In this document: positions 1-64,000 of the stretch, piece by piece
How positions within the stretch are numbered: position 1 is the first letter of the stretch
Layout of the letters: the number at the start of each line of letters is the position of its first letter
Source: a virus
IMG/VR virus record: IMGVR_UViG_3300002460_000024
Coordinates: 10,835 to 74,834 of that record
Reading direction: 5' to 3' (one strand)
Length of the DNA stretch: 64,000 nt
Notes under the pieces: model-generated
The model's database searches: none
Told to the model about the DNA's origin: nothing
What the model saw: the letters and a program-made list of their open reading frames with translations, nothing else
Translations under genes and position numbers: made by a program

Positions 1-85
1 ACAACCAAAGAGGAAGTGAGAATACAGTTAGTTGCCCGATTTGTATGATATACTGGAAATATGATTGCAGCGACTAACCTCTTAA

Positions 86-162
86 TTTTTTAAAAATAGG
101 TGAGGGCCAAAAACTATGGGCGGCCTTTAGCGCCAAAGCCTGTGTTGCCCATAGCCTTAAAT
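86..162 (+). repeat. Direct repeat of 1742-1819 (right half of an attC-like site plus cargo start GTTGCCCATAGCCTTAAAT)
   Basis: Near-identical sequence of about 77 bp, ttttttaaaaataggtgagggcc...gttgcccatagccttaaat. Confidence 0.9.
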
Positions 163-178
163 CACGAAAAAATTGAGT

Positions 179-385
179 ATGAAACTAAATAGGAAAGTAA
201 CATTAGAGCCAAAGACCATTAACCTAAGAGTTGAAGATAGAATGCTTAGTATTAATTATCGAATACGGGATGACATTACAGGAATTGGATTTGGTGATAC
301 TTGGGTTAATTTTACTCCTAGCGATAAGTTGATTGAAATATTAAAAACAGAAGTAAACGAAGCAATTAAAAACTATAAAAAATAA
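179..385 (+). CDS. Hypothetical cassette protein
   Basis: ORF after GTTGCCC; ATG at 179 preferred to TTG at 173. Confidence 0.6.
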   Translation: MKLNRKVTLEPKTINLRVEDRMLSINYRIRDDITGIGFGDTWVNFTPSDKLIEILKTEVNEAIKNYKK

Positions 386-390
386 ACACA

Positions 391-744
391 ATGGGAAATT
401 TAATTAAACACGCAAAGTTTGAACTTGAACTAGCTGATATGTTCAATGAAAAAGGAGATTTTTACGGAGGCATGACCGCTGGTGCAGTTATGGAATTGAT
501 TAAGGTTTTTGAGAAACAAGGACATTCTGGTGGTTCGGCTCCAGGAGTAATTGCTTTGTTTTCAAAACTAGCAAACTATGAAATAATATTTAATAGGATG
601 AAATCAGAAATTGAAAAACAATTTGGAGTTAAAATAACAGAAGCTCCATTTACATATTTAAGTAATGTAAAAGAAAACGAACTTATTTTATCATGCCAAA
701 AAGATTACAATAATATGATAATGGCTGTATTGACCCCAAATTAA
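391..744 (+). CDS. Hypothetical phage protein (QGHSGGSA motif)
   Basis: 117-aa ORF in tandem with its neighbours. Confidence 0.7.
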   Translation: MGNLIKHAKFELELADMFNEKGDFYGGMTAGAVMELIKVFEKQGHSGGSAPGVIALFSKLANYEIIFNRMKSEIEKQFGVKITEAPFTYLSNVKENELILSCQKDYNNMIMAVLTPN

Positions 745-750
745 ATTTAT

Positions 751-960
751 ATGAGCTTGATAGAATCAACTATTTTTCACGGAACTAAATACTCATTTGA
801 TAAGAGTAAATTAATCTTCGTTGGCTTTTCAGAAAACGGTCTTAACCTTGTTTTTGAAACAGCAGAAGTTGAAATTACTATTACCGATATGAAAGACAGA
901 GAGAGGCAGTACAAGGATATTATTAATGTATGGAAAAGCTACAAAGGTGATTTATTTTAA
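751..960 (+). CDS. Hypothetical cassette protein
   Basis: 69-aa ORF, tightly packed. Confidence 0.6.
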   Translation: MSLIESTIFHGTKYSFDKSKLIFVGFSENGLNLVFETAEVEITITDMKDRERQYKDIINVWKSYKGDLF

Positions 961-1047
961 TTTTTAAAAAGCGTGCAGGCCAAATTAAAAAAAGTACTAA
1001 AGAAACGAGAGGGTGAGTTTAGCTCCTACCGAAATTGCTGGTTATTC
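957..1047 (+). repeat. Direct repeat of 4981-5071
   Basis: About 90 bp, ttaatttttaaaaagcg...gaaattgctggttattc, present in both places. Confidence 0.9.
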
Positions 1048-1048
1048 G

Positions 1049-1142
1049 GGCTAACCTCCGAGGCTTTGCGTCAGTTTTAAAAATACCAATGAAAAAAAAC
1101 AGAAAAGACATTTTTAAAATTGCGTTAAAGCCGATGTTATGC
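1049..1142. other. attC-like hairpin A1
   Basis: GGCTAAC-ctccga-GGCTTTGCGTCAGTTTTAAAAAT...ATTTTTAAAATTGCGTTAAAGCC-gat-GTTATGC. Confidence 0.7.
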
Positions 1143-1189
1143 TTAGTATTTTTTATCATTTTTTGTGCGAGGGCTTTACCTAACTAACT

Positions 1190-1627
1190 ATGAAAGACAG
1201 AAACTTACCACATTCGGACAATTGGGCGACACCGCCTTATGTTTACGATAAACTTAATGAGGAATACAATTTCAATTTCGACCCATGCCCTTTGAAGCAT
1301 GATATCACGAAATGGGACGGATTGGAAATTGAATGGAAGGAACGGAATTTTATTAACCCGCCTTATTCAAAGGATCTAAAACCAAAATTCATTTTAAAGG
1401 CGGTTGATGAAATGAAGAAAGGAAAACTTTGCGTGTTATTACTGCCCGTTTCGACAAGCACAAAACTATTCCATGATATCATCTTGGCGAACGCAACAGA
1501 GCCAGTAAAGTTTTTCAAGGGCAGAATTAAGTTTATTGGACATAATACGAAGGGAGAATTGGTAAGTAACAAAAGCCCGATGCACGATAGTATGTTAGTT
1601 GTATTCGATGGGCGGGAAAAAAAATGA
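1190..1627 (+). CDS. Phage DNA N6-adenine methyltransferase (Dam-like, short form)
   Basis: DNWATPP, FDPCP, catalytic NPPYS and GRIKF motifs. Confidence 0.85.
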   Translation: MKDRNLPHSDNWATPPYVYDKLNEEYNFNFDPCPLKHDITKWDGLEIEWKERNFINPPYSKDLKPKFILKAVDEMKKGKLCVLLLPVSTSTKLFHDIILANATEPVKFFKGRIKFIGHNTKGELVSNKSPMHDSMLVVFDGREKK

Positions 1628-1640
1628 TAAAAAATATTGA

Positions 1641-1807
1641 GCATAACTCCGAGGCTTTGCGCTGAATTTCCTCCCTGCGGGAGATTCCGCTTACCAAGGG
1701 ATGTGCGAAGGACGGAAGATTGAAAGCAGGGAGGAAATTCATTTTTTAAAAATAGGTGAGGGCCAAAAACTATGGGCGGGCCTTTAGCGCCAAAGCCTGT
1801 GTTGCCC
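1641..1807. other. attC-like hairpin A2
   Basis: GCATAAC-tccg-AGGCTTTGCGCT...AGCGCCAAAGCCT-gt-GTTGCCC with one extra C; internal perfect 15-bp IR gaatttcctccctgc/gcagggaggaaattc. Confidence 0.75.
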
Positions 1808-1849
1808 ATAGCCTTAAATGCTAGATAAATAAATTTAAATAACGATAAT

Positions 1850-2224
1850 ATGCAGTATAGTCCAAAATTGAAAAAAGCAGCAGAAGAAATAAAAGCAATA
1901 CTTACGAAGTATGATATTGCTGGTGTTGTATTATTACATACTCCGGGGCATAGTGAATACTTATTACGATTAGACCCGTCTTATTCATGTGCTAATATGA
2001 ATGAGAAAACAGGCGAAGTAAGATTAAAAGCTACCGAGGCATTGCATGGTAAAAAGAAACGTGACCAAATGTTAGAAGATACTACAAATATGATTGTTTG
2101 TTTATCGGACGTAACCGCTATGCAGGCCATGAATCTTATTGAACTTCGTAAATTACTTGAAACTAAATTTGAAATAATAACACAGGATAACGGGCATACC
2201 ACCCATGATACACAAAACAATTAA
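1850..2224 (+). CDS. Hypothetical cassette protein
   Basis: 124-aa ORF. Confidence 0.7.
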   Translation: MQYSPKLKKAAEEIKAILTKYDIAGVVLLHTPGHSEYLLRLDPSYSCANMNEKTGEVRLKATEALHGKKKRDQMLEDTTNMIVCLSDVTAMQAMNLIELRKLLETKFEIITQDNGHTTHDTQNN

Positions 2225-2234
2225 AACAAAAATT

Positions 2235-2459
2235 ATGAATGAAAAACAAATGCTACAGTCCGCAGTAAATGAACTTCGTGGATTAAGAAAACAAAACGAA
2301 ATTATGAAAGCTCGTTTAGATATGTTCGATACTATGACAGCAATATTGCACACAGATATTGCAAGGCAAAACGGAGATGCAATGCACCCTGATATTGTTT
2401 ATGAAATTGATAAATATTTAACTAACTTAGAAAAAGAAGCCACCAATGAAACCAATTAA
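2235..2459 (+). CDS. Hypothetical cassette protein
   Basis: ATG at 2235 after an A-rich leader. Confidence 0.65.
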   Translation: MNEKQMLQSAVNELRGLRKQNEIMKARLDMFDTMTAILHTDIARQNGDAMHPDIVYEIDKYLTNLEKEATNETN

Positions 2460-2703
2460 ATTTCCAGAGGTTAATAAAACCTACGCAGAAAATCAACCTG
2501 AATATTTGCCGTTGCCAGTATTTAAAGCAGATACCCCACAAGGCGAATGTGTTTCTTGCTGGAAACTTTCTTTTCGTGAAAGGATTAGAATATTATTTAC
2601 AGGCAAGTTGTGGGTAAGTCTGCTTACATTTAATAAGCCACTTACTCCTTCTTATTTTACAACGAAGAAATCGGAAGTATTAACCTTTTCAAAAAATGAG
2701 TAG
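2446..2703 (+). CDS. Hypothetical cassette protein (QPEYLPLP motif)
   Basis: 85-aa ORF overlapping the upstream gene end. Confidence 0.7.
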   Translation: MKPIKFPEVNKTYAENQPEYLPLPVFKADTPQGECVSCWKLSFRERIRILFTGKLWVSLLTFNKPLTPSYFTTKKSEVLTFSKNE

Positions 2704-2823
2704 CATTTTTAAGGGGATTTTTAAAAAAAGCATAGCCTCGGAGGTTGCCCACAAAGGCGTATGGCCAAGCACAGTAAAGCAAACGTTTTTCAGTTTGCGA
2801 TGTGGTTGCCGTTTTAAGGTTGT

Positions 2824-3090
2824 GGGCAACGGTTTCGTGTTGCCGAAGTTGATGGCGAGAAGAAGGAATAAAGGGGCCTTTAGCGCCAAAGGCAATGCGG
2901 GTTTATTCGTTCTTTAAAAGCCAGAAACAAGGTCAAACTTTCATCCCATCAATTTTGAGCAACACATTGATAGGCTAAGTTTACCGGGGGAGTTGCAGAT
3001 ACCTTTAGAAAGTTTGTCACGAAACCGATAGGCTAAATTTAGGATGAGAGGTTTGAAAATTAATTGGCGAAATTTTGTAAAAATTTAAAA
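2824..3090 (+). repeat. attC-like hairpin A3 plus leader; repeat of about 265 bp of 5227-5492
   Basis: GGGCAAC-ggtttc-GTGTTGCCGAAGTTGATGG...CCATCAATTTTGAGCAACAC-att-GATAGGC; highly similar copy at 5231-5492. Confidence 0.85.
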
Positions 3091-3116
3091 AGTAAACTAA
3101 TAAATAAACGAAAAGT

Positions 3117-3416
3117 ATGGGATTATTCAGTAAAACACCTAAAGTAGAATTGCTACCGTTAGGCCATAAAGTAGAATTAGGTACTCGATTTTGGAAAGTT
3201 TTTGAAAGCAAAGTTTATGAATGTCATGTTGCAAGACTTTCAATAAGCCGTTCTGATGAATTATTTTTATCGCAGAACCCAAGTAGTAATTATGATGAAA
3301 CAAAGTATTTAATTCATACTATTTGCGACAAGCATGTTGGTTGGTTTCACGAAGAGGAAGTGGTTAAGATGATAAAGTTTAAAACAAAAAAAGAACTTTA
3401 TGAAAGTGATAACTAA
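3117..3416 (+). CDS. Hypothetical cassette protein
   Basis: 99-aa ORF between IRs GATAGGCTAAATTTA (3027) and TAAATTTAGCCTATC (3495). Confidence 0.7.
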   Translation: MGLFSKTPKVELLPLGHKVELGTRFWKVFESKVYECHVARLSISRSDELFLSQNPSSNYDETKYLIHTICDKHVGWFHEEEVVKMIKFKTKKELYESDN

Positions 3417-3418
3417 AC

Positions 3419-3509
3419 CTTTTAGCAGCTATGCTGCCCCGCCAATTCTTTTTTTAAACAGAGCAGCCGTGTGCGGTTTTGGGTTGTGGAGAGGTAAATT
3501 TAGCCTATC
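3419..3509 (+). repeat. Cassette 3' segment, repeat of 6030-6121
   Basis: About 90 bp, cttttarcagctatgctg...taaatttagcctatc. Confidence 0.9.
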
Positions 3510-3581
3510 GTTGACGGGTATGCGTTCGGTTTTGCTCCAAAAAATAACACGGCAAAACTGACGACATACCCGATGTTACAG
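3503..3581. other. attC-like hairpin A4
   Basis: GCCTATC-gttga-CGGGTATGCGTTCGGTTTTGC...GCAAAACTGACGACATACCCG-at-GTTACAG. Confidence 0.75.
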
Positions 3582-3635
3582 GCAGTTAAAAATGGCTAAA
3601 CGAAAATTAATATAAACAACTAAAACAAAACAACT

Positions 3636-3920
3636 ATGTGTACAGTATCAATGATTGGAGACCACTTCAATGACAAATGGAAACAACCATTTTATCAGCA
3701 AACTTTTACCAACATTCCCGAAATTACGAAGGCGGAATTTGATGCACTCAAAAAGGAAGTTGAAGAAATGAAAGCATTGCTAAAGAGAGCAAAGTTATAT
3801 GACGAAAAGAATGGAGAACCGAATTGCGAAATGGATGAGAAGATGACAATGCTTAGAAAATTTGCCGAAGCAGTTGGTATAAGTTTGGACGACATCATTA
3901 AGAAACCAGATGCCAAATAG
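3636..3920 (+). CDS. Hypothetical cassette protein (MCTVSMIGD; EPNCE)
   Basis: 94-aa ORF between IRs gttacaggcagttaaaaatggcta and tagccattttttattgcctgtaac. Confidence 0.75.
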   Translation: MCTVSMIGDHFNDKWKQPFYQQTFTNIPEITKAEFDALKKEVEEMKALLKRAKLYDEKNGEPNCEMDEKMTMLRKFAEAVGISLDDIIKKPDAK

Positions 3921-3934
3921 CCATTTTTTATTGC

Positions 3935-4064
3935 CTGTAACCGGACAAGCCTTTATTTAGTGCGGGCTTAAAAGCACTAAGCAACAATTAAAGATAAAAG
4001 ATTATGGAAAGCACAAAAGTTGATAATAGCACAGAACCCGCATTGAATAAAGGCATTGTTAGCA
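3935..4064. other. attC-like hairpin A5 (contains the start codon of the next ORF)
   Basis: CTGTAAC-cggacaa-GCCTTTATTTAGTGCGGG...CCCGCATTGAATAAAGGC-att-GTTAGCA. Confidence 0.8.
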
Positions 4065-4240
4065 GCAGTACGGCATTAGAACCGAAAGTTGTTAATCACG
4101 GGAATGTGTTTGGAACAAAGAACTGGTACACATTTTATTGCCCACATTGTGGAAGCCAAATAACAAACAGAAGTGCAAATTGCGAAGGAAGTTATCCAAT
4201 TAAAGGATGTAATGGGGCAATAAAATGGAACGAGAAGTAG
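4004..4240 (+). CDS. Small zinc-ribbon protein
   Basis: CPHCG and further Cys residues; N-terminus encoded by the hairpin arm. Confidence 0.7.
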   Translation: MESTKVDNSTEPALNKGIVSSSTALEPKVVNHGNVFGTKNWYTFYCPHCGSQITNRSANCEGSYPIKGCNGAIKWNEK

Positions 4241-4321
4241 TATTGCTGCTAACGGCTGCGGAATAACAGCAGTTTCTTTAGTACGTTTTAATTTTAAGGT
4301 GGGATTTTAAAAATAAATTAT

Positions 4322-4651
4322 ATGAATGGAAAAAGTTTAAAAGTTCAGAAAGCTGAAAAGTTTGTAGATGATTTTATTAAATCAGAAGGGCATACGCCCA
4401 CCTACAATGATGTAAAAGAATACATGGGCTTTAAGAGCAATGCTCAAGCCTATGGTATTTGTGCAAAATTCAGAGATAAAATGAAGGCAATTACTAAAAA
4501 CGAAAAGAGAATACATATTGAGATTGATGATGAAAACCAAATTATGGTTAGCCGAAAAGGATTTAACAACTACGAGGCACTTGGAGTTTTAGAGGCTACC
4601 GTTTTGATGGTTAAAAATGAAATATTAATAAGTATAAACAAGGGTAAATAA
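4322..4651 (+). CDS. Protein with a LexA-like winged-HTH N-terminal domain
   Basis: FIKSEGHTPTYNDVKEYMGFKSNAQAY resembles LexA DBD (G.PPT..EI....GF.S); no peptidase domain. Confidence 0.6.
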   Translation: MNGKSLKVQKAEKFVDDFIKSEGHTPTYNDVKEYMGFKSNAQAYGICAKFRDKMKAITKNEKRIHIEIDDENQIMVSRKGFNNYEALGVLEATVLMVKNEILISINKGK

Positions 4652-4653
4652 TT

Positions 4654-4791
4654 ATGAATCAGTTAGACATAATAAAAGAAGAACTCGAAGATTGCTATGA
4701 TTTATGGAGTAGATTTAGTTGTGACTGCCTTCATTATTATATGCTATATCTTGAAAAAAGGAAACGTCAATTAGAAATCATAAACAATTAA
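4654..4791 (+). CDS. Small hypothetical protein (45 aa)
   Basis: Hand translation MNQLDIIKEELEDCYDLWSRF...; below the ORF-track cutoff. Confidence 0.5.
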   Translation: MNQLDIIKEELEDCYDLWSRFSCDCLHYYMLYLEKRKRQLEIINN

Positions 4792-4795
4792 ATGT

Positions 4796-4975
4796 ATGTA
4801 CTACCATAACACTACTAAAAACCTATTAAACGAATCAGAGTTTGAAGATTTCTACTGGAACTACGAGGAAGGGGATTCAATCTTTAAAACGGAACGTGGA
4901 AATGCAATACTTATACCAATGACCTACGAGGAGGTAATTGAAAAGGCAAAGCATGATAATATAGTCGAAGAATAG
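4796..4975 (+). CDS. Small hypothetical protein (59 aa)
   Basis: Hand translation MYYHNTTKNLLNESEFEDFYWNY... Confidence 0.55.
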   Translation: MYYHNTTKNLLNESEFEDFYWNYEEGDSIFKTERGNAILIPMTYEEVIEKAKHDNIVEE

Positions 4976-5226
4976 TTCTTTTAATTTTTAAAAAGCGGGA
5001 TGGCCAAATTAAAAAAAGTACTAAAGAAACGAGAGGGTGAGTTTAGCTACTACCGAAATTGCTGGTTATTCAGTGTTAGCCTGAGTGCCATGCTAATAGG
5101 TGAACGCAAAGCTAAACGAACAAGGAGTTGGCTTATTCCGCAGCCGTTAGCCCGAATCGGGTTGGCGCAACAAAGTAAAGTCCTCCATTTTAGAGGACGA
5201 TTTGTTGCCTGTTGTGGTGGCATTCG

Positions 5227-5492
5227 GGCTAACGGTTTCGTGTTGCCGAAGTTGATGGCGAGAAGAAGGAATAAAGGGGGCTGTGCGGCCAAAGGCTTGC
5301 GGGTTTATTCGTTCTTTAAAAGCCAGAAACAAGGTCAAACTTTCATCCCATCAATTTTGTGCAACACATTGATAGGCGAAGTTTACCGGGGCCGTTGCAG
5401 ATACCTAAAGAAAGTTTGTCACGAAACCGATAGGCTAAATTTAGGATGCGAGGTTTAAAAATTAATTGGCGAAATTTTGAAAAAATTTAAAA
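5227..5492 (+). repeat. attC-like hairpin A7 plus leader; repeat of 2824-3090
   Basis: GGCTAAC-ggtttc-GTGTTGCCGAAGTTGATGG...CCATCAATTTTGTGCAACAC-att-GATAGGC. Confidence 0.85.
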
Positions 5493-5501
5493 TTTAAATA
5501 T

Positions 5502-5762
5502 ATGAGTACAGAAAACATAGAACAATGCCCAGAGTTTCCATACTTCGGAGCCTCTTATCCTGATGCAAGATGTGTAAGTGGATATTTACACGATATGGAT
5601 AGCTGTGATGAACATGGTAATTTATATGTAATGAGTGAAAGTCACCCATGCCCATTTTGTAATACAAAAGAATTTTTAAAAAACCAACGGGACAATGAGG
5701 CTGATATGACCAAAGTGAAAAAATGGATGGAAAATATTAAAAACGAATATAGCTATAAATAA
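5502..5762 (+). CDS. Cys-rich hypothetical cassette protein
   Basis: CPEFPYFGASYPDARC...PCPFCN. Confidence 0.7.
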   Translation: MSTENIEQCPEFPYFGASYPDARCVSGYLHDMDSCDEHGNLYVMSESHPCPFCNTKEFLKNQRDNEADMTKVKKWMENIKNEYSYK

Positions 5763-5764
5763 TT

Positions 5765-6037
5765 ATGAAAGACTTATTAAAGCTCCTATGGGAAAAGAAA
5801 TGGGAAGCCGATGAAGAATATACTAAAAATGCAAATAGATATTCAGAAGGCAAAAGTGATGCTTTTTTATTTTGCATAAATGAAATTCAACATCCAAAAT
5901 GTAAAGCGGATATTAAAGTTTTGGTGAATGGAAGGGTGGGTTATACTACCTCTGTTGTGGCTCATTCGGGGGGTATATACCCAGTATGGTTTGATGGTGG
6001 CGTGGAGTTTGTAAATGCTAAAGACGTAACCTTTTAA
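5765..6037 (+). CDS. Hypothetical cassette protein
   Basis: 90-aa ORF. Confidence 0.65.
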   Translation: MKDLLKLLWEKKWEADEEYTKNANRYSEGKSDAFLFCINEIQHPKCKADIKVLVNGRVGYTTSVVAHSGGIYPVWFDGGVEFVNAKDVTF

Positions 6038-6206
6038 CAGCTATGCTGTACCGCCAATTCTTTTTTTTAACAGAGCAGCCGTGTGTGACTTTGGGTTGTG
6101 GGGAGGTAAATTTAGCCTATCATATATCTGTATTTATCACAATGCAACATATTTAAAAACAGTACGTTAAATACGGTATATTTCAAACAATGAAAAAACG
6201 ATTGTA

Positions 6207-6602
6207 ATGAATATAGATAGATGGTCAGAGCAATTCGAGAAGGATATGCAAGTAATTCGTAATAGCCAAAGCACCCGTGATAATTATGGGTGCCAGGTTA
6301 AAATGTTTTTGGCATACTTTGAAAAACTCAACTACACTTCTCCTGAAAGAATTAATGCGGAAAAGATAAAAGATTATTTGCTTACAAAAATTAGCAATAA
6401 CAATCAGCGTCACGCCCATTCTGCTATAAAACATTTCTATAAAATTACAGTTCACCAGGAGCTTAAGTTTAGATTTATTCAATATGCGGAAAAAGAGAAG
6501 AGGCATCCCATAATTTTAAGCAGGGAGGAAACTAAAAGATGGTTTGAGGCGTGTACTAATGTAAAGCATAAGTGCATGGCATTGAAACCCAATTTACACT
6601 AA
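6207..6602 (+). pseudogene. Truncated tyrosine recombinase (integron-integrase-like N-terminal SAM-like domain)
   Basis: SQSTRDNY..VKMFL..F, SAIKHFY, HPIILSREE...NVKHKCM; stops just before the expected box I (Y..GLR) with no catalytic domain following. Confidence 0.8.
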
Positions 6603-6625
6603 ACAAAAAGCAAATAATTTAGATT

Positions 6626-6874
6626 ATGAATACAGATGTAAAAAAAGAGGTTAAAACAATAGAAGTGATTATACCACCAGACACAGACGAGGCAGTTCAT
6701 ATAATAAGATTAATTTTCCCCAATGGGTATAATGTTGCAATGACCCCAAATGCTTTAAAGGAGGTTATAAATGAGCATTCCGAGAAATATGGGGTTATAA
6801 TTGATGATGATATGAATAGAGAGAAATTTGATATGATTTTAAAAGAAAGACGCCTCTCCGCTTCTAAGGATTAG
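6626..6874 (+). CDS. Hypothetical protein
   Basis: 82-aa ORF. Confidence 0.6.
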   Translation: MNTDVKKEVKTIEVIIPPDTDEAVHIIRLIFPNGYNVAMTPNALKEVINEHSEKYGVIIDDDMNREKFDMILKERRLSASKD

Positions 6875-6967
6875 TCCTGTCTATTTCTTATTATTTCAAT
6901 TCCATCGTATAGCTCTTGAAAGAATAATTCGGGGAGGATATGCACATACTTAAATATAATTTTTACG

Positions 6968-7282
6968 TCATCTCCCTTCTCCTCTATCAAATCCGCATAT
7001 TACATATTCAGCCGTGCCAATATCTATTTTATCCTCCTCAGAAATAAATAGAATATCCTCGTAAGGATATGAGTATATGAATTCATGGAGAAGAGTTTTT
7101 GTAATCGTGTTGTAGTCGGGCCTCTCTTCAATAATTTTTAGATTATTAAAACGAATATTATGACTTTTACTTACAGAATCGAACGAATACTCGACAATGC
7201 TATCTGGGAATAAATTGCATATATTCTTTAAATAATTGTATATCAGTAATTTACTCGTCATCATGGTCATCGTAGGCGTCAA
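6968..7282 (-). CDS. Hypothetical protein
   Basis: ORF; true start probably an internal Met. Confidence 0.6.
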   Translation of the reverse strand: MTPTMTMMTSKLLIYNYLKNICNLFPDSIVEYSFDSVSKSHNIRFNNLKIIEERPDYNTITKTLLHEFIYSYPYEDILFISEEDKIDIGTAEYVICGFDRGEGR

Positions 7283-7508
7283 ACTTTTTACGAGCCCGTA
7301 ACTTGTCCTGGATAGTTACCACTCCGGCAGTAATTCCAACAACCAGAGAGACAAAAGAAAGTAAATGAAGCCCCACAACCACCCAGGAGTCAAAATTACC
7401 AAGCCATCCGAATAATTGTGTCACCCCATAAATCCCTGCTGATATTACCCAAACAAGCAATCCATTTCCTCCTGGGGGAGTATGATTAACATGATCTATT
7501 ACATTCAT
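7251..7508 (-). CDS. Putative holin/membrane protein
   Basis: Two hydrophobic segments and a charged C-terminal tail; next to the spanin. Confidence 0.55.
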   Translation of the reverse strand: MNVIDHVNHTPPGGNGLLVWVISAGIYGVTQLFGWLGNFDSWVVVGLHLLSFVSLVVGITAGVVTIQDKLRARKKFDAYDDHDDE

Positions 7509-7861
7509 TTTCTTTCGTAGATTTTACCCTGTGGACTTTTTACTTTTGTGGGCTGCATCCACCCTAAGGCATCTTTAAGCAACGCAGTTATAGCGTCAGG
7601 GCATAACCCTATTACAACAGAATATATTGAAAACCATTCATATTTTATCAACTTGGTAGTCAGTTCTGGCCTTATATTAAACAAGATGCATAGAGCAACA
7701 GCCAGTGGAACAGAATGCAAAAGCCTAATCCAATTGTCCTTTAAATAGAACCAAAGGCTTCCTTTTACTGGTGAAGCATGACTTTCTCGTTTTCGGGTCT
7801 TATAGTAGCCCCAATTAGCTATGAAAATTCCTAAGAATAGATAAATGAAACTGTAAAGCAT
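7505..7861 (-). CDS. Putative holin/membrane protein
   Basis: Three hydrophobic segments and a basic C-terminus. Confidence 0.55.
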   Translation of the reverse strand: MLYSFIYLFLGIFIANWGYYKTRKRESHASPVKGSLWFYLKDNWIRLLHSVPLAVALCILFNIRPELTTKLIKYEWFSIYSVVIGLCPDAITALLKDALGWMQPTKVKSPQGKIYERK

Positions 7862-7957
7862 AATTTCTAAGTTTAGATCAAATTTAATAAAAAAAAATCA
7901 AATTACTCTTAAGACGCTCTGCTCCTACTGCGCTAGTTATATTATAGGTATAAATGC

Positions 7958-8527
7958 TCATTTTGGGGCGACGCGATTAATGCTGATGTATGGTGGAATT
8001 AGGCCGAGTCCTATCTTAAGTCGTAGTTTTTTAAAAATAAATATCGTCAAAACGAATACACCAATCCCAATACATACCCAACTTTGCCAGAAGGAGAGCC
8101 ACTTTTTCTTAATAACTACCGGAGGCGAATATTCAGAATGCCAATGTTCTTTTATTTCTTGGTAGTGATGCTCAAACCATTGAAGTTTTATTTTTACTTC
8201 GGCACACTCTCCGTCAACGGTTAAATGCCCATCTTTTACTTCTACTGTAGCTTTATTTCCTCTTTTGTCTATTTCTGTAACCTTAAAATCCTTACACGGT
8301 ACTGAATCTTTAAAATGAATCTCAAATGAATCTCTTGGGATTAAAACAACACTATCCCGTGGAACAATCGAGTCTTTTTTAATCACTATTATACTATCCT
8401 TAATTATTTTTGAGCAATGGGTAGAGCACCATTTGGCCGTATTGCAGCTACCAAGAAAAAAAATAGCAACTACTACCAATATAATTTTTATTATCACTAA
8501 CTCTAAAACTACTTTTTTTGCTCTCAT
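7958..8527 (-). CDS. Putative unimolecular spanin (lipoprotein with C-terminal TMD)
   Basis: Signal/lipobox FFLGSC, beta-rich middle, C-terminal TM WVCIGIGVFVLTIFIFKK. Confidence 0.6.
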   Translation of the reverse strand: MRAKKVVLELVIIKIILVVVAIFFLGSCNTAKWCSTHCSKIIKDSIIVIKKDSIVPRDSVVLIPRDSFEIHFKDSVPCKDFKVTEIDKRGNKATVEVKDGHLTVDGECAEVKIKLQWFEHHYQEIKEHWHSEYSPPVVIKKKWLSFWQSWVCIGIGVFVLTIFIFKKLRLKIGLGLIPPYISINRVAPK

Positions 8528-8528
8528 A

Positions 8529-8750
8529 TCAGGGTATTTCTATTTGTACTAAATCTTCTTTAGTCTTTTGAATTTTAGGTTGTTTTTTTAAGTACACATT
8601 TGCATCTTCCCAACCCCTTGCGCCTATTAAATCAGCATTCACAACCCATTTGCCATCTTTGGTTTCAAAGTATGGAATTTGTCGATGCTTTAATTTAAGC
8701 ATTTCGTTAATATTATCTATTTCTGTTTTATCTATTTCTACAAATGTCAT
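8529..8750 (-). CDS. Hypothetical protein
   Basis: 73-aa ORF overlapping the upstream gene. Confidence 0.7.
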   Translation of the reverse strand: MTFVEIDKTEIDNINEMLKLKHRQIPYFETKDGKWVVNADLIGARGWEDANVYLKKQPKIQKTKEDLVQIEIP

Positions 8751-9895
8751 AGGCCCATTGCTGTTAAAAGTGTTTCAAAATCAGATTTAAAATTAGCATA
8801 ATCTGTATCGTTAAACGTTCCAGTAGTAATCATTTGCAGGTACTGTTCTCTAGCGGTAAGTATAATCACTGATCCTGGCCCAATTCCTAATCCATGTCCG
8901 GTTATCTCTATGCCATTTTCGCTCGAGGAGGGCTTGGCTGTTGGTGTAACGGTGTCATTACTATAAACATTTGTTGATGCTGCGCCAGTTCTTACTGCGC
9001 CAAATAATCCTGTAGTAATAACCGGGCCATCGTTAGTGCCAGAATCATTTACACAACTGTTATTATCACCAGCACTATTCATTATAAGTCCTAGATAAGA
9101 TGTGGCTAAATCAGTACAACCAATATCCCAGCCAACTGCATCATTTGTATTGCTCCATATAAAAACTCCAACACTATTTAAAGATATTTCAGCAACAGCA
9201 TTTGGTATAATTCCAGTTCTTGTAAATTTAGTTAAAGCATTTCCTATCCTACCACCACCCTCCAAACAATTAGCATCCACAAAACCAACATTAGTAATTG
9301 GGTAATTACCTATAACCGTTACAGAACCATCTAAATTAAAATAAAAAGGAACCATTTTGGCCGCTGCATCTGCACCAAATACACAAATCTCTAAATGCAC
9401 TATTTTTGATCTATATGAGTTAGTTACCGCTGCGTCACGATCAAACCTATTGGCGATATTTTCTATCTGAGCCTGCGTATAAATTACGTCCACTAATAAA
9501 CCCCCATTATCAAAAACCCCCTCAACGTATGTTTTTACTTCGGGCCGATTCGCAACAGCAATAAAATTTATTTTTGTTTCAGTATCAAATCCACCATCGT
9601 TTGTAGCCGTCAACGCTATTGTCCAATCGCCAACTTTTTCAACCAATAATGTAGGATTTTGAGCAGTTGAAAAAACAACAACAACACTATCAGGATCAGT
9701 ATATGACCAACTCCATGAAGTAGGTGTATTTGTTGAGGTGTCTGTAAATGTTACGGTTTCACCCCATTCGGGAATTAGATCATTAACAGTAAAGTCAGCT
9801 ACCGGCGGATCAACCGCATTAACCAATCGTCTACGCTGCCTTGTTTTAAGGGGCTTATCCTTACGGACAAATCGTAAATTCTTTATTCCCCACAT
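8747..9895 (-). CDS. PKD-domain virion/receptor-binding protein
   Basis: PPVADF...VTFTDTSTNTPTSWSW...QNP...LTATN PKD signature; beta-rich C-terminal domain. Confidence 0.75.
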   Translation of the reverse strand: MWGIKNLRFVRKDKPLKTRQRRRLVNAVDPPVADFTVNDLIPEWGETVTFTDTSTNTPTSWSWSYTDPDSVVVVFSTAQNPTLLVEKVGDWTIALTATNDGGFDTETKINFIAVANRPEVKTYVEGVFDNGGLLVDVIYTQAQIENIANRFDRDAAVTNSYRSKIVHLEICVFGADAAAKMVPFYFNLDGSVTVIGNYPITNVGFVDANCLEGGGRIGNALTKFTRTGIIPNAVAEISLNSVGVFIWSNTNDAVGWDIGCTDLATSYLGLIMNSAGDNNSCVNDSGTNDGPVITTGLFGAVRTGAASTNVYSNDTVTPTAKPSSSENGIEITGHGLGIGPGSVIILTAREQYLQMITTGTFNDTDYANFKSDFETLLTAMGL

Positions 9896-10590
9896 TACCC
9901 TACATAAATTTCATACCTAACGGTAGCTGGATCAGCCCCATTTACTTCAATAATACGAGCATTTGTAATATTTGCCTTTCCAACAATATCAAAAGGATTC
10001 TCATCCACCACTAAAATACCAGTTGTGGTAGTAACGGCCACACCTGTTTCAAGGTAATTTATATCCCCACCTACCGTAGTGCCCATTAAAATCGGAGTTC
10101 TTGGATCTGTTGCCATATTATACCCTGGTCGTGTTTTTGTTATTGTGCATCTAGCCAAAGACGAAAACTCAATTACCACATAAGGAACATCGGCAGTTAC
10201 CGTGAAGGCTCCGGAACCAGTACTGGCTCCAGTAACTAAATCCTTCAATAATATCGCCGTGGCAGTTTGCAAGGATGAGTTAACCTGATACTCACTTGTA
10301 TTAAGTTGGGCCATTAAAGCTGCTGCAGTATTGGTTTGGGTCGTTACCCAGTCCTGATTAAAATATACAAAGTCTCCAGGTTGTCCCGGTAGTCCATATA
10401 GTTGTTGAGCCTCAAGTGAAGTAGCATATACCCTTATTCCCAATGCGGTAACCTGAGAAGCCACTGCAATTACAGCACCGGTCCATAGTTCGTTTTGGGT
10501 TGTTGTAAAGGCAGTTGAAGTTGTAGGGGTTAGTGATCCACTAAGGATTGCGTCTCCTAAAGATGCGCTTGATTTATCAATGAAGGCCAT
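9895..10590 (-). CDS. Putative structural protein
   Basis: T/A/G-rich, 231 aa, own promoter. Confidence 0.6.
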   Translation of the reverse strand: MAFIDKSSASLGDAILSGSLTPTTSTAFTTTQNELWTGAVIAVASQVTALGIRVYATSLEAQQLYGLPGQPGDFVYFNQDWVTTQTNTAAALMAQLNTSEYQVNSSLQTATAILLKDLVTGASTGSGAFTVTADVPYVVIEFSSLARCTITKTRPGYNMATDPRTPILMGTTVGGDINYLETGVAVTTTTGILVVDENPFDIVGKANITNARIIEVNGADPATVRYEIYVG

Positions 10591-10606
10591 ATTCGAATAA
10601 TTTTAT

Positions 10607-10614
10607 CAAATATA
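10607..10614 (-). promoter_or_regulatory. Bacteroidota sigma70 -7 box (TAnnTTTG)
   Basis: TATATTTG just upstream of ATG 10590. The same box type occurs at 7879, 18823, 27259, 36290, 37173, 41910, 50590, 51823, 54527 and 56951. Confidence 0.75.
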
Positions 10615-10635
10615 GGAAAATTTGGGGCGACGCAA

Positions 10636-10920
10636 TTAAAGTATTATAATTTCTTTGCCCTGTGCATCAAAAATATGACATGCATCATCCTTTTTTAGCC
10701 ATTTCACCTCATAAAACTCCTTAATACTATTGATCGGAATAACCCCATACTTAACCATCAGTGACGAATAAATGATATAATCTGTGTTAAATTGAAGGGG
10801 AATTGTTTGGTTTTCGACCTTTATCATCTCATAGCTTACCCTTGTGGCCTTAATCACCAATTTCTTACCACCATCATTAAAATCAATCAAGTATCCCTTT
10901 TTGTAATAAACTCTTTTCAT
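10636..10920 (-). CDS. Hypothetical protein
   Basis: 94-aa ORF. Confidence 0.65.
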   Translation of the reverse strand: MKRVYYKKGYLIDFNDGGKKLVIKATRVSYEMIKVENQTIPLQFNTDYIIYSSLMVKYGVIPINSIKEFYEVKWLKKDDACHIFDAQGKEIIIL

Positions 10921-10925
10921 ATTAA

Positions 10926-11624
10926 TTACGTCGCCCTATAAAACTCAAAATCCCCTAAAGGGCTTCTACCCTCTTTTATAGCATAAGCTATATCTTCCGG
11001 CCTGAGCCCTAAGCCTTCCTCTTCTATTTTCATTACTAATGACGCATTTAATGGCTTTGATTTATCCCCGGACAAAAATTCTTGCTCCATTTTTTGTAGG
11101 ATATCGGCTGTTTCCTTCCACTTCATAATATCTGTGGTGGTGGCATCCTTATTGTTTCGGAGCTTCTTCATACCTTCGTAGTATTTTTCTCGTAACGTAA
11201 CTATTGCTGAAAACATATCAGAATAACTATGTCTTAAGAACTCTACGATCATGTAATTCACTACCTCATTCTCTCCATCCATCATTTTCTCCACTAAATC
11301 CCCAAATTTTCCATTATCCGGGTCATAGTCAAATCCAGCTTGAATAGCACAGGCCACTTTTCTTTTGTCGTACTCTGGATAAGCGGCCTTTATGCAGTCC
11401 AACTCCATTGAATACATAAAATTTATATACCTGATAATCTTGTTTCTGGCGATTATCCTGGAATCGTCCGTTGATCCCCACGCAAAGAACCCGTAAGCAA
11501 AACCCCCAAGTCTGGTTAGTTCCGGCCTCTCTACTAAATAGTCATAATGGAGGGGAATCTCATGTATTCCCACTCCATCCTTTTTTATCCTGACCTTGTT
11601 TAGTTCTTCTTTAGTAAATTCCAT
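10926..11624 (-). CDS. Hypothetical phage protein
   Basis: 232-aa ORF. Confidence 0.75.
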   Translation of the reverse strand: MEFTKEELNKVRIKKDGVGIHEIPLHYDYLVERPELTRLGGFAYGFFAWGSTDDSRIIARNKIIRYINFMYSMELDCIKAAYPEYDKRKVACAIQAGFDYDPDNGKFGDLVEKMMDGENEVVNYMIVEFLRHSYSDMFSAIVTLREKYYEGMKKLRNNKDATTTDIMKWKETADILQKMEQEFLSGDKSKPLNASLVMKIEEEGLGLRPEDIAYAIKEGRSPLGDFEFYRAT

Positions 11625-11645
11625 GGTGGGGCGACGAGATTAATG

Positions 11646-11909
11646 TTACCTAAACTCTACTTTAAAATATTTATTTAACTCTTTACAAATATCCTCATTG
11701 CTGATTTTAGGCACTCCGGGTTTTCCCCAATTTGGTTTTATTTGAACCTCCCACCATCTATAAACCTGACTGATACAATATAACTCAATAGACTCTGGCC
11801 GTGTAAAATGACCCTCGTCTTGTTTTTTTCGCATACCATCCACAATGGTTTTAACAGCATATTCAACGGAATAGTCTATTTTTTCATTTCCTTTAATTTC
11901 GTCACCCAT
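11646..11909 (-). CDS. Hypothetical protein
   Basis: 87-aa ORF, translationally coupled. Confidence 0.65.
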   Translation of the reverse strand: MGDEIKGNEKIDYSVEYAVKTIVDGMRKKQDEGHFTRPESIELYCISQVYRWWEVQIKPNWGKPGVPKISNEDICKELNKYFKVEFR

Positions 11910-13102
11910 TATCCAGCCGATTTAGCAATTTTAATCATTTCCGTTATCTGTAATTCAGAAGCCTTTGCTAAGAACTCTAATATCATTGCATCGTCTCCTT
12001 TTGTAGTGTCCATCTCTGGTTTTAATGTCATTTTGCCAAAGGCGTAGATTATAGCCACAGGCACTACTCCCATCTTTCTGAGATTGTCCAATAACTGTAA
12101 ACAAATTTCTTCATCCCTGTCGGTTCCCATGTGTTCTGGGATATTAAAGTCTAAGTTCAACTTGTGGATGACGGGTAATATTTCTTCCTCTTGTGGTATT
12201 ACCGGTGGGGGCGACGTAATTAATGCTATCGCCGCTTCCTTTTCTAATTGAGTTTCCACCTTAATTTGGGCCCAAAACGCCTCTTCCCCAAATACCCTAA
12301 ATTGAATAATACATCTCCTGATCTTTAAATTGGATCTCCGAGGAAATTTATCAATTACTTTATATGGGTTAATTGGGCATAAATCGTTGTCTGCTGATCC
12401 ATAAATTTGAGTGGATGTTGAGGCGTAGATTTTGTCTAACGCTTCCACCACTTTCACTTCGCTCAAACAGGCATTTAAAGGGACCTTGATTTCCCAATCA
12501 CCGGCATTTATTTTGTCACATAAAATCTGACTTGGTTCTGGTTCTTCTTTTGCTGGTTTTTCAAGTGGCAAATCAACTAAGTTTTGCTCTTTTACTACTT
12601 CGGCTATGGCGGCCGCTAAATCGTCTTTAGGAGCCAACATCATTCCTTCGGGTGGTGCCATATCTTCTATTTTTACAGTAGGTTTAGGCTGTATAACGGC
12701 ATCCGGATGCTCTGAACTAAACGCCTTATCCCTTACCTGCTCTTTTGTCAACGAATTTCCACCCTCTTCGCCAGTATAAATCTTAAACAGCATCTTATAA
12801 AGATATTTTTCTGCCAAAGTTGCCGTCGCCCCAAAATGATAATCTCTACTACTTATAGGAAACGACATATTCGCTACACACCTACTATCATCTTCGGTAT
12901 CTACAAATTCCATTTCTAATAGAAAGGTGTCCCCAATAATTTGTCCATGTGGAATTGTGATGACTCCGTGGGTATTTAAAAGTGGAACCAATGCTTGATT
13001 CATTTGCTCATCCGAAATAATTTTTACTCCATCTACCTCTCTATCCTTTTTAAAGTCTGGAAGGGATTGTCTTATTAAAAGTATTTTTTTATATATGCTC
13101 AT
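11909..13102 (-). CDS. ERF-like ssDNA annealing protein
   Basis: MSIYKKIL...PLLNTHGV...GATATLAEKY...LFKI.TGE matches the ERF N-domain pattern; next to SSB and YqaJ. Confidence 0.65.
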   Translation of the reverse strand: MSIYKKILLIRQSLPDFKKDREVDGVKIISDEQMNQALVPLLNTHGVITIPHGQIIGDTFLLEMEFVDTEDDSRCVANMSFPISSRDYHFGATATLAEKYLYKMLFKIYTGEEGGNSLTKEQVRDKAFSSEHPDAVIQPKPTVKIEDMAPPEGMMLAPKDDLAAAIAEVVKEQNLVDLPLEKPAKEEPEPSQILCDKINAGDWEIKVPLNACLSEVKVVEALDKIYASTSTQIYGSADNDLCPINPYKVIDKFPRRSNLKIRRCIIQFRVFGEEAFWAQIKVETQLEKEAAIALITSPPPVIPQEEEILPVIHKLNLDFNIPEHMGTDRDEEICLQLLDNLRKMGVVPVAIIYAFGKMTLKPEMDTTKGDDAMILEFLAKASELQITEMIKIAKSAG

Positions 13103-13131
13103 TTTAGTATTTTAAAAGTGTTTCTGAATAT

Positions 13132-13836
13132 CTAAAAAGGTAAATCATCCTTCCATGTTTTATCGGCATCCGTTCCTCCACTTGTAGTTGCTGGTGCTGC
13201 ATCTTCCTCTACATGCTGATCCTCATTCAAATCTTTTACCGTAGTGCCAATAGAGGTGGAAGTGGTAGGTGCCTTTACCATTTCATACTTAGATAACACC
13301 TTATCAATTAAGGCATCGAAAAAATCATCCACGCCGGTATAATCATTAAGAGTTTTACCCTGATACTCCACTTTCTTCATCCGAGGCTCCAAATGCTCTT
13401 TGTACCCATACTTCATATCTACCTTCTCAGCGCCTCCCGAAGTAATAACCTTCACCGAAGCTCCAGCAAATCCCTTGTCTCCCCTATAAAAAGATATTTT
13501 TAATTGGTCTTTGAATGACGGCAAAGATGCTAGGCGATTAATTAATTCTCTCACCGGACCTGAGTATAACAGATCAAATACATACTTCTCATTCGCATCT
13601 GTATCGGTTAAAGTAAACCTGCACCCCCTCATTCTACCGTACTTCTCTACTATTTTATCCACCTTAGTAATCTCGGTGATATACCCCGTTAGGAAAGATA
13701 CCGTCTCCACCACCTCATACACCTCTCCCTTTTTTTGTTGCAGGTCCATGCAAGGGTAATCCTTTACATCTGCTTTTAAATTTTTAGGCTTTACATAAAA
13801 GTAAGTGCCTCCTGATTCTGTTGTACCTCTAGCCAT
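13132..13836 (-). CDS. Putative ssDNA-binding protein
   Basis: Acidic C-terminal tail ending DDLPF. Confidence 0.65.
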   Translation of the reverse strand: MARGTTESGGTYFYVKPKNLKADVKDYPCMDLQQKKGEVYEVVETVSFLTGYITEITKVDKIVEKYGRMRGCRFTLTDTDANEKYVFDLLYSGPVRELINRLASLPSFKDQLKISFYRGDKGFAGASVKVITSGGAEKVDMKYGYKEHLEPRMKKVEYQGKTLNDYTGVDDFFDALIDKVLSKYEMVKAPTTSTSIGTTVKDLNEDQHVEEDAAPATTSGGTDADKTWKDDLPF

Positions 13837-13837
13837 T

Positions 13838-14890
13838 TTAGTTTAATTTATTTATTTCGTTTCGTATTAATTCTGCTGTCATTTCCTTACCACTTACTAC
13901 ATGTTTTTTATTCATGGAGCTACGGCACCCATCCCCTAATATCAATGTTATTCCGTTGTGCTCATGGACTCTTAATAGGGTGTTTTTGATAAGAACTTGC
14001 TTCTTTTTGATCTCCTTTTGAATGTCGTTGTAATACTGGTAAGTATGCATTAAAGTTTCCATTGGGGGCGACGCAATTATTCTGCGATCAGGATTATCCT
14101 GGTTCTGAAAACGAGCCGACAAAAACGCTCTGTAAGCATCACTATCGTCCGGTAACGGCTCCAACTCCATAATATCCTTTTGTATAGCTTCCTTATCAGC
14201 TTTCTTGGATGTTAGTTTTAGTCTCTTTGCCAATGGTCGTGCTGGTAGCACCCTCTCATACCAAAAATGACTACATATAGCCATAATAGATTTTGAAAAC
14301 TCTTCAACATAAGGAACCTGGTTAATATGAAGCTCATTGCCTCCTTTTAAACAAGCCAATTCAGCATACTCAGTTCCAAAAACCATCATTTCTCCGTGGA
14401 CTTGCTCATGGTGCTCTGGAATATAACCGTCCATAGAGTCCCATTTTAAGGAGTCAATATTCTTAACCTGCAATGGTGCGTCTTTCTCCAACTCATACCC
14501 ATCTAATCTTTTTTCTCCTTTTGGAATTGTTCCGTCTGGGGTGCAGGAAAGAAATGGGATATCTTCATTGACTAAAATATATCCATCGTTCTTTATAAAA
14601 GATCGGATTCTTTTTTTTTCCATGTAATTCTCTACGTATTTTTCTTTGCCCTCTTCCCAATACTGCCACAGATCCAAAATAATCGGTTCGTGAATATGCC
14701 CCATAAAAGGGCGCTCAGCCATCCTATGCTGACCGCTACCTAATCCTATTTTTTGATAAAACACATCAATAGGGCTCCCGTAATTCCTGTTTGAGCCAGT
14801 AAGAATGGGAATATCACTACACCCTATATAGTTTGTTCGCAATTCTAACCACTCAGGAGTATTAACCTCTATTGGTATCTTTTGTAACAT
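13838..14890 (-). CDS. YqaJ/lambda-exonuclease family nuclease
   Basis: EWLELR..YIGCSDI, GHIHEP, FLSCTPDG, QVK motifs. Confidence 0.85.
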   Translation of the reverse strand: MLQKIPIEVNTPEWLELRTNYIGCSDIPILTGSNRNYGSPIDVFYQKIGLGSGQHRMAERPFMGHIHEPIILDLWQYWEEGKEKYVENYMEKKRIRSFIKNDGYILVNEDIPFLSCTPDGTIPKGEKRLDGYELEKDAPLQVKNIDSLKWDSMDGYIPEHHEQVHGEMMVFGTEYAELACLKGGNELHINQVPYVEEFSKSIMAICSHFWYERVLPARPLAKRLKLTSKKADKEAIQKDIMELEPLPDDSDAYRAFLSARFQNQDNPDRRIIASPPMETLMHTYQYYNDIQKEIKKKQVLIKNTLLRVHEHNGITLILGDGCRSSMNKKHVVSGKEMTAELIRNEINKLN

Positions 14891-15197
14891 AAAAATCTGT
14901 TTTTATTTTGATTAGCAACGGCAACTTTACGGTTAAAACATAGATTGCGTCGCCACACTCCCTACAAAACAACTGTATTTTAAAACTATCAACTAATGGA
15001 CTAGCCCCTCTTGATATCTTCAAATACTCAAAAGGCCCTATATAGGAGTGATCCTTTATTTTTATGATATGCCCATCTTTTTGTAATCGGCAAATAACCT
15101 TACCCCAAATATTTTTTATTTCAATATATGTTCCTTCTCTAAAATAAGAAGGTAGTTCGGGTGAAAATTTATATTTGTTAGGCTTCCAGGTTATCAT
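14862..15197 (-). CDS. Hypothetical protein
   Basis: 111-aa ORF. Confidence 0.55.
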   Translation of the reverse strand: MITWKPNKYKFSPELPSYFREGTYIEIKNIWGKVICRLQKDGHIIKIKDHSYIGPFEYLKISRGASPLVDSFKIQLFCRECGDAIYVLTVKLPLLIKIKTDFYVTKDTNRG

Positions 15198-15591
15198 CGA
15201 CTATTCTTTTACTGATTAATATTGCTAGTTCTTGGGCTGTCCAGTTATGTAGGGTGACGCGATTATTATAGGATTTGGTACTTTTTAAACCCAAAACATT
15301 ACAAAATTTAGGAAGGTGCCCTAACTCCTCCATCCAGACTACTACTTGTTTTGTAATTTCTTCTGAGTCCTTAAGTCGCCCCCTTACTTGCCTTCGCTGC
15401 TGAAATGAAATAAGACCAGCATTGGTCATAGCCTTCACCTTCTTTTTATCCCAATTCTGTTTTTTTATTAAGTCCAGAAGTTTTTTCTTCGTTTTTATTT
15501 TCATAGCGGACATAAGGGCTTCGTGAGTACCCCCATTTTTGATATACTCTGCCACCTTTAAGGTTGTGTCGTATGAATTTTTGACGATCAT
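15178..15591 (-). CDS. Basic hypothetical protein (possible DNA-binding)
   Basis: 137 aa, K/R-rich. Confidence 0.65.
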   Translation of the reverse strand: MIVKNSYDTTLKVAEYIKNGGTHEALMSAMKIKTKKKLLDLIKKQNWDKKKVKAMTNAGLISFQQRRQVRGRLKDSEEITKQVVVWMEELGHLPKFCNVLGLKSTKSYNNRVTLHNWTAQELAILISKRIVDDNLEA

Positions 15592-15992
15592 TTGATAGTT
15601 ATTTCTTCTCCGGTTAATATAAAGTATAGGTTTTGTAGTTGGTGAAGCTTAACATCAATTATTGCGTGAAGCGTTACTCCGTTGACCCAATACGGGGTGT
15701 ATAGATTCCATGTACCCATATGTTCATAAACAACAAAACGTAAAATTTTATTTACAACCATTTCGCCAGCATCCTCGATAAATTTTGACTCGCTAAACCC
15801 ATTTATTGTAAATAAGCGTTCTTTATTAATATAAATTGGTTTAAAAACCATAGCAATATGATCCGAATCAACCTCGGCCCCATCAGCATTATGATAAATT
15901 TGAACAATATCAGAGGCCTCACACTTTACGATAGTGCCCCATTTGGTCGATTCATAATAATTACCAATTCTTAATTCACTCGGTTTTATCAT
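15588..15992 (-). CDS. Hypothetical Bacteroidota-phage protein (ELRIGN...HQLQNLYF family)
   Basis: Recognisable terminal motifs. Confidence 0.75.
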   Translation of the reverse strand: MIKPSELRIGNYYESTKWGTIVKCEASDIVQIYHNADGAEVDSDHIAMVFKPIYINKERLFTINGFSESKFIEDAGEMVVNKILRFVVYEHMGTWNLYTPYWVNGVTLHAIIDVKLHQLQNLYFILTGEEITIK

Positions 15993-16186
15993 TTGAAAAT
16001 AATTTTATCAACTTTAATTTCGTACACCGCCAAAATCTCATCCAGTTTTTTAAGGCTAACATCTCCTTTACTCAACCACTTTGAAATAGTAGATGTGCTT
16101 TTACAGAGGCGAGAGGCTATATCATTCTGGGTTATTCCCCTTCTCTTTAATTCTGCGTTTATATGAGCTAGTATAAGGTTTTTCAT
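15989..16186 (-). CDS. XRE-family HTH regulator
   Basis: GITQNDIASRLCKSTSTISKWL. Confidence 0.85.
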   Translation of the reverse strand: MKNLILAHINAELKRRGITQNDIASRLCKSTSTISKWLSKGDVSLKKLDEILAVYEIKVDKIIFK

Positions 16187-16641
16187 GGTGCGACGTCAAC
16201 TTTAGTTTCTACTCCGTATTTTAATTTCCATAAATCATCTCCCATCTGAGAAATGTTTATTGCTGTATATCGCAATACTTTATATCCTAGTATTTGCGCC
16301 AAATTTGTTTTCTCACAATCCTTAGAAAACCCGGTTACGCCCGTATGTCTTGACTTGTCCGAAAACACACCATCGTACTCTATGCCTGTATTGATTTCAG
16401 GACAGTAAAAGTCAAACATAAATCTCCGAGTTTCGCAAAATTTATATTCCTTTTTGTAGTCAGGAAATAAGGCTTTGATAATAAATTCCATTTCTCCTTT
16501 TGTCTTATCACCATTACCTTTTTTCTTATGAATAATAACCGTAGCCTCTTTTACGTATGGTTTCATGACAATATTCCCATGACCCTTAATGGCTCCCTTA
16601 TTAACATTCTCCTGCAATCTTGTTGCTTCCTCTGGGCTCAT
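16183..16641 (-). CDS. PD-(D/E)XK endonuclease (Vsr/DUF559-like)
   Basis: EYKF..RRFMFDF...IEYDG...RH...DCEK.N.AQ.LGYKVLRYT. Confidence 0.8.
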   Translation of the reverse strand: MSPEEATRLQENVNKGAIKGHGNIVMKPYVKEATVIIHKKKGNGDKTKGEMEFIIKALFPDYKKEYKFCETRRFMFDFYCPEINTGIEYDGVFSDKSRHTGVTGFSKDCEKTNLAQILGYKVLRYTAINISQMGDDLWKLKYGVETKVDVAP

Positions 16642-17234
16642 TTTAAAAAGTTTACGTAGATTTTATACTCCCTATACTTATCCCCCTTATACCACTCCGT
16701 TCTAAAATATTTTTTCCCGGATGTTGCCTGACAAGGTGTTCTTTTTAATCCTTCTTTTAAACAAAATTCTTTGCTGTGGGGTATTACCATTGTCATTTGG
16801 CCGGCATGGTTGATATTTTTGGACAACGCAACTATTGTTACTACGTGCCCAACATCGGCCAACTCCTGAGCTTGTTGCAAGTCTGCCACCAATTTCCACC
16901 CAAACTCCCCTCCAAAATTTGCCAACCAATTAAATAATCCTCTGGAATCCATAGGGAAAACCTTTTCAGGGTTCGGATTAATTACGTCGCTATACCAAAC
17001 CCTCGGTAAATAAGCTCCAGCTAAGTAACAAAAGTCATACGCAAATAGGTGGCACATAACTTTACTTTTCTCATATCGTGGTGAATTTTCTGGATCTAAG
17101 TACCTCACTATCTCCAATAAGTCTTGTGGAAGCCCCGTTCCTTTGGGCATATCCTCCTCTGATAAGGCATACATTTTTGTTGTTACCTGATTCCGACTTA
17201 CGGGATTATGAAAGTGTAGATGGATGGGCTGCAT
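16638..17234 (-). CDS. Putative papain/CHAP-like cell-wall hydrolase domain
   Basis: SPRY...CHLFAYDFCYLAGAYLPRVW; adjacent to the endolysin. Confidence 0.4.
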   Translation of the reverse strand: MQPIHLHFHNPVSRNQVTTKMYALSEEDMPKGTGLPQDLLEIVRYLDPENSPRYEKSKVMCHLFAYDFCYLAGAYLPRVWYSDVINPNPEKVFPMDSRGLFNWLANFGGEFGWKLVADLQQAQELADVGHVVTIVALSKNINHAGQMTMVIPHSKEFCLKEGLKRTPCQATSGKKYFRTEWYKGDKYREYKIYVNFLK

Positions 17235-17824
17235 TATTTAAAAAGTGACTGATTAAATTTCTTAAAAGCCTCCAATCGATTTAACCACCCTTTTTGGAAT
17301 TTGGCGTTTTTAGTTCCTGGTCCCGAAATACTAATGAAGAAATCTTTTCTAGCCTCACAAAGTTGAAGGAAAAGTCCCGGCTGATTAGGAAATGTATTTA
17401 ATGCCGTAGGGATTGCACTCCAAGTTTGAGGGTATGGATGATCGGCAAGATCAATAAAGTTTTTTATTTGCTTAAAAGCGCCCTGTACCCCACTTCCCCA
17501 AACCCACGAAGCCATACAGTTTGCTATGTAAAGATTAGTATAAACATCCCCATAAACCTTATCCCAATATAGAATCTTAAACACATCAGATTGATCTGCT
17601 TTTGTCATATTAAAGAACCTTTCAGCCATCACAGCAATAGAGGTAATACCTTTAGCTTTACAATAGGCCATCCACGTAATCCACGTAATTCCCATATTGG
17701 TATGCCACCCATTCATTCCTTTAAACGCTGAGGGACAAGGCTTGGCGCTAGCAGCGTCATTAACGTCCCTACTAAGTCCACCCTCCCATTTACAAATAAA
17801 TGGCATTATAAATTCATGCTTCAT
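17234..17824 (-). CDS. Endolysin, glycoside hydrolase family 108 with PG-binding C-terminus
   Basis: KWEGG...D, TNMGIT, YWD, KFQKGWLNRL. Confidence 0.85.
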   Translation of the reverse strand: MKHEFIMPFICKWEGGLSRDVNDAASAKPCPSAFKGMNGWHTNMGITWITWMAYCKAKGITSIAVMAERFFNMTKADQSDVFKILYWDKVYGDVYTNLYIANCMASWVWGSGVQGAFKQIKNFIDLADHPYPQTWSAIPTALNTFPNQPGLFLQLCEARKDFFISISGPGTKNAKFQKGWLNRLEAFKKFNQSLFK

Positions 17825-18057
17825 ATAACTGCGTATAATTGTTCTTCCCTAATTATTTTATAGTCCCCTCGTTCAGCGTGAGCACCCTTTCCAAATATTA
17901 CCCTATCCCCTTCTTTTACCTCTAATCCCTCCCTACAACAACCGGGACCTATGCTATAAACTACTCCTATTTGGGGTTCTTTTTCTTGCAACGGCAACTT
18001 TGGGTCCTGAATTATAAGTATTCTGTCACTTATTGCCGTTATTTCAACGTTTTTCAT
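17821..18057 (-). CDS. Short GroES-like co-chaperonin
   Basis: DRILI, EKEPQIGVVYSIGPG, VKEGDRVIFGK, IIREEQLYAVI. Confidence 0.8.
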   Translation of the reverse strand: MKNVEITAISDRILIIQDPKLPLQEKEPQIGVVYSIGPGCCREGLEVKEGDRVIFGKGAHAERGDYKIIREEQLYAVI

Positions 18058-18136
18058 GCTTTTTTAAGGTAATTTTATAGTGACTTCCTTTAAGTTCATT
18101 GCGTAAATATACACGTTTTCTCGTAATAAATAAAGT

Positions 18137-18367
18137 TTATTTACTAAGTTCTTCTAAAAGACTATCGGCCATTTCAGCCGCATTTCGACCATGTGCTATT
18201 AATTCCATCCCTTTGGGATTTGAAATCATAGCTGCCATAGCTAAGCCAGCAAAATGTTCTCGCTTAGATAAACCTATATGCACATCTGTTTCTACAATTC
18301 GCCCATTCTTATCATATTTAAGCGGAACTATTAAGGGAAACGCTAAATTATATTTTTTTGGTTCCAT
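18137..18367 (-). CDS. Hypothetical phage protein (GLSKREHFAGLAM family)
   Basis: Common small phage motif AFP...GLSKRE.FA..AM...AD.LL. Confidence 0.75.
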   Translation of the reverse strand: MEPKKYNLAFPLIVPLKYDKNGRIVETDVHIGLSKREHFAGLAMAAMISNPKGMELIAHGRNAAEMADSLLEELSK

Positions 18368-18729
18368 TATTTAAAATCTGTTTGGTTTAATAGTTTCTTG
18401 ATTACCTCCTGTTCATGTTCTGAGAAGGTGCGACGTAATTTATCTGCCAACTTTACCCAATCCTCTGTTGAGTGAGTAACCCACCAGTTCATTAAATCCG
18501 TTTGACCATTTTTGGCCGCTCTGGTTATTACCTCGTTTGCTATTCCCAACTTTTCAAGTTCAGTTATTATAGCGCACAAATGCCCCTCCAACTTTACCTT
18601 GTCATTTTGAAGTAAAATAATAGATTCTTTGTCGTCGGGGTGATGGATGGCTTTTCCTTTTGATCCTTCCCTAAACCCTACATCATATCCACAATTATAA
18701 TCACTTTGTCCTGAATCACCACACGGCAT
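18367..18729 (-). CDS. Hypothetical protein
   Basis: 120-aa ORF. Confidence 0.7.
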   Translation of the reverse strand: MPCGDSGQSDYNCGYDVGFREGSKGKAIHHPDDKESIILLQNDKVKLEGHLCAIITELEKLGIANEVITRAAKNGQTDLMNWWVTHSTEDWVKLADKLRRTFSEHEQEVIKKLLNQTDFK

Positions 18730-18834
18730 AATATTTTGTTTTAGTTAATCTTTAAAACGAAAACCCCTACGTTTTATTGTAGGGGCTCCCAGAGAAATAA
18801 GTAAAAAAGCTATAGATGGGATCAAATATAACAT

Positions 18835-20514
18835 TTATTTCATTGCTTTTGTTTTTTCTATCACTTCATCTACCGTAATAGAATGAAGTGGCTTTTTAAA
18901 TATCCAGCTATTGTTTGTTCGATCGTAGACCTTCTCTGGATCTAACCACGCGCTTAAAACTAAAGTTGGGGTATCGAATAATCCCGCCATGTGAGCGCCC
19001 CCTGATTCATTACAGATCACCAATCCCGCTCCTTTAATCAACCGTAACACATCAAATAATGATATAGGCAAATGCTCTCCGGGTATGTTCTTACAACGGG
19101 CTACAAATTGGTCACAGATTATTACTCTTTGGCCTGACGCTATTAATCTTGTCGCCAACTCAATCCAATACTTCAAAGGCCAAGCCCTTATACTATCTAT
19201 TGGCCCCACAAATGGGAATAATACCGTCACCCCCTCATATCCTTCTAATGAGGTAATATGTTTAACCGGAATATTATATGGTATTGTTTTTAATTTCTTG
19301 CAATACCAATCTTTTAAAGAACCTTTTATTTTCTCTGCATATTCTTTTCTCTGATCTTCCGGCAAACTGTCCTCATTTGAAGTTAGGTCTATATCTATTG
19401 GGTCGCCGTGGTAGCTACATATTTTAACTCCCGGAAGTTTTAAGACGCTTGCTAGTTGTAGATTTACGGTGACGTAAAGCTTGATCCCACGCCCCGGATT
19501 TTCCATCATCCATCCCATGAGGGCGTAGGCCATACATATAAAATCACCTACGCCCCTATCTTTCATGAGAATTCTAATCGGTGCCGTATATTTGAATTCG
19601 TGTTTATTTAGTTCTGCAGTTACTTCTTTTCGGTCGAGTTCTATTAAAACCGAGTGAGAGTCGGCTTCACCAGCGTATACTTCCAACATTAATGGCGTCG
19701 CCACTAAGCCAGACACATACAATACATCCGGTCTATTCCCTTCTAACCCTCCTCCTTGTAATACTGGTGGAGTGAAATAATCAATCTTAAAAGTTTTCAT
19801 GTTTAAAATAAACATCCCCTGAACGTAAATCCATCCCTGTACCTCATCTTCAAATCGAACGTGCCACATCCCAATATAATGTTCATTCTCGAAGTGGGTA
19901 ATGGCTGATAAGGAGAGGAAGGAGCTTCCTGGGAGCATCTTTTTTACATGATCTGCTAATCCGGTTTCGTGGAAGGTGTGTTCTCGCCAAGACCATCCTT
20001 CGAGTTTAAATATCCTGAGTGGATCTAAACTGTATAAAATATAAAGCTCGTCATTATGGACTATTGGGAGCCAGTTTTTCTCTCCAATTTTTCTGTTTAC
20101 GTATGGAAGCTCACAATAATCTACAAATTCGATTGTGCTGCGGGTTACTTTGGAAATAACAGGTTTTATGAAAGTCGAGTCCTCCCAGCCCCGTTTTGTT
20201 ATACACATCGTATGGATTGCGTATAGCTCTCCTTTGTATCTAAAAAGGCGAAAATCCTCTATTTTTGAGTGAGGTGGATAGCCTTTTTTTTCGAGGTGAT
20301 AAATATTATCTATCTCTCCGGCCCTCATTTTATCAATCTTTTCTACGATTAAAGAAACCGTAGAATCGTTGGTATAATAATGTGAAATCGGCTCTACCCG
20401 AACGATAAATTCCCTTACCCATGTATCGTGAGAAACACAGGACGGATTAAATACACCACCATCACTGTTTGGTAGGGAGCCTTGAGAAAGGAGTCTATGC
20501 TTTTTTAGTATCAT
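18835..20514 (-). CDS. Fusion of a beta-propeller glycosidase-like (GH130-like) domain and a GT9 heptosyltransferase-like domain
   Basis: N-terminal FNPS, IEDFRLF, EKNWLP, GEAD; C-terminal GVGDFI, RAWP...W..LA, ICNESGGAHMAG..TPTLVL. Confidence 0.75.
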   Translation of the reverse strand: MILKKHRLLSQGSLPNSDGGVFNPSCVSHDTWVREFIVRVEPISHYYTNDSTVSLIVEKIDKMRAGEIDNIYHLEKKGYPPHSKIEDFRLFRYKGELYAIHTMCITKRGWEDSTFIKPVISKVTRSTIEFVDYCELPYVNRKIGEKNWLPIVHNDELYILYSLDPLRIFKLEGWSWREHTFHETGLADHVKKMLPGSSFLSLSAITHFENEHYIGMWHVRFEDEVQGWIYVQGMFILNMKTFKIDYFTPPVLQGGGLEGNRPDVLYVSGLVATPLMLEVYAGEADSHSVLIELDRKEVTAELNKHEFKYTAPIRILMKDRGVGDFICMAYALMGWMMENPGRGIKLYVTVNLQLASVLKLPGVKICSYHGDPIDIDLTSNEDSLPEDQRKEYAEKIKGSLKDWYCKKLKTIPYNIPVKHITSLEGYEGVTVLFPFVGPIDSIRAWPLKYWIELATRLIASGQRVIICDQFVARCKNIPGEHLPISLFDVLRLIKGAGLVICNESGGAHMAGLFDTPTLVLSAWLDPEKVYDRTNNSWIFKKPLHSITVDEVIEKTKAMK

Positions 20515-20705
20515 AAAGCTCCATCTCCATTTACTTTTTTTATCTCACCACCACAAACCGGACAATTAACCGACCCATATATTAAACCATAACGAGCCGT
20601 CCAGTCCTCTGGATTAACTAGAATTTCAGAACTGCACGTAAAACATTTTTTCTTAACTGGTCTTTCAACCTTCGGTGTCCAATTGGATCTTTTAATTATT
20701 TCCAT
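20511..20705 (-). CDS. Small zinc-finger protein
   Basis: CFTC...CPVC. Confidence 0.65.
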   Translation of the reverse strand: MEIIKRSNWTPKVERPVKKKCFTCSSEILVNPEDWTARYGLIYGSVNCPVCGGEIKKVNGDGAL

Positions 20706-20977
20706 ACAAAATCTTTTACTGGTACAAAGCCTCCGTTGGCCTCTATTTCCGAATCATAATACCCATGAGCCACTAACGTCATTGGGTCTAAGTGATATTT
20801 CCCCTTTTCTGCCAACGGTAATCCTTTTGGAATAAAGAACTCAATCAAATAATATTCCCCGTTCTCACAAATAATATCTCGCCAATCATCCGTTTCCTTT
20901 TCACAGGTTCCATATCTTACTATACCTATTCCTGGTATGCTGATTGAAAAACGTTTCTTTCCGTGAGTGGTGAGCAT
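20696..20977 (-). CDS. Hypothetical protein
   Basis: 93-aa ORF. Confidence 0.6.
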   Translation of the reverse strand: MLTTHGKKRFSISIPGIGIVRYGTCEKETDDWRDIICENGEYYLIEFFIPKGLPLAEKGKYHLDPMTLVAHGYYDSEIEANGGFVPVKDFVWK

Positions 20978-20978
20978 A

Positions 20979-21161
20979 TTATGCGACGGAATTAATGTGA
21001 TTTTCTAAAACTCTAATAGCCTCTGTAAGTTCTATTATATATGGATCGGTTATTGGCTTATTAAAATTAATAAGTGGTATAAATCCATTTATTTCTGGGC
21101 CTGCATTCTCTTGCATTCTGTCCAAAATAGCTTTTTGTAAAATAGTAATTGCGTCTCTCAT
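20979..21161 (-). CDS. Hypothetical protein
   Basis: 60-aa ORF, tightly packed. Confidence 0.55.
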   Translation of the reverse strand: MRDAITILQKAILDRMQENAGPEINGFIPLINFNKPITDPYIIELTEAIRVLENHINSVA

Positions 21162-21163
21162 AA

Positions 21164-21778
21164 TTAATCTTTAAAAACATCTGAATTTTTATTTCCTTCT
21201 GCCAGCCATCTATTTTCTGCTGCCTGTGCTAGATGCAAATTTAACTCATGGCACTCAACGGCCTTTGCTGCCGGCACAAACCCAAACTCTATAGGCTTCC
21301 TAACATAAGCGGCGTCCCCCACAATCGTTTCAACTAAATCGTGCTGTTTTACAAATTTAGCCCATGCATTATGCCCTCCCCAAGTACGGTCATCCGACCA
21401 CAAGTACCCTCCAGGCTTAAGGCATTGCCATCCAAATTCATATTCATAGGTTTGACACTTTATATCATGATCCGAATCGTGCAAAAACAAATCAAATGGG
21501 CCTATCTTTTGGTAAAGATCAATCAGGGCAACTTCACTTTTTTGCTCAATTAATTTATGATTCCGATGTTCAAATCGATGAGGAAACCAAGCGTTTTTAT
21601 CAATGGAAAATAACCTGTAGTCTAAATTATATTTATCCATTGCGTCCAATATAAAAACTGAGCTTACACCAAATCCACTTTCAACCACAGTTAAAAGTTT
21701 GTGTTCGATTATAAAGTCGGCTAATGCTTTTTGGAATCTTGATCCATCACATTCTGGCAATAATTCTTTTACTGTCAT
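21164..21778 (-). CDS. Class I SAM methyltransferase (Methyltransf_24-like)
   Basis: VVESGFGVSS, FDLFLHDSDH, LKPGGYLWSDD. Confidence 0.85.
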   Translation of the reverse strand: MTVKELLPECDGSRFQKALADFIIEHKLLTVVESGFGVSSVFILDAMDKYNLDYRLFSIDKNAWFPHRFEHRNHKLIEQKSEVALIDLYQKIGPFDLFLHDSDHDIKCQTYEYEFGWQCLKPGGYLWSDDRTWGGHNAWAKFVKQHDLVETIVGDAAYVRKPIEFGFVPAAKAVECHELNLHLAQAAENRWLAEGNKNSDVFKD

Positions 21779-23913
21779 ATCGGAAGGTCATTGTTATACT
21801 GTGTTGCTAATCTAGGAAAAATTCCGTAGGTCTTGAGATGGGGAAAAGTGTGAAATACCAAACTCAAATCACTACTTGCATAACAATCTCTCTGTGTCTG
21901 AATTATAAATGGTAATGCTTTCCTGGCAACCAAATATGCGTGGCCGCAAAATGGATAGCCAGTACGAGGTGTAAACTCATAAACATTTCCTTTAACGTGT
22001 CTAGTTGTTTTACCTTCATTACAACAGCTTCCTACCCACAACCAATCAAAATCAGCCGGAACATTCTCAAGTTCTTTTGCTAAATGATGTAGTGCGTCTG
22101 GAATAAACTCAGCATCACACTCTAAAAATAAAAAGTGATCAAACGGTAAAACATTAGCAATTGAATATAGAAGATAAACGGAAAGAAATTGAGCCGTATA
22201 ACCTGGACCAATATTATACCCTGTGCCAGGATTATCCTTGTCGTAAGTGTGATTTCCTAAGATGCCGAAACTTTGACCATGTATTCCAGCAACCTCAATA
22301 ATATTTTTTATCCCTACCTCTTCAAAATGAGCCATACCTCTTTTCCATCTGTCTATCCAATATTTATTTCCAGAAGGATCGTCAGGAATATATAAAAGCA
22401 TCGGCTGCACTTTTAATGGGCCAATTTGCATACCTCCACGCAAAGCAATATCAAAGGGGGTGATGGGTATTTCGGCACAAGGTGGTTTTAATGACGGATC
22501 ATAAATTGGAAATGATTTTCCCTCTTCTTTAATTAAGGTATCTTCAATGGGGGCGGTATCATTCATAGGTTTGGGATTTATAACTGTTACTGTTAATTTT
22601 TCTTCTACTTTGTTTTTTGATTCGGCTAATATTTTAGACACATCAACCTTCTCTCCATCTTCGGATAACTTGCGATATATTTTCCAATCCCTACCATCAC
22701 CCTCTTCTATAAATAAAATTTCTTCAAACCCGTAATTTAAAATAAGCTCTTGCGCTTTTTGGGTAGTAGGCCAGTTGGCATCGTCAAAGTGTATGTAGCC
22801 ACCGGGCCTTACAAGGGGGGCGTAAGTAGCAACGTCCTGACAACTAATTTCCTCACTATGGTTTCCATCTATACTGCAAATGTCTATTTGAGTAAACAGC
22901 GCAAATGCCTCAGAAGATTTAAAACGAATTATATTAGAATAGTCGGTTAAGTCCTCACTAATCATTAATTCGACTACGTCCTTGTGTAACTTTTTAAAAT
23001 CAACCTTATCTGGATCAGTCCACCAATCGTCATTCTCTTTATCGTTTGTTCCTTCGGTACACGGTGCCCCTTCCCACGGATCTATACCAAAACATTTTCC
23101 TTCTCCGTTTGATTTGTGAGCCATAGCCATTGCGTACAAAAACCTTCCCCCAAACACACCAATATCTACACTCACTTTGGCTTTTGATTCGATTACGAGG
23201 TTATATAGGGCCTTACATTGCTTTGCTGTTCCCCATCCTGGTAGGCTCATTACTTTTTCTTCTAGTGGATCTGTGGCGACGGCATCTTTAGATACCAAAG
23301 TTGATTTTGTATCTGTCTTTTGGTAAACAGTCCACTCACATTTATCAGAATCCACCTCTTTTAAAAACTCTACAAAGCCATGTTCTAAAATTTTCCTTTT
23401 AGCTTTTGGCTTCGTTCCCCAATCGGAATTGTTAAATACCAAATACCCTTCGGCTTTAACTAAAGGAGCGTAATTGTTTACATCTTCCATTGTTACTTCT
23501 GGTGATGGATTGCCATCGATATACAATACGTCAATATCTTTAAACTGACCAAACGCATCCTGTGATCTTTTCTTTACCAGTTCCACGCAATCCATAAGAC
23601 CCGCTTCCGTCAATCCTAAAATCATCTGATCATAAACCGTATCAAAATCCATTGAGGTCCAGTATTCGTCGTGGTCTTTATTTACGTTTCCCTCTAGTGA
23701 GGCTTGGTAATCATAAGGATCAATGCCATAATATTTTCCACCTGTCTCTTTACAGGCGCTTGCGAGTGCTATAGCTGCTCTACCACCAAATGTTCCAATC
23801 TCCACCACAACCTTAGCGTCGCACCTCTTAACCAACTCATGTAATGTGTTAGCTTTTTTTATGGAGCACCAGCCGGGGAGCGACGAAATTAATGTTTCAA
23901 GTTTTTCTGTCAT
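21775..23913 (-). CDS. Tandem methyltransferase x2 plus GT25-like glycosyltransferase fusion
   Basis: Two LPGW...VEIG.FGGR...IDGN...GYL/GGYI repeats; C-terminal FLFLECDAEF, DFDWLWVG, CGHAYLV. Confidence 0.8.
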   Translation of the reverse strand: MTEKLETLISSLPGWCSIKKANTLHELVKRCDAKVVVEIGTFGGRAAIALASACKETGGKYYGIDPYDYQASLEGNVNKDHDEYWTSMDFDTVYDQMILGLTEAGLMDCVELVKKRSQDAFGQFKDIDVLYIDGNPSPEVTMEDVNNYAPLVKAEGYLVFNNSDWGTKPKAKRKILEHGFVEFLKEVDSDKCEWTVYQKTDTKSTLVSKDAVATDPLEEKVMSLPGWGTAKQCKALYNLVIESKAKVSVDIGVFGGRFLYAMAMAHKSNGEGKCFGIDPWEGAPCTEGTNDKENDDWWTDPDKVDFKKLHKDVVELMISEDLTDYSNIIRFKSSEAFALFTQIDICSIDGNHSEEISCQDVATYAPLVRPGGYIHFDDANWPTTQKAQELILNYGFEEILFIEEGDGRDWKIYRKLSEDGEKVDVSKILAESKNKVEEKLTVTVINPKPMNDTAPIEDTLIKEEGKSFPIYDPSLKPPCAEIPITPFDIALRGGMQIGPLKVQPMLLYIPDDPSGNKYWIDRWKRGMAHFEEVGIKNIIEVAGIHGQSFGILGNHTYDKDNPGTGYNIGPGYTAQFLSVYLLYSIANVLPFDHFLFLECDAEFIPDALHHLAKELENVPADFDWLWVGSCCNEGKTTRHVKGNVYEFTPRTGYPFCGHAYLVARKALPFIIQTQRDCYASSDLSLVFHTFPHLKTYGIFPRLATQYNNDLPI

Positions 23914-23922
23914 GTGACGTAA

Positions 23923-24138
23923 TTAATCTTTTATTTCTTTTATTTGTATTGCGGCATCATGTGGAACAACGGCCACAATGGTAGCGCCCCTTTTAATAAC
24001 AACATTTCCTGAAATTAATATAGGATTTCCCCGTGGGGTTTTACTCTCCAAAACATCTCCCTCTACTGTAAATGTAGGTATTGATGGCATAACATTAGGA
24101 TTGCCATATCCAGCTAAAAATATATGGTATTTTTTCAT
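23923..24138 (-). CDS. Hypothetical protein
   Basis: 71-aa ORF. Confidence 0.6.
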   Translation of the reverse strand: MKKYHIFLAGYGNPNVMPSIPTFTVEGDVLESKTPRGNPILISGNVVIKRGATIVAVVPHDAAIQIKEIKD

Positions 24139-24509
24139 ATCACTGCGAATATATCTGTTTGACTCATTAATAAAAGATCTTTACCTTCTAAAGTAACCTC
24201 TACTCCAGCGTGTTTAGCGTATAAAACTACATCTCCTACTTCTAGGGGGGCGACGCCACCTTTCCCAGGACCCACAGCAACTACAAGCCCTTTCATTGGT
24301 TTTTCTCTTGCACTTTCTGGTAAGACTAACCCATTTCCGAGAGCTATTTCTCCTTCAATTGGTTCAATAACTATCTTGTCGAATAAAGGTCGGGTTACGC
24401 CGGATGATTGACGTCGCCAATTCTCAGCAAACTCGTCTAACCCTAATGCGCCAACCTCAAACGTCGTTCCTGGTGCGCAGAGTACACTTAAATATTCTTC
24501 AAACTTCAT
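24135..24509 (-). CDS. groES: Co-chaperonin GroES (with N-terminal extension)
   Basis: RPLFDKIVI, GLVLPESAREKP..GLVVAVGPG, VGDVVLYAKHAG. Confidence 0.9.
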   Translation of the reverse strand: MKFEEYLSVLCAPGTTFEVGALGLDEFAENWRRQSSGVTRPLFDKIVIEPIEGEIALGNGLVLPESAREKPMKGLVVAVGPGKGGVAPLEVGDVVLYAKHAGVEVTLEGKDLLLMSQTDIFAVI

Positions 24510-24510
24510 T

Positions 24511-26100
24511 CTAATATTCTTTAGGTTTAGGATCACTTACAACACACTCCGTAGTTAAGAAAATAGCTGCAATAGATGAAGCATTCTCAAGGGCGCACCG
24601 ACATACTTTTGTTGGGTCGATTACTCCGGCATCAAAAAGATTTTCGATCTTATCAGACTTTACATTAAAACCAATACCGTAATCGCCTTCAATAATTTCT
24701 TTTGCTATGGAATCAATTTGCTCTTTAGACTTTCCAGCATTGCGAAGTATCTGGTCAAACGGTTCTATAATTGAACTTCGAACAATCAGGGCTCCGGTTA
24801 ATTCGTCTCCAGTAATACCTAGTGTTGTGAAAAAATCTAAACTTTTCATAAATGCCGTACCACCTCCAGACAAATATCCTTCCTCATTCGCCGCCCTGGT
24901 AGCACACAAAGCGTCATCAATACGATCTTTTTTCTCTGTAGCTTCTGTTTGGGTGATGGCTCCTACTTTTAGCGACGCGATCTTTCCTATCATCTTTGCT
25001 AGTCTACTTTTTAACTTAGCTGCCTGGACCTCGTTAGCCCCCTCAATTTCGGTACGGATCTCGTCGCACCTCTCGGTAACAGATAGCCCATCACCGGCCC
25101 CATTCACAAATAATGTTGAATGAGCATCCACAATAACTTTCTCCGCACTACCACAATCTTTTAAAGTTGCCTTTTCAATTGTTCGTCCTGCGGCATCAGA
25201 GATAAAAGTAGCTCCAGTTAAAACACAAATATCTTCAAGTGCCCGTTGGCGATCATCCCCGTATTCGGGAGCTAGCACCACGCATAAATTAATTTTGGCT
25301 TCCTTCATATTACCGTAAATTAACTGCAAAGCCTCGCCCTCAATCCGATCTACAATCAATAAAATAGGCTTTGGTTGGTTTACCGCTTTTTCTAAAAACG
25401 GCAATAACTCTTTATATGTAGATAGTTTTTTATCGGTGACGAGAATAATCGGGTGTTCAAATTCACAGGTACGTCTTTTTGTGTTGATATAAATAGGATG
25501 CATTAATCCACGATCAATCTTCATTCCATTCACTATCTCTACGTAGGTTTCATGGGTTTTTGAATCGGTGACGTTAATTTCCCCTTCTTTACCTACCTGA
25601 GTGAAGGCGTCGGCAATAAGTTTTCCTATTTCGGGATCGTTATTGGCCGATATGGTAGCAATTTGTATTAATGTTTCCTGGCTGTCTACATCTTTTGATA
25701 ATTCTTTTAGCCTTTTTACGACGGCATCTGTAGCCTTCTCAATTCCTTTTTTAAGGTCCACTGGATTGGCGCCTTCGTCGATAGCCTTTAGTCCAGCGGT
25801 GATGATGGCTTGAGCAAGAACAGTGCTACAAGTGGTCCCATCTCCGGCATCGGCTAATGTTTTAAAGGCCACCTCCTTAATTAGGGTGGCTCCCATATTT
25901 TGAATTGGCTCTACTAAAGTGATTCCTTTTGCTACAGTAGCTCCATCTTTTGAGATGTGAACAGGTCCGTAACCGTTGCCTATTAAGACATTCCGACCAC
26001 CAAATCCCATTGTAACTTTAATTGCGTCGGCCACAATATCCACTCCTATTTTTACTTTGTCTCTACCTTCCTTGTTTTGAGTAACGTTTTTAAATGACAT
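24511..26100 (-). CDS. groEL: Chaperonin GroEL
   Basis: VTMGFGGRNV, KDGATVA, AGDGTTC, ISANND, GGGTA, VIDPTKV. Confidence 0.97.
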   Translation of the reverse strand: MSFKNVTQNKEGRDKVKIGVDIVADAIKVTMGFGGRNVLIGNGYGPVHISKDGATVAKGITLVEPIQNMGATLIKEVAFKTLADAGDGTTCSTVLAQAIITAGLKAIDEGANPVDLKKGIEKATDAVVKRLKELSKDVDSQETLIQIATISANNDPEIGKLIADAFTQVGKEGEINVTDSKTHETYVEIVNGMKIDRGLMHPIYINTKRRTCEFEHPIILVTDKKLSTYKELLPFLEKAVNQPKPILLIVDRIEGEALQLIYGNMKEAKINLCVVLAPEYGDDRQRALEDICVLTGATFISDAAGRTIEKATLKDCGSAEKVIVDAHSTLFVNGAGDGLSVTERCDEIRTEIEGANEVQAAKLKSRLAKMIGKIASLKVGAITQTEATEKKDRIDDALCATRAANEEGYLSGGGTAFMKSLDFFTTLGITGDELTGALIVRSSIIEPFDQILRNAGKSKEQIDSIAKEIIEGDYGIGFNVKSDKIENLFDAGVIDPTKVCRCALENASSIAAIFLTTECVVSDPKPKEY

Positions 26101-26172
26101 GCTTTTTATTTTATTTAAGTTAAAACGACATTTTTACCGATTATTGTGTAAAAGTATAAGTTTTTCTCAAAT

Positions 26173-26203
26173 AAAAAACCCGACCTCTAACAAGATCGGG
26201 TTT
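26173..26203 (-). terminator. Rho-independent terminator
   Basis: acccga...tcgggt stem with a U-tract on the minus strand. Confidence 0.7.
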
Positions 26204-26228
26204 CAAAATAAACATTAACAGAAAAAAA

Positions 26229-27242
26229 CTAGGTTGCTACAAAGGTGTACACCGCAGACCAGTCTGTAGTTCCAGATGCATTACGCACCCTTGCGTACCA
26301 CGTACCAGCCGTAATCTCTGGCAACGAAAGTATTGTACTAACGGTTTCAATGTCAAATACAATCTTATCTGTTGCGAAATCAGAATTAGATGCCACCTGA
26401 ATATTATAGCCTGTTGTGCAGGTCGCTCCGACCCCAAGCTCTTTATCGGTGTCATCCCAAACCGAATCAAAGTAAGCGTACTCAGTACAATCTCCTTGTG
26501 TTCCGCTACCAGAAGCACTTCCACCAGTACAAGTAAATAACTGACTAACGATAGGAATAATAGTTCCATCAGACTTAGTAGCGATTACTCGAATAGCGTC
26601 GTTCAACACCACATCCGCAGTTTGGAACTGGAAGGTGATAGCAGCAGTACCCGCAGCAACGCTAATAACGTTGGTGTTGATAGAATGCCATGCATCTCCA
26701 GTTTGAACTTGAAGGTTTAGAGTAACAGCCTGGTTCACGTTGTAAGTGAATGCCTGGGTGTTGTTACTACATGCTCCGAATGTTCCTGTGAAGTCAATGT
26801 TGTCAGAAATGTTGTTTAGAAATACCATTTGAGCCTCTAGATCAGTAGAGTTAATCTGGTACTTGAATTTAACTAAAGCGTTTAGTCCGTTGATAACGAA
26901 TAAAAGTACGTTACCTCCGTCCTCAATGCCGTACAGAATGTCACCTGTCCGAACAGATACTTGAGCCGTGTTAGCGACGTCATTAATCTTGTCTGGAGTA
27001 AAGTTATAAACTGCGTTAGGATCAGTGGAACCAGCAATAGAGGCTTGAATAGTCTCAACATTGCCGCTTACCTGAATACCTTGTTTAGGGGTAGCGAGGT
27101 TAGTTCCATTGTACAATAATTGCGTGACGTTGTCAGAGACTCTGGAAGCCCCCGAAAGGCGACTTACATTGTACATCTGCTTACGTGGTGGATCAAAGCT
27201 TTGTGTGCTTTTTCTCAACACCGAAAATATATTGACAATCAT
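26229..27242 (-). CDS. Putative virion structural protein with an FN3/Ig-like C-terminal domain
   Basis: YNIQVA...GTWYARVR...WS FN3-type ending; own promoter and terminator. Confidence 0.65.
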   Translation of the reverse strand: MIVNIFSVLRKSTQSFDPPRKQMYNVSRLSGASRVSDNVTQLLYNGTNLATPKQGIQVSGNVETIQASIAGSTDPNAVYNFTPDKINDVANTAQVSVRTGDILYGIEDGGNVLLFVINGLNALVKFKYQINSTDLEAQMVFLNNISDNIDFTGTFGACSNNTQAFTYNVNQAVTLNLQVQTGDAWHSINTNVISVAAGTAAITFQFQTADVVLNDAIRVIATKSDGTIIPIVSQLFTCTGGSASGSGTQGDCTEYAYFDSVWDDTDKELGVGATCTTGYNIQVASNSDFATDKIVFDIETVSTILSLPEITAGTWYARVRNASGTTDWSAVYTFVAT

Positions 27243-27319
27243 ATAATGATATAAGCCTCAAATATAGAAATTTACATCACTTATACAATAAAATGTTGTT
27301 AGTATCGTTGGCGACGAGA

Positions 27320-27457
27320 TTAATCCCGTAACCCAAACCAATATAACCTCTTTTCTGTCTCTCTTATTTCTTTAACAGAGTTCCTTCTTATTCGCTGGAG
27401 TTTTAACCAATCAAAATACTCTTTGAAGCTGCCGAAGGATTGGGTTTGCTTCGTCAT
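27320..27457 (-). CDS. Small hypothetical protein (45 aa)
   Basis: ATGA overlap with the giant gene; hand translation MTKQTQSFGSFKEYFDWLK... Confidence 0.45.
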   Translation of the reverse strand: MTKQTQSFGSFKEYFDWLKLQRIRRNSVKEIRETEKRLYWFGLRD

Positions 27458-30400
27458 TCTTCGATATCTTCTAATTCAATTTCAGGGACATATTTAATCC
27501 AATCCATATCTTTCACATTGTATTTTATACCGTATTCGCTGCTAATTCGGTAATAAGAAATAGTGGCCGCATCCTTTTTGGTGATCTTAATTACCTTCTC
27601 CCTTTCGTCATCCCCAATTTCTTCATATTCTACCTCATGGTAATCTAATAGATCCTCTATTTTTTCGTCATCATTTAAAGTCTCGTTTAGCATTTTATAC
27701 CACTCTCTACCGGCCATTGCTTTATAGACATACTGCTGATTCTCTGTTGTAGGTAGGGCGACGCCATTTTCGTCATATAATTTTAAGTCCGAAAACTGAC
27801 CTATTTTCTTAGTCAAATTTAAACTGGCAAGCTTTTTCCATACCGGATCGCCGCCCTGTAGCCCAAACCAATGTTTAAGCGGTAAAAATTGCTCACCCGG
27901 ATATGTTTTTATGGGAAATCCAAATACATCTAATTTCGGTTTATCCAGGTTCCATCCATTATAAGCGGCATACTTCATAATATCTTCGAAAGTATCTACC
28001 TTATATTCATACTTCGAGAAAATATCATCAATTTGGGTAACTAAAGTAGTATTTTGAGGTAATGGCTTAGTCATATAGCCCAGGGCTGTCTTTAAGAACT
28101 CCATTCCCTTTTTCTCTACCCCATTAATCCGATCATCAAAAACAGTTGTTACTAATTTATTAACACCCTGTACAAATGATTTTTCAAGAAAAGTATTTTT
28201 AGAAGATAGTACCGACATAAATAATTTCTCATTTGCCCCTTTGCCCTCCTTCCATCTATGCAAGTCCATATAATTACCAACAATAGTCAGAGGAATATCT
28301 AGAGCAGGAATTAGTCTATATGGCAGCCAATGACCACCAATTCTAATATTTCCTTTAGGATAGGTGTTTTCCATATTGGCCGACTGCTCATAATTTAATC
28401 CTGCGTGACTGCCGACAATTATAATCTTATCCTGATCATCATCATCCATATCCATTTGAGACATCATAATCGCTGCCAGAGTAGTAAAGGCGCCCATACC
28501 AACCCACGCCCTACCCATTTGATCATAATATGCTTTTGATCCCCTTTCTCCCATTTGAGTTGATCTAATATCCTTATGCATATATGATAACGGCCCCTTA
28601 ATTTTCTCAGCAAGTCCGGTTATTCCCAATCCATTAGCCCGAAGCATTCCATAAACCGGTGTATAATCCACCATGTAATTAAACACGTTCGAAACAATCT
28701 TGGTAAATGGAACATATAACCTAGATACTACTCCAATTGGGTTTTTAGACTGAGTAACGGTTGATAACATGTAAGCAGCCATTCCAATACCTCCGCGATA
28801 ATCCCCGCGATATACCATTGTTTCTGCTGATTCCTTTGCTTCTGCCACAGCCTCTTCATTCCTTCCGGCCCTTAATATTTCTATTAATCGGATCGTTTTT
28901 TGCGACACGGTTAATGTATTGCCGGTAATCTTTTCATACACCTCGGCTTCTTTTAGCATCTGTGTTGTAGCTGCCCCACGATCATTACCCCCTATAATCT
29001 CGTTATAAACAGCCTCGTAAAGATCCTTTCCGGTTAATCCCTTTTCTACAAACTGCCTTCTAACAGAGGAAATAAACTCCGATTCCTCATTAGTCCTAAA
29101 AAATAAGGCATCTTGGGCCTGGAGCATTCTGCCTACATATTTATAAAACTCCACATATTTCAGGACTGGAATATTAGCTATCCTTTTATCCTCTAGGGGA
29201 GACATTTCAACTTTTGAGCCTCCTTGAAATTGTCGATCGGCAAACTTATCGTCTAACATTCCATGTTGTAGAATATCCAAAATCTCATTAAAAGTCATTT
29301 GCCGGTTATTCTTTATGCCCTTGAAATAATAAATGGGCTTCATAATGGTTTCGGCTAATGGGCTCCCATACAAAAATACTTTCGGATCTTTATTTTTAAT
29401 GGCATCTTTTAATGCTTTGAAGTAAAGTGATGGGTTTAGTGGATTCTCAATATACTTCGCTGCTACGTTAGCTGCATTATTGGTGATGTTTATAGTAGAG
29501 GTCGATAATCCAGATAGCATCGATGAATACCAAAGCGCCCAATATATTTCCATACCGGAGGCTCCATACATACCTGATATGCTCTGTACTAGTTGTTGAA
29601 TAGCTCTTTCCTTAAATTTACCCTCTGTTTTTTGTACCGCCTCTGAGTACTTTAAAATATTCTCAATTTGCCTCTCGCTCAAAGACTTTACCCCAAATCT
29701 TTCTCCAAAATACTCTAATAAAACCTTCTCGTCTACTAAACCATTTAGATTCAAAGTCTCATTAATCTTGCTGATTACAGAGTTTTTATCTCGCTTTGCT
29801 TCCTTCATTTCTTCGGTAACTTTACCCCTCTCTTCCAGTTTACCAAAATACTTTTCAACCAGCTTTATAGCGCCCCCTTTGGTTATTTTATTAAACTCCT
29901 CTTCAATAGCAATAGCAAGCTCATTAGCTGTTTGCCCTGTTACGCCGGCATCCTTTACTAATCGATCGATTAGCTCCTGCTTTGTTTCGTTTCTTTCTGT
30001 GAAATGCGACGTAATTATCCCATCAATCTTTTTACTTCTCTCACGCAAGGCTTGTTTTACAGAACTTTCAACATCTTCAATCGGATTCTTAACTTCAACG
30101 GTAATAAATTCCTGAACCTTATCATATACGCCCTCGAAGTGCTTTGCTAATTTATCCTCATCAAAAGAAACATTTCCCATTTGGGCTTTTACATAAGCAA
30201 TTGCTTTTTGAACAGAAGCACTTAACTTAACCCCCTCTTTAATGGCTTTAATCATTATTTTCACTGCGCCCTGAATAATCCCTGGTGGAATAAACGTAGC
30301 CGCCATAAACCCCTCCATGCCACCGAGATTCTTGTCAGCCCATTTATCTATAGCTGCAAGTTTCCTGCGGGTTTGCTCGTCAATATCTTTTTGAGTATCG

Positions 30401-33400
30401 CTTAAAACCTTCTCTCCTTTAATTTTCTTTATCCTTTCTGAACCGATTACCTGTTTGGCTGCACCCCTTTGAGCTCCCTTATATCCTTGGGTGGCTCTGG
30501 TGAATTTGCGACGTCGTTTTTGGCCTTTTGGAGATTCATTATATCTTTTTATGGCTCTTTGTACTGATAATAACACCGCTTCTGGTGTCATTTTATTCCA
30601 AAGTGCCATTATCTGACCACCCTGGCCCGATAAACTCATCCTTTCTCCCACCGCTTCGGATAACTTTACCACCTTATCTAAAAGTTTAGCCCTATCCTTT
30701 CCTTCGGTCTTGGCCGCTTCCTGACCATAATAATCCATCAAGACTAATCCTAATGTATTCGCCATTAAATTATCTTGAATTGATACATTTCGGTCCATGG
30801 CTAATTCTTCTGCCTCTTCAACTCCATATTCGTCAATAAACCCCTGAGCTAATTGAACTGATTCTTTATTAGTTACCTCTTGGTAAAATAATGGGTCTTT
30901 ATCCAAAAGGGCTTTTACTTCTTTCTTTCCTTCGTTTTTACGGGCAGTCTTACTTAACCCACGCTCCTTTTTCTTAAATTTCTTTCCACTGGCCTCTTTA
31001 ATCTGAACCGCCATTTGTTTTTCAACCAACTTTTTATTTTCATCGGAGAGGTCCTTGTACTGTTTTGGGCCCTTATCTGAATTAAGCCATTTAATTGCAT
31101 CAGCAATGCCATCGATCACTTTACCTCCGGCCTCTACGGTTTGGGCTGCTATCTCTATTGCTGCTGCATACCAATCGTTTGTGGTAATATCTATTTCTAC
31201 ATCATTACCATTCTCATCCTTAATGGTAAGGGTTTTCTTTTTAGGTGCCAGCTTCCTGATATTATCAGCTATCTCCTTTGTGGCTTTAGTGGCGACGCCA
31301 ACTTTGGGCTCCTTTGTTTCACGTGAAACCTCCTTAACCGGCTCTTTTGTCTTCTTTACTGGTTCACTTTTCTTGCTTTTAATATTTACACCCGTAACCT
31401 TTTTATACTGATCCTCTAGCGCCCTTAATGTAAGTTCGCGCTGCTTCTTGTACTGGTGGGGTCCACCGCCATATTTTTCTATAAAGGCAATAATTTCCTT
31501 TACTTTAACACCCGCTTGTTGTGCTATGGTATCTAATGGAAGGGCTTTCGAAGAAAACCACCCAACAGCCGACACAGATCCGTCTTTTACTTTGTTTGGC
31601 TCTCCCTCCTGGTTATAATCTTTCGCCTGCACTCCGTTTTGAGAAACAGCCTCAAATATTTTATTTTCTGTATCCACTTCATCCCGAATTCTTACTTTCT
31701 CGTTCTCCCAGGCCTCTTTAATTTGGGTAGGGTTGGTAGAAGTTTCGGCTATCTCGTCAGCCTTGTCGGTTTCAGCCATTGGGCCTTCTTCCACACCCGC
31801 CTCCAATCTTTCCTGATCGTACTTTTTAATCTTCGAAGATTCAAGATAAACCGTTCCTTTTGGGGGTGTTTTTTTAGTTTTGACGCGATTTTTGGTAACA
31901 AACTTTTGAGTTTCTACCTTATTGCCGGCAGCATCACGCCTAACAATCTCGTCGCCCTCCCGAACATACCTTACTTTACTATCAGAAGATTCGAACACTG
32001 TACCTTGTTTAAGTTCAGCAAACTTGGCCGATACCTCATCCATGGTAATATCCTCACCGTCATAATCCTTCATTTGCCCCTGTTCGTCAACATAGAACAC
32101 AGAGTTTAATAACTCCCTTTCTTCTGGAGTGGGTAATGGGTCACCCCTATCAGTAAAATGGGTATCTATTAATTCCGCTTCTTTTTGGTTCCTTTCGGAT
32201 TCGGACAATACCTCTTCCTCTGAAAGAGTGGTTTCCGGATAATCTATTTCTTCCGGGAGAACCACTCCACTTGGCTCAGTCGTTTCTCCGCTTGTTCCTT
32301 CGTTAAGTTTGGCTGGCTCAAGGCTTTGTTCGTTTTGGACATCACTTGATATCCCTGTTTTGTTTTCACTATCATATAATTCGGTTATTTGTTTTAATAC
32401 TGTTTCATCATTGATGACGCTAAAGTTGGTGCCTCCCGATCTAATATCGGCCATCACTTCCGGCTTTGCCATCTCAGCCATAAATATCTCTTTTGGATAA
32501 GAATTCTTACCTATAAAATACATAGGCGCCTTACCAGCCACCACTTCCTGAACATTCTTCTCCATATCCTTAATCTGGATATCATAAGTTTTCAACAGGG
32601 TTAGGTCCGTGGTATTAGCCTTTAATTTCTCCAGAGCATTAATATCGTCGAGCTTACTCATAATAACATGCTTCTGAGGGGCACTTAAATTTGCTGGTAT
32701 CTCTCTGCCCTTCAAAAATGCAAACTCCAATATCCCCATAGCTTCCAAATACCCTGGTTCATCTATATCTCCCCTACTCTTCAAAAGCTCAAGCCCCGCT
32801 TTGTTTTGCTTATAGGTTTTTTCCATATCGGGACCCTCCATTAGCATATCATACATGGTGGCCAATTGATACTTTGATTCTGTGCCGGTATTCTTTGCGG
32901 TGAGGTCTGGTGCTGCCATTCCGAAAGACATTGCAAACCCTACCATAAATTCATTGGTTCCCGTAGGACTGTTTAATCTATCAAGGAAGGTTTGGTATGG
33001 GTTATGCGACGCGATTCTTCCCTGGTCCACTTCCTGCAGACCCTCCGTTATACCCTCTCCGGGTGCCTTAATCAGTGCAGATTTGAACCCTCTGGCCTTA
33101 CCTAATTTCGTAAAGGCAAACATCATCTGCCCTATATTTATTGCTAAATAATTTAGATTTTGGGTAAAGGTGTCGGCAGTGTTTTTGGCGGCAACCTCTA
33201 CGGCTACCCCATTTTGAAGTTGTGAATTAAAATCAGAACCCGCTTCAATAGTGGCATCAAACACCGTATTTACAACACCTGCAGTAATTCCAGAAGCTAC
33301 CGTTCCTTCTATCCCTGCACCAACCACTCCGCCAGCCGCACCACCAGTTACTAGTGATCCACCTATCATAGCTATCATCATTGGCGCCGAAGGAACCATA

Positions 33401-36273
33401 TTGGTTATATACCAATCCGGATCTGTAAAACTCCTCCATCCGGAATATTCAACCTGAGATTGTGGGTTGGCTGAATTATAAGCTGCCATCAGGTCTCCCC
33501 ATTTATTTTGAGCTTCAAAATCTCCCAAATAACCCATAGCGCCCCCAAAAGAATCGAACATATTTAAAATACCTCGTCCAAATTCAGTACTTATCTTTCC
33601 TGAATTGGGAATTGTATAGGCTCCAAACTGGTAGTCCGGCTGGTTCTGGTAAACTTGATTCGCCAACTGGTTTACTTTGACATATCCTTCCGTTAGGTCC
33701 TGATCAAGCTGGTTGGTCATTATAGCATTCCACGCATCGATTGATTTTTTTACCGCTTCCTGGTCCGTGGGGTCTATATTTTTATAAAGTTCGTTCTTGA
33801 ATATTGCCTCCTTATCCTTTACATATGCGGCATCCACGGTTTTAACTATACCCTGCAGGTGGGCTTGAAGTTTTTTGTTGGCTTTGGTAAACATCTCGGA
33901 CTCGTCGGCTTGGATAGCTGCAGTCGTTTGATCAAGTAATGTTTGCCCATCAGCCAAGCTCATTTCTCCTTGAAATATCTTTTGCTGGATGGATTTTTGG
34001 GCCTCTTCTAATATAGGTATGGTAGATCCAATAAAATCAGCATGTTCTTTTTTGAATGCCAGGTTAAAAGAATCGCTTTCTAGTTTTAAAGTGGAGTTTA
34101 GGTTATTATAGATGACGGCATATTTCTGGTTTACCCCCTCAATTTCTTTCATGGCACTATTAAAGGAGGCTTCGAATGCTTTTGGGTTAGTTGGCACTAC
34201 CCCTTGATCTATGGATGTTTTAAGGTTTTGATAGAGGGGTGACGAGATTATTGGTATGCTCTTATATCCCGTTTGGGCGCCTGTAATCGGGTCGTACTCC
34301 CTTACAATTACCTCTTTATCACCATTAATGATACCCTTGGTTACTGTTTCGGCCTCAATGGTTCTTTCCTGTAAATTTCGATATGCCTGATACCCGTTTT
34401 TAACATAAGCGTCAATTTCCCGAAGTTGTGATGGTGTAATATCCTTGGTATTCACAACCGTACCGTCCTCCATGGTAAAGGATTTGTTCTGATTTTGGGT
34501 AATATAATCTTCTACCGTTATGTCGAATCCTGGCGAGTCTTGGATGTTCCATTTGGTTACGGTTCTTTGATCTTGCTTACCTTCCTGAAAGTCTTGTTCT
34601 GCCACGCTTAAAATAGCATCTTGTGTTTTATAAAGCTCTCCCAACAGCTTATTCCCAAGAAAGGAATTTACCTCATCTCTAGAAATACGGGCACCGGCCA
34701 ATAAAACCTTCTCATATTCAGGGCCGTTTTGGGCTATGAGCTCCTTAAACTTGTCATTATATTCAATGGGAGCTTTGTTTTTATCATGAAGATCTCCTAA
34801 AAAGGTATCTCCAAACAACATGCCGGTTGGGTCAGAACCCTCCTTTCGATCGTACTCCAATCTGGGCTCAATTAAATCATTATAATCTGATTTTGTAATT
34901 GTGACGGCATCTTTGACGATTTTTTTATGCTCATCCATATAAAGATTTCCGATATCTGGATCGGTTAATATCTTGGTTTGAGAAAAATCTACGTCTAATT
35001 CAGGCAATCCTCCTTTTACTAAATTCCAATCTGATTTTATGGTTGAAGTTGAAACGTCGGGATCGGGGGTCGTTTCGCCAGTAGATCCCGTACTCGCGGG
35101 TTTATTTTTTTTTTGCCCTACTTGACCAAGTGGGGTTTCGAGTTCAACAAATTCTTGTCCTTTCCTGACAAATTCCTTTGCATCTGGATTCTTAGATTGG
35201 AATACTTTTATTTTGGCAATGTCGTCCGAGGCATACCTTACCTTCTTATCTCCTACCATAAAAAATCTCCATGGTTCAGTTGTGGGTGGCGTAGCTTCTC
35301 CTTCGGGTATTACTGTTCCATCTTGGGCGACGAGATTATTGGCTTGCCCATTATTGTTTTGTTGATGATCAAATATTTTATCCTTTAAAGCCTCATTGTG
35401 GGCTATAATATTCTTTACGTGGGGCCGATTATCACCTTTAAATTTATCAATTTTTGCCTGCACTAATTTATAGGCTTTGGCCGGAACCATCCCATGCATA
35501 TCTGCCGGAAAGTCTTTAGTGGCTGGTATTTTGATGGCTTCATTATCTTCGTTATCAGAATAAACACGACCCTCTTTATTGGTCATATCTACTATTTCCC
35601 CCTTCTCTGCCTCTAATTTTTTACCGTTGGCAACTATATCTTCCCCTCCCTTTTCGTGGGTATCACCTTTAATTTCAACTACTTCGTCTCCAACCTTATC
35701 AATAGCGCCGCCATCCTCCATATAATAAGCCCCAAACCTACGAGCATCTGTATAAAAAGATTCCCCTTGATTAAAGCTCTTAGGTACCTGTAAAACCTTA
35801 TTTGTGCTCTTACTTAGTGGGCCGGTTTCCATTGGCAGGTACATATTTCTACTTACCGTACCAACCCACCCTTCATTATTACTTTTATCTGTAGCTGTTT
35901 TTACAGGATTCCATGTTTTTGGATCGTTTCCTTGACTACTTACCATAAAATCAAGATGTTTTTTATACTCTGGTTCGGCTTGTCCAGCGGTATAAATGTC
36001 CTGATAAAGTGTTTGAATAACTGGAAAATCGGCTTCCGTTAAATCGTCAGAGGCTGTTAAGTTTTCACTAGCAACAAATTCGGCAAATTTTTTCTTATAA
36101 AAATCCTGGCCACTTGAGTAATTTCCGAACGAATCATTTTTATCTAGTAATTCCCATTTTGAAGCTCCCTTATCATCTTTTGGAAGCTCTGATACCGCTC
36201 TATCATTAAAATAAACTAAAAATTTATTCCACTGCTCGGCCTTTTTATTAGAAATTGGAATGGGTCTTGCCAT
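27454..36273 (-). CDS. Giant internal virion/DNA-ejection protein (2939 aa)
   Basis: Size, position, GDTHEKGG..EAEKGE motif, Gly/Ala hydrophobic segment, helical C-terminus with PFTK motif. Confidence 0.7.
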   Translation of the reverse strand: MARPIPISNKKAEQWNKFLVYFNDRAVSELPKDDKGASKWELLDKNDSFGNYSSGQDFYKKKFAEFVASENLTASDDLTEADFPVIQTLYQDIYTAGQAEPEYKKHLDFMVSSQGNDPKTWNPVKTATDKSNNEGWVGTVSRNMYLPMETGPLSKSTNKVLQVPKSFNQGESFYTDARRFGAYYMEDGGAIDKVGDEVVEIKGDTHEKGGEDIVANGKKLEAEKGEIVDMTNKEGRVYSDNEDNEAIKIPATKDFPADMHGMVPAKAYKLVQAKIDKFKGDNRPHVKNIIAHNEALKDKIFDHQQNNNGQANNLVAQDGTVIPEGEATPPTTEPWRFFMVGDKKVRYASDDIAKIKVFQSKNPDAKEFVRKGQEFVELETPLGQVGQKKNKPASTGSTGETTPDPDVSTSTIKSDWNLVKGGLPELDVDFSQTKILTDPDIGNLYMDEHKKIVKDAVTITKSDYNDLIEPRLEYDRKEGSDPTGMLFGDTFLGDLHDKNKAPIEYNDKFKELIAQNGPEYEKVLLAGARISRDEVNSFLGNKLLGELYKTQDAILSVAEQDFQEGKQDQRTVTKWNIQDSPGFDITVEDYITQNQNKSFTMEDGTVVNTKDITPSQLREIDAYVKNGYQAYRNLQERTIEAETVTKGIINGDKEVIVREYDPITGAQTGYKSIPIISSPLYQNLKTSIDQGVVPTNPKAFEASFNSAMKEIEGVNQKYAVIYNNLNSTLKLESDSFNLAFKKEHADFIGSTIPILEEAQKSIQQKIFQGEMSLADGQTLLDQTTAAIQADESEMFTKANKKLQAHLQGIVKTVDAAYVKDKEAIFKNELYKNIDPTDQEAVKKSIDAWNAIMTNQLDQDLTEGYVKVNQLANQVYQNQPDYQFGAYTIPNSGKISTEFGRGILNMFDSFGGAMGYLGDFEAQNKWGDLMAAYNSANPQSQVEYSGWRSFTDPDWYITNMVPSAPMMIAMIGGSLVTGGAAGGVVGAGIEGTVASGITAGVVNTVFDATIEAGSDFNSQLQNGVAVEVAAKNTADTFTQNLNYLAINIGQMMFAFTKLGKARGFKSALIKAPGEGITEGLQEVDQGRIASHNPYQTFLDRLNSPTGTNEFMVGFAMSFGMAAPDLTAKNTGTESKYQLATMYDMLMEGPDMEKTYKQNKAGLELLKSRGDIDEPGYLEAMGILEFAFLKGREIPANLSAPQKHVIMSKLDDINALEKLKANTTDLTLLKTYDIQIKDMEKNVQEVVAGKAPMYFIGKNSYPKEIFMAEMAKPEVMADIRSGGTNFSVINDETVLKQITELYDSENKTGISSDVQNEQSLEPAKLNEGTSGETTEPSGVVLPEEIDYPETTLSEEEVLSESERNQKEAELIDTHFTDRGDPLPTPEERELLNSVFYVDEQGQMKDYDGEDITMDEVSAKFAELKQGTVFESSDSKVRYVREGDEIVRRDAAGNKVETQKFVTKNRVKTKKTPPKGTVYLESSKIKKYDQERLEAGVEEGPMAETDKADEIAETSTNPTQIKEAWENEKVRIRDEVDTENKIFEAVSQNGVQAKDYNQEGEPNKVKDGSVSAVGWFSSKALPLDTIAQQAGVKVKEIIAFIEKYGGGPHQYKKQRELTLRALEDQYKKVTGVNIKSKKSEPVKKTKEPVKEVSRETKEPKVGVATKATKEIADNIRKLAPKKKTLTIKDENGNDVEIDITTNDWYAAAIEIAAQTVEAGGKVIDGIADAIKWLNSDKGPKQYKDLSDENKKLVEKQMAVQIKEASGKKFKKKERGLSKTARKNEGKKEVKALLDKDPLFYQEVTNKESVQLAQGFIDEYGVEEAEELAMDRNVSIQDNLMANTLGLVLMDYYGQEAAKTEGKDRAKLLDKVVKLSEAVGERMSLSGQGGQIMALWNKMTPEAVLLSVQRAIKRYNESPKGQKRRRKFTRATQGYKGAQRGAAKQVIGSERIKKIKGEKVLSDTQKDIDEQTRRKLAAIDKWADKNLGGMEGFMAATFIPPGIIQGAVKIMIKAIKEGVKLSASVQKAIAYVKAQMGNVSFDEDKLAKHFEGVYDKVQEFITVEVKNPIEDVESSVKQALRERSKKIDGIITSHFTERNETKQELIDRLVKDAGVTGQTANELAIAIEEEFNKITKGGAIKLVEKYFGKLEERGKVTEEMKEAKRDKNSVISKINETLNLNGLVDEKVLLEYFGERFGVKSLSERQIENILKYSEAVQKTEGKFKERAIQQLVQSISGMYGASGMEIYWALWYSSMLSGLSTSTINITNNAANVAAKYIENPLNPSLYFKALKDAIKNKDPKVFLYGSPLAETIMKPIYYFKGIKNNRQMTFNEILDILQHGMLDDKFADRQFQGGSKVEMSPLEDKRIANIPVLKYVEFYKYVGRMLQAQDALFFRTNEESEFISSVRRQFVEKGLTGKDLYEAVYNEIIGGNDRGAATTQMLKEAEVYEKITGNTLTVSQKTIRLIEILRAGRNEEAVAEAKESAETMVYRGDYRGGIGMAAYMLSTVTQSKNPIGVVSRLYVPFTKIVSNVFNYMVDYTPVYGMLRANGLGITGLAEKIKGPLSYMHKDIRSTQMGERGSKAYYDQMGRAWVGMGAFTTLAAIMMSQMDMDDDDQDKIIIVGSHAGLNYEQSANMENTYPKGNIRIGGHWLPYRLIPALDIPLTIVGNYMDLHRWKEGKGANEKLFMSVLSSKNTFLEKSFVQGVNKLVTTVFDDRINGVEKKGMEFLKTALGYMTKPLPQNTTLVTQIDDIFSKYEYKVDTFEDIMKYAAYNGWNLDKPKLDVFGFPIKTYPGEQFLPLKHWFGLQGGDPVWKKLASLNLTKKIGQFSDLKLYDENGVALPTTENQQYVYKAMAGREWYKMLNETLNDDEKIEDLLDYHEVEYEEIGDDEREKVIKITKKDAATISYYRISSEYGIKYNVKDMDWIKYVPEIELEDIEE

Positions 36274-36305
36274 GTTGCTATACTTTTTTCAAAGATAGTA
36301 ACTTT

Positions 36306-36710
36306 TTAGAACTTTATAACTCGGTGTGGGTGATAGTAAAACACGGTATCATACATATCATAAGGGGGAAAATGAAAAGGCTGTGAAACAACTTGCCCAG
36401 TTCCATCAAGTACAGCATCATAAAATGTAGGGTTCCATTTTCCATAAATCTTTTTAGATGGATAAGACTCTAACCAGATAGCATCTTCGGAACAGCTTAA
36501 AATATGCCCACCTTGCAAGTAATAGGTGTATATCATTTGCCGATTAATGGTTATTTCAACAGAGGAGTCGGTTTTATAAGCTTCTATTATTGACCCATAA
36601 TTAATAAATATACTGTCATATTTTAATATGCACCTTATATTCTCACTTTTAAAGGACTGGGCCTGAATTAAATTAAATCCAAGAATCAGTAAAAAAATCA
36701 ATTTTTTCAT
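36306..36710 (-). CDS. Secreted/periplasmic hypothetical protein
   Basis: Signal peptide MKKLIFLLILGFNLIQAQ. Confidence 0.65.
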   Translation of the reverse strand: MKKLIFLLILGFNLIQAQSFKSENIRCILKYDSIFINYGSIIEAYKTDSSVEITINRQMIYTYYLQGGHILSCSEDAIWLESYPSKKIYGKWNPTFYDAVLDGTGQVVSQPFHFPPYDMYDTVFYYHPHRVIKF

Positions 36711-36774
36711 TCTTCTGTTTTTAGTATAACGCTATTGTAGTATTGGTTATTGTTGGGACGACGCAATTAATCTC

Positions 36775-37170
36775 ATTTTTTTTCGTATAAACGGTCTCAG
36801 GTCTGACTATTCAGAGAAGGAGATAGATTAGGAGGAAAGGTCTTCAAAAAGAGCTTACAAAAAACAATGTAAAAAATAAGCCCTTTTTGAAGACCAGACT
36901 ATTCGTCGCTATCGATGAGTTTATCGGATGAGGCTGTTACCGGAAAGAGCTTTCCAGTCCTGCGTAACATTTAACTTCAAGGAACTTTATTTATCTGATC
37001 CAAACCCGTAGGTAAGTGTGGCCGCTAAAGGATAATGTGGCTTATATCCAGTTTCGGCAAGTCTTAGCTGCTATTAAAAATCGAAGCCCCCGTAGAAAAA
37101 CTTGTGAAAGTTACGCCGGGGGCTATGGATTTTATTCCAATATTATATATGGGTAACGTAACTTTCACGA
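36775..37170 (-). ncRNA. Candidate structured non-coding RNA or long leader
   Basis: Non-coding, downstream of TATATTTG (37173-37180), with multiple inverted repeats. Confidence 0.4.
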
Positions 37171-37298
37171 AACAAATATACGCTTTTTATTAAATAACAC
37201 AATAAATCAAATATTTTTAGGTTATTTACTACGCACTCCGTTCTAGGGGTGTTTTAAGCTAACGGAATAGAGGTCGGCAGGCCCCTATTTATTTTAAA

Positions 37299-38096
37299 AT
37301 GGAAAAAATGAAATGTTGCTCAAAATGTAAAATAGAAAAGGACGAGTCTGAGTTTAAGGCTTATACATATAAGCACAAAAGAACAAGGGAGGTGATGCAT
37401 AGTGTCTTGGGGCAGTGCGGCTCATGTATAAGATTAGGACATGTTAAGTGGACAAGAAAAAAAGGAACTAAGCCTCGCGTTTATAGAGGGGTTCATAATT
37501 GCTTGGATGTATTGCCTTGTTCAAAATGTCACAAAAACAAACCAAAGGGTGAATTTAGGATAAGGGGTGATAAAAAGATGAAACATGATTATTATAATCC
37601 TGACTGTAAAACTTGCGAAAAAGAAAGAGCCAACAATTACTATGCTTCTATAAAAGATAATCCTGTTTTTAAGAGAAAAAACATAGAAAGAGTAAGGGCT
37701 TACGGAGAAAAGCATATAAGCGAAATTAAAATAAGGAAAAACACCCCTGAATATAAAAAGAAGAAGGCTGAATGGGAGATGGGCCGATATAAAAGAAAAA
37801 AGGATGAAATAAATGCAAAACAGAGAGAGAAAAGAAAGAACCCAAAACATAAGAAAATGGTTAGAGCTTATAGGTGTAAAAACAAAGATAAAATTTACAA
37901 ACAAGAAGTTATTACAAAAAAAAGGTATGCACACAAGCATAGAGATAACCTAACCGATAAATATATCAGCCGTCTATTAATATCGCAAGATATAGCAACA
38001 AAAGAAACCCTTAAGCAACATCCTGAAATTATTGAAGCTAAAAGATTACAAATACAAATAATAAGAGAAACAAAAACAAGTAAAAATGGAAATTAA
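37299..38096 (+). CDS. Basic protein with two Zn-finger (CxxC...CxxC) modules
   Basis: CSKC..EF...CGSC and CSKC..EF...CKTC; K/R-rich helical tail; no HNH core seen. Confidence 0.75.
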   Translation: MEKMKCCSKCKIEKDESEFKAYTYKHKRTREVMHSVLGQCGSCIRLGHVKWTRKKGTKPRVYRGVHNCLDVLPCSKCHKNKPKGEFRIRGDKKMKHDYYNPDCKTCEKERANNYYASIKDNPVFKRKNIERVRAYGEKHISEIKIRKNTPEYKKKKAEWEMGRYKRKKDEINAKQREKRKNPKHKKMVRAYRCKNKDKIYKQEVITKKRYAHKHRDNLTDKYISRLLISQDIATKETLKQHPEIIEAKRLQIQIIRETKTSKNGN

Positions 38097-38292
38097 CACA
38101 ATGAGCGATTTAATCGCAGATCTTTCTAAGGCTTATGAGAGTCTTAGGGAAAACAAACTTGGGCTTAATGAAGCCAAGGAAATTTCAAATATTGCAGGTA
38201 AGCTAATAAAAGGAGCTTCTGTGCAATTAAAGTACAACCAATACATGAAGGTGGCGGATGAAATTCCTTTTCTAAATTCAAAAAAGGAATAA
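38086..38292 (+). CDS. Small helical hypothetical protein
   Basis: 68 aa, overlaps the upstream gene. Confidence 0.7.
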   Translation: MEINTMSDLIADLSKAYESLRENKLGLNEAKEISNIAGKLIKGASVQLKYNQYMKVADEIPFLNSKKE

Positions 38293-38359
38293 TCTACAAG
38301 TATTTGGTAGCGGCGATATTTAATGGTTGCCGCTACCAAATTTAACTAAAAACAAATTG

Positions 38360-38635
38360 ATGAAAAAAGGTGATAAATACAAATTAATAAAAGACCTTCC
38401 AAGTCCAACCGACCCCTATTATATAAAACACTTTAAGGGAGATACCTTATTTATTATAAAAGATATTTCTAAAAGAATTGTTTTGGTTAGTAAAAAACAA
38501 AACCTAACAAAAGGATTTAAAATAAATAAATCAAACTTAATATTTAACTCTTTTAGCCATTTAAATAAGCCAACTCGCTTAAACAATTGGGACTATTTGG
38601 TTGATTCGAAGCACTTGGACCTTATCTTAGACTGA
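38360..38635 (+). CDS. Hypothetical protein
   Basis: ATG at 38360. Confidence 0.55.
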   Translation: MKKGDKYKLIKDLPSPTDPYYIKHFKGDTLFIIKDISKRIVLVSKKQNLTKGFKINKSNLIFNSFSHLNKPTRLNNWDYLVDSKHLDLILD

Positions 38636-38649
38636 ACAAAAAAACAATT

Positions 38650-39435
38650 ATGAAATTCGACATTTGTATTCCAGTAAACAATAATCTTGACTGCCTCAGA
38701 GTAGCAATATATGGGTGGGCTACATATATACAAGATAGAAAGTCTATCCGAAAATTTATCCTCCACATTCAAAACCCGAGCGAGGAGCTTGATGCGGTCA
38801 CCATTATAAAAGAATACGGATTTGACGTCGAGGTTGTTTCTTTGGGAACCCCACAAGAAAATATGGTTCATCCTATGAATCGAATGTTTAATGCCTGTCA
38901 AGCTAAATGGGTAGTGATGGCAGAGCAGGATGTTTTTATATGCGACGCGATTGATCGCATAGTTTATGATATGGAAACCCAAGGCTTTATTGCCGCTGGC
39001 CCTATTGATACCTTCTATTACGACAACATTAATGCCCGAAACCAAACCGCCTACGGAAGATACGCAAGGCTATCTGGTGAGCCTGGACATTACCATTCAT
39101 CTTTAGTTATTTTGAACAAAGATTTCGTCCCACCAAATCCTTTCACAATCCCCGAAGGATATACCATGCATGGTGTTGGGCTTTTTGGAGGGGAGCTATA
39201 CCACGGCCTCAGAATAAACATCGATAAAGATAAATCCAAACTGGCCTTTTTTAGACAACAACACGCAGCCTATGGATATGGGGCCGATATACTTTGGGGC
39301 GATTTAAAACTTGCCACTCATTTGTATTACTCCTCCCATCAAAAAGTTTATACCGATCCTGGGGGACACTTAAATCACGATGAAGCGGCGTGGTTGAGAA
39401 ATGAAGAAATTAGATTTTTGAAGGATTATGATTAA
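38650..39435 (+). CDS. GT-A fold (GT2-like) glycosyltransferase
   Basis: FDICIPV..N, WVVMAEQDVF (DxD variant). Confidence 0.65.
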   Translation: MKFDICIPVNNNLDCLRVAIYGWATYIQDRKSIRKFILHIQNPSEELDAVTIIKEYGFDVEVVSLGTPQENMVHPMNRMFNACQAKWVVMAEQDVFICDAIDRIVYDMETQGFIAAGPIDTFYYDNINARNQTAYGRYARLSGEPGHYHSSLVILNKDFVPPNPFTIPEGYTMHGVGLFGGELYHGLRINIDKDKSKLAFFRQQHAAYGYGADILWGDLKLATHLYYSSHQKVYTDPGGHLNHDEAAWLRNEEIRFLKDYD

Positions 39436-39446
39436 TCTCGTCGCCC

Positions 39447-41231
39447 CTACTGTTCTTCCCATTCATTAATATCTGGGGTGACGGCAACTTTAGTTTTCTT
39501 TGATTTGATATTTTCAAAATCATTTACATTCCCCTCGTATTTCTCCTTATAAATATCCAAGGCCTTATTAAAGTCAATTCCCGTAGCTTGGTCTATTTCT
39601 CCATTAACAAAAGAAAGTGGTATAATCGCTGACGGTTCATAAACCTTTTTATTCTTATCATCTAAATAAGAAAGTTCACCGGAAACAAACTTACCACCCG
39701 CAATCATATTTTTTAAACCTATATTCTTTAAAAAAGTTTGTTCTTTTTTAGTAAGAATCATTCCCTGTAAACTTCCTGTTTTTTCAGCCGACCCATAACT
39801 TTTACCAAAATTTAATAAGAATTCATCATAGGCATTATCAATAACTTCTCCATTTGGCCCATATACGGGCTTATCATAAGTCATTTTTGATAGGGTGTTT
39901 TTAAAATCATCAAACGTAAGATCAGCCCTAAAAGTGGGTGCCATAAATGGTTTTATGCCTGCTAAAGAAAACCTTGTGGCTCCCGCTGGAACTCTGTTTT
40001 GAGTATTGTCGTTTGCTTTTAAATAAAATGGAATTTCAACCACCTTATCTAAATTAAGTTGATTTTCTCCCTTACTAACCCCAAAACCATCTACATCCGT
40101 ATCGCCCCAAATCTTATTAGCTGTATCTCTGGTTGAGGTAATTGTTGATGTTAACGGTTTCGCATCCCAATCCGTTTTTGCTGAGTATGATCCAAAATTG
40201 GTTACGCCTCCCGTGGTTTTTTTGCGGGTAGTATTTGTTTCCGACGCCTGTACCCCAAACTTAGATAAATTATCAGCATTCCAGTTTTTTGCGGCGTCAT
40301 CCCCATACTGGTCTATATAATCCTGTTTGGTTTCGTCGTCCAGTTTTTTAAATCTATTATCTGCTGACTTTTTAATCATAGGAGAATCGTCATACCTTTC
40401 CAATTCCGCAGTTTTCGTTCCTATTATAGTTATTTCTTCTCCATCACTTGTTGTTACTGTCGTATCATAAGGGAGGGTATATGTATATTGCTCGTCAATA
40501 TAGGTTCCATCTGAAAGTGTTTTTCCAAAGTGCTGTTTGTTTTTTTCTGCAACCAGTGGTAATACATTTTTTGTATAATCTTCTAACAATGAAGCATCAT
40601 TTAAAATAGGTTCTGAAACATACTCTCTCCCATATTGATTTCTCCACTCTGTTCTGGCAGCGCCAAGGGCTTTTTCTGGATCTTGACCATAAACCGGATC
40701 TTCCAAAAAATGCTCATAAATTGGGGTGAACGTTTCGGCAATATCGGGGTCACTATCTACGTACATATCCGGCTGAGTAAATTTACCAGCATTCTCCATC
40801 ATTGCATCCGTATCAAGATTTTTGGCTCCGTTTTTAATCAAACCCATATAAGGGTCAAGCATTCCCTTATGCTGTTGTAGGGAGGCTTTATGTTGATCGA
40901 ATTCTGTTTTATAACGAAAACCATCCTGCATATCTTGTGTGGTAGGGTTGCCTGTAATCGTTTTAGCCTTCCAATTCATAAACTGATCCTCATATCCATT
41001 CAGATAATTTTGATCTGTTTCTAAAACTTTCCCTGCGGTAATGGATAAACCCTTATATAAATCGTCAAGTTTTTTTTGCTTTGCGTCTGTTTTAGCTTTA
41101 TCCTTTGCGGCTGCCAATGCATTCGAATACTTTGCCAATTGAACCGGATCAAAAGAAGATTGTCCAAACATTACGGCAGCGCCGGTTCCGGCCTGTCTTT
41201 GATATACGGTAGAGGCTCCTGTTGCTGGCAT
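39447..41231 (-). CDS. Putative internal virion (ejection) protein
   Basis: 594 aa, follows the tail genes. Confidence 0.6.
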   Translation of the reverse strand: MPATGASTVYQRQAGTGAAVMFGQSSFDPVQLAKYSNALAAAKDKAKTDAKQKKLDDLYKGLSITAGKVLETDQNYLNGYEDQFMNWKAKTITGNPTTQDMQDGFRYKTEFDQHKASLQQHKGMLDPYMGLIKNGAKNLDTDAMMENAGKFTQPDMYVDSDPDIAETFTPIYEHFLEDPVYGQDPEKALGAARTEWRNQYGREYVSEPILNDASLLEDYTKNVLPLVAEKNKQHFGKTLSDGTYIDEQYTYTLPYDTTVTTSDGEEITIIGTKTAELERYDDSPMIKKSADNRFKKLDDETKQDYIDQYGDDAAKNWNADNLSKFGVQASETNTTRKKTTGGVTNFGSYSAKTDWDAKPLTSTITSTRDTANKIWGDTDVDGFGVSKGENQLNLDKVVEIPFYLKANDNTQNRVPAGATRFSLAGIKPFMAPTFRADLTFDDFKNTLSKMTYDKPVYGPNGEVIDNAYDEFLLNFGKSYGSAEKTGSLQGMILTKKEQTFLKNIGLKNMIAGGKFVSGELSYLDDKNKKVYEPSAIIPLSFVNGEIDQATGIDFNKALDIYKEKYEGNVNDFENIKSKKTKVAVTPDINEWEEQ

Positions 41232-41893
41232 TATCTAAACCTTAGGTATTTAGAATTATCACTCAAACTTTTTAAATACTTTAAAAATTGCGGATTAATC
41301 CCGTCGCCATTCCAATCACCCGTCGCTGGTGGAGCGCCTCCACCACCCGTTGCACCACCTCCGGCACCACCATAAGAGTAATACCCTGCAATATCTCCAA
41401 CGCCCTTCATTACATTGCTTGCTCCTGCTTGAATCAGTGCGCTTGAGGCTGCATTTTCAGAATCTATTACATCATTCTCTCCAGCTTGCTTCATGTTCTG
41501 CTGGCCTGAATACCATTTTTGGGTATTGATTAAATTTTGTTGATTACTTGCGTAATACCTGGCAGCATCCACCGCCAAATTCCTTTTAGCGCCTGCCTCT
41601 GCTCCGTAAATATTTGCCAAGGCCCCTATCCCGGCCCCTCCAGCCCCTAACTTCTCCAAAACCTTTGTGCTGTTGGCTGTTCTTTCTCCTAACTGGGTTT
41701 CGTAAATATCCTGACCCGGAAGCTTCCTTTGACCGGCTAAATTTTTAGCAGCATTAAGGGCGTCAGTAGCAGCACTCGGAATTTCATTTTTTTTCTTTTG
41801 GGCATCACCGGCCTTTACTGCTCCGGCTACCGCTTGGCCTACTCCAACTCCAGCAGCGATTAGTGCTGGTAACATTGCAAGAAATGCTGCCAT
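41231..41893 (-). CDS. Putative ejection/pilot protein
   Basis: Hydrophobic A/G-rich N-terminus and Q/N coiled coil. Confidence 0.6.
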   Translation of the reverse strand: MAAFLAMLPALIAAGVGVGQAVAGAVKAGDAQKKKNEIPSAATDALNAAKNLAGQRKLPGQDIYETQLGERTANSTKVLEKLGAGGAGIGALANIYGAEAGAKRNLAVDAARYYASNQQNLINTQKWYSGQQNMKQAGENDVIDSENAASSALIQAGASNVMKGVGDIAGYYSYGGAGGGATGGGGAPPATGDWNGDGINPQFLKYLKSLSDNSKYLRFR

Positions 41894-41936
41894 AATTAAT
41901 ATATTTGTCCAAAGTTATAAATTATTTTCATACTAT

Positions 41937-42299
41937 ATGGCTGCGTTTTTGGGTTTAATTAAGGATGACGCGATCTATCCTTGTTCTGGTTGTGGTGCCT
42001 GTTGCAAAAGAATCGATAAAGTTGAAGTCTTTTTAAAGTTAGTAAATGATCCTAAAAACGAGCTTTCCTTTCCCTATACGTGGGACGAAACCGGAAGATG
42101 TGAAAAACTTACCGATGATAATAAATGCTCTGTATACGAGGATCGCCCTTTGGTTTGTAATATGGACAGATTAATGACGTTTCTCCACATCCCCAAACAA
42201 GAATTCTACGAAAAAAACATCAAGAATTGTAATTCAATGATGGATCAGGATGGGATAGCTAAAGAATTTAGGATTAAATTGTCTCCTCCGAAGGGGTAA
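41937..42299 (+). CDS. YkgJ-family CxxCxxCC cysteine-cluster protein
   Basis: CSGCGACC...C..L...KCSVYEDRPLVC; plus-strand TATATTTG at 41900. Confidence 0.85.
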   Translation: MAAFLGLIKDDAIYPCSGCGACCKRIDKVEVFLKLVNDPKNELSFPYTWDETGRCEKLTDDNKCSVYEDRPLVCNMDRLMTFLHIPKQEFYEKNIKNCNSMMDQDGIAKEFRIKLSPPKG

Positions 42300-45200
42300 C
42301 ATAAATATTCAGAGCCTTAAAATATACCAAACCAGTCTCGGTATTGGTCATCACAAGCTCTATTGTTTCACCACGTAGCCTACGTCCGTTTAACAACGCA
42401 ATGATTGCTGAATTAGAGTATTTTGGATCATTCTTATCTCTTAAAAACGGAGCATGCCATACCCCTTCTTTAGCAACGAATCGGGCCGCAGGAATGCTTG
42501 ACAGCATACCATTGGGATAGTTGGCGGTAGCCGGAATATTTATCGTAGGTATCTCCCATGCAATGTTCGAATAAACATCAAGATTCTGAAAGACCTTAAT
42601 GGTATTGCGACCAATGTTTGCCACCACCCTAATTTCCTGACCATACTGTACCCCAAAGAAGTTATTTCTAAGTGCATTTGTATAGTGCAAATAAGGCTGT
42701 CCCGCTTTAAACGCAACCATTGATTTTCCTAATGTTTCATACCACTCAGGGACATAAGACATAAAAGACTTCCACCTATTTGTGGGCTCATGAAAAACAA
42801 TGGTTTGTGACAATAACGGCGTCTCCCTCAAATCCTCCACAGTAAAGGTGTATAAAGATGAAAACTCATCCCAACAAGAAATAATACTAAAGTTCTCCTC
42901 GCCAGCAGTTCTAATAGCTTTACAAAGATCCCTAAAGTATTTTGCCATTTTAAACGGGTCCTGGGCATTATCATCATCACCAGATATTGGGAGGGGCTTG
43001 TTACCTGCATCCCTTATCACCACTCCATTTAATAGGTCTAAAAAATATCCGGTTCGTATGGCTTGAGAATCGGAGCCTGGGGATGACGTTCCATAGAACT
43101 CCTCATAAATATTGGGGGCGCTCAAAAACTCATCACTTTGCCCTACATTATCAGACCCCTTATTTACATTCAACATCTCCTTGTCTATATAGAAGGAGGT
43201 TAGTTTATTTTTCTGTCTCACCTTGAGGGTGTCACCCACTTCGCGGATCTTATGAATGTTATTGTACTTCTCAGATAGGTTGACATAGGATACGGCCAAC
43301 ACTGTTGATAACTCATTAATAAGTGTGTTTTCAAACAGTTTTCCAGACCAGCGAATACGAGAAATGTATTGTTTTCTCCCTAGTATTTCTAGGTTCGAGT
43401 TCACTCTTCCATCATTATAGGTTGTAGAGGGATAATCATCTGAAAAATCATCACACTCTATCCACGGGTAAACTGTTTGGTTGGCTCTAAAAAAAATACC
43501 CCAAAAATCAATAAAGGTATTATTCGGCAAATTAGGTACAAATGACCCTCCATTTTGTTTTAAATAAGAATATTGATTATTCTGAAAAAGAGTAAATGGT
43601 AGATAGTTTACTTGCGAAGAAAAATTATTAACACTATCATACATAATAATATTAATGTTATTAAGGTCGGCACCATTAAAAGCAGGAAGATATGTTTCTA
43701 TAAACGATATGTAGGCGCCCGAGGCAACCGTATATATGTCTGATTTTCCATAAAGAGGAGTAAAAATAATATTTTGTAAAAAAATTATTTTATTATCTAA
43801 TACGCTTTTCTTTCTGCGCAAATAACAATCAAACCCATAAACATCAACTATTGCAGGAAGTGAGCCAATTACCTGATCTTGAAAAGGAGCTTTATGGTAT
43901 CTCGCAGCAAGGTTAGGGTTGCCAATTTCAAACTTTTCTCCAATCTCAAAAAATACTTTATTTTCTGTTGTGTCTCTGTTTACGTTATAAATTTCTAGAA
44001 TAAACCAATGCTGAGACCACGCTATTTCATGAGAAAATGGAACATTTTGAAGCGGATCTGTTACCGCAAAAGCGGCAGCATGGGCTACATAATTTTGCAT
44101 ATCTATCGCGTCCTCTGGGCTTATCTTTATGTTTCCAGCTACAAAGTCTTGTATTTTGTAATTAAACCCACATACAGCTTGGGTGTACATTGTACTAATT
44201 GAATCTGTAAAAGGAAGGTTAAAGTCTTGACTCAACATTTCATTATGCGAAAATATACCGGCATTGCTTACAGAATTAAAAAAGCTAAGAAGGCCAACCG
44301 GACCACTACCATCCTCTTGAGATTTTGTTCCAGATATAAGTCTTATGTAATCTCCATCATCTAAACTATAATTTACTTCTGGAGGTAATTTTATATTTCC
44401 TGCAACTACATCAAACTCTTGTGTTGTAACAACAAATTGTTTCTTTTTTATATATCGTAGGTCCTTGGTAATAACGGGTGCCCAATGAGTAGCCCATGAT
44501 GGAGGGGCACTATCTATTGATAACCTCATTTTTAATGGATCACCTAACATACCAGCCATAGGATTAGCTATATCCTGGTCGATAGATGGCGCCAATAATA
44601 AATACTCATCTTTAGTATTAACAACACCAGATCGCCCAGCTCTATCATAATATACAAAGCCATACTGATATAAACCTAACTGTTTGAATGTCGGTATAGG
44701 ATATTGATTATCTACGGATGTTCCCCATGGTATGTTGTTGGGATTTAGTGGACTTATAACATCAGGGCTAGTGGTTCTTATACTAAGGGTTTTGTCGTAA
44801 CGAATATATTCTCCCGTAGCAATAGTGTCTACATTATCATAATCCTCCACAATATCCGCATCTGTTATTCTTCCACCAACAATATCTTGGCATTTTGATA
44901 TTTGAGGTACATAGTCAAACGGACGTAAAAAATCTACAGAGGGTAAATTTTCTTTATATGCTAGACCATTATAAATGAACTCATAAGACGAATTATCTGG
45001 AATGCTTAATTCTGCTTTATTTAACCTACTTATTATAAAATAAGATTGAGCTCCATCCACGTTTTGAATTGCCCCCCTTACCGCAATTTCAATTTCTGTT
45101 ACAATTTCAGAACCGCTTTGTAATGTTACGCCAACGGTATTTTCAAATAACTCAAATGGATTATTGTTCTTGTAAGAATAAATAGGCAAAAGAACTTGTG

Positions 45201-45876
45201 ATAATGTAGCCCACGTAGAAACCTCTTTATCATCAAAAATATATCTATAGGTAACCTGAACCATCTTTCCATATAGATAATTTTCAATTTGTGCAGGGTC
45301 ATATATGTAACGTAATGTTGCGGGTGTATTTGGTTGGTATTTAATTCTATCTAAATCCTCAAAAGTTAATGGTGTATAGCCTCCTGTTCTGGCCTTCTCA
45401 ATATTTATTTTACGCGGGGGATTAAACTGCAATAGGTTATTAATATCGTATTCATAGCTCTCAAACCATCCGTCAGTCCAATATAAAAGGCCATTAATTA
45501 CGTTGGCCCCATAAATCCTCTGATTTTCTTGAAAGTTTAAAAGTGGATCTTCTAAAATAAGTTGATCTACTCCTGTATCTGGAAAGAATCTTCTAATTTG
45601 ATGAAACCCATTTACGTTGTAGTTGAAATAAATTATAGCGTTGTTTTCTATATCCTTACAACTTCCAATACAGAATGTTTTACCTGTAGGCGGTGTGTGT
45701 GAATACAACGTATTGCCCTTTATGTTTTGAATATCCCCAAGTAACCCGTCATCTGTAGAGTCATTAATGCAATTCAATCGATACCTAGAATCACCGGGAG
45801 CCATCAATCTCTGATCGCTATCCTGATCCAGGCCCGTAAACTTGAATTCTATGGTCTGTTGGCGGTTATCCTGCAT
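42274..45876 (-). CDS. Tail stabilisation/nozzle (muzzle) protein
   Basis: GLDQDSD..L..G..R...N, LYWTDG, YQYGFVYYD..GR, W.SF.SY.PE, NNFFGVQY; crAss-like. Confidence 0.75.
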   Translation of the reverse strand: MQDNRQQTIEFKFTGLDQDSDQRLMAPGDSRYRLNCINDSTDDGLLGDIQNIKGNTLYSHTPPTGKTFCIGSCKDIENNAIIYFNYNVNGFHQIRRFFPDTGVDQLILEDPLLNFQENQRIYGANVINGLLYWTDGWFESYEYDINNLLQFNPPRKINIEKARTGGYTPLTFEDLDRIKYQPNTPATLRYIYDPAQIENYLYGKMVQVTYRYIFDDKEVSTWATLSQVLLPIYSYKNNNPFELFENTVGVTLQSGSEIVTEIEIAVRGAIQNVDGAQSYFIISRLNKAELSIPDNSSYEFIYNGLAYKENLPSVDFLRPFDYVPQISKCQDIVGGRITDADIVEDYDNVDTIATGEYIRYDKTLSIRTTSPDVISPLNPNNIPWGTSVDNQYPIPTFKQLGLYQYGFVYYDRAGRSGVVNTKDEYLLLAPSIDQDIANPMAGMLGDPLKMRLSIDSAPPSWATHWAPVITKDLRYIKKKQFVVTTQEFDVVAGNIKLPPEVNYSLDDGDYIRLISGTKSQEDGSGPVGLLSFFNSVSNAGIFSHNEMLSQDFNLPFTDSISTMYTQAVCGFNYKIQDFVAGNIKISPEDAIDMQNYVAHAAAFAVTDPLQNVPFSHEIAWSQHWFILEIYNVNRDTTENKVFFEIGEKFEIGNPNLAARYHKAPFQDQVIGSLPAIVDVYGFDCYLRRKKSVLDNKIIFLQNIIFTPLYGKSDIYTVASGAYISFIETYLPAFNGADLNNINIIMYDSVNNFSSQVNYLPFTLFQNNQYSYLKQNGGSFVPNLPNNTFIDFWGIFFRANQTVYPWIECDDFSDDYPSTTYNDGRVNSNLEILGRKQYISRIRWSGKLFENTLINELSTVLAVSYVNLSEKYNNIHKIREVGDTLKVRQKNKLTSFYIDKEMLNVNKGSDNVGQSDEFLSAPNIYEEFYGTSSPGSDSQAIRTGYFLDLLNGVVIRDAGNKPLPISGDDDNAQDPFKMAKYFRDLCKAIRTAGEENFSIISCWDEFSSLYTFTVEDLRETPLLSQTIVFHEPTNRWKSFMSYVPEWYETLGKSMVAFKAGQPYLHYTNALRNNFFGVQYGQEIRVVANIGRNTIKVFQNLDVYSNIAWEIPTINIPATANYPNGMLSSIPAARFVAKEGVWHAPFLRDKNDPKYSNSAIIALLNGRRLRGETIELVMTNTETGLVYFKALNIYVTPSEETI

Positions 45877-46199
45877 TATAATTTATCCAAAAATTCAAAG
45901 TATTTGCTTTTTAATATAGTTATTTCAGCATCATTAAAGGTAGGTTTCCATCTTGGCTCTGAGCCTATAATATAATTATCTAAATCCAAAGAAACAGACT
46001 CAATAGCATATCTAATAAATGCGATTTTATCAAGATTAATCTTTTGTTCTTCAATTATTAGCCTTTTAGGTTCGCTCTCAAATACAAATTGAAATTCTTT
46101 CTTTATTTGTAGCTTTTTAAGCTCATTGTCTAATTCAAATTGAGAATTATTTACAGGTGCTGTCGTAGTGTCTTTCTTTTTTCTATTAAAAATCTTCAT
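45876..46199 (-). CDS. Hypothetical protein
   Basis: 107-aa ORF. Confidence 0.6.
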   Translation of the reverse strand: MKIFNRKKKDTTTAPVNNSQFELDNELKKLQIKKEFQFVFESEPKRLIIEEQKINLDKIAFIRYAIESVSLDLDNYIIGSEPRWKPTFNDAEITILKSKYFEFLDKL

Positions 46200-46202
46200 A
46201 TT

Positions 46203-46955
46203 TTATCTCTTAGGGCTTTGTTTCCAAGTTCCGTAAAGAATATCTTTGAACTCATCCATTGTAATAGCTTGGTCTAAAGATTCCAATTCATTCTCATCAC
46301 CAAAATAAACAGAGGCCCAATTGGTTTGAGATTGGATTACTCCATACTTCTGAGCTTCCATCATACACCAGCTTAATAAGGCCTCATTCATTTGTTGTCT
46401 TATCATTGTGACGCCATTAATCCTAACACCACTCGTTTTATACTCCACAACAACTGCCGTTCCTTGAGGAAGGCCTGAAACCAACAGCCGATTATTTTGA
46501 CGATCTATATTGTAATAACCCACATTATATCCTCCGGTTAAGTTATAAGGAGTACTTAAATACCCTCCCCATAACACAAACGAAGAACCATATCCAAAGA
46601 GGGTTGGTGTAGCTGCGTTCTCTGCCGTTAATACTGCTGAATCATCGGCCCCACAAGTCTCGTGCGGATATGGCATTATGTTGGAATCTAAGGTCAATGA
46701 ATGAAAAACACCTTGATTATTCACCACTCCAACTTGTACGTAATCAATATAATCGGATGGCAACTCAATAATATTTGTGCTTCCAACTTCCAAATAAGCA
46801 ACATTGGAAGTTCGAAGATTAAAAATATTCATTTTTGTAATTCCCTTTGTAACCATGTGGAACCAGTAATCATAATTGGTTAATGAGTAATCCTGGCCCC
46901 TATATTGGAGGTCCATTACTACTTCGTCGATGGTTAAAAATCCGTTGGTATACAT
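46203..46955 (-). CDS. Putative tail ring/connector protein
   Basis: LPSDYIDYV motif; position. Confidence 0.65.
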   Translation of the reverse strand: MYTNGFLTIDEVVMDLQYRGQDYSLTNYDYWFHMVTKGITKMNIFNLRTSNVAYLEVGSTNIIELPSDYIDYVQVGVVNNQGVFHSLTLDSNIMPYPHETCGADDSAVLTAENAATPTLFGYGSSFVLWGGYLSTPYNLTGGYNVGYYNIDRQNNRLLVSGLPQGTAVVVEYKTSGVRINGVTMIRQQMNEALLSWCMMEAQKYGVIQSQTNWASVYFGDENELESLDQAITMDEFKDILYGTWKQSPKR

Positions 46956-47611
46956 TATACTACAGTATTGTCTTCTGTTTGTTTTGTTGGTGGCATTGGA
47001 ATAAGGTTCTGCTTTACGTAATCATAGATGGTAAATAATCCGTTTTTAGTCATCATAGAGGGCTCGTCCACTTCATCCACATCACTCAATGCATCAAAAG
47101 TAGGGATGAGTCTCATTATCAAATCTTCAATAACCACTATAGGAAACTCAAACCAAACTCTTTTTGTTCCTTCTAATCGATAAGTAAATCTTGTGTTTAT
47201 TTGACTTACGGTTAAAGATGATCTTATTACACTAGCAACACTAGTTACCAGAACACCGGCGCCAGCCTCATTGGTTAGTGGAGTAATTAGCCTTATTCCG
47301 GAATTATCTTTTAAAACAATAATGTCAGCAGGTAAATCACAATAGTATTTTTGTCTCTCAGTGTTATATTGCACCACTACAGGGTTGTCTGTAGAGGGTG
47401 TATATGTGACGCTATAGTTGTCAAGCAAAAATTCATCTTTCTTGGTCATTCCGGTTCTAGACTGCTCAAAAGCAGAAGCAATTAAAGAGTCATATCCCCT
47501 AGCTAATACGTTTCTTACTAACCATCTGGGATAACGGGATTTTTGGTCGGCTGTCATTACGCCGCCAGCAAGCATAGCTTCTGCTGTTTCAAGTATCTCA
47601 ATCTTTTTCAT
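46955..47611 (-). CDS. Putative tail ring/connector protein
   Basis: YYCDLPADI; position. Confidence 0.6.
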   Translation of the reverse strand: MKKIEILETAEAMLAGGVMTADQKSRYPRWLVRNVLARGYDSLIASAFEQSRTGMTKKDEFLLDNYSVTYTPSTDNPVVVQYNTERQKYYCDLPADIIVLKDNSGIRLITPLTNEAGAGVLVTSVASVIRSSLTVSQINTRFTYRLEGTKRVWFEFPIVVIEDLIMRLIPTFDALSDVDEVDEPSMMTKNGLFTIYDYVKQNLIPMPPTKQTEDNTVV

Positions 47612-48414
47612 GCATCCTTGCCCTCCCTTGCAGCAGCCATTCCTTTCATAAATTGGGATCTTAAATTTTCACTCATTAAATCAACTATTGCGTTGGCAAA
47701 ATCTCCCCATAAATATTCTTTTACAATAAGCTCTTGAGATAAAGATGGGAAAGTGCCAGTGATTGCACCAGTTCTATACACGTTAGCAGCCGTGGCCGTA
47801 AAATTTGTATCTGGTGGAATATAAACTTCGGTAGCCGTAGCCACAACTATATAATAATCATAAAAAGGCTGTGGAGGTGTTTTAAGGTACGCAAATCTTG
47901 CGCCCCCTATATCCTTTGGCCTAAACTCAATAACTCCGTTCTGGAAGTTGCAGTAAGGTTCAGCGGCCCCATTTTTATTCCTTGAGTAGTGGGTAAGGTA
48001 TTCGCTAAATTGTTGGTCGGTGCAAACTTCGACTGCAGGCATTTTATCGTCATCACATCCTGGTTGTGCAAAAAATCCATTTAAGGCTGAGTAATGGAAG
48101 TAATCTGTCGGCAGCGTCGCAATGCCATTACTGTTAACACTTAATACACCAGGATCGTCCGGTCCATTTCCTCCCATTACTACCTTTAAAGGTGATAAAT
48201 CATCTGTCATTAATTGCGTCGTCTCAAATGCAAAATTTGGCATTTTTGTACCAGGAAGCCAGTTTGTTGGTATTCCGTATCGCTTATTAAGAAAAGTATA
48301 GAAGAAAAAAGGTAGATCAATATTAAGTTGATCAAGCCCATACACGCCTCCAGATTGCTCCTTGTTTAACCTTGAATAGGCGTGTTGCAATATGGAATCT
48401 AATGTCATTGCCAT
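47608..48414 (-). CDS. Putative tail ring/connector protein
   Basis: LPTDYFHY, YLKTP; position. Confidence 0.65.
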   Translation of the reverse strand: MAMTLDSILQHAYSRLNKEQSGGVYGLDQLNIDLPFFFYTFLNKRYGIPTNWLPGTKMPNFAFETTQLMTDDLSPLKVVMGGNGPDDPGVLSVNSNGIATLPTDYFHYSALNGFFAQPGCDDDKMPAVEVCTDQQFSEYLTHYSRNKNGAAEPYCNFQNGVIEFRPKDIGGARFAYLKTPPQPFYDYYIVVATATEVYIPPDTNFTATAANVYRTGAITGTFPSLSQELIVKEYLWGDFANAIVDLMSENLRSQFMKGMAAAREGKDA

Positions 48415-50573
48415 TACGCTATTCTAACAAATCTTGCGGAAACGTTACCTAATGTTATTGCTTGACCTACTGGCGTTACCCTTAGTTTTACCACATCTGC
48501 GTCTACAAGAGCCTCTAGTGTTGTAATTGCATATAAATAATATTCTGTAGCGGATAAAGCTGCGTTATATTGGTTTTCTGCATTTACATTAATAATGGTT
48601 CCGTTTTTAATAATCTGAATAACAACACTTGTGGGAGCTACCGTAGTTGCAAATTGGCCCGTTACGTCAATCATATAAGTTCCAACCGTTCCTGCCGTGG
48701 TTGTAAACAGGGTAGTGTCGGTGCTTGATCCAGCGGGACATGAAATTCCATCTGTGGGCTCTACCAAAGAACTTTTAATAAACTGCCACCCTTTTGCTCC
48801 TAAATAATCCGTTCCATAAAATCTAATTGCCCCTGGGGAAGCAGAGTCACCCACCAATTGCAATGACTTCGTTGTTCCGTCTATTGTAATTGATTCTTCG
48901 TACTGTGTTGTTCCTTCCCAAAAATAACTGGTTATTGCCCCAACCACTCTTTTATATTTCTTAAAGGCCATTCCTTCTGCTGTAGAAACAATATTATAAC
49001 TGTCTGTTAACGCTGTTCCTGTAGCATTTTGGGATAATGTGATAGTACCTACTCCGATTGTTTGAATATGAGTGTTTAAAGGAAAGTTTGTAGCATTAAT
49101 TGGGTCCCCTTGAGCAAGATCAGCTAAGGCGCCTCCCGTAAACGAAATATTTGTCAAAATAGGAGATCCACTAGCACAGTCAGCGGTAAACTGAATTCCA
49201 GTATCAAATGAAGTTGAAACCGCACCTACCGATATTCCCAATTTCATTGCATTTACCAAATTGGTTACAACTGTTGGGTTTGCCGCAATATATGTCGCAA
49301 TTAAGTTACCTACTTGTGTAGTGTCAAGTGTAAATGTGGCTGTAGTGGTTGATCCTACAGTTACTTGTCCAATATTTATATAAACATCACCCTCAACAAG
49401 AACGAGATTGTCACCAGAAACAATGATATTGTAAAGGGCTACGATTTGCGTAGATACACCTGTGTCACTACAGTTATTACAACAATTTTCGTCAGCTAAA
49501 TATGTTTTCATGTTAGCTACAGCAGTATCAATTACCGTAGTGTCTCCACATTTTACACCTAAAGAATACATCATGAAGGCCCCCAATACCTTGTTATAAG
49601 TAACCAGGGCATTAATCATGGTGTTTAAATTACCTCCAGCCGCCGGAGTTGCTGCTAAAAATCTATTTGTAGCGGCGGTTAAGCAGCTTGACATACAGCA
49701 TAAAGAATCGTCACAGTTTACATCAATCGATTTCGATCCCGTAACTGAGGTTTCAATAAACAGCCCAGATGGTAACTCATAAAGTAATGTTGAAACAACA
49801 CTTGCTACCCACGTTTGAGTCCATAATTCAGTTGTAGAAAATGGCGCCGTTGTGCTGGTTGTTGTAGCATATACCGGACTTCCACCAGAGTTGTTTGGAG
49901 AGATTAATGTATAAAGGTGAGTGTTTGTGGTTGGTTGTATTGACTGCCCCTCACAGGTAATTGAGTAATCAGTATCTTCATCTACCTCTAAATTTGCCGT
50001 TGCACATTCTGCAGTTAAAATTAATGAAGGTGTTGGTGCCGTATAGCAATAAGTAAAGGTTCCTATCGTTATTATTTCTTCATCAAAGGTTATAGTTCCC
50101 GTTACGGTTGTATCTACTAGTGATTGAGTTAAAACAAGTACAGTGGCCGCTCCAGAAGATATTGAGGCTATTGTATAAGTTCCTGCATTTGCCCCACCGG
50201 TCCAAGTTAATGTTTGTCCTACGGTGAAATTATCCAACAAGGACAATGGCATTGTAATTTGATTTGGGGATAAACTTGCGGTTAGCGCTGATAATGCTTT
50301 TGTTACCCTGGTTGTGGTGGTTAAAATATAACTTCCCTGAGGAATAGCCCCACCCACCAAAGGAATTGTAATATCTTTCTCTAGGGTCGAAGGGTAATTA
50401 AAGTCTGGGGATGCAAAACTTGTATTGTTATAAATGGTTGCAGATGGACCTTCCAGCTTTAAAACACTTTTCGAATCAGAGAAATATGTAATTGCCGAAT
50501 AATCTGTTTCGTCCTCTGCCTGAAAATTGTTTGTTGCTGTTTGTATCGTTGACTTTATTGAGATAGTATCCAT
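48414..50573 (-). CDS. Virion structural protein (fibre/hub-like)
   Basis: T/S/G-rich beta domains, internal Cys cluster, LQLVGD..SPG fibre motif. Confidence 0.65.
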   Translation of the reverse strand: MDTISIKSTIQTATNNFQAEDETDYSAITYFSDSKSVLKLEGPSATIYNNTSFASPDFNYPSTLEKDITIPLVGGAIPQGSYILTTTTRVTKALSALTASLSPNQITMPLSLLDNFTVGQTLTWTGGANAGTYTIASISSGAATVLVLTQSLVDTTVTGTITFDEEIITIGTFTYCYTAPTPSLILTAECATANLEVDEDTDYSITCEGQSIQPTTNTHLYTLISPNNSGGSPVYATTTSTTAPFSTTELWTQTWVASVVSTLLYELPSGLFIETSVTGSKSIDVNCDDSLCCMSSCLTAATNRFLAATPAAGGNLNTMINALVTYNKVLGAFMMYSLGVKCGDTTVIDTAVANMKTYLADENCCNNCSDTGVSTQIVALYNIIVSGDNLVLVEGDVYINIGQVTVGSTTTATFTLDTTQVGNLIATYIAANPTVVTNLVNAMKLGISVGAVSTSFDTGIQFTADCASGSPILTNISFTGGALADLAQGDPINATNFPLNTHIQTIGVGTITLSQNATGTALTDSYNIVSTAEGMAFKKYKRVVGAITSYFWEGTTQYEESITIDGTTKSLQLVGDSASPGAIRFYGTDYLGAKGWQFIKSSLVEPTDGISCPAGSSTDTTLFTTTAGTVGTYMIDVTGQFATTVAPTSVVIQIIKNGTIINVNAENQYNAALSATEYYLYAITTLEALVDADVVKLRVTPVGQAITLGNVSARFVRIA

Positions 50574-50612
50574 CTTGGAATAATTTTCTCAAATGTAATG
50601 AAATGGTTTTAA

Positions 50613-50644
50613 ATAATAAAGGGGCTGTTAAGCCCCTTTATTAT
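50613..50644. terminator. Rho-independent terminator
   Basis: ataataaaggggc-tgttaa-gcccctttattat. Confidence 0.75.
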
Positions 50645-50645
50645 C

Positions 50646-51788
50646 TTATTTTTCTTTCTTTGGCCTACCCTTTGGTTTGGTTGCTTTTGGCGACGCAATT
50701 AATGTGGTAGTATCTGCCGGAGGTGTGCTAGATGCCACTAATTCCGTTGTGGACTCCTCATTAGTTTCGTCACCCCAACCCATTAAGCCCTCTAATCTTT
50801 CTCTAGCTTCAATATCTAATTTAAGGAATGATATTAAGGCATTAACTTTAATAGGGGCAGCGTCATCTACTGGGCAGAAATTGGCAATAATATTACCATT
50901 GCTCTTAATAACCCACTGTTTACGGCTGGTATCATGCTCAAGGATTCCTTTATCCACGGCCTCTGTAATCAGTTCCCGAAGTTCCTGGTCTGGGCCCTTT
51001 TTCTGACCAAGCAAAACAATATACTCGTAACCTTTGATCAACGGGTCTCCAGAAAGTACTCTAGCACTTTCATCCTTGGCCGCCTCAAGCAAAATAGCTT
51101 TCCTTAATTGGTCGTTATTACGGTATTGCTTTAAAGGAAGGTTTAAAAATCTACCAATACTTTCAAGCTGTTCGATAGTAAAGCCACCGTCTCCAGCCTC
51201 TTCATTCACCAAAAACTCAGCTTTTCTTTTGAATCTTCCACCCATTCTTTCTGCTGTAGCATCTTTTTCTGGGGTGGTAATTTCAAAAATAAAATCTTTT
51301 GTTGTATTGGCGTGGGCATTTAAAGAGTTTTTCACTTTGCGGCAAATTACGCTCAAGAACCAATATTTCTCATAATCCTGTTGTTCTAAAATAGCTGTGT
51401 TTTGTTTGTTGGTGCCCCCTATAGAAAAATAGGGCGGTTTAAAATTTTCCAATGTATCAATGGTACGAGTGCTTTGGGTGGCCGTTTCGTAATACCTTAC
51501 CTTGTGATGATCGGCTGATCGAGCATTCTTATTAAAATCAATACCGGCGATCATTCCCTTAAACTCATCATCTTTTTCTGAGCGAAGGATGGTCCCATAA
51601 AATGTATCGCTAAACTCCACGTTTCCCATGTGGGGACCTACCGTAATTACTACATTTTCATCCTTGGTTTTGAGTTGAGAAAGAAGCTCTTTAGGGCTTT
51701 GAATATACCTTCCGTCACCGATTTCATCTTTTTGTTTTCTTGCATAGTCTGGATGCAGTGCATCTTTTTTACCATCTACTAATAACAT
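50646..51788 (-). CDS. Conserved-type phage protein downstream of the MCP
   Basis: Start MLLVDGKK at 51788 after promoter 51823; C-terminal KPKGRPKK. Confidence 0.7.
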   Translation of the reverse strand: MLLVDGKKDALHPDYARKQKDEIGDGRYIQSPKELLSQLKTKDENVVITVGPHMGNVEFSDTFYGTILRSEKDDEFKGMIAGIDFNKNARSADHHKVRYYETATQSTRTIDTLENFKPPYFSIGGTNKQNTAILEQQDYEKYWFLSVICRKVKNSLNAHANTTKDFIFEITTPEKDATAERMGGRFKRKAEFLVNEEAGDGGFTIEQLESIGRFLNLPLKQYRNNDQLRKAILLEAAKDESARVLSGDPLIKGYEYIVLLGQKKGPDQELRELITEAVDKGILEHDTSRKQWVIKSNGNIIANFCPVDDAAPIKVNALISFLKLDIEARERLEGLMGWGDETNEESTTELVASSTPPADTTTLIASPKATKPKGRPKKEK

Positions 51789-51846
51789 ATAAATAAAGTT
51801 TAAATTTTTACCACTTATAGGGCAAATATAGCAGTTTTTCGCAAAC

Positions 51847-51879
51847 AAAAAAGCCCCGATATACACCGGGGCTTTTTTT
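51847..51879 (-). terminator. Rho-independent terminator after the MCP
   Basis: aaaaaagccccg-atatacac-cggggctttttt. Confidence 0.85.
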
Positions 51880-51898
51880 ATATGGAAAAAATGGGTAC

Positions 51899-53338
51899 TT
51901 ATGATCCTTGAACCTGAATAAACCTCTGTGCTCCCCACCACTCGTAACCTACGTTGGCTTGCATGTTTACTTCATATTGATCCAAATTGGTAATGGCTTG
52001 GTTTCTAATCCAAGTATTGTAGGCTCTATTGATGCCTCCCAATGCCTTGTATCTCAAGATAACCGAATCTTTAGGAACCTTGTTTGATGGATCTGCTGTT
52101 GTTGCCAACGGAACCATAAACCCTAAGTTCGGAGTATCATAACCAGTACCACCCATATTGTTTGGATCGGTAAATCCAGGCTCTCTCATTGAGATATACT
52201 TGTAATTACCAATATTCAAACCTATGAATGAGAAGTTATACTTCTTACCTTCTGCTGCCATAGCGTCGCCGTACACATAAGGTAGAGCGGTATCTTTGTC
52301 ATAACGAATAGCTGTATTGTAGCTATTTGTAGTCATCAATTGCTCAAACTCTGTGTATTGTTTACGCCCTTGTAGCCAAAGGATAGCTCTGTTTGGATTA
52401 ACATAATTCGAATCCAAAGAGTCTCCAGACTGATCAAATATTCCAATTGTTGCTGATCCAGCAGTATAAGGAATTGGTGTACCATAAAGGGTTGTAGTTC
52501 TTTTTAACCCGATAGCGGCACGTATTGTTCCATATCCTGTAGCTAAACCAGTTTCCGTAACGGCTGTGTTACTGTTTGGTTCTGCCCAGTAATACAGATT
52601 ATTATGCTGCATCATCATACGAAACTCCATTTCTTTACAGTCCCTAACAACGTATGTGTTACCAAGTCCTGCTGGCATTTCTACATTCAGTTTAGAATAT
52701 AATTCTCCTAAACTGTCAGCCCTAACATCCACAGATGCTTCGTTTGTAGCCGCTGTTCCGGTAAAGTTCAAACCTGCTTTTAAGATTTGAAGGTTAAAAT
52801 CTCTACGAATAATAGGCACAACGAAACCTCCAGGCTGTCCACCACCTTCACCACCTGCGTAAGCTCCAATAGCTAACAAAATTCCACCTGCAATTGAGAT
52901 GGTAAGTGAAATATCTAATGGACGAAGTGTGATTGATGGGGTAACGGCACTATTGGTAACGGTAACAACTTCATAAACCCTATTGTTGTTATTTGGGTCG
53001 ATGATTGTTGAGTACTGTACAATTGGCAATGTTCCGGTTAATGAAGAGTTGTTTGATGTGTCAAGATTTACTGTTACTGGTAAACCGGCACCAGCCGCAG
53101 TATATGGACCACCAGCCGCAGTCAAAAGATTTTGATTGATCGGCTGATCTTCGAAGTGATAAAACGTTTCCTGATTTACAGGAGCGCTGTTTACCAAAGA
53201 CTTAATCAGCATGGCTGCATTAAACTTTTGGTCACCATAGGCTGCGAAAATTTCACGACCGATAGCGTATTTTTCCAATAATGGGTCAATAGAAGTAATC
53301 AGACTGCTATATATACCCGTTGCTGCATTATCTGGCAT
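51899..53338 (-). CDS. Major capsid protein
   Basis: 479 aa after portal and scaffold; FYHFE, GEG, LQILK...FTGT pattern; followed by a terminator. Confidence 0.75.
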   Translation of the reverse strand: MPDNAATGIYSSLITSIDPLLEKYAIGREIFAAYGDQKFNAAMLIKSLVNSAPVNQETFYHFEDQPINQNLLTAAGGPYTAAGAGLPVTVNLDTSNNSSLTGTLPIVQYSTIIDPNNNNRVYEVVTVTNSAVTPSITLRPLDISLTISIAGGILLAIGAYAGGEGGGQPGGFVVPIIRRDFNLQILKAGLNFTGTAATNEASVDVRADSLGELYSKLNVEMPAGLGNTYVVRDCKEMEFRMMMQHNNLYYWAEPNSNTAVTETGLATGYGTIRAAIGLKRTTTLYGTPIPYTAGSATIGIFDQSGDSLDSNYVNPNRAILWLQGRKQYTEFEQLMTTNSYNTAIRYDKDTALPYVYGDAMAAEGKKYNFSFIGLNIGNYKYISMREPGFTDPNNMGGTGYDTPNLGFMVPLATTADPSNKVPKDSVILRYKALGGINRAYNTWIRNQAITNLDQYEVNMQANVGYEWWGAQRFIQVQGS

Positions 53339-53390
53339 TTTTTATGAGTTTTAGTTAATACTATTACCCATAACTTTTATCTATATTTCT

Positions 53391-54509
53391 CTATCCACCA
53401 CCCCTTGCTGCCTTGATTGCTGCTTCTTCCGAAATTACGCCTTCAAGAGTATCCGAGGTTGCGCCCACTTTTAATACAGAGGGATTATCAACGTCAATAT
53501 TAAATTGTTTGATTATTCTTGCCTCGGTTTGCGCTATCACTTCCTTGGTCCTTTTAAGTTCAAACTCTTCTTTTGTCGCCATTTTTGCAAGTATTAAAGC
53601 CGTTTTTGCGTTATCACTATCCGGCTCTGGAAACCCCATTTCGGCAATTACTCCTTGTAGGGCATTCTTGAAAAAATCTTTTTCCTCTTGCTCAAAGGTA
53701 AAACTTTTTAATACAACTGGTTTACCTTCACTATCTTTCAAAATCTCTAATTCTCCTTTTTCGTTTTTCTTTTTATCGACGATATCCATGTTAAGCTCCG
53801 CAACCGATTTTTCAATAAAATCATTTGCCTTCACTTTTGCTGTTTCTAATTTAGCGGTGTTTGCTGCAATTTCTTCCTTGGTTAATCCGCTATTTGCCAT
53901 CTTTTCGCGGGTAACATTAATGTCGTCAATCACCTTCTGCGCCTCAGCTTTTAACTGAATATCCTTCATATCTTTGGCATACAAATCCTGCATACTAAGA
54001 CCCTCTTCTTTCACATCCATGTCCACCAAATATTCTTTTTCAAGTTCTTCTTGGCGCATATCTCTATATTTAGCCAACGTAGGATTCTTTTGGATCTCAC
54101 TTTCTACAATAAGCCTCACGTAATCTTTAGGCTCCATTGACTCCTTAATTTCTGTGTTTTTATAGAACTCAAAAAGTTTAGGATCGTCTTTACCTGTGGC
54201 CTTTACAAAGCCATCAAACTCTTCTGACCATTTGCTTGCATAGGCTGTTTTTGGGGCGACGCGATTATTGTCAATATAAGTGTCAAGCTCAGCCTGAGTA
54301 GCAAACCCTTTTAATTCATAATATGGTTTTTCGGTAGTAACCGTTTCGGCTTTTTTAAGCGGATCTTCGGTAACTACCGTTTCGGTTGTTTCGGTTGTTT
54401 TAACCTCCTCCGTGTTAATAACTTCCGGCGTTTTGTTAGTAACTTCTACTACTGGAGCGTTTCTTAACTCGGCTAATAGCTGATCCTCTGTTTTTGCATT
54501 TTCTGCCAT
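53391..54509 (-). CDS. Putative capsid scaffolding protein
   Basis: Acidic coiled coil between portal and MCP. Confidence 0.6.
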   Translation of the reverse strand: MAENAKTEDQLLAELRNAPVVEVTNKTPEVINTEEVKTTETTETVVTEDPLKKAETVTTEKPYYELKGFATQAELDTYIDNNRVAPKTAYASKWSEEFDGFVKATGKDDPKLFEFYKNTEIKESMEPKDYVRLIVESEIQKNPTLAKYRDMRQEELEKEYLVDMDVKEEGLSMQDLYAKDMKDIQLKAEAQKVIDDINVTREKMANSGLTKEEIAANTAKLETAKVKANDFIEKSVAELNMDIVDKKKNEKGELEILKDSEGKPVVLKSFTFEQEEKDFFKNALQGVIAEMGFPEPDSDNAKTALILAKMATKEEFELKRTKEVIAQTEARIIKQFNIDVDNPSVLKVGATSDTLEGVISEEAAIKAARGGG

Positions 54510-54558
54510 AAATACTTTGTTTTGGGCAAATATAGGAGAAAAACTTAAACATTAAAAT

Positions 54559-56934
54559 TTAAGCCGCAGCTTTCCCACCAATTGTTCCTAAGTATTGCTG
54601 CATTGTCGTTTGCATTATTAACCCAAGCGCATCTCCAGTAGCTTTATTTTCTGCATCTGCCGCTGCCTGCTCTTTTGCAAAGTGAGCCTCTGCTGCCGCC
54701 AAAACAACTCCCTTTTGAATCTCAAGGTCGGTTGTGAACTTTAACAACTCCATAGCTGCCGCAGCTTTTTGCTGCTCAATTGCCATCAAGCCCTTGTTTT
54801 GATTATCAGCGTTTGCCATTTGAGCTTGCTGAGATTCCTGCTGCCTTTTGGTAATAAGGCGCTGCATAAACCCTTCGATATATTTGATCTCTACATTACT
54901 CTCTAGCATGTTGATAATCTTGAAAAATTCCATAAAGGATAATCCCGGCTCCCCGTTTTTACCTGGTTGGCTGGCAATAATAGCTGCCTGCTTAACCTCG
55001 TTCTTAAGCACCCCACTTAACCGAAGGTTCATCTTCATACCATATTGGGAGTAGTTTTTCTCGCTGGATATTTTTAAGATCTCAACTATATCGTCACCCA
55101 AAATATTCCTATATTCCTTACTGATCTTATCGTTGTGCCTAAAAATAACCTGTCCTCTCAATAAAATATTAAGTGCACAACTTGATCTCACTTCGAAATA
55201 TGCATCAATTTTTGGTTTGAGCAACGAAACACTTGCCTCCATTTGCCCCTCGTTGATTGCCTTTCCTTCTGGAAGCTGCGGTCCTCCGGTAAAACTATTG
55301 GTCATACCGGCAAGGTCTCCTAATATCTGATTCATTACATTCCACGCTCCAACAAAATCATTCAATGCTTCTTGGTGCCCCCCAGGTAAAGAAACTACGG
55401 GCGGTCCTGAGTTAGGCGCAATAACTGGACGATCCCCTCTTTTGTTTATACTACTATAAACCCCCGAACCGGTTTGCATGATCCCTTTTATAAGGTCTGC
55501 GGTTTTTACTTTATCTCCAGGGGCGGCGTTTTTTAATGCTGAAATATCAAATAAATATCCTAAAGGTTTAGATTTTGATAGGTTATTTTGATAATTATAC
55601 CATGTATTTAGTGTAAGGTCAATAGCGGGAGCCATTCTTTCCACTATGGAAGGGTCGTCCATTTGGTAATAATGGAATGAGCATCTTGCCTCGGCCCTTT
55701 CGGTTCTTGGCATATCGTATTGTAAGCCGTAGTCATAACAATGGTCCGTCCCAATGATCCATGAGCAGGTATAATAATTGATTGTATTTTTTGTGATTGT
55801 CTTTCTGGTTGGGGACTGTGTGAATGTTTTTCCATGTTTAGCTCTTGAATATTTTTTCTCATTCCCTAAATCTTGCTCGGTGTAATAATCGGTATCAACT
55901 GATCTGTATTCACATTTTAAAACTGGCACCCTAAATGCATACCACTCACAATTACCAACACCACCCCGGGCCACAGCCCCTCCGTTATTTGATAACCAAC
56001 TATCATAAGTCGATCCCCACGTCCAATTATTACTACCTGGGTTTCCGTACCATCCACAGGCGCTTTGGGCAATTGAGAATAATGTCGCCTCGTCTAATCC
56101 GGAAGCCTTCTTTAAATCTTGAACCGTCATTAAGTCGATAACCCCTCCATCAATTACGTCTCCCTCTGTGGTGAGGCGCATGATAGTATTTATAACATCA
56201 ACATACTGCGTTTTTACGGTTTGGCTGTCTGGGTCCACGTAATCCCTAACACATAATTTTGATAAAGAAAATATATCCTCAAGTAATCGATTCTTTAATT
56301 TAAGATCCCATTTATTGAAGCCATTGAATACGTTATTAATGTATTTTTCCCAACAATACTCTGCTTTGTTTTTATAAACCCCCATTTCTTCGAGGATTTC
56401 AAACTCGGCCATAGAGTCCGGGGCTATGTTATTCTCATCCCCGCCTGCAGCCTGGAAAATTCCCTTCATCTTATTTTTCACAAAATCAAGGGTCATTTTT
56501 TCTTTACGCTCATCCCTGGCATATTGGTCCTGAGAGGAAATTACCGGGTCGTATTCAAATTCGTTTAACTTGGAAATAAAGGCATCTTTATATTTTAGGA
56601 CCACCATTAATATATCCCAGTTAATATTCATAAGGCCCTTGCGAACAATCGCGTTATCCTTATTTCTACCATACCAGAATTCATGGTAATTATCTAGTCC
56701 CTGGCGCCCCCTGCCATAATTTCGTAGCCTAATAAGTTTATCTCTGTCAACAAATTGTGAGCCCTGAAAGTTGCCGTTGCCCCACCCGGAATAAAATGCT
56801 TTAGCAAATGCCAGACAGAACTCTTTCGAAGATTGGCCTTTTCGCTTCTTTATCGGTGCTATTTCATCAGAGGGGAATAAATTGGAGCCAGCTTTTAGGT
56901 ATTGGTCTCCCTTAAACATTTTACTAGCGGCCAT
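54559..56934 (-). CDS. Portal protein
   Basis: 791 aa following TerL; RLRNYGRG.Q, INWDI, WIIGTD..YDYG; Q-rich C-terminal helix. Confidence 0.8.
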   Translation of the reverse strand: MAASKMFKGDQYLKAGSNLFPSDEIAPIKKRKGQSSKEFCLAFAKAFYSGWGNGNFQGSQFVDRDKLIRLRNYGRGRQGLDNYHEFWYGRNKDNAIVRKGLMNINWDILMVVLKYKDAFISKLNEFEYDPVISSQDQYARDERKEKMTLDFVKNKMKGIFQAAGGDENNIAPDSMAEFEILEEMGVYKNKAEYCWEKYINNVFNGFNKWDLKLKNRLLEDIFSLSKLCVRDYVDPDSQTVKTQYVDVINTIMRLTTEGDVIDGGVIDLMTVQDLKKASGLDEATLFSIAQSACGWYGNPGSNNWTWGSTYDSWLSNNGGAVARGGVGNCEWYAFRVPVLKCEYRSVDTDYYTEQDLGNEKKYSRAKHGKTFTQSPTRKTITKNTINYYTCSWIIGTDHCYDYGLQYDMPRTERAEARCSFHYYQMDDPSIVERMAPAIDLTLNTWYNYQNNLSKSKPLGYLFDISALKNAAPGDKVKTADLIKGIMQTGSGVYSSINKRGDRPVIAPNSGPPVVSLPGGHQEALNDFVGAWNVMNQILGDLAGMTNSFTGGPQLPEGKAINEGQMEASVSLLKPKIDAYFEVRSSCALNILLRGQVIFRHNDKISKEYRNILGDDIVEILKISSEKNYSQYGMKMNLRLSGVLKNEVKQAAIIASQPGKNGEPGLSFMEFFKIINMLESNVEIKYIEGFMQRLITKRQQESQQAQMANADNQNKGLMAIEQQKAAAAMELLKFTTDLEIQKGVVLAAAEAHFAKEQAAADAENKATGDALGLIMQTTMQQYLGTIGGKAAA

Positions 56935-56963
56935 TCACTTTCATTTCCCACAAATATAGGAAA

Positions 56964-59402
56964 TTAGTGTTCAGCACCATAAATATCCTCAATGGACTCG
57001 TATTCGTCATCCTCTTCCTTTCGATCGAGCTTCTTGTACCCTTTATTTATGGGCCTTTGGGTGGACTGAATCAAGGCACCTCCAGCTGATGAGGCATTAT
57101 CTAACTTAGTTAAATCATCCTTTGAGTTCATTTTTCTGAATTGTTCGTAAATTTCAATATGGGGATCGTGCATGTAAAAAGCTATATGTTTTCTAGTAGC
57201 ATCAATTAAGGTGTCCATGGGCTGTTCGGCTCCCAGGTGGTAGCCAGATGATCCCCTATATGCGTTTTTCTCTGGAAGATATGCGTAAAATAATAGGCCG
57301 GCATAACCCCTTTTAATGAAATAAGGCTCTACTTTATTTTTGTTTCTTTCTGCATTTACCTTGGTTCCCCACCAGATAGCACACATTAACATCTCCTCAT
57401 TACACTCATCAATATCATCGATTTTGGCTGTGTAAGACCCAACAAACATCCCTGTTTCGCATTCGTTAATTGGTTTATTTAATTCCGATTCACTAAATGG
57501 TAAGTAAATCGCTGCCGTATAATATGATGTTCCAGACTTATCCTCCCTGGCTTTTGCCTGGTTGGCGTTGTGATATTCGTTTGGGTCAATACCAATAGAA
57601 TAGATATCATCAATATTTATATAATGCCCGGTCTCTAAATCTTTTTCAATTCTATTAGCCTGTTCTGGGGTTAGTTTTTTAGAGAACAAAAACCTTCCTT
57701 TTGAGTCAGGTATCCAATCTATATAGGCCTCTGGAATATCATAATCATCTAGCCGACTCCTTAAAAACTCTGCGGCAGTAAATACTCCTTTTCCTGGTAT
57801 TACCCAAACTAAATTACCTTTTTCTCTAGGATCGTTATCTAATGAGAATTGGCGACGCCAATAATCCATATGATCGTCCAATTTCTTTATGTCATATCCA
57901 ATATCGCCGCTACCGCCCCTCCAAATATCTGCGTATGTAGGGGGGTTTTGGCGTTTAAATTGGGCTAATTTCCGCATGTTATCCACGGTTGGATCAGATT
58001 CATATTCGGCAACTTTTGACTTAAGATATTCTCTGGAGCCTATATCCCATCCGGTGAATTCCGCTTGTTCGGGCGTTGGGTCCTCAATAATTGACTCTCC
58101 GTATGGACCAATAAAGTTTTCCAAACCATCCTCTGTGGGAAAATAAATTAAACATAATCCTGTTTTTGTTTGGCCTGACAGCGCACCCCGTTGATAGAAA
58201 TTAGAGGCTGTGCATATTTTCTGATAAGGCACTCCGGTTCCACCCTCCATATCCTCTACTGTAGAAGGCTTATAACAGAATGCGAATCTATTTCTTTCGG
58301 ATTCAGCCCCTTGAGACATTGTAGGTTTTAATAAGCTCCACTCTTCATAAACATCGTTTCCTTCTACTTTAGCCTCTTCATCACATAGAATATCACCAGT
58401 TATTTTGGCGTGGTCATAAAATCTTTTACTTACTACTGGAGAAAAATCTATTTTTCCATCTAGCTCTTTTGTTTCGGTCGAAACTGCCCTACTAAAATTC
58501 TTACTTCCTTCTTTTGCACCTGGCGCTTTAAATGAAAATTCTGTTTTTGGTCTGTTTGATCCATCCGAAACAGGTTTAAAGAAAAATGGCATCTTCCTAA
58601 CCATTGGCACAAACTTTACATTCCAGTGATTTCTGGATGTACTTTCAGCGTTTGCACATATTGAAGAGTGAGCTTGTGGGCCTGCTAGTTTCTTTGCTTT
58701 ACCGTATATTTTTGAAAGGGCCTTTCCGGTTTCACCACGCCTTCTGTTTTTTGGGTTGACATCGCCAAAAAATAAAAACCTTTTCAAATCTTTCATTTTA
58801 TAAGTTCCATCTTCCTCCGCTATCGCCATCCCCGTTTTATCTAATCGCTCAAAAGTTTCTGTGGTGGTAAATAGGTATTGGTGCATTATATCTATCCTCC
58901 TATCTACGTCTCTATACGATGGATAAAGACTTGATACTTTTCTTTTGGTGACGGGATCTGTAGAAACGTAATTTCCTGTACAGTAGGTAAGGTACTCGTA
59001 ATGTGTCGGCGGGAGCCACGTAGCCTTTCCGTTAATGTAAATCCAATAACCATAGGTTGTGAAATACCACTCTTCCCTTATAAATTCAATTTCGGCTTTA
59101 TAGTTTTCTTTATGGGCTATCAGTATTTTCCAGATATCGTCTGGGCGCCCGTCCATTTGCTTTTCGAGGTCTCTTAGTTTCTTTGGTATCTCTCTACGTT
59201 TGAAGTATTGGTCTTGTGGGGCGACGCCATAGTTGGCAATTTTCTCTGGCGGTGGATTTGAAATCGGACAATCTTTTGCATTGGGATTCCAAAACTTATA
59301 TACATTCGCTATTACCTTTGAAATATTTATCAGAATCGGCTTTAACGCTTCGTCTTGGTTGGCATAAAAGAAGGTGTCCGGTTTTTTATATTTATATTCC
59401 AT
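56964..59402 (-). CDS. terL: Terminase large subunit
   Basis: KNRRRGET Walker-A-like motif, LCDEEAK Walker B, YSIGIDP and ERN nuclease motifs. Confidence 0.85.
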   Translation of the reverse strand: MEYKYKKPDTFFYANQDEALKPILINISKVIANVYKFWNPNAKDCPISNPPPEKIANYGVAPQDQYFKRREIPKKLRDLEKQMDGRPDDIWKILIAHKENYKAEIEFIREEWYFTTYGYWIYINGKATWLPPTHYEYLTYCTGNYVSTDPVTKRKVSSLYPSYRDVDRRIDIMHQYLFTTTETFERLDKTGMAIAEEDGTYKMKDLKRFLFFGDVNPKNRRRGETGKALSKIYGKAKKLAGPQAHSSICANAESTSRNHWNVKFVPMVRKMPFFFKPVSDGSNRPKTEFSFKAPGAKEGSKNFSRAVSTETKELDGKIDFSPVVSKRFYDHAKITGDILCDEEAKVEGNDVYEEWSLLKPTMSQGAESERNRFAFCYKPSTVEDMEGGTGVPYQKICTASNFYQRGALSGQTKTGLCLIYFPTEDGLENFIGPYGESIIEDPTPEQAEFTGWDIGSREYLKSKVAEYESDPTVDNMRKLAQFKRQNPPTYADIWRGGSGDIGYDIKKLDDHMDYWRRQFSLDNDPREKGNLVWVIPGKGVFTAAEFLRSRLDDYDIPEAYIDWIPDSKGRFLFSKKLTPEQANRIEKDLETGHYINIDDIYSIGIDPNEYHNANQAKAREDKSGTSYYTAAIYLPFSESELNKPINECETGMFVGSYTAKIDDIDECNEEMLMCAIWWGTKVNAERNKNKVEPYFIKRGYAGLLFYAYLPEKNAYRGSSGYHLGAEQPMDTLIDATRKHIAFYMHDPHIEIYEQFRKMNSKDDLTKLDNASSAGGALIQSTQRPINKGYKKLDRKEEDDEYESIEDIYGAEH

Positions 59403-59433
59403 CTACCGCTAAGGTAAACGAAAAAAAATATCC

Positions 59434-60192
59434 TCACAACTTACACAGTACTTTGTTCCGCTGCATCCTTCCGAACTGCTTACCCTTACCCGCAAACGAC
59501 TGGTGCAAGTCAAATTCGAGGTCTATGGCTGCGAACTTCAAAAACCCAATTCTATCCCCCACTTTTAAATCAAACCTATCGTCTGGGAGGTTGCCAGACA
59601 TTTGCTTTCCACTACTATTGAACTGATCGTGGTAACGGGTGTTGGGCTTTCCTATAAATCTTATTGTTCCACTTTGGGCTTTTGATTCTTTCATGTTTTG
59701 GGGTAACGTTAACTTTGTTTCGCAGTCAGCATCGTCTTGTTCGACTAACATATATCCGTTAAGCATAATGACCCAATAATTAATTCCATCTAAACTTACT
59801 GTATTTGGATTAGGCCAATAAAGTTGTTTTCCATAATCCTCAAATGCCCATCTCCTTTTCACCAATATCAGCGCCTCATAAGCCACATAAATAAACAAGT
59901 GCCCATCCTCCTCATAAGACTTTCCATTAAATCTGGACACGCTAACATCTGTGCGCCTGAGAATAACTTCGTCGCCCACCATAGCCTCCATCTCACACTC
60001 CCACGGCATCATAGTATGATCCATGTTTTCGAAGATAAGTTTATTGGGCACTTGTACTACCTCACCTACTAATCTTTGGTGCCTCTCCTCATCATAACCT
60101 GTTTCTATTTGGATAGCTCCTATTCCTGGTAATTGAAGCTCATCTGTTTTTTTAGTAAGACGAATTAAAATATGATTGGTGTGTAATTTCAT
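59434..60192 (-). CDS. Tandem double GroES-like domain protein
   Basis: NHILI...GEVVQVP...VGDEVI and GYMLVE...LTLP...GTIRFIG...KVGDRIGF. Confidence 0.65.
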   Translation of the reverse strand: MKLHTNHILIRLTKKTDELQLPGIGAIQIETGYDEERHQRLVGEVVQVPNKLIFENMDHTMMPWECEMEAMVGDEVILRRTDVSVSRFNGKSYEEDGHLFIYVAYEALILVKRRWAFEDYGKQLYWPNPNTVSLDGINYWVIMLNGYMLVEQDDADCETKLTLPQNMKESKAQSGTIRFIGKPNTRYHDQFNSSGKQMSGNLPDDRFDLKVGDRIGFLKFAAIDLEFDLHQSFAGKGKQFGRMQRNKVLCKL

Positions 60193-60208
60193 GTGACGAG
60201 ATTAATGT

Positions 60209-60376
60209 TTAATTCAAATTTGTTTTAATATCCTCTTGAGTAAGGTTGGCCGAGTCGTCAAAGATGGGCTCATTCATAAAATAACAAATTATTTCTCTTC
60301 CCTTAACCGTATAAACTTTTCTACGATATATATTATCAAAAAAACTCAACCACTCAGTAAACGTTTTCTTTTCCAT
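60209..60376 (-). CDS. Small hypothetical protein (55 aa)
   Basis: Hand translation MEKKTFTEWLSFFDNIYRR... Confidence 0.45.
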   Translation of the reverse strand: MEKKTFTEWLSFFDNIYRRKVYTVKGREIICYFMNEPIFDDSANLTQEDIKTNLN

Positions 60377-60658
60377 CTAATTAAGTTTATATTTTTTCTT
60401 TTGTGCTTCTTCTGCTTGTTGATCTCTTTTAAATTTTGTTAGGGCTACGTCTTTATTGATAGCCGGTAAATAATAATATGCCATATCAAAATCTACCCTT
60501 GTAGTATCATAAGGCAACTCTATTTCTTCCACCTTATGAGTGGCGACGTGAATTTTCCACATCTTCTGCCCCGGCTCAACTATCAAGCCCTTTACCGCTT
60601 TGTTCTCGTAAATAAAAACTACTTTTTTTGCTAGTCCCATAATTTTAATTATTATCAC
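60377..60658 (-). CDS. Hypothetical protein
   Basis: 93-aa ORF. Confidence 0.6.
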   Translation of the reverse strand: MIIIKIMGLAKKVVFIYENKAVKGLIVEPGQKMWKIHVATHKVEEIELPYDTTRVDFDMAYYYLPAINKDVALTKFKRDQQAEEAQKKKYKLN

Positions 60659-61988
60659 TAAATACGTGAGTAGATGCGTTTACATTTAACCACTGCATAC
60701 CAACTCTTCCTTGTCTATTTTTTGCATGAACGATTCCTATTTTTCCATAACAGCTAGATGTTCCATTTCCGTCTCCCATATCAAACTGAAAATGTTCATC
60801 AAGTGCTGATGGATTCCAAAGAAGCCAAACACAATCTGAATGAGCCTCTATCGCCCCACTTCCTTTTAATAATCCCGCATGAGGTGGTTTTAATTTTTCA
60901 TTGCCAGAATCCTTAGTAAACTGAGCTAATAAAATAATTGGTATATCTAATTCTTTTGCCGTCACTTTTAATTCTCTACAAAAATTATCAATAGCTGGCT
61001 CCGATCCTCCATATTTCTTTGTCTCTAAATCACAAAGGCCAAGATAATCAATAACAGCTAATCCAATATCTTCTTCTTTTTTTAATTTTCTCAAAATGCT
61101 TTTTATTCGTCCAATTTTTATTCCAGAGGATAGGTCAATAAACACTTTCCTTTTTTCTATCCGACCTATCGCATATTCAATTTCTTTTAATTGTGAATCT
61201 GTTACCTGACCTGTTTTTAACGATTCAATTGATATTTTAGTATCCATAGCAATTTCCCTAATACCAACTTGCCTTCCAGACATCTCTTGCTCAAACATCA
61301 TTGTTGGAGTTCCTGATTTTTCGGCATTGTGTTGGATTGCTAATACTAAGGCTGATTTAAAAGTTCCGGGCCAACCGCCTGCCACAATAAGATCTCCTGG
61401 CTGCATACCGCCCGTAAATTTATCCATGCTGTCATATCCGGTAGACACTCCACTAAGTCCCGTTTTTGATCCATGAGCCTTATGGATGGATTGACGGGCC
61501 TCTTCTAATCTTGCTCTTGGGCTAAAATCGGTTGTATTAAAATGAACTAGTTGATCCAAAACGCCTTGAAATTTAGATACCAAATCAAAAACATCCTCCT
61601 CCTCATTATACCCCGCATTTCCCATTTCTATACTAATCCTTATTAGCTCCCTACGAAGGAACTTTTCATACAAAATAGCTGAATGCACCTGCACGTTGGT
61701 TGTAGAAATAACCGAAGATGTAAGGTCAACAACAAAAGTTACGTCGCCAATAATTGCCAAAGAATCCACAACCTTAATCTTATTGCTTACTGTCCTAAGG
61801 TCTATTGGCTCATTATTTTCTGATAATTCCTTTATTGCCCGATAAACCACCTGATGCGCTGGTTTATAAAAAACCTGTTCTTTTAAAAATTCTATGGTTT
61901 TGTCGTAAGCATCTGCATCGAGAATTAAAGAGCCCAAAACTACTTGTTCAATATCAATTGCCTGTGGGGGAAGTTTATCGTAGTTCAT
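60645..61988 (-). CDS. dnaB: Replicative DNA helicase
   Basis: PPQAIDIEQVVLG, GVSTGY..D..TGG, GGWPGTFKS, IDYL, GSGAIE..SD, AKNRQG. Confidence 0.95.
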   Translation of the reverse strand: MNYDKLPPQAIDIEQVVLGSLILDADAYDKTIEFLKEQVFYKPAHQVVYRAIKELSENNEPIDLRTVSNKIKVVDSLAIIGDVTFVVDLTSSVISTTNVQVHSAILYEKFLRRELIRISIEMGNAGYNEEEDVFDLVSKFQGVLDQLVHFNTTDFSPRARLEEARQSIHKAHGSKTGLSGVSTGYDSMDKFTGGMQPGDLIVAGGWPGTFKSALVLAIQHNAEKSGTPTMMFEQEMSGRQVGIREIAMDTKISIESLKTGQVTDSQLKEIEYAIGRIEKRKVFIDLSSGIKIGRIKSILRKLKKEEDIGLAVIDYLGLCDLETKKYGGSEPAIDNFCRELKVTAKELDIPIILLAQFTKDSGNEKLKPPHAGLLKGSGAIEAHSDCVWLLWNPSALDEHFQFDMGDGNGTSSCYGKIGIVHAKNRQGRVGMQWLNVNASTHVFSDNN

Positions 61989-62701
61989 TATTGAATAGTT
62001 TTATGAATAGCCGCAACTCCATTAGTCGGATTGCTATTTTTAACAATACTTTCTTTGTTTTTGTGATACCAATGAGAAAAATATCTCTTTAGATTGCTTA
62101 ATGAATACTTTTCGTTCGAAACCATACAAATTGCCTTAAAGGAACCAATTGCTACCGAAAAATGATAATCAGAAAGGGAATATTGTTTTTTAACCAAATC
62201 TCGCCACTCACCATCCATGACCATTTCTTTAAAAAATTCTTCTAAGGCTTCGCCAGATTTCTCTAAATATATATTATCCTTTTCTTTTATATTCTTTCCT
62301 TTCCTTTCCTTTATAGCATTGCTATCGGATTGCGTTCGCAATGCGTTCGCATTTGGTTCTTTTTCTTTCCATCTCTTATTTGCTGATTCTCTTGCTTTTA
62401 TAGATTTTTTATTTCTTACATCTAACCGTCTCTGAACCGACAAAGAGCCAAACGAATCTCCATCTACCACAAAAAGACCAAAATCATTTATGACACTTTT
62501 TACTATTTCGGGGATTGTATGAAGATCATACGCAATACTATCGTAATGCGTTGGCAATGCGTTCGCATTTTGATAAAGATCTTCTACTAAGGCCCAAAAT
62601 ATACCATACCCCATCCATCCGTGTTTAGCCAATAGTTTCTTTATCTTCCCATCGGTACGAACATTGTAGTCATGTGAAAAATAAAAGGTATCGTTTGCCA
62701 T
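61988..62701 (-). CDS. Phage replication initiator (DUF4373/Lin1244-like N-terminus)
   Basis: YFSHD.N.R.D.KI..L..KHG..GYGIFWALVE.LY; ANKRW; coupled to dnaB. Confidence 0.8.
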   Translation of the reverse strand: MANDTFYFSHDYNVRTDGKIKKLLAKHGWMGYGIFWALVEDLYQNANALPTHYDSIAYDLHTIPEIVKSVINDFGLFVVDGDSFGSLSVQRRLDVRNKKSIKARESANKRWKEKEPNANALRTQSDSNAIKERKGKNIKEKDNIYLEKSGEALEEFFKEMVMDGEWRDLVKKQYSLSDYHFSVAIGSFKAICMVSNEKYSLSNLKRYFSHWYHKNKESIVKNSNPTNGVAAIHKTIQ

Positions 62702-62865
62702 ATCACAAAAACACCATCGAGGGGGTGGCTGTAATCCGCTAAGACTTGAGGCGCACCCTGACCCGGTGGTTTATTTTAAATAAATTGTTATTTGAATCTT
62801 CATTTTAGCGGATTACATTATTTACCACAATACTATGGCTTCTTTTTTAAACTTCCAAATTTTGT

Positions 62866-63042
62866 TTATTTCTTTTCTAGCCACCAGTTTTCAATAGATA
62901 CTGTGCCATCCTCGTTGTCCTTAATCACTGACTTCGGATACCAACCTTGTTTTCCTTCTACCTCTGCAAACGCCGATAACTTTTTGGTACGAAAATTCTT
63001 TCTATCGTACATTATTCGACCCTTTTTTATGGATGACGCCAT
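62866..63042 (-). CDS. Small hypothetical protein (58 aa)
   Basis: TAATG coupling; W.PKSVI...IENWWLEKK. Confidence 0.55.
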   Translation of the reverse strand: MASSIKKGRIMYDRKNFRTKKLSAFAEVEGKQGWYPKSVIKDNEDGTVSIENWWLEKK

Positions 63043-63311
63043 TAATGTTTAATTCTCCTTTTATTTTTAGGCCTATCCTTTGCGCGTGAAGGCATTTTGT
63101 GGTGAATTACTTTAATGTTATCCATAATATAAAAACGCCTTCCTAAAATTCTTTTTCCGGCTCCATCCAATGTCCACTTAGGTAAACAATCAACCTCCTT
63201 GGTTCCTAAATTAATTTCTTGTCTCAAAGTGTTTTTAACCTTGGATGGTCCAACTGTTTCGTAAAGAATGTAGTATCCATTTCTGCGTTTAAATGTTCTA
63301 AGATTTCCCAT
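63042..63311 (-). CDS. Hypothetical basic protein
   Basis: 89-aa ORF. Confidence 0.6.
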   Translation of the reverse strand: MGNLRTFKRRNGYYILYETVGPSKVKNTLRQEINLGTKEVDCLPKWTLDGAGKRILGRRFYIMDNIKVIHHKMPSRAKDRPKNKRRIKH

Positions 63312-63339
63312 TGTTTTGTTTATTTATTTGATTAATAAT

Positions 63340-63888
63340 TCACACATAAACCTCTGTTATTACATCTGAGTAGTCCAGATAGTACGTTACTGCATCTGCT
63401 ACTTTATTATAAAATATCAATGCTGTTTCTGAGGGGTGGTCCGACGCAATTAATCCCCACTCGTACAACTCTGATGTCATTCCTTGGCCTAACAAATCCT
63501 TAAACATAGCATCTTCGGGAGCAATTTTATTGAATTTATAATACCAAGTATAAAACAAAGTGGCAGAAATAATAATCGTCGGGCCGCTTTCAAATCCTGT
63601 GGCTTGGCGAAATAAATGTAATGTTTCTCTATTATAGCACCTGATCCACATTGAAATAGAGCCCCATTTAGCAATAATTGCGTCACCCCTCATGTACTTA
63701 TCCACTGCATTCAGCTTCAATCCTACTGCCTCCAGTAAAAGAACAACTCCTTCAAATGGTGGTTTTGTTTCTCGGCTTAAGTACTTAGAATAAGAAACTG
63801 GATTGACCTTCTTTGTCTTAGCGCATAATGCTTCAATCGAAATTTTCTCCTTTAGTCTGCGGGATTCTATGATATCTATAACATTCAT
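63340..63888 (-). CDS. Protein with an N-terminal XRE-like HTH
   Basis: RRLKEKISIEALC...YSKYL..ETKP....V..LLEAVGL. Confidence 0.65.
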   Translation of the reverse strand: MNVIDIIESRRLKEKISIEALCAKTKKVNPVSYSKYLSRETKPPFEGVVLLLEAVGLKLNAVDKYMRGDAIIAKWGSISMWIRCYNRETLHLFRQATGFESGPTIIISATLFYTWYYKFNKIAPEDAMFKDLLGQGMTSELYEWGLIASDHPSETALIFYNKVADAVTYYLDYSDVITEVYV

Positions 63889-63902
63889 TGTTTCGATTTT
63901 TT

Positions 63903-64000
63903 TTAGCCGTCGCCGTAGCCGTAGCCGTCGCCGTAGCCGTAGCCGTAGCCGTAGCCGTAGCCGTAGCCGTAGCCGTAGCCGTAGCCGTCGCCGTCGCCGT
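63903..64000 (-). repeat. Hexamer tandem repeat (GCCGTA/GCCGTC) encoding a (YG/DG)n C-terminus of a gene running off the window
   Basis: Minus strand reads GAC GGC TAC GGC... ending in TAA at 63903-63905. Confidence 0.85.

Follow-up and report, generated by a model that had tools for sequence, protein, structure and literature searches.

The viral DNA analysed here very probably carries a phage-borne, integron-like gene-cassette platform, whose recombination mechanism is inferred by analogy with integrons. In the window, a stretch of 64,000 nucleotides taken from a 74.8-kb record, nine units occupy positions 72–6121 and are bounded by coding-strand sites of the form RYYYAAC, hairpin, GTTRRRY. 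An earlier note, made from the sequence alone, had read this region as an integron-like array with inverted ORFs; that central reading is largely supported and survived its own refutation tests on breakpoints and arm covariation. The core motifs of the seven hairpins it described, and the last GCCTATC, lie at exactly the positions claimed. Its extent required correction, as the array begins upstream of the window, at about G000 10025.

Sites were searched for with a scanner pattern of A[AT]C, a 3–8 nt spacer, arms scoring at least 14, a 1–4 nt spacer and G[TA]T. The scanner recovers five of the seven noted hairpins, with left spacers of 5–7 nt and right spacers of 1–3 nt; it misses 1641–1807, which scores 12.5 and so falls below 14, and 4247–5081, which exceeds its size limit. 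Only eight matches reach the threshold in the whole record, six of them on the + strand from 1053 to 6222, and block-shuffled array DNA yields 0.05 matches. The sites of the window are as follows.

72–150, + strand: S1, degenerate attC-like site (5′ core GACTAAC 72–78, 3′ core GTTGCCC 144–150)
1049–1142, + strand: S2, attC-like hairpin (GGCTAAC 1049–1055, GTTATGC 1136–1142; scanner score 16; covariance model E 5.9e-5)
1641–1807, + strand: S3, attC-like (GCATAAC 1641–1647, GTTGCCC 1801–1807; scanner score 12.5)
2824–2975, + strand: S4, attC-like (GGGCAAC 2824–2830, GATAGGC 2969–2975; scanner score 16)
3503–3581, + strand: S5, attC-like (GCCTATC 3503–3509, GTTACAG 3575–3581; scanner score 16)
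3935–4064, + strand: S6, attC-like (CTGTAAC 3935–3941, GTTAGCA 4058–4064; scanner score 17; covariance model 86 bits)
4247–5081, + strand: S7, probable long-loop site (TGCTAAC 4247–4253, arms 4261–4276 and 5055–5071, GTTAGCC 5075–5081)
5227–5377, + strand: S9, attC-like (GGCTAAC 5227–5233, GATAGGC 5371–5377; scanner score 16; covariance model E 0.055)

S1, missing from the earlier list, is without a left arm, and its right half is a copy of 1743–1819. S3, which folds at −34.4 kcal/mol on the + strand, contains a nested inner hairpin at 1663–1741, and S4 and S9 are about 90% identical. S6, 130 nt long and assigned to the 120–129-nt size class, was among the sequences used to build the covariance model, which bears on its 86 bits; its loop contains the ATG of ORF 4004–4240. 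The arms of S7, checked by hand, form 16 pairs with one G·T and one bulged G in the right arm, and the spacers are 7 and 3 nt. Its loop encloses ORFs 4322–4651, 4654–4791 and 4796–4975, for which the Freya_6 site at 462–754, with a whole ORF inside its loop, provides a precedent; a competing pairing exists between 4248–4266 and 5133–5151. When both strands were folded, the + strand was more stable at eight of the nine window sites, which fits the G·T mismatches noted on that strand. The last core, GCCTATC, occupies 6115–6121. No hairpin had been noted after it; a scanner match does exist at 6119–6222, formed by an inverted repeat (6122–6142 / 6200–6220) that overlaps the recombinase ATG, and its relevance is doubtful because in L039, a close relative, 650 nt separate the two arms.

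With these sites, the following cassettes were delimited.

1–77, + strand: 3′ end of cassette c1, which starts upstream of the window with the site at G000 10025–10118
78–1054, + strand: cassette c2, ORFs 173–385, 391–744 (Tad3-like, PF25185, E 8.5e-15) and 751–960
1055–1646, + strand: cassette c3, hairpin and ORF 1190–1627 (Dam-type DNA adenine methylase, PF05869, E 1e-17)
1647–2829, + strand: cassette c4, ORFs 1850–2224, 2205–2459 and 2446–2703
2830–3508, + strand: cassette c5, ORF 3117–3416; GAT/ATC cores
3509–3940, + strand: cassette c6, ORF 3636–3920
3941–4252, + strand: cassette c7, ORF 4004–4240, with its start inside the hairpin
4253–5232, + strand: cassette c8, ORFs within the S7 loop
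5233–6120, + strand: cassette c9, adjoining the recombinase, ORFs 5502–5762 (weak match to the restriction-alleviation protein Lar) and 5765–6037

The 240-aa ORF of c1 ends at 77, its stop codon overlapping the 5′ core, and the c1 site is a covariance-model match at L001 10025–10118 (E 4e-6). Unit ends across the window pair over 18–29 nt: 29 nt in c3 (1136–1164 / 1619–1647), 24 nt in c6 (3575–3598 / 3918–3941) and 18 nt, including two G·T, in c4 (1801–1818 / 2813–2830); the ends of c7 are GTTAGCAGC / GCTGCTAAC. Antisense copies of the predicted circle junction are present in c5 (3018–3041, 24 nt, its own junction), c8 (5133–5157, 25 nt) and c9 (5420–5443, 24 nt). They are perfect over 24–25 nt against the junction expected on circularising between A and C of the core, and match the actual array junctions over only 6, 19 and 5 nt, respectively. 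The 96-nt trailer of c2 is repeated at 4976–5071, and c8 holds an inner hairpin without an ORF at 5146–5233.

The site family was examined in 28 viral contigs whose relatives of the window's truncated recombinase are full-length. Upstream of the recombinase these loci hold 80 + strand sites, or 4.9 per 10 kb, against 0.3–0.55 per 10 kb elsewhere and 0.06 in shuffles. Site structure is conserved and sequence is not. Compensatory changes occur in 16 of 21 stem pairs, and the proposed covariation check of the arms came out positive: 85.1% of cells pair, compared with 62.4% after shuffling and 41–49% with the partner slid, and the stem covariation score is 0.529 versus 0.171 for shuffled stems, none of 500 shuffles scoring as high. 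The 6 nt after the GTT of one site are a perfect complement of the 6 nt before the AAC of the next in 28 of 53 cases, with a five-of-six match in 8 of 53; random pairs reach a perfect match in 12 of 1948 cases, and a site's own two cores do so in 1 of 89. Of 89 sites, 72 fold more stably on the + strand, which has 1.8 G·T pairs per site versus 0.6 on the − strand; the values reported for integrons are 1.24 and 0.39 (Nivina 2016, PMC5027507). Since the scanner rewards + strand pairing and chose the sites behind the pairing, core-complementarity and G·T counts, the absolute pairing and G·T figures are somewhat inflated. An extra base in the right arm had been described for most hairpins; this is true of most sites in the window and not of the wider family (24 bulges left, 18 right), whose polar marks are the G·T pairs and a longer 5′ spacer.

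Inverted gene polarity, as proposed for the window, also holds in the relatives, where 48 of 53 units code on the strand with the AAC-first hairpin. Of 50 units, 25 have their first ATG within the upstream hairpin, and together these counts place the hairpin as the 5′ leader of its gene.

Gene gain and loss in related genomes occurs at the 5′ AAC, as the cassette reading had predicted. Ten cultured Polaribacter phage Freya isolates, otherwise 99.4–100% identical, differ only in whole units, and every junction lies within AAC. Freya_10 carries units B, C, D and E; Freya_9 is without E, Freya_5 without D and E, Freya_2 without C to E, Freya_1 without B to E and Freya_8 without C only, and Freya_6 carries a new, different unit. 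Compared with the window, L039 has a different unit between C5233 and C6121, replacing the whole of c9, and similarity between L012 and L017 stops directly after an AAC. As far as genome comparison alone can show it, the exchange point is the AAC at the 5′ end of the coding-strand hairpin site, and units have been gained, lost or replaced both at the recombinase-proximal site and between internal sites.

Because the Freya and L039 breakpoints fall at the 5′ AAC, a hairpin is usually inherited together with the gene that follows it. The suggestion that each hairpin is the travelling leader of its gene is thus upheld by these genomes and by the ATG-in-hairpin data, but not by L007 and L041, which have in common a 640-nt body (94% identity) that begins at the GTT core, extends to the following AAC and is flanked on either side by unrelated hairpins. 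This pair indicates that a hairpin does not always stay with its gene; exchange can also take place at or near the 3′ core, or the hairpins were replaced in some other way.

The same breakpoints bear on the alternative that the hairpins act in RNA or in regulation (as 5′ leaders, stem-loops for processing or stabilisation, or PeSL-like modules), with homologous recombination between the repeated modules shuffling the genes and the recombinase doing something else. We regard this as unlikely. Breakpoints in Freya and L039 have just AAC in common, with different preceding core bases and no flanking homology; each unit has its own complementary core pair, which homologous exchange neither creates nor keeps; the arms vary in sequence with pairing kept, and so are poor substrates for such exchange; and nothing would explain the recombinase and conserved site with which the array ends. 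This alternative does account for hairpins on the sense strand, tolerance of G·U-type pairs and frequent start codons in an A-rich loop, and the phage encodes Erf-like and RecE-like recombination proteins. Copies of one hairpin, leader and trailer also flank different ORFs in the window (2828–3113 / 5231–5515 and 3416–3509 / 6028–6121), and therefore a second process, probably homologous recombination, is needed beside cassette exchange. Inspection of the sequence found no T run after the stems, so they are not intrinsic terminators; an additional RNA-level role is not excluded.

Shuffling of PeSL modules is thought to depend on sequence homology. These promoter-plus-stem-loop modules of T4-type phages, reportedly described by Arbiol et al. 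in 2010, resemble the present arrays in placing stem-loops between small accessory early genes of a hyperplastic phage region whose gene content varies among relatives. The present system differs in that its breakpoints share just AAC, the cores of each unit are matched, and the arrays come with a recombinase that has a conserved target site.

The array ends at two further features.

6121–6206, + strand: attI-like site (C ATATATCTGTATTTATCAC...), the constant flank on the right-hand side of the crossover; the recombinase ATG lies 85 nt further on
6207–6602, + strand: truncated tyrosine recombinase gene, about 124 codons of N-terminal SAM-like domain and 7 foreign codons

The gene had been called IntI-like. 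It is a tyrosine recombinase at the array end, but of Xer/XerA-like type and without the roughly 43-residue IntI insertion. This insertion is said to be necessary for handling folded attC sites. Full-length relatives have 267–312 residues and score 115–178 bits against an integron-integrase cut-off of 265; the best structural match by sequence is archaeal XerA (PDB 5HXY). With the catalytic domain absent in the window, this copy of the system is probably either frozen or trans-dependent. The gene of L039, the closest relative, is 99% identical and likewise broken, which makes activity in this lineage doubtful.

An attI-like site near the recombinase, inferred earlier, was found repeatedly: at 18 loci or more, 50–73 nt separate the last RYYYAAC from the ATG of the recombinase gene, and a conserved motif of ATATGTA type comes after the RYYYAAC, and positions 6122–6172 are conserved in L039. 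Its constancy weighs on a second alternative, in which the recombinase is a lysogeny integrase or dimer resolvase, adjacent to the array only through genome organisation, and another enzyme moves the units. The Xer/XerA-like sequence would suit such a role, and Bartlau et al. (PMC8776804) infer a temperate lifestyle from the integrase of Freya. We give this alternative very little credence, as the recombination-active junction stays 47–85 nt from the start codon across distant relatives (28–60% protein identity), the recombinase-side end of the nested Freya series falls exactly at that junction, and no other recombinase was consistently linked to the arrays. A dual role of the enzyme is not excluded.

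One partly overlapping paper was found in the earlier literature. Qi et al. 2023 (PMC9892861) described attC-type sites in phages beside orphan DNA methylase genes, as in the present arrays, including two sites in divergent directions in the Polaribacter phage P12002L, and regarded them as integrase-less parts of integrons, probably acquired from bacteria; IntI1 recombined one predicted site. They draw no link to a phage Xer-type recombinase, an attI-like site, inverted polarity or inter-isolate cassette differences. P12002L contains at least eight sites of exactly the present design. That the array is likewise a fragment of a classical host integron (CALIN), mobile through host IntI, agrees with the consensus cores and with the IntI1 result, yet it is highly improbable. 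In about 20 of 28 loci, an array of at least two sites immediately precedes the small recombinase gene that the phage itself encodes, most with the conserved attI-like site; 48 of 53 units have the opposite gene polarity to integron cassettes; arrays change between phage isolates of one enrichment campaign; and the recombinase family occurs almost exclusively in viral DNA, with only two matches among 185,579 species genomes, both on metagenome-assembled-genome contigs.

The phage platform nevertheless has much in common with integrons (class 1; sedentary chromosomal, e.g. Vibrio cholerae). Both have RYYYAAC / GTTRRRY cores, complementary within each unit, imperfect hairpins that keep structure and not sequence, a crossover in the AAC of the better-folding strand with a G·T bias on that strand, site lengths of 50–140 nt peaking near 124 nt, and an array end formed by a fixed site next to the 5′ end of a tyrosine recombinase gene whose reading direction leads away from the array. 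In contrast to integrons, the phage genes are inverted, so that it is the coding strand that folds and each hairpin precedes its gene; start codons are often within the site; the recombinase is shorter; extrahelical bases occupy no consistent arm, polarity being marked by a 5′ spacer of commonly 5 nt versus 1 nt; the system is phage-carried; and GAT/ATC cores are tolerated in the window.

Integration of CTX phage at dif by XerCD is a case of an Xer-type recombinase acting on folded single-stranded phage DNA. It offers a precedent for single-strand exchange at a folded hairpin by an Xer enzyme, and XerCD and archaeal XerA are likewise short enzymes without arm-binding or IntI-specific domains. 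Those enzymes, however, serve to insert entire phage genomes or to resolve chromosome dimers at a single dif site, and are not known to build gene-cassette arrays with individual hairpin sites.

On the cassette reading, the mobile unit runs, on the coding strand, from C through a 4–7 nt spacer, an imperfect hairpin, a 1–3 nt spacer, GTTRRRY and one or a few small genes to RYYYAA, and units are stacked head to tail upstream of the small Xer/XerA-like recombinase gene, ending at the attI-like site, which precedes the start codon of that gene by 50–85 nt. If integrons are a guide, the coding strand would fold when single-stranded, and the recombinase would bind the core duplex beside the asymmetric spacer and cut between AA and C. 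One strand would then be exchanged with the attI-like site or another hairpin, replication resolving the product; excised units would be expected as circles, none of which has been observed. Since every gene is oriented towards the recombinase gene, transcription cannot come from a promoter of the integron type at the attI end and must start upstream or at the genes' own promoters. Many start codons were seen in the hairpin loop.

A Bacteroidota host is plausible and not shown for this record; the cultured carriers are Polaribacter phages, and one match is a contig of a Flavobacterium metagenome-assembled genome. Arrays of the relatives are rich in orphan DNA methylases, DNA-modification enzymes making up 13 of 109 ORFs and Lar one. 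With orphan DNA methylases, Tad3-like and Lar-like proteins, the cargo of these phage arrays looks like a set of counter-defence genes.

Small plus-strand ORFs fill the first 6.9 kb of the window as a block that starts upstream of it, and all array ORFs of the window lie on this strand. The record itself is 74.8 kb long and linear, with a CheckV completeness estimate of 66%. The remainder of the window is phage-like, encoding Erf-like and RecE-like recombination proteins, a DnaB-like helicase, GroEL and a 2939-aa ORF. The stretch was present nearly whole in sequencing runs labelled groundwater and soil metagenome. Its assignment to a Bacteroidota phage, made in the earlier note, is not established for this record. 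A blastn search with positions 1-7000 against GenBank phages gave no match, a tRNA/tmRNA scan of the window found none, and no Rfam family matched anywhere in the window at gathering thresholds; the IntegronFinder attC model is not part of Rfam.

All core motifs that the earlier note had located in the array were found exactly there, and with DNA energy parameters the plus strand folded better than the minus strand at eight of nine window sites. A scanner for the pattern A[AT]C, spacer, paired arms, spacer, G[TA]T returned eight hits over the entire record, with six on the plus strand within 1053-6222, compared with 0.05 in block-shuffled array DNA. Isolated matches outside the array were seen at window 9029-9185 and whole-record 2724-2818, both on the minus strand, the strand of the local genes. 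The array starts at about 10025 of the whole record, upstream of the window, and a degenerate site lies at 72-150; both were missing from the earlier list. A scanner match at 6119-6222, directly 3' of the last GCCTATC, was not counted as a hairpin site because its arms lie 650 nt apart in L039, a 2.1-kb metagenome contig 99% identical to the window recombinase fragment. Besides AAC/GTT cores, one family of window units uses ATC/GAT. In the window, complementarity between the start of a unit and the inverse core at its other end extends over 9-29 nt, reaching 29, 24, 18 and 17 nt in four units, far past seven bases. An intrinsic terminator role of the stems was ruled out, as no T-run follows them.

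The site at 4247-5081 has standard geometry with three ORFs in its loop, and a rival perfect 19-nt pairing exists. Its precedent is a site at 462-754 in Polaribacter phage isolate Freya_6 (locus L044), where a 16-bp stem with two G.T pairs closes a loop of about 265 nt containing a complete 72-codon ORF. Genes can therefore occupy hairpin loops.

Upstream of the window, the plus-strand genes at whole-record 3700-10000 are separated by another palindromic motif, GACG..ATTAAT..CGTC (examples at 3745, 4360, 5320, 8290 and 9975), and a serine recombinase ORF lies at 4487-5197 in the same pre-array region. These motifs may represent a second, unrelated site system or an operator set.

The same site design recurs in 28 viral loci that carry full-length relatives of the window recombinase. 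There, 80 sites lie on the recombinase strand directly upstream of the gene, a density of 4.9 per 10 kb versus 0.3-0.55 elsewhere and 0.06 in shuffles. All follow one design, in which RYYYAAC is followed by G and about 4 nt, then a long stem containing G.T pairs, roughly 1 nt, and GTTRRRY. Thus the attC criterion of RYYYAAC and GTTRRRY cores flanking an imperfect palindrome is met, with little or no variation in AAC and GTT across 34 aligned sites. The length distribution has a sharp maximum at 120-129 nt (35 of 89 sites) and another peak at 75-89 nt; a loose pattern, GCACAAA...CAAATG, is common to the loops of the long class. A covariance model built on the 124-nt class (R1) recovered only four window sites, penalising long or short loops, and our own scanner was used instead. 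An exact 17-mer from a window unit trailer matched two viral contigs, both by chance in coding DNA.

In the alignment of 34 sites, compensatory changes were observed in 16 of 21 pairs. Paired cells reached 85%, versus 62% in shuffles and 41-49% with slid partners, and the covariation score of the arms was 0.53 versus 0.17 in shuffles. The attC criterion of conserved structure without conserved sequence is met by this covariation, with the reservation that the sites were chosen by a pairing-based scanner. Site statistics in general carry a selection bias, since the scanner favours plus-strand pairing.

Across 89 sites, 158 G.T pairs were counted versus 54 A.C pairs, or 1.8 G.T pairs per site on the folding strand versus 0.6, and the plus-strand fold was more stable in 72 sites (Wilcoxon p = 6e-11). 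A corresponding G.T bias of 1.24 versus 0.39 has been reported (Nivina 2016, PMC5027507). The attC criterion of a better-folding, G.T-richer recombined strand is therefore met with some scanner bias; the strand of the hits themselves, 80 plus versus 9 minus, provides an independent check. The extra base in the right arm described in the earlier note holds for most window sites but not for the wider family, where bulges are distributed 24 left to 18 right over 89 sites and extrahelical bases show no consistent arm bias. The consistent asymmetry of the family lies in the spacers, 5 nt versus 1 nt in 36 of 89 sites. The six bases that follow GTT are the perfect reverse complement of the six preceding the AAC of the next site in 28 of 53 consecutive pairs, versus 12 of 1948 random core pairs. 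By analogy, such matched successive cores are the signature that integron-type exchange would leave.

Three independent lines of evidence, all drawn from sequence, place the inferred exchange in the AAC at the hairpin 5' end on the coding strand. Seven natural junctions among isolates of Polaribacter phage Freya and two between L039 and the window put the exchange in or beside AAC. Freya_1 to Freya_10 carry the same site design upstream of a 271-aa integrase; the isolates come from Bartlau et al. (PMC8776804), where the array design is not mentioned. They are near-identical apart from whole units, with 99.4-100% identity across the array flanks compared.

Unit content of Freya isolates relative to Freya_10
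Freya_10 (reference): units B, C, D and E
Freya_9: E missing
Freya_5: D and E missing
Freya_2: C to E missing
Freya_1: B to E missing
Freya_8: only C missing
Freya_6: a different unit

Every Freya junction lies within AAC, and the bases preceding it differ. The nested series is what would be expected from serial insertion at, or deletion from, the recombinase-proximal site. Nested array lengths (up to B, C, D or E) were noted in Freya loci L030/L034, L031, L032, L033 and L042-L045. The whole of the 44.0-48.9 kb size range of the Freya species appears to come from the array.

In L039, the left flank equals the window up to AAC at 5231-5233 and the right flank equals it from 6122. Between them lies a wholly different unit with its own hairpin, ORF and matched cores (GTTATGTT / AACATAAC). 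The earlier note had named breakpoints unrelated to the AA|C positions in related genomes as grounds for refutation; the Freya and L039 junctions fall at AAC, and the proposal passed this check.

Its further claim that the genes are inverted, each with the hairpin as its 5' leader, agrees with unit polarity, the third line of evidence: coding runs along the hairpin strand, towards the recombinase gene, in 48 of 53 units, and in 25 of 50 the upstream hairpin contains the first ATG. Cutting at the GTT end would therefore behead the gene. The classical polarity, with a G|TT crossover and the hairpin travelling with the upstream ORF, was ruled out by the Freya and L039 junctions together with these start codons.

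As a fourth clue to the exchange point, internal to the window, cassettes c5, c8 and c9 each contain a perfect antisense copy, 24-25 nt long, of a junction that would arise only by circularising the unit at A|C. The copies lie at 3018-3041, 5133-5157 and 5420-5443, each with a second copy of the 3' core (GATAGGC or GTTAGCC). They could serve for site masking or as an alternative, fully paired partner.

A counter-example is provided by two viral loci, L007 and L041, which share a 640-nt body at 94% identity from the GTT core to the next AAC, while the hairpins on either side are unrelated. Hence hairpins are also replaced, or exchange also takes place at the 3' core or close to it. Two window units have the same hairpin, leader and trailer around different ORFs, and such shared frames point to a putative further layer of shuffling driven by homology. 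In a groundwater run, one Logan contig links 3006 to 5409 through 40 identical letters of a repeated leader; this join may be a variant without 2.4 kb or an assembly path through the repeat. Logan loose ends at 5197 and 5232 correspond to a copy of the same sequence upstream of the window. Neither observation carries information on unit circles or site-specific rearrangement. Mechanistically, we infer only that the site would recombine as folded single-stranded DNA, with one strand exchanged and replication resolving the product.

The attI-like site claimed near the recombinase start was recovered as a constant flank. In at least 18 loci, 50-73 nt separate the recombinase ATG from a last RYYYAAC that matches the GTTRRRY of the last hairpin. 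After this core comes a conserved ATATGTA-type motif, AT(A/T)(A/T)AATATGTA. The window counterpart is ATC at 6119-6121 with ATATATCTGTAT after it, 85 nt upstream of the ATG; L039 conserves positions 6122-6172. Gain, loss or replacement of units abuts this site both in Freya and between L039 and the window, which supports the claim; actual insertion there is inferred. L039 also contains a 616-nt insert (573-1189) between the attI-like site and the recombinase ATG, in which a GIY-YIG-like N-terminus and then a second SAM-like recombinase N-terminal fragment were read by eye.

The window recombinase ORF (6207-6602) retains only the N-terminal SAM-like domain of a tyrosine recombinase. Its full-length relatives are 267-312 aa long with all catalytic residues present, and they score under every NCBIfam cut-off. 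Their best family match was the XerA-type model NF040815 (146-204 bits, cut-off 220), versus 115-178 bits in two separate stretches for the integron-integrase model TIGR02249 (cut-off 265). The closest solved structure by sequence was archaeal XerA (5HXY). Aligned to VchIntIA (2A3V), family profile positions 10-179 correspond to 9-181 and positions 199-274 to 244-318. In this alignment VchIntIA has 62 residues where the family has 19, and the IntI-specific insertion is therefore absent. The lysine-to-HxxR distance in the relatives is 64-69 residues. The IntI-like recombinase of the earlier note is thus a tyrosine recombinase, but with the insertion absent and scores below cut-off it does not meet the IntI criterion, a judgement made without a phylogeny.

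Relatives were found in 28 IMG/VR loci, versus two contigs among 185,579 species genomes, both from metagenome-assembled genomes, and the family is nearly confined to viral DNA. A tblastn search against cultured phages gave no hit above 35% identity.

The window recombinase gene stops after about 124 codons, running into a short module repeated at whole-record 7495-7630. A leader together with the first five codons (MNTDV...) is repeated before three small ORFs (window 6578-6645; whole record 7495-7530 and 7568-7630), and the truncation point is the exact start of one copy of the preceding module, GGCATTGAAACCCAATTTACACTAAA. This suggests that the truncation may result from deletion by recombination between these repeats. 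The L039 recombinase keeps its C-terminal half, with about 36 codons lost, including the first catalytic arginine, and a stop codon present. Because the window gene is truncated and no second recombinase copy was found anywhere in the record, the window array is probably frozen, or dependent on a recombinase from a co-infecting relative.

The system is an integron in function and layout, with function inferred in the absence of any experiment, circle or single-stranded intermediate, but two defining features are missing: an enzyme of the IntI clade, and cassettes in which the ORF precedes its attC and is read from the attI side. The arrangement of recombinase gene, attI-like site and folding-strand polarity is that of a classical integron. 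The folding strand likewise reads towards attI, with AAC on the 5' arm and more of the G.T pairs, and each cassette begins with sequence complementary to its own site's inverse core. In contrast to integrons, the genes are inverted: the units that code towards the recombinase do not form promoterless ORF-then-attC cassettes read from an attI-end promoter.

Clusters of attC sites without integrase have been described in phages, including Polaribacter phage P12002L, with HattCI and Infernal hits and two reported attC sites, and IntI1 can recombine such a phage site (Qi et al. 2023, PMC9892861). That study drew no link between these sites and a phage-encoded recombinase, an attI-like site, inverted polarity or isolate differences. 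In P12002L (31118-40948, minus, early-gene strand) we found eight or more sites built to this design, scattered among early genes and four genes for a DNA methylase or Mom, without a recombinase gene. A full-text literature search yielded nothing further on this system.

Three window cassette products were identified, one of them by a weak match; the others are unidentified small proteins.

Identified cassette products of the window
391-744, plus strand: Tad3-like protein
1190-1627, plus strand: Dam-type methylase
5502-5762, plus strand: Lar-like protein (weak match)

PHROGs searches of the cassette proteins returned almost all as unknown. Among 109 array ORFs of the relatives, 12 DNA methylases, one Mom and one Lar were predicted, along with PAPS-reductase, radical-SAM, RNA-ligase and antirepressor-type domains. 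Judged by these domain matches, the cargo has an anti-restriction flavour, in agreement with the methylases of phage attC clusters in Qi et al. 2023 (PMC9892861).

We consider it rather probable, though far from settled, that a distinct class of integron belongs to phages that infect Bacteroidota and perhaps other hosts. In it, folded coding-strand hairpins would be recombined by a short Xer/XerA-like enzyme that lacks the IntI domain, and each gene would thereby carry its own 5' leader along. The resulting platform would collect and reshuffle counter-defence genes, as a viral mirror image of the bacterial integrons that bank defence systems, and would be active within a single bloom, to judge by the nested Freya isolates. 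In the current view, integrons are bacterial, and recently also archaeal, devices defined by IntI. If true, a widespread phage-borne counterpart with a simpler Xer-like enzyme would extend cassette capture to hosts beyond those known, would help to judge whether folded single-stranded sites really require the IntI-specific domain, and would explain the homology-free swapping of small phage accessory genes, many of them anti-restriction. With ten cultured Freya isolates and a Polaribacter host, the idea is directly testable. Together, the enzyme and its sites might be developed into a compact tool for single-strand recombination, and the sites offer a route to mining unknown counter-defence genes.

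Follow-up and report, generated by a model that had tools for sequence, protein, structure and literature searches.

Two units with shared ends and unrelated genes in a phage cassette array that resembles an integron

The window analysed here is a 64,000-nt stretch (positions 10,835 to 74,834) of the 74.8-kb groundwater phage contig IMGVR_UViG_3300002460_000024, and positions below refer to it unless the contig is named. A + strand array (contig 9995–16955) parses into about ten cassettes, each with a TAAC-type core at its end, and the order within a cassette is hairpin (L′-loop-L″), R″ box, body and a complementary R′ box that ends in the next core. Two neighbouring units of this array, A (2831–3509) and B (5234–6121), share a conserved frame and carry their genes in the body of the cassette; in canonical relatives the ORF often has its ATG within the hairpin loop and continues across L″ and R″. 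The features are as follows:

82–162, +: second repeat, copy A (copy B is 1738–1819), each copy ahead of a distinct three-ORF set, the sets unrelated by BLASTP
2744–2830, +: bracket H_A, ORF-less, GTTGCCCACAA...TTGTGGGCAAC, an 11-nt perfect inverted repeat with a predicted fold
2831–3027, +: frame A hairpin (U4), with L′ GGTTTCGTG and L″ CACGAAACC as its closing arms; fold z −4.5
3027–3041, +: R″-equivalent box of frame A, GATAGGCTAAATTTA; 3026–3041 is a 16-nt perfect complement to 3495–3510
3042–3096, +: AT-rich conserved 5′ leader of frame A, from alignment; homology to copy B fades at about 3090–3096
3117–3416, +: cargo A, a 99-aa ORF of no known family (no match in Pfam or PHROGs)
3416–3494, +: conserved 3′ segment of frame A, a predicted hairpin of ~80 nt (RNAalifold, two copies)
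3495–3509, +: R′-equivalent box of frame A, TAAATTTAGCCTATC, complement of 3027–3041; the cassette ends directly after TATC
3932–4073, +: canonical family hairpin, the in-window reference: R′ TGCCTGTAAC, L′, loop with ATG at 4004, L″, R″ GTTAGCAGCAGTACGG
5146–5233, +: bracket H_B, ORF-less, GTTAGCCCGAAT...ATTCGGGCTAAC, a 12–14-nt inverted repeat with a predicted fold; end of the preceding cassette
5234–5428, +: frame B hairpin (the second U4 copy), with 94% identity to copy A; fold z −5.3
5429–5443, +: R″-equivalent box of frame B, a 15-nt perfect complement to 6107–6121
5502–5762, +: cargo B1, an 86-aa Zn-ribbon-like protein, CPEFPYFGASYPDA...PCPFCNT (PHROG 20542 and 6134)
5765–6037, +: cargo B2, a 90-aa ORF of no known family (profile searches); its relatives are near-identical variants only
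6028–6121, +: conserved 3′ segment and R′-equivalent box of frame B, from alignment and complementarity to R″
6207–6602, +: 131 aa from the N-terminus of a Xer/IntI-like tyrosine recombinase (Pfam Phage_int_SAM_4)

An earlier note on this DNA had claimed that the two units share both ends around unrelated ORFs, and self-BLAST of the contig bears this out: the 5′ flanks (2824–3090 and 5226–5492) are 94.05% identical over 269 nt (E 5e-113) and the 3′ flanks (3416–3509 and 6028–6121) are 91.5% identical over 94 nt (E 3e-30), and a repeat search and pairwise alignments agree on both. The left edge of the shared sequence is sharp, directly after AAC and before GGTTTCGTG (2828/5231), and is preceded by sequence that is unlike in the two copies; the right edge is sharp directly after GCCTATC (3509/6121). 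Inside the units the 5′ homology fades at ~3090/5492, about 10–27 nt before the ATG, and homology restarts at the stop codon (3416/6028). The three cargo ORFs are mutually unrelated, and no pair among the 16 array ORFs has a BLASTP E<0.05. A second repeated non-coding pair, which the same note had placed (as 86–162 and 1742–1819) ahead of different gene sets, is likewise real; its copies are 97.6% identical. The contig's non-coding repeats form four families by self-BLAST, with only two or three copies each; in three of the four, homology stops 8–30 nt before an ATG and/or restarts at a stop codon, and the fourth (65 nt) spans a stop codon into the first codons of the next ORF. Homology breakpoints in the window also fall directly after AAC, at 1055, 1647, 2830 and 5233.

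Could the shared ends be an assembly artefact, the way in which the earlier note thought they might prove spurious, or a chimeric join of strain variants? The assembly was checked against Logan unitigs of one groundwater study (X1) and one soil study (X3), independent of each other, and unitigs from both match the window with 0 differences, at even depth (about 43–45x and 21–24x), with breaks confined to places where the copies have 30-mers or longer stretches in common. A single unitig spans each of the two left junctions, each of the two cargo-to-3′-flank stretches and each of the two right junctions, so that every unique junction is reproduced, and the 3′ flanks sit within single unitigs that also contain cargo and downstream DNA. 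Because the two studies agree with the window, such an origin of the shared flanks is unlikely, to the point of being hardly credible. What can be said for it is that the two copies of the 5′ flank are identical along stretches of 49 and 60 nt, at which de Bruijn unitigs end, so that the linkage of the middle variants came from the assembler and not from single unitigs, which are silent on which middle variant of the 5′ flank joins which cargo.

The suggestion that the shared ends are the true unit boundaries gains support from the array, in which TAAC-type cores delimit every cassette and the shared ends fall on such cores. The preceding cassette finishes with H_A, whose terminal CAAC forms the core immediately ahead of frame copy A, and A/B homology begins directly after it; the 3′ end of frame B (directly after TATC) is the final cassette boundary ahead of the integrase fragment. 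The frame A hairpin has a long inner stem (GTGTTGCCGAAGTTGATGG/CCATCAATTTTGAGCAACAC), and its L′ and its L″ plus GAT resemble family boxes (GGTTTCGGGC directly after TAAC in relatives L093/L118, and a box ending in CACAAAACCGAT in L108); the frame hairpin is a diverged family member whose 3′ arm is longer by ~55–75 nt. The family covariance model finds the frame in copy B only (5230–5382, starting at TAAC), as a weak match of 6.7 bits (E 2.4); the frame R boxes are non-canonical, with GATA/TATC in place of the family GTTA/TAAC core, and the model takes the frame A TATC for the UAAC core of the canonical hairpin that follows at 3506–3586 (E 0.007). RNAalifold on the two 3′ flanks predicts 26 pairs, and wherever A and B differ at a paired position the pair is kept, a weak comparison in that only two sequences enter it. 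The segment 3042–3096 may serve as a promoter or leader. As to the cargoes, A has a single relative, a 96% identical variant, and B1 belongs to a widespread phage family (36 homologues; 63 viral loci, only 2 of them with family hairpins).

Elsewhere in the array the canonical element at 3932–4073 scores 105 bits with covariance model R1 (it is itself among the model's building sequences), with bracket partners at 3575–3598/3918–3941 and 4058–4067/4244–4253, and further members lie at contig 10028–10115 and at window 1052–1140 and 3506–3586. The gene sets are each bracketed by inverted repeats of 10–29 nt that abut one another, stems of at least 10 nt number 84 versus about 21 in shuffles, and reading the ORF list against the array boundaries revealed no ORF that crosses a boundary after TAAC. 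When the 3′ and 5′ ends of five cassettes, including both frame copies, are joined, each folds into one long hairpin (z −5.7 to −13), with 14–37 pairs spanning the simulated circle junction. No Rfam family matches these structures.

The same hairpin family is present in other viral contigs of IMG/VR, a public viral contig collection. There, 121 sites match TGTTANNNGCAGTACGG, of which 24 have a perfect 10-nt partner, TGCNNN′TAAC, 267–3126 nt downstream and none has one upstream; the 3-nt R″/R′ barcode covaries, with 11 different barcodes among the 24 pairs, and nearly all members checked have a second TAAC core 110–121 nt (132 nt in two) upstream of R″. The consensus fold of 28 elements has compensatory changes in 16 of 24 pairs, and the covariance model collects 96 elements, in same-strand arrays of up to 7, in which 19 of 24 pairs have compensatory changes, 94.9% of cells are paired (67% in shuffles) and the covariation score is 0.62 versus 0.14. 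These 96 members have the form of an attC-type site, TGCNNNTAAC-L′-loop-L″-GTTANNNGCAGTACGG, of which the window frame is a weak, diverged member. All 96 lie on the coding strand; the ATG lies in the loop, G.U pairs are invariant or nearly so on the + strand and A.C is almost absent. Among 27 bracketed cassettes examined, every one has its ORF in sense orientation behind the leader, L″/R″ are read in one frame in 14, and a stop codon lies within R′ in 19.

Comparison of relatives also shows what moves. L132, L133, L163 and L170 share one cassette only, with homology running from the TAAC before the hairpin to the C of the R′ TAAC, and breaks exactly after TAAC are found likewise in L154/L178 and at the right end of L107/L118; whole cassettes thus occur in unrelated contexts, with homology breaking at the same point on both sides, which further backs the boundaries drawn above. 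Frame and cargo assort independently: L043 and L130 have hairpin and barcode in common around a B1-family protein and an N6 methyltransferase, respectively, L130 and L119 have the methyltransferase in common with different hairpins, and the B1 cargo of unit B is present in three different frames (the window, L043 and L063). The cargo joints in these relatives fall within conserved boxes. Cargo swapping, which the earlier note had proposed, with the phage YqaJ/ERF system as a possible route, thus holds as a pattern of reassortment among relatives and may have given rise to these two units; the exact frame was found nowhere else in searches beyond this contig, and the search for its flanks around other cargo came out empty.

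The integrase gene follows the last cassette, its ATG lying 50, 52 and 85 nt past the last core in L080, L119 and the window, respectively (about 50–88 nt after the last cassette), and the spacers between them, where an integron would have its attI site, contain no common recognised motif. In the window a 65-nt repeat cuts the gene off, having replaced its 3′ part; the remaining fragment has 35% identity with the integrase of L119 and 28% with the L080 enzyme. Against the integron integrase model TIGR02249 (cut-off 265) the window fragment scores 42 bits and the full L080 enzyme 105 bits, and the best model is the XerA/IntI-like NF040815, at 164 bits, below its cut-off of 220. A domain search of the whole contig found no PF00589 catalytic domain, and because the contig is without a catalytic tyrosine-recombinase domain the window array may be frozen. 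The integrases near such arrays could also simply be lysogeny integrases that lie beside an accessory-gene region. Circular junctions, empty sites and alternative cassette orders were not seen in four runs, and contigs hide rare forms.

From these comparisons we think it rather likely that the two units are paralogous cassettes in an array that the phage carries and that functions in the manner of an integron, part of an apparently undescribed integron-like system for gene shuffling found in many Bacteroidota phages. What the earlier note overlooked is that the 5′ and 3′ flanks are the two halves of one hairpin site, not separate homology arms. Were a cassette circular, its 3′ and 5′ ends would join into one long hairpin and, because of this joining, the 5′ flank (265 nt) and 3′ flank (94 nt) would form one contiguous element of ~360 nt made up of hairpin site, leader and trailer, the whole serving as a frame for one ORF in copy A and for two others, unrelated to it, in copy B. 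Recombination would take place at this joined hairpin, with cleavage of the coding strand beside (T)AAC; the folded + strand would serve as substrate, and the cutting would be done by a Xer/IntI-type tyrosine recombinase, one of which is encoded just past the array in several phages and is truncated here. A new ORF might enter an existing frame through two crossovers in the conserved boxes, which could be site-specific or come about by Erf/RecE annealing of short homologies.

The likeness to integrons (IntI, attI and attC; above all chromosomal arrays whose attC sites are homogeneous, the Vibrio VCR arrays among them) lies in tandem, same-strand, gene-sized units split by imperfect hairpin sites whose structure is kept more than their sequence, in AAC/GTT cores at the ends, in terminal boxes that are complementary within each cassette with putative crossovers next to the AAC/GTT triplet, in similar sites flanking unrelated genes, and in a tyrosine recombinase gene of the Xer/IntI clade that lies at one array end and whose position and orientation are as expected if the phage + strand corresponds to the integron bottom strand. 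Integron cassette ORFs are mostly promoterless and are read from Pc beside intI. The phage array differs in that its ORFs lie on the folding (G.U-containing) strand and point towards the integrase, whereas integron ORFs lie opposite the recombining bottom strand; its hairpin travels with the downstream ORF, often supplying the ATG and about 15–20 leader codons; its R boxes are long (14–17 nt) and have a 3-nt barcode; and its integrases, short at 298 aa, have scores far under the IntI cut-offs, outside the IntI type. The carrier here is a virus, the cargo is rich in DNA methyltransferases, and the evidence for recombination in the phage is comparative. The weak model match of the frame hairpin, R boxes that lack the family core and the failure of searches to turn up this exact frame elsewhere also count against the integron-like reading.

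A bolder form of the integron-like reading, which falls somewhat short of probable, is that Bacteroidota phages have their own gene-capture platform, in which a hairpin frame of ~145 nt would be both recombination site and expression adaptor (start, leader and stop codons) into which unrelated coding bodies are slotted in frame, mostly DNA methyltransferases and likely counter-defence genes; whole cassettes would move between phages via cuts next to TAAC on the folded coding strand, and the two units here would be a divergent sub-type with two cargoes. If so, the origin of cassettes becomes directly testable through two units with different cargoes.

The rival that survives best, though unlikely, is that the flanks are regulatory linkers like the PeSLs of T4-type phages, terminator-like stem-loops with a promoter or leader, and that cargo is exchanged only by homologous recombination, with no site-specific recombinase or discrete cassette. 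The phage does encode Erf and a RecE-like (YqaJ-type) exonuclease, its four short non-coding repeat families lie at gene boundaries, the 65-nt repeat took the place of the integrase 3′ part, and the conserved boxes in which the relatives' cargo joints fall are possible short homologies. There is precedent in PeSL-mediated shuffling and mini-circles: a PeSL is a σ70 early promoter plus terminator that exchanges by homologous recombination (PMC2839356, PMC4122927). Both systems place short stem-loop non-coding modules between small non-essential genes of a plastic region, where they are exchange points for unrelated genes, and circular forms are proposed for both and detected for PeSLs. Homologous exchange should, however, break variably, whereas cassette homology breaks at the same phosphodiester by TAAC in every comparison, and the linker explanation gives no role to the covarying R″/R′ barcode, through which the unit ends pair, or to the circle-junction hairpins. 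Nor do the window cassettes have the promoter/terminator signature: observed and shuffled counts are 28 and 24.6 for σ70-type promoter-like sites and 5 and 4.9 for intrinsic terminator-like sites, with scan models that may not fit the host, and upstream of the array ORFs there is no TAnnTTTG, the Bacteroidota −7 motif.

Less likely still, we would say improbable, is that the structures act in RNA only, as long-range 5′/3′ pairing and as hairpins between the cistrons of a polycistronic early transcript that would aid its processing or stability or control its translation, and that the units are a segmental duplication whose ORFs were later replaced. The fixed sense orientation, the loop ATG, the single L″/R″ reading frame, the R′ stop codon and the conserved + strand G.U pairs all suit such a role and are a counterpoint to the integron-like reading, as is the way in which A/B differences in the 3′ flank keep their pairs via G.U. 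This account leaves unexplained the identical cassettes in unrelated genomes with joints exactly after TAAC and the position of the integrase, and is not helped by Rfam; moreover, an RNA role and a DNA role can coexist.

Invertons are common in Bacteroidota, the hosts here, and the genes are flanked by 14–17-nt inverted repeats with a private 3-nt core and lie near a tyrosine recombinase gene; it is nonetheless very doubtful that the R″/R′ boxes are recombinase sites of invertible switches (as in Bacteroides) that flip genes on and off, since all bracketed cassettes examined have their ORF in sense, strand-changing joints were not seen in the four runs, and the hairpin between brackets and the TAAC breakpoints are left unexplained. 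An IS200/IS605-type or MITE-like element was rejected, as the contig has no Y1_Tnp and the inverted repeats do not bound the mobile unit, because the unit common to different genomes includes the hairpin outside the bracket. Similar to the phage array are the pdif modules of Acinetobacter plasmids, which are bracketed by inverted sites for a Xer-type recombinase, lie back-to-back and are shuffled between replicons; pdif sites are XerC/XerD sites of 28 bp that hardly vary in sequence and are used by host Xer (PMC6449649, PMC13141974). By inspection no dif-like 11-6-11 site was recognised in the phage, whose brackets differ from pdif in that they vary between modules and have a ~120-nt hairpin between them.

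The frame, that is, the non-coding ends (5′ and 3′ flanks) shared by two units of the + strand array, and the open reading frames (ORFs) that it carries as cargo are as follows:

2831–3509, + strand, frame copy A
3117–3416, + strand, cargo A, an ORF of 99 aa
5234–6121, + strand, frame copy B
5502–5762, + strand, cargo B1, a Zn-ribbon-like ORF of 86 aa
5765–6037, + strand, cargo B2, an ORF of 90 aa

The 5′ flanks (2824–3090 and 5226–5492) are 94% identical (E = 5e-113) and the 3′ flanks (3416–3509 and 6028–6121) are 91.5% identical (E = 3e-30). The outer edges of these alignments are abrupt, the left one falling between AAC and GGTTTCGTG and the right one directly after GCCTATC, and the inner edges of homology lie about 10–27 nt 5′ of the ATG on one side and at the stop codon on the other. 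The enclosed ORFs are unrelated to one another and to all other array ORFs, so the alignments and the ORF comparison bear out the earlier note's statement that the same flanks hold unrelated cargo in the two units, and this observation is real. A 1-nt indel breaks the reading frame of the 5′ flank between the copies, and the flank is thus non-coding. The second repeated pair reported in the earlier note (82–162 and 1738–1819) was also confirmed. Unitigs from two independent studies reproduce every unique junction, which argues that the flanks are not an assembly artefact; the phase of the variants in the middle of the 5′ flank is that chosen by the assembler only. Sequencing runs X6 and X7 contain this same phage at about 3× depth, rather than relatives that carry other cargo. 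From the sequence, we consider it rather probable that the two units are paralogous cassettes that have one hairpin frame in common and belong to an integron-like phage system.

The first ~200 nt of each unit fold as a long hairpin closed by GGTTTCGTG and CACGAAACC (z of −4.5 and −5.3), and directly 3′ of this hairpin lies GATAGGCTAAATTTA, a perfect complement of the final 15–16 nt of the unit. All differences between the 3′ flanks of copies A and B keep the predicted pairs, in part through G·U (a weak indication, as just two sequences are compared). When a cassette is closed on itself, 3′ end to 5′ end, a single long hairpin is predicted in all five cassettes tested, including both frame copies (z from −5.7 to −13), and for this reason the two flanks are modelled as the two halves of one element; the predicted circle junction of the frame cassette joins the 3′ end ...TAAATTTAGCCTATC to GGTTTCGTGTTGCC..., and the canonical cassettes 3510–3941 and 3942–4253 would have equivalent junctions.

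Two smaller features of these hairpins were seen. The 17-nt hairpin motif GGCCTTTAGCGCCAAAG is common to both copies of the 82–162 repeat (120–140 and 1777–1797) and the tip of the copy A frame hairpin (2875–2893), and the copy B tip has GGGCTGTGCGGCCAAAG in its place, a pattern reminiscent of a small conversion patch or of a hairpin that binds protein. At 2969–2983, within the frame hairpin and 3′ of ...GCAACAC-ATT, there is a second, slightly different R″-like box (GATAGGCTAAGTTTA), so that the hairpin seems to hold two nested L″-R″ modules, as though a site had inserted into another or had been duplicated inside it.

The array (contig positions 9995–16955) consists of gene sets that lie between inverted repeats of 10–29 nt and abut without spacers; stems of ≥10 nt outnumber those in shuffled sequence fourfold. 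The brackets are:

1136–1164 / 1619–1647, inverted repeat, array
1053–1065 / 2734–2746, inverted repeat, array
2744 / 2830, inverted repeat, array
3575–3598 / 3918–3941, inverted repeat, array
4058 / 4253, inverted repeat, array
4248–4266 / 5133–5151, inverted repeat, array
5146 / 5233, inverted repeat, array

Parsing after TAAC-type cores gives about ten cassettes, with boundaries at 78, 1055, 1647, 2830, 3509, 3941, 4253, 5233 and 6121, and in our reading of the ORF list no ORF crosses a boundary. Homologies internal to the contig start or stop at these boundaries: between AAC and (C)TCCGAGGCTTTGCG at 1055 and 1647, directly after ...ATTCGGGCTAAC at 1055 and 5233, and at the frame. The earlier note took the shared ends to be the unit boundaries, and this view holds, as array homologies start or end at cores and cassette homology in relatives (below) breaks next to TAAC.

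Other repeats in this region were noted as well. The repeat 952–1047 / 4976–5071 runs to the common end ATTCGGGCTAAC at both places (952–1055 and 4976–5233), the second copy having ~161 extra nt between GGTTATTC and GGGCTAAC, and the last 36 nt before the ATTCGGGCTAAC core recur at contig 9995–10030, the start of the array. Cassette 1056–1647 encodes a Dam-type methylase; at ~1576–1623, other contigs from the groundwater (X1) and soil (X3) runs match the end of its ORF and continue into a different R′-type box (TAATGTCGCCTAAC), an indication that those samples also contain a related methylase cassette whose barcode differs. Two perfect inverted repeats are not explained by the cassette grammar, one of 13 nt (4131–4143 / 4215–4227) inside the Zn-ribbon ORF 4004–4240, and one of 14 nt (407–420 / 1424–1437) within coding sequence, between ORF 391–744 and the methylase ORF.

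Relatives of the array were reached through the cargo, by way of 63 viral loci with a gene for a B1 homologue. None of the 63 has frame DNA in common with the window, and a general inverted-repeat bracket at B1 homologues was rejected (15 of 46 loci against 29 of 92 control windows). Two loci do hold the gene inside a real bracket, L063 (GTTAGCAGCA...TGCTGCTAAC) and L043 (GTTAGTGGCA...TGCCACTAAC), in both of which the 5′ arm lies ~17 codons inside the ORF; the L063 boxes are identical to window 4055–4073 / 4238–4253, where they surround a different protein. A scan for TGTTANNNGCAGTACGG found 121 sites, with the exact partner TGCNNN′TAAC downstream in 24 and upstream in none; the 24 include 11 covarying barcodes (the 3 nt inside the complementary R″ and R′ boxes), and GTAGTAT precedes the partner in 22 of them. 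Nearly all members checked have a further TAAC 110–121 nt (132 nt in two) 5′ of R″; a conserved hairpin occupies the interval between the two cores, and the start codon usually falls in its AT-rich loop. Compensatory changes occur in 16 of 24 pairs among 28 elements, and a covariance model built from these 28 recovered 96 elements from 100 loci, where as many as seven stand in one same-strand array. In the 96 elements 94.9% of cells are paired, compared with 67% in shuffles; for covariation they score 0.62, against 0.14 when shuffled and at most 0.074 with the partners slid. The core-adjacent G·U pair is invariant and a second G·U pair nearly so; sense orientation, the loop ATG and the G·U pairs would suit folded DNA or folded RNA alike. 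Cargo in the relatives is mostly DNA methyltransferases (C5 and N6/N4), with a PAPS-reductase-like protein, DUF5662 and others. The model matches these elements of the contig, the third match taking the terminal TATC of frame copy A as its core:

contig 10028–10115, + strand, family hairpin element
window 1052–1140, + strand, family hairpin element
window 3506–3586, + strand, family hairpin element
window 3932–4073, + strand, family hairpin element

With this model the frame hairpin itself reaches just 6.7 bits, and its L′ (GGTTTCGTG...) and L″ plus spacer (CACGAAACCGAT) match the family boxes; given both, the frame is a diverged relative of the hairpin family. It differs from the family in ~55–75 nt of extra sequence in the 3′ arm and in R boxes with GATA/TATC, not GTTA/TAAC. 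Its joints with the cargo sit 50–85 nt further in than the inner edges of canonical R boxes, so the frame also has a private leader and trailer.

Frame and cargo reassort very cleanly across the family, and this is its main interest. L043 and L130 have in common a 146 nt hairpin plus R″ (85.6% identity) with barcode GTG, and this frame holds a B1-family protein in L043 and an N6 adenine methyltransferase in L130. The L130 methyltransferase is in turn 86% identical to that of L119, from just 3′ of GCAGTACGG to just 5′ of GTAGTATTGC, while hairpin, barcode and neighbours are all different. Three different frames hold B1, which stands outside any frame at 61 of the 63 loci. Canonical frames meet their cargo at the inner edge of each R box. 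The earlier note's proposal of one frame with different cargo therefore stands as a family-wide pattern in relatives, and the exact window frame was not found elsewhere. Coding bodies might be placed in a frame through Erf/RecE, by annealing of short homologies within the conserved boxes, or by a site-specific double crossover; both would fit, and the YqaJ/ERF route put forward in the earlier note is therefore a possibility.

Homology breakpoints in relatives indicate that whole cassettes are also discrete and mobile. L132, L133, L163 and L170 are unrelated apart from one common cassette, and in six of six pairwise comparisons their homology runs from the TAAC before the hairpin to the final C of the R′ box; L154/L178 and the right end of L107/L118 have the same breakpoints, and pairs of family loci share at most about one cassette. 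Because homology ends there, the joint adjoins TAAC and the hairpin travels with the downstream ORF, a pattern matched by the window frame, in which hairpin and ORF region are shared and neighbours are not. A separate observation is that the methyltransferase cassettes of L132 and L133 (R″ at 8688 and 1964, oriented coordinates) are 94–95% identical at their ends and wholly different in a ~250-nt middle; the cargo gene itself is mosaic here, and a target-recognition region may have been exchanged.

When compared with an integron, the + strand of the phage array has the topology of the integron's recombining bottom strand, and the integrase gene is therefore where it would be expected, immediately beyond the last cassette and in the same orientation. 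The integrase ATG lies 50, 52 and 85 nt after the last core in L080, L119 and the window, respectively, and L161 also has an integrase gene, further downstream. The integrases are Xer/IntI-clade recombinases, yet fall under every curated cut-off, and that of the window is a fragment; the array in the 74.8-kb contig may be inactive. A 65-nt repeat is present three times (window 6578–6644, contig 7462–7528 and 7567–7630), spanning the last codons of one ORF, a spacer and the opening five codons, MNTDV, of the ORF that follows, which is a different one each time, and one copy truncates the integrase gene at about codon 123. Upstream of the array lie a small serine recombinase gene of resolvase type (contig 4487–5197, 86 bits) and an HNH/AP2-type homing endonuclease-like ORF (contig 8836–9531, judged by sequence); no link between either and the cassettes was found.

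The earlier note had suggested looking in viromes for the flanks with other cargo, and this exact frame was found nowhere else. Exact frame patterns gave no match in viral_contigs; in metagenome_contigs the first pattern gave none and the second nine, all chance 18–23-mers; and blastn gave none in INPHARED phages and only chance matches of ≤35 nt in all 315 fetched loci. The collections searched hold no records very near the window's own genome. B1 belongs to a real, widespread phage family, whereas cargo A and B2 have near-identical variants only and no relatives in viral_contigs. Near-identical variants of the cargo proteins (P0001, P0004, P0006 and P0007) are encoded by other contigs, which include a sister contig of 75,207 nt and, for P0004, P0006 and P0007, ENA contigs; run SRR3990167 contains a 96% variant of cargo A. 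Rfam gave no match at gathering scores on the whole window or at E up to 5 on 1–7000. Literature searches found no published description of such box sequences or of phage hairpin cassettes, the nearest known comparisons being PeSLs, integrons and pdif modules. An IS200/IS605-type element was rejected as the identity of the units.

It has long been an open question how integron cassettes originate, in other words how a recombination hairpin comes to be linked to an unrelated gene. That join is visible here, as one frame and barcode with different genes and one gene in different frames, with joints at the inner edge of each of two short conserved boxes. If active, the system would be a phage-side counterpart of bacterial integron "gene banks", a store from which phages could exchange methyltransferases and small accessory genes and so evade host restriction. 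It lends itself to simple experiments, since the site and the candidate enzyme are both small and dozens of variants exist in nature.

The 74.8-kb IMG/VR contig, of which the window covers bases 10835–74834, is a tailed phage with terminase, portal, DnaB-like helicase, Erf, RecE/YqaJ-like exonuclease and GroEL genes, found in groundwater and soil metagenomes. The best terminase relative is just 29% identical, and a close genome for comparison was thus lacking. The host is most likely a member of the Bacteroidota, since TAnnTTTG stands upstream of many − strand starts, the B1 family includes one Larkinella protein, and the few genomic occurrences of the element family are in Cyclobacteriaceae, Flavobacterium and Bacteroidetes MAGs. 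TAnnTTTG (mostly TATATTTG) lies 17–18 nt 5′ of the ATG in many − strand genes, where it represents the −7 promoter element of Bacteroidota and leaves very short leaders:

7879, − strand, TAnnTTTG
10607, − strand, TAnnTTTG
27259, − strand, TAnnTTTG
36290, − strand, TAnnTTTG
41910, − strand, TAnnTTTG
50590, − strand, TAnnTTTG
54527, − strand, TAnnTTTG
56951, − strand, TAnnTTTG

None lies 5′ of the + strand array ORFs, and this promoter motif was rejected as an account of the flanks, as it is not enriched and is missing from the array. The two contig ends (contig 1–110 and window 63904–64000) hold the same tandem repeat of 6-nt period, with 87–96% mutual match. With such ends, the genome may be circular or have terminal redundancy and may be essentially complete, although its completeness was estimated at 66%.

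What the first reader, a model, noticed from the sequence alone, without database searches (positions are those of the whole stretch)
7965..63689. Genome-wide asymmetric motif GGGCGACGNRATTAAT, polar and enriched at gene junctions
Seen: about 30 strong copies counted by eye (23 plus, 8 minus; coordinates in features) and about 15 partial ones (e.g. 24245, 27756, 31291, 57851, 59218, 60542). They occur on average about every 2 kb despite a CpG-rich core in AT-rich DNA. Many overlap stops or starts or fill short intergenic gaps: 10624, 10921, 11628, 20983, 23914, 27310, 39431, 60193, 63034. No copy was noticed in the first 7.9 kb. Known analogues: mycobacteriophage stoperators (asymmetric repressor sites oriented with transcription), Chi sites and DNA uptake sequences. 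Inference: a phage-wide protein-binding grid for silencing, genome organisation, ejection/packaging or self-marking. Candidate readers are the HTH proteins at 15989-16186 and 63340-63888.
Basis: partly seen in the sequence, partly recalled or inferred. Interest (0 to 1): 0.88.

Follow-up and report, generated by a model that had tools for sequence, protein, structure and literature searches.

The report
Phage genome saturated with one DNA word
An uncultured 75-kb groundwater phage carries about 110 copies of one 20-letter asymmetric DNA word, on both strands and mostly inside genes through codon choice; the copies are most likely docking sites for one of the phage's own DNA-binding proteins, at a density far above known phage operator networks.

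Summary
The pattern GGGCGACGNRATTAAT (up to 2 mismatches) occurs 32 times in the window; 0.2 are expected. A 21-nt matrix (TWG-GGGCGACG-NR-ATTAAT-ST, about 19 bits) finds 86 sites in the window and 113 in the whole 74.8-kb genome; 2.3 are expected.

- **Selection on DNA:** a shuffle of synonymous codons leaves only about 13 of the 87 sites that lie inside genes.
- **No polarity:** 61 sites are on the plus strand and 52 on the minus; 48 point with transcription and 59 against it. Spacing is Poisson-like.
- **Junctions:** the enrichment at gene junctions is real but modest (23% against 8% expected).
- **Motif-free zone:** it coincides with the integron-like cassette array.
- **Lineage-specific:** a sister phage (about 55% amino-acid identity) has about 19 copies of a shorter form, and four sites of 48 compared lie at the same positions in both. 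More distant relatives, 2.9 million viral contigs and the bacterial genome rows returned show no clustering.

Best reading (about 0.5): dispersed docking sites of a phage DNA-binding protein with two reading heads, an over-grown operator network. The likeliest reader is the 182-aa HTH protein at 63340-63888. Reader and purpose are untested.

This scan has flagged similar genome-wide words in other uncultured phages (AI notes, not checked here).

The parts
7409..63691 (.). Whole family in the window: 86 matrix sites (49 plus, 37 minus). Each site is 21 nt; the 16-nt core starts 3 nt into the site. Starts: 7409-, 7963+, 10541-, 10622+, 10919-, 11626+, 11890-, 12206+, 12814-, 13692-, 14063+, 14938-, 15249+, 16185+, 16818+, 16975-, 18425+, 19129+, 19140-, 19215-, 19686-, 20978+, 21142-, 21303-, 23271+, 23807-, 23875+, 23909+, 24245+, 24402-, 24967+, 25431+, 26015-, 26969+, 27306+, 27317-, 27753+, 28897+, 30001+, 30503+, 31283-, 31287+, 31875+, 31940-, 32636-, 33001+, 34107+, 34234+, 34896+, 35322+, 36753+, 38937+, 39116-, 39429-, 39473+, 41292-, 41960+, 42168-, 42388+, 42810-, 45491-, 46403+, 47401+, 47526+, 48207-, 50685+, 50758-, 52936+, 53914-, 54251+, 55082-, 56147-, 56642-, 56713-, 56765-, 57847+, 58943+, 59216+, 59698+, 59960-, 60188+, 60538+, 61732-, 63028+, 63436+, 63671-
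   Evidence: Matrix scan at 12 bits or more; 2.3 sites are expected in the whole genome from dinucleotide shuffles.
7966..7981 (+). Exact copy GGGCGACGCGATTAAT, at the 3' end of the minus-strand gene 7958-8527; best matrix score (28.8 bits).
10625..10640 (+). Copy with 1 mismatch. It fills the gap between genes 9895-10590 and 10636-10920, and its TTA is the stop codon of the upstream gene.
10921..10936 (-). Exact copy. It contains the stop of gene 10926-11624 and abuts the ATG of gene 10636-10920.
11629..11644 (+). Exact copy that makes up the whole 21-nt gap between genes 10926-11624 and 11646-11909.
12209..12224 (+). Exact copy inside the ERF-like recombinase gene 11909-13102, antisense.
14066..14081 (+). 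Copy with 1 mismatch inside the YqaJ-like exonuclease gene 13838-14890, antisense.
23878..23893 (+). Copy with 1 mismatch near the 5' end of the 712-aa methyltransferase-domain gene. A second, weaker copy lies 34 nt on (matrix site at 23909).
27306..27337 (.). Bivalent site: two copies on opposite strands, offset by 11 nt, forming a near-palindrome (TTGGCGACGAGATTAATCCCGTAACCCAAA). It lies in the 211-bp gap between the giant gene and gene 26229-27242.
19129..19160 (.). Bivalent site inside gene 18835-20514. An orthologous bivalent site exists in the sister phage (G001 58545, GGCGACGCAGTTAATTGCGTC).
35325..35340 (+). Copy with 1 mismatch, one of 16 matrix sites inside the 2939-aa gene 27454-36273.
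36756..36771 (+). Copy with 1 mismatch in the 305-bp divergent intergenic region 36711-37015.
39431..39446 (-). Exact copy at the convergent junction of genes 38650-39435 (+) and 39447-41231 (-).
41294..41309 (-). Copy with 1 mismatch inside gene 41231-41893.
50688..50703 (+). Copy with 1 mismatch inside gene 50646-51941. A convergent partner lies 73 nt away (matrix site at 50758-).
54254..54269 (+). Copy with 1 mismatch (28.3 bits) inside gene 53391-54509. The orthologous stretch in the sister phage shares only 6 of 21 letters.
48207..48227 (-). Site conserved in position in the sister phage (TTGAGACGACGCAATTAATGA against TTGAGGTGACGCAATTAATGA).
12814..12834 (-). Example of the variant 3' half: GGGGCGACG-GC-AACTTTGG. 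AACTTT follows the ACG core 9 times in the genome and ATCTTT 5 times.
1..7408 (.). Motif-free zone (8.3 kb in genome coordinates 9996-18242). It coincides with the integron-like cassette array of small plus-strand genes.
   Evidence: earlier findings. At 1.7 sites per kb, a chance gap of this size has a probability of about 1e-6.
63340..63888 (-). Candidate reader P0011: 182 aa, N-terminal XRE-type HTH plus a helical C-terminal domain. It belongs to a rare family; its homologue in the sister phage is 33% identical.
15989..16186 (-). Second candidate P0012: a 65-aa Cro/CI-type HTH_3 protein, 60% identical in the sister phage. A variant motif copy (16185+) abuts its start codon.
10622..11910 (.). 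Two small minus-strand genes (10636-10920 and 11646-11909), each bracketed by an inward-facing pair of copies (10622+/10919- and 11626+/11890-). The second gene is absent from the sister phage.

Best explanation
The word is a bipartite, asymmetric recognition site of about 20 bp. It has a G/C-rich head (TWG-GGGCGACG, with invariant GnGACG), two free bases, and an A/T-rich tail (ATTAAT-S-T; position 17 is never T). It most likely serves as the docking site of one phage-encoded, sequence-specific DNA-binding protein that reads it with two heads, as a monomer or as an asymmetric complex.

The ancestor already had a small dispersed operator-type network. The sister phage has about 19 sites, including a cluster with a palindromic double site in its early regulatory region. 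In this lineage the site grew longer at its 5' end and multiplied about six-fold. Codon choice has written it into nearly every gene, on either strand, at random spacing. Recently imported cassettes have none.

Inferred consequences:
- The protein coats or marks the phage chromosome specifically. 45 sites score 20 bits or more, and by extrapolation from the shuffles a host genome would hold almost none.
- It acts as a global regulator or silencer of the phage's own genes, leaving the cassette array unbound.
- The most plausible reader is the 182-aa XRE-HTH two-domain protein at 63340-63888.

Shown: existence, excess, selection at the DNA level, asymmetry, lack of polarity, lineage history. Inferred: that a protein reads the word, which protein, and what binding achieves.
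For: - **Excess over every null:**
- **Written in by codon choice:** the sites inside genes use only stop-free reading frames, on both strands. Amino-acid identity to the sister phage is no lower at site codons than elsewhere in the gene (0.508 against 0.520).
- **Size of a protein footprint:** the information is confined to 22 contiguous positions, about 19 bits, with a two-block layout. There is no hairpin potential and no longer shared flanks, so a mobile element or an RNA structure is unlikely.
- **True asymmetry:** T occurs 0 times in 113 at position 17, where a palindrome would predict T or C.
- **Three bivalent palindromic arrangements**. One lies about 100 bp upstream of the invertase gene in an early intergenic region that holds three copies. 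One is conserved in position in the sister phage.
- **Regulatory clusters:** the sister phage has three copies within 100 bp, including a palindrome next to a TATAAT, in its divergent early region. Our divergent region holds three copies.
- **Lineage-specific sequence and copy number,** as for co-evolving repressor and operator pairs (PMC6550527).
- **Candidate reader architecture:** P0011 has an XRE HTH (Z 9.0, rmsd 1.6, 58 residues aligned) plus a second helical domain with a helix-turn-helix and beta-hairpin layout (model pLDDT 84.6). This is the same size and layout as the monomeric two-domain L5/TipsytheTRex repressor (PMC9283540). Its homologue in the sister phage is only 33% identical, against a typical 45-76% for other shared proteins.
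Against: - No binding data exist. The link between reader and site is architectural analogy only.
- The fold match of the C-terminal domain to winged-helix proteins is weak (MarR-type Z about 7, within noise for helical proteins).
- 77% of sites are inside genes and orientation is random. This differs from all characterised operator and stoperator systems, and 113 sites are far more than regulation would need.
- Many intergenic gaps, including most in the structural region, have no site.
- No integrase or clear lysogeny module was found. The only recombinases are a small serine invertase and, according to earlier findings of this scan, a broken cassette recombinase. A prophage-silencing role is therefore conjecture.
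- The motif-free cassette array is explained equally well by recent acquisition.
- The variant 3' half AACTTTGG (9 copies) is not explained.
Confidence: 0.5

Rival explanations
1. Self-identity or protection mark. The word lets a translocating or scanning enzyme tell phage DNA from host DNA: a phage or host helicase-nuclease, a recombination or replication loader, or a DNA-modifying enzyme. Examples are attenuating a nuclease as Chi does, or recruiting the ERF/YqaJ or DnaB machinery. More copies, anywhere and in either direction, would then be better.
For: - Copy number is high, spacing is Poisson-like, both strands are used and most sites are inside genes.
- The information content is enough to be almost absent from a bacterial genome: 45 sites score 20 bits or more, and shuffles give 0.2 per genome-length at 16 bits or more.
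- The word is absent from the imported cassettes.
- Asymmetry is natural for a signal read on one strand.
- The phage encodes ERF, a YqaJ exonuclease, NinG/Rap, DnaB and a DnaD-like initiator.
Against: - Known Chi sites are 5-8 nt long and skewed with replication (general knowledge). This word is 16-20 nt and has no skew.
- The sister phage keeps a sparse version and lacks the DnaB and DnaD-like genes.
- The palindromic double sites and regulatory-region clusters fit a classical DNA-binding regulator better.
Confidence: 0.2
2. Recombination sites. The copies are half-sites or whole sites of the phage's small serine recombinase (DNA invertase family; genome 4487-5197, outside the window). Alternatively they are 20-bp 'linker' homologies at which gene modules are exchanged.
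For: - A full palindrome of two copies spans 26-30 bp, the size of a hix, gix or res crossover site (site sizes from general knowledge). One such palindrome lies 100 bp upstream of the invertase gene.
- The invertase has an intact YRRVSTGKQ catalytic motif.
- Three small genes are bracketed by inverted pairs of copies, and two of them are absent from the sister phage.
- One metagenome contig joins window 20978 to 11628, both of them motif copies.
Against: - Only 3 of about 113 sites are dyads. The rest are strictly asymmetric, with position 17 never T.
- 110 recombination-proficient sites would scramble the genome.
- The sister phage has the invertase (58% identity) but no site next to it.
- Synteny breakpoints against the sister phage coincide with copies no more often than gene boundaries in general do (informal count).
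- The single joint comes from one low-depth contig.
Confidence: 0.1
3. Site-specific single-strand interruptions. The word directs a phage nickase to nick packaged DNA, as in T5, phiKMV-like phages and phage tf. Candidates are the Vsr-like DUF559 protein at 16183-16641 and the HNH enzyme outside the window.
For: - Long asymmetric consensus sequences are known for phage nick sites (general knowledge, not checked in papers here).
- The phage encodes a DUF559/Vsr-like endonuclease that is conserved in the sister phage.
Against: - Known systems have a few to about a dozen nicks, mostly on one strand. Here there are more than 100 on both strands.
- Three pairs of sites lie 11 bp apart on opposite strands and would become double-strand breaks.
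Confidence: 0.05
4. Transcription signal: a promoter of a phage-specific RNA polymerase or sigma factor, or a terminator.
For: - No excess of sigma-70-type or Bacteroidota-type promoters was found, so the phage's promoters are unidentified.
- The best copies sit at gene junctions.
- Read on the coding strand, an A/T block, a specificity block and an A-rich stretch loosely recall promoters of single-subunit polymerases (from memory).
Against: - Orientation relative to genes is random, 48 against 59.
- 77% of the sites are inside genes.
- About two thirds of the intergenic gaps of 15 bp or more lack a copy.
- No RNA polymerase or sigma gene was detected. The 2939-aa protein has no DxDxD catalytic motif.
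- There is no hairpin with a T-run.
Confidence: 0.04
5. No function. The word is a by-product of amino-acid or codon bias, or of a mutational or gene-conversion drive, or it was borrowed from the host (a DNA uptake sequence or a host repeat).
For: - Most positions are not conserved between sister lineages: only 4 of 48.
- A drive would explain random placement.
Against: - A synonymous-codon shuffle removes about 85% of the sites inside genes.
- There is no peptide motif: both strands and four of the six possible reading frames are used.
- No known drive has a 20-bp specificity.
- The exact word occurs only as singletons in the 120 bacterial stretches and 56 viral contigs returned.
Confidence: 0.06

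Closest known systems
Operator/stoperator sites of Cluster A mycobacteriophages (L5 gp71, TipsytheTRex repressor; PMC9283540, PMC6550527)
   Same: - The site is asymmetric and present in many copies dispersed over the whole phage genome, in regulatory regions and beyond.
- The motif differs between related lineages.
- The proposed reader has the same size (182 against 183 aa) and the same layout: an N-terminal HTH plus a second helical domain.
   Different: - 13 bp and a little over 20 sites there; about 20 bp and 113 sites here.
- Stoperators lie in short intergenic spaces and predominantly in one orientation relative to transcription, and reversing them abolishes function. Here 77% are inside genes and orientation is random.
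- There is no sequence or significant fold match to the stoperator domain.
- Lysogeny is not established for this phage.
C1 repressor operators of bacteriophage P1 (22 dispersed asymmetric 17-bp operators, consensus ATTGCTCTAATAAATTT; PMC8546580)
   Same: - A long asymmetric operator is scattered over a large phage genome.
- Single sites occur alongside a few overlapping double ('bivalent') palindromic sites. The bivalent P1 operators are from my own knowledge and were not checked in a paper here.
   Different: - P1 operators sit at promoters of specific operons. Here the density is about six times higher per kb (five times as many sites) and most sites are in coding sequence.
- No C1 homologue was looked for specifically.
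17-bp dyad-symmetric repeats of Cluster O mycobacteriophages (PMC4351075, abstract seen)
   Same: More than 30 copies of one word lie throughout a phage genome, many at gene boundaries, with no known reader.
   Different: Those repeats are palindromic and mostly intergenic. This word is asymmetric and mostly inside genes.
DNA uptake sequences (Neisseria DUS, Pasteurellaceae USS) and Chi sites
   Same: The word is written into coding sequence in frames that tolerate it, on both strands, roughly one per kb. It is absent from recently acquired DNA, and its positions turn over between relatives.
   Different: - Those are properties of bacterial chromosomes, read by the uptake machinery or by RecBCD/AddAB.
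- Chi is 5-8 nt long and strand-skewed.
Crossover sites of small serine recombinases (hix, gix, res site I)
   Same: - The half-site is bipartite, with an outer specific block and an inner A/T-rich block.
- The three double sites have the right length, and one lies next to the invertase gene.
   Different: About 110 sites are single and strictly asymmetric, and they are spread over the whole genome.

Membership tests
Cluster A-type stoperator network | Asymmetric site present in more than 20 copies dispersed across the phage genome | tested here: met
   113 sites; asymmetry shown by position 17 never being T.
Cluster A-type stoperator network | [quoted passage not shown] | tested here: not met
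   48 co-directional against 59 antisense, p 0.33. The 15 best sites of known local direction split 4 against 11, p 0.12.
Cluster A-type stoperator network | Sites in promoter regions and short intergenic spaces | tested here: not met
   87 of 113 sites lie fully inside genes. Junctions are enriched only 3-fold.
Cluster A-type stoperator network | Bound by a monomeric two-domain immunity repressor | not testable with these tools
   Only a candidate with an analogous layout is available (P0011). There is no binding assay.
Cluster A-type stoperator network | Motif co-varies with the repressor among related phages | tested here: inconclusive
   Only one sister lineage was available. Its motif is shorter (GACGCA[AG]TTAAT) and its P0011 homologue is 33% identical.
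P1 C1-type dispersed operators | Long asymmetric operator in many dispersed copies, some as overlapping palindromic pairs | tested here: met
   Three bivalent pairs with an 11-nt offset among 113 sites.
P1 C1-type dispersed operators | Operators overlap promoters of the regulated operons | tested here: inconclusive
   Promoters could not be identified. Most sites are inside genes.
DNA uptake sequence (DUS/USS) | Same word at high density in the chromosome of the (host) bacterium | tested here: inconclusive
The host is unknown.
Chi-like recombination hotspot | Short (5-8 nt) word, strand-skewed with replication or DNA-end polarity | tested here: not met
   The core is 16-20 nt. There are 61 plus and 52 minus sites, with no regional strand runs.
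Serine-recombinase crossover site (hix/gix/res) | Imperfect dyad of two 12-13-bp half-sites around a central dinucleotide | tested here: not met
   Only 3 dyads were found. In the other sites the right flank does not mirror the left.
Serine-recombinase crossover site (hix/gix/res) | Site adjacent to the recombinase gene | tested here: inconclusive
   This holds in this phage (double site 100 bp upstream) but not in the sister phage.
Phage nick sites (T5, phiKMV-like, tf) | Single-strand interruptions in virion DNA at the consensus | not testable with these tools
   Only assembled contigs were available and no molecule ends were reported.
Phage-polymerase or sigma promoter | Copies lie upstream of genes, oriented with them, and a cognate polymerase or sigma gene is present | tested here: not met
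   Orientation is random, most sites are inside genes, and no such gene was found in the proteins scanned.

The most novel reading that the evidence does not exclude
The word is a chromosome-wide 'self code' of a phage. It is a high-information mark, about one per 660 bp, kept in nearly every native gene by selection on the DNA itself. A dedicated phage protein reads it to tell the phage's own chromosome from host DNA and from imported cassettes, for example to shield it, compact it or license it for replication or packaging. This would be a class of cis-element not described for phages. It is distinct from operators, and it can expand six-fold within one lineage.
Probability: 0.25. Interest if true: 0.85.

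Novelty: new variant of a known kind. Interest (0 to 1): 0.68.

Why it matters
Dispersed asymmetric operators are known from a few cultured temperate phages, with about 20 to 36 sites that are oriented and lie in intergenic regions or at promoters. This phage has one site per 660 bp. Most are inside genes, they point either way, and they are kept by codon choice. The sister lineage preserves a sparse precursor.

If one protein reads these sites, this would be the densest sequence-specific protein-DNA network described in a virus. It would also be a tractable case of how such a network grows. The consensus and a short list of candidate readers allow direct tests by EMSA or DAP-seq.

The sharp contrast with the motif-free cassette array offers a way to tell native from imported DNA in phage genomes. 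Other reports from this scan describe similar words in unrelated uncultured phages, so the phenomenon may be general and overlooked.

Tried and rejected
- **Close DNA relatives:** megablast of 20 kb of the window against cultured phages found no match.
- **Closer relatives in assemblies:** Their DNA could not be fetched, so the test of co-variation between motif and reader could not be run.
- **Metagenome scan:** it returned only relatives with 22-29% portal identity. IMG/VR added nothing closer than the sister group.
- **Distant relatives:** none carries the word or any comparable one, and neither does Cellulophaga phage phi18:3 (Pachyviridae).
- **P0011 relatives:** the word-index search found only the protein itself. 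The full HMMER search found a family of 18. IMG/VR scans with that family failed or found nothing.
- **Fold searches of P0011:** only the XRE HTH domain gave a match. The C-terminal domain gave MarR- and MotA-like matches at Z about 7, which is within noise. The protein atlas gave no usable lead.
- **Sequencing runs:** no RNA holder was listed. All runs are kept as contigs, so starts, ends, nicks and minor rearrangements could not be seen. Short-sided joints at 11904 are probably motif-to-motif mis-alignments.
- **Rejected on the data:** regular spacing or clustering (coefficient of variation 0.98); a link between the word and the hexamer tandem repeat at the contig ends; extra amino-acid cost at the sites; Bacteroidota-type or sigma-70-type promoters next to the sites; RNA polymerase motifs in the giant protein.
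- **Not run:** Complex prediction, because it does not model DNA.

Full report
**Setting.** The window is bases 10835-74834 of a single-contig virus record of 74,834 bp. Both contig ends lie in a (GGCTAC/GGCGAC)n tandem array, so the contig is probably a closed or permuted genome broken within that repeat.

The large terminase resembles that of Cellulophaga Pachyviridae (phi18:3, phi46:3) and of the Flavobacterium 'elemo' phages only distantly, at 24% identity. Public runs that hold the phage are groundwater and soil metagenomes.

Genes recognised:
- large terminase, portal, virion proteins and a 2939-aa protein with no family match
- GroEL and a GroES-like domain
- an ERF-type annealing protein, a YqaJ exonuclease and a NinG/Rap-like protein
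- DnaB and a DnaD/Lin1244-like initiator
- class I methyltransferases and a glycosyltransferase-like protein
- a GH108 lysin
- a Vsr-like DUF559 endonuclease and an HNH/NUMOD4/AP2 endonuclease
- a small serine recombinase of the DNA-invertase family
- two HTH_3 proteins

No DNA polymerase, RNA polymerase or sigma factor was found.

**The observation.** GGGCGACGNRATTAAT with up to 2 mismatches occurs 32 times in the window; 0.22 are expected. I aligned the hits with their flanks and iterated a 21-nt log-odds matrix. This gave 113 sites of 12 bits or more in the genome against 2.3 in dinucleotide shuffles, 99 of 14 bits or more against 0.66, and 80 of 16 bits or more against 0.2. The window holds 86 of them.

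Other nulls agree:
- A matrix-free degenerate pattern (GN[GA]ACG-NN-AWYWWT) occurs 61 times against 2.1 (order-3 Markov) and 4.5 (order-5 Markov).
- Shuffling synonymous codons within each gene keeps every protein, the codon usage and all intergenic DNA. It leaves 39 sites, of which about 26 are the untouched non-genic ones. Shuffling codon order leaves 23.

The excess is therefore a property of the DNA, not of the proteins or of composition.

**Anatomy.**
- Information is confined to positions -3 to +19, about 19 bits in total.
- The layout is a T/G-rich lead-in (TWG), the head G1-G2-G3-C/T4-G5-A6-C7-G8 (A6, C7 and G8 in 110-113 of 113 sites), two nearly free positions (9, 10), then A11 (108 of 113), T12, T13, W14, W15, T16 (104 of 113), S17 (G 58, C 41, A 14, T 0) and T18.
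- The 15 nt upstream are C-poor.
- The palindromic ATTAAT core does not make the site symmetric. A mirror image would put T or C at position 17, and T never occurs there.
- No stem-loop is possible, and copies share nothing beyond these 22 positions. That argues against a transposable element or a structured RNA.
- A minority of sites has another 3' half after the same head: AACTTT(GG) 9 times and ATCTTT 5 times. I cannot explain this.
- Three places hold two copies on opposite strands offset by 11 nt, forming near-palindromes of 26-30 bp: genome 4351/4362, window 19129/19140 and window 27306/27317.

**Distribution.**
- Strand: 61 plus and 52 minus.
- Direction relative to local transcription: 48 with and 59 against (p 0.33). 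Only the 15 best sites of known local direction lean antisense, 11 to 4 (p 0.12).
- Spacing: nearest-neighbour spacing has a coefficient of variation of 0.98 (null 0.83-1.17). There are no more close pairs than chance gives, and the orientations of neighbours are random.
- Location: 87 sites lie inside genes, 12 straddle a gene end and 14 are intergenic. That is 23% not fully genic against 8-9% of positions (p about 1e-6), rising to 41% among sites of 24 bits or more.
- At junctions the word often supplies the stop (TAG before the head, or TAA inside ATTAAT) or the start (ATTAATG, or CAT before the head). Sometimes it is the whole intergenic gap.
- About two thirds of the gaps of 15 bp or more have no copy.
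- Inside genes only stop-free frames are used, with the cheaper codon sets preferred: sense xxG GGC GAC GNR ATT AAT in 27 sites, antisense ATT AAT YNC GTC GCC in 25.
- Amino-acid identity to the sister phage at site codons (0.508) equals the gene average (0.520; 57 sites). The sites are threaded through positions that tolerate them.

**The motif-free zone.** No site lies between genome 9996 and 18242 (window 1-7408). At 1.7 sites per kb this gap is far beyond chance. It coincides with the plus-strand block of small genes that earlier reports of this scan describe as an integron-like cassette array. I did not re-examine the array itself. Either the cassettes arrived too recently to have acquired the word, or they must stay free of it.

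**History.** IMG/VR holds a syntenic sister phage of 69.2 kb (G001, fetched as L181-L184). It shares about half of the genes at 27-76% amino-acid identity.
- It has 19 sites of 12 bits or more. The form is shorter, GACGCA[A/G]TTAAT, and lacks the GGGC extension.
- Of 48 of our genic sites that can be mapped onto it, 4 are also sites there. They include the double site inside the glycosyltransferase-like gene. The median orthologous score is -7 bits.
- Its divergent early regulatory region has three copies within 100 bp, one of them a palindrome flanked by TATATA/TATAAT. Our equivalent region (genome 3060-3761) has three copies, and the next two gaps have four more.
- Relatives with 25-33% portal identity and phage phi18:3 have background levels and no other comparable word.
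- The exact 16-mer occurs once each in 56 of 2.9 million viral contigs.

The simplest history is an ancestral network of 10-20 sites that grew about six-fold, and lengthened, in this lineage.

**What it is most likely to be.** A contiguous, two-block, asymmetric site of about 20 bp, with a few bivalent palindromic versions and a cluster in the early control region, looks like the footprint of a sequence-specific DNA-binding protein. The closest precedents are two.
[quoted passage not shown] The motif tracks the repressor across lineages (PMC6550527).
- The 22 asymmetric 17-bp C1 operators of P1 (PMC8546580).

This phage departs from both in ways I could test. Orientation is random, whereas stoperators need one orientation. 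Three quarters of the sites are inside genes. The density is about six times that of P1's C1 operators. I therefore describe it as working like a dispersed operator network but do not file it as a stoperator system.

**Candidate readers.**
- **P0011 (window 63340-63888, 182 aa).** The model has pLDDT 84.6. It shows an N-terminal XRE-type HTH (Z 9.0 to ClgR, 8.1 to P22 c2), a linker, and a helical C-terminal domain that ends in a helix-turn-helix followed by a beta-hairpin. The only matches of that domain are weak MarR-like and MotA-like ones (Z about 7). The family is rare: 18 representatives among 1.84 billion proteins. In the sister phage the homologue is the third gene of the early operon next to the site cluster, and it is only 33% identical. 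Two reading heads in one chain would suit an asymmetric two-block site. This is analogy, not evidence of binding.
- **P0012 (15989-16186, 65 aa).** This HTH_3 protein is more likely a symmetric dimer.
- **The invertase.** It has its catalytic serine motif and a double site about 100 bp upstream of its gene. The single sites are not dyads, and the sister phage has no site beside its invertase gene.

**What binding would do.** This part is inference. The bit content means that a host genome of similar composition would hold almost no sites as strong as the phage's best 45. This is extrapolated. The protein would thus mark or coat phage DNA selectively. A global silencer or regulator that leaves the accessory cassettes free is one coherent picture. 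A self-mark that shields the chromosome, or licenses it for recombination, replication or packaging, is the main rival. That rival accounts better for the number and randomness of the sites.

The recombination-site reading rests on the three dyads and on pairs of copies bracketing three small genes. It also rests on a single low-depth contig that joins window 20978 to 11628, both motif copies. I rate it low but worth checking with raw reads. Nick sites, promoters, terminators, uptake sequences and a functionless drive each fail at least one test. The details are given under the rival explanations.

**Limits.**
- No binding, expression or virion-DNA data could be obtained.
- Runs are held only as contigs, and no RNA holder was listed.
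- Gene calls are my own longest-ORF calls.
- The matrix was trained on the same genome it counts. The independent pattern counts and the shuffles support the numbers at 14 bits or more best.

**Verdict.** This is a genuine and unusually dense DNA signal specific to one phage lineage. It is a new variant of dispersed phage operator-type sites, and its reader and purpose are still open.

Noticed in passing
window 63914-64000 (and genome 1-110, outside the window): A tandem hexamer array (GGCTAC/GGCGAC)n on the minus strand encodes a Gly-Tyr/Gly-Asp repeat protein that spans the contig junction. The contig is probably a circular or permuted genome broken in this repeat. The GGCGACGG words here are unrelated to the motif.
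   Followed up: partly
sister phage G001 (L181-L184), whole record: The sister phage has its own over-represented short word, (A)ACTACGT(T). ACTACGT occurs 31 times and the 8-mer AACTACGT 22 times against 3.5 expected. Most copies are on the sense strand in one reading frame. Our phage has only 2 copies.
   Followed up: partly
window 10622-10939, 11626-11910, 20978-21162: Three small minus-strand genes (94, 87 and 60 aa) are each bracketed by an inward-facing pair of motif copies. The 87-aa and 60-aa genes have no homologue in the sister phage.
   Followed up: partly
window 20978 and 11628 (run X8): One metagenome contig (depth 4.6) joins 20978 back to 11628 with one extra A. Both ends are plus-strand motif copies. 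In that strain the 87-aa gene with its motif seems to sit beside the 93-aa gene.
   Followed up: no
window 15586-15988: Strains in runs X5 and X8 lack the 134-aa gene 15588-15992. The joint shares 9 nt on both sides. The gene is also absent from the sister phage.
   Followed up: no
genome 1-10900 (L180) and the whole genome: There is no excess of sigma-70-type promoters (38 found, 38.7 expected), and no Bacteroidota-type TTTG...TAnnTTTG promoter lies in any intergenic region. The phage's promoters and its host's promoter type remain unidentified.
   Followed up: partly
window 27454-36273: This 2939-aa ORF has no Pfam or PHROG match and no DxDxD polymerase motif. Its first 1300 residues are 29% identical to part of a roughly 4180-aa ORF in the sister phage. 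It carries 16 motif sites, 12 of them on the plus strand.
   Followed up: partly
window 12814, 16185, 31287, 39473, 56765, 59698 and others: After the same GNGACG head, a second 3' half recurs: AACTTT(GG) 9 times and ATCTTT 5 times. This hints at an alternative binding mode or a second partner.
   Followed up: partly
genome 4351-4382 and 4487-5197 (outside the window, L180): An intact small serine recombinase of the DNA-invertase family (catalytic motif YRRVSTGKQ) lies 100 bp downstream of a palindromic double copy of the motif. Seven motif copies lie between genome 3294 and 4480.
   Followed up: partly
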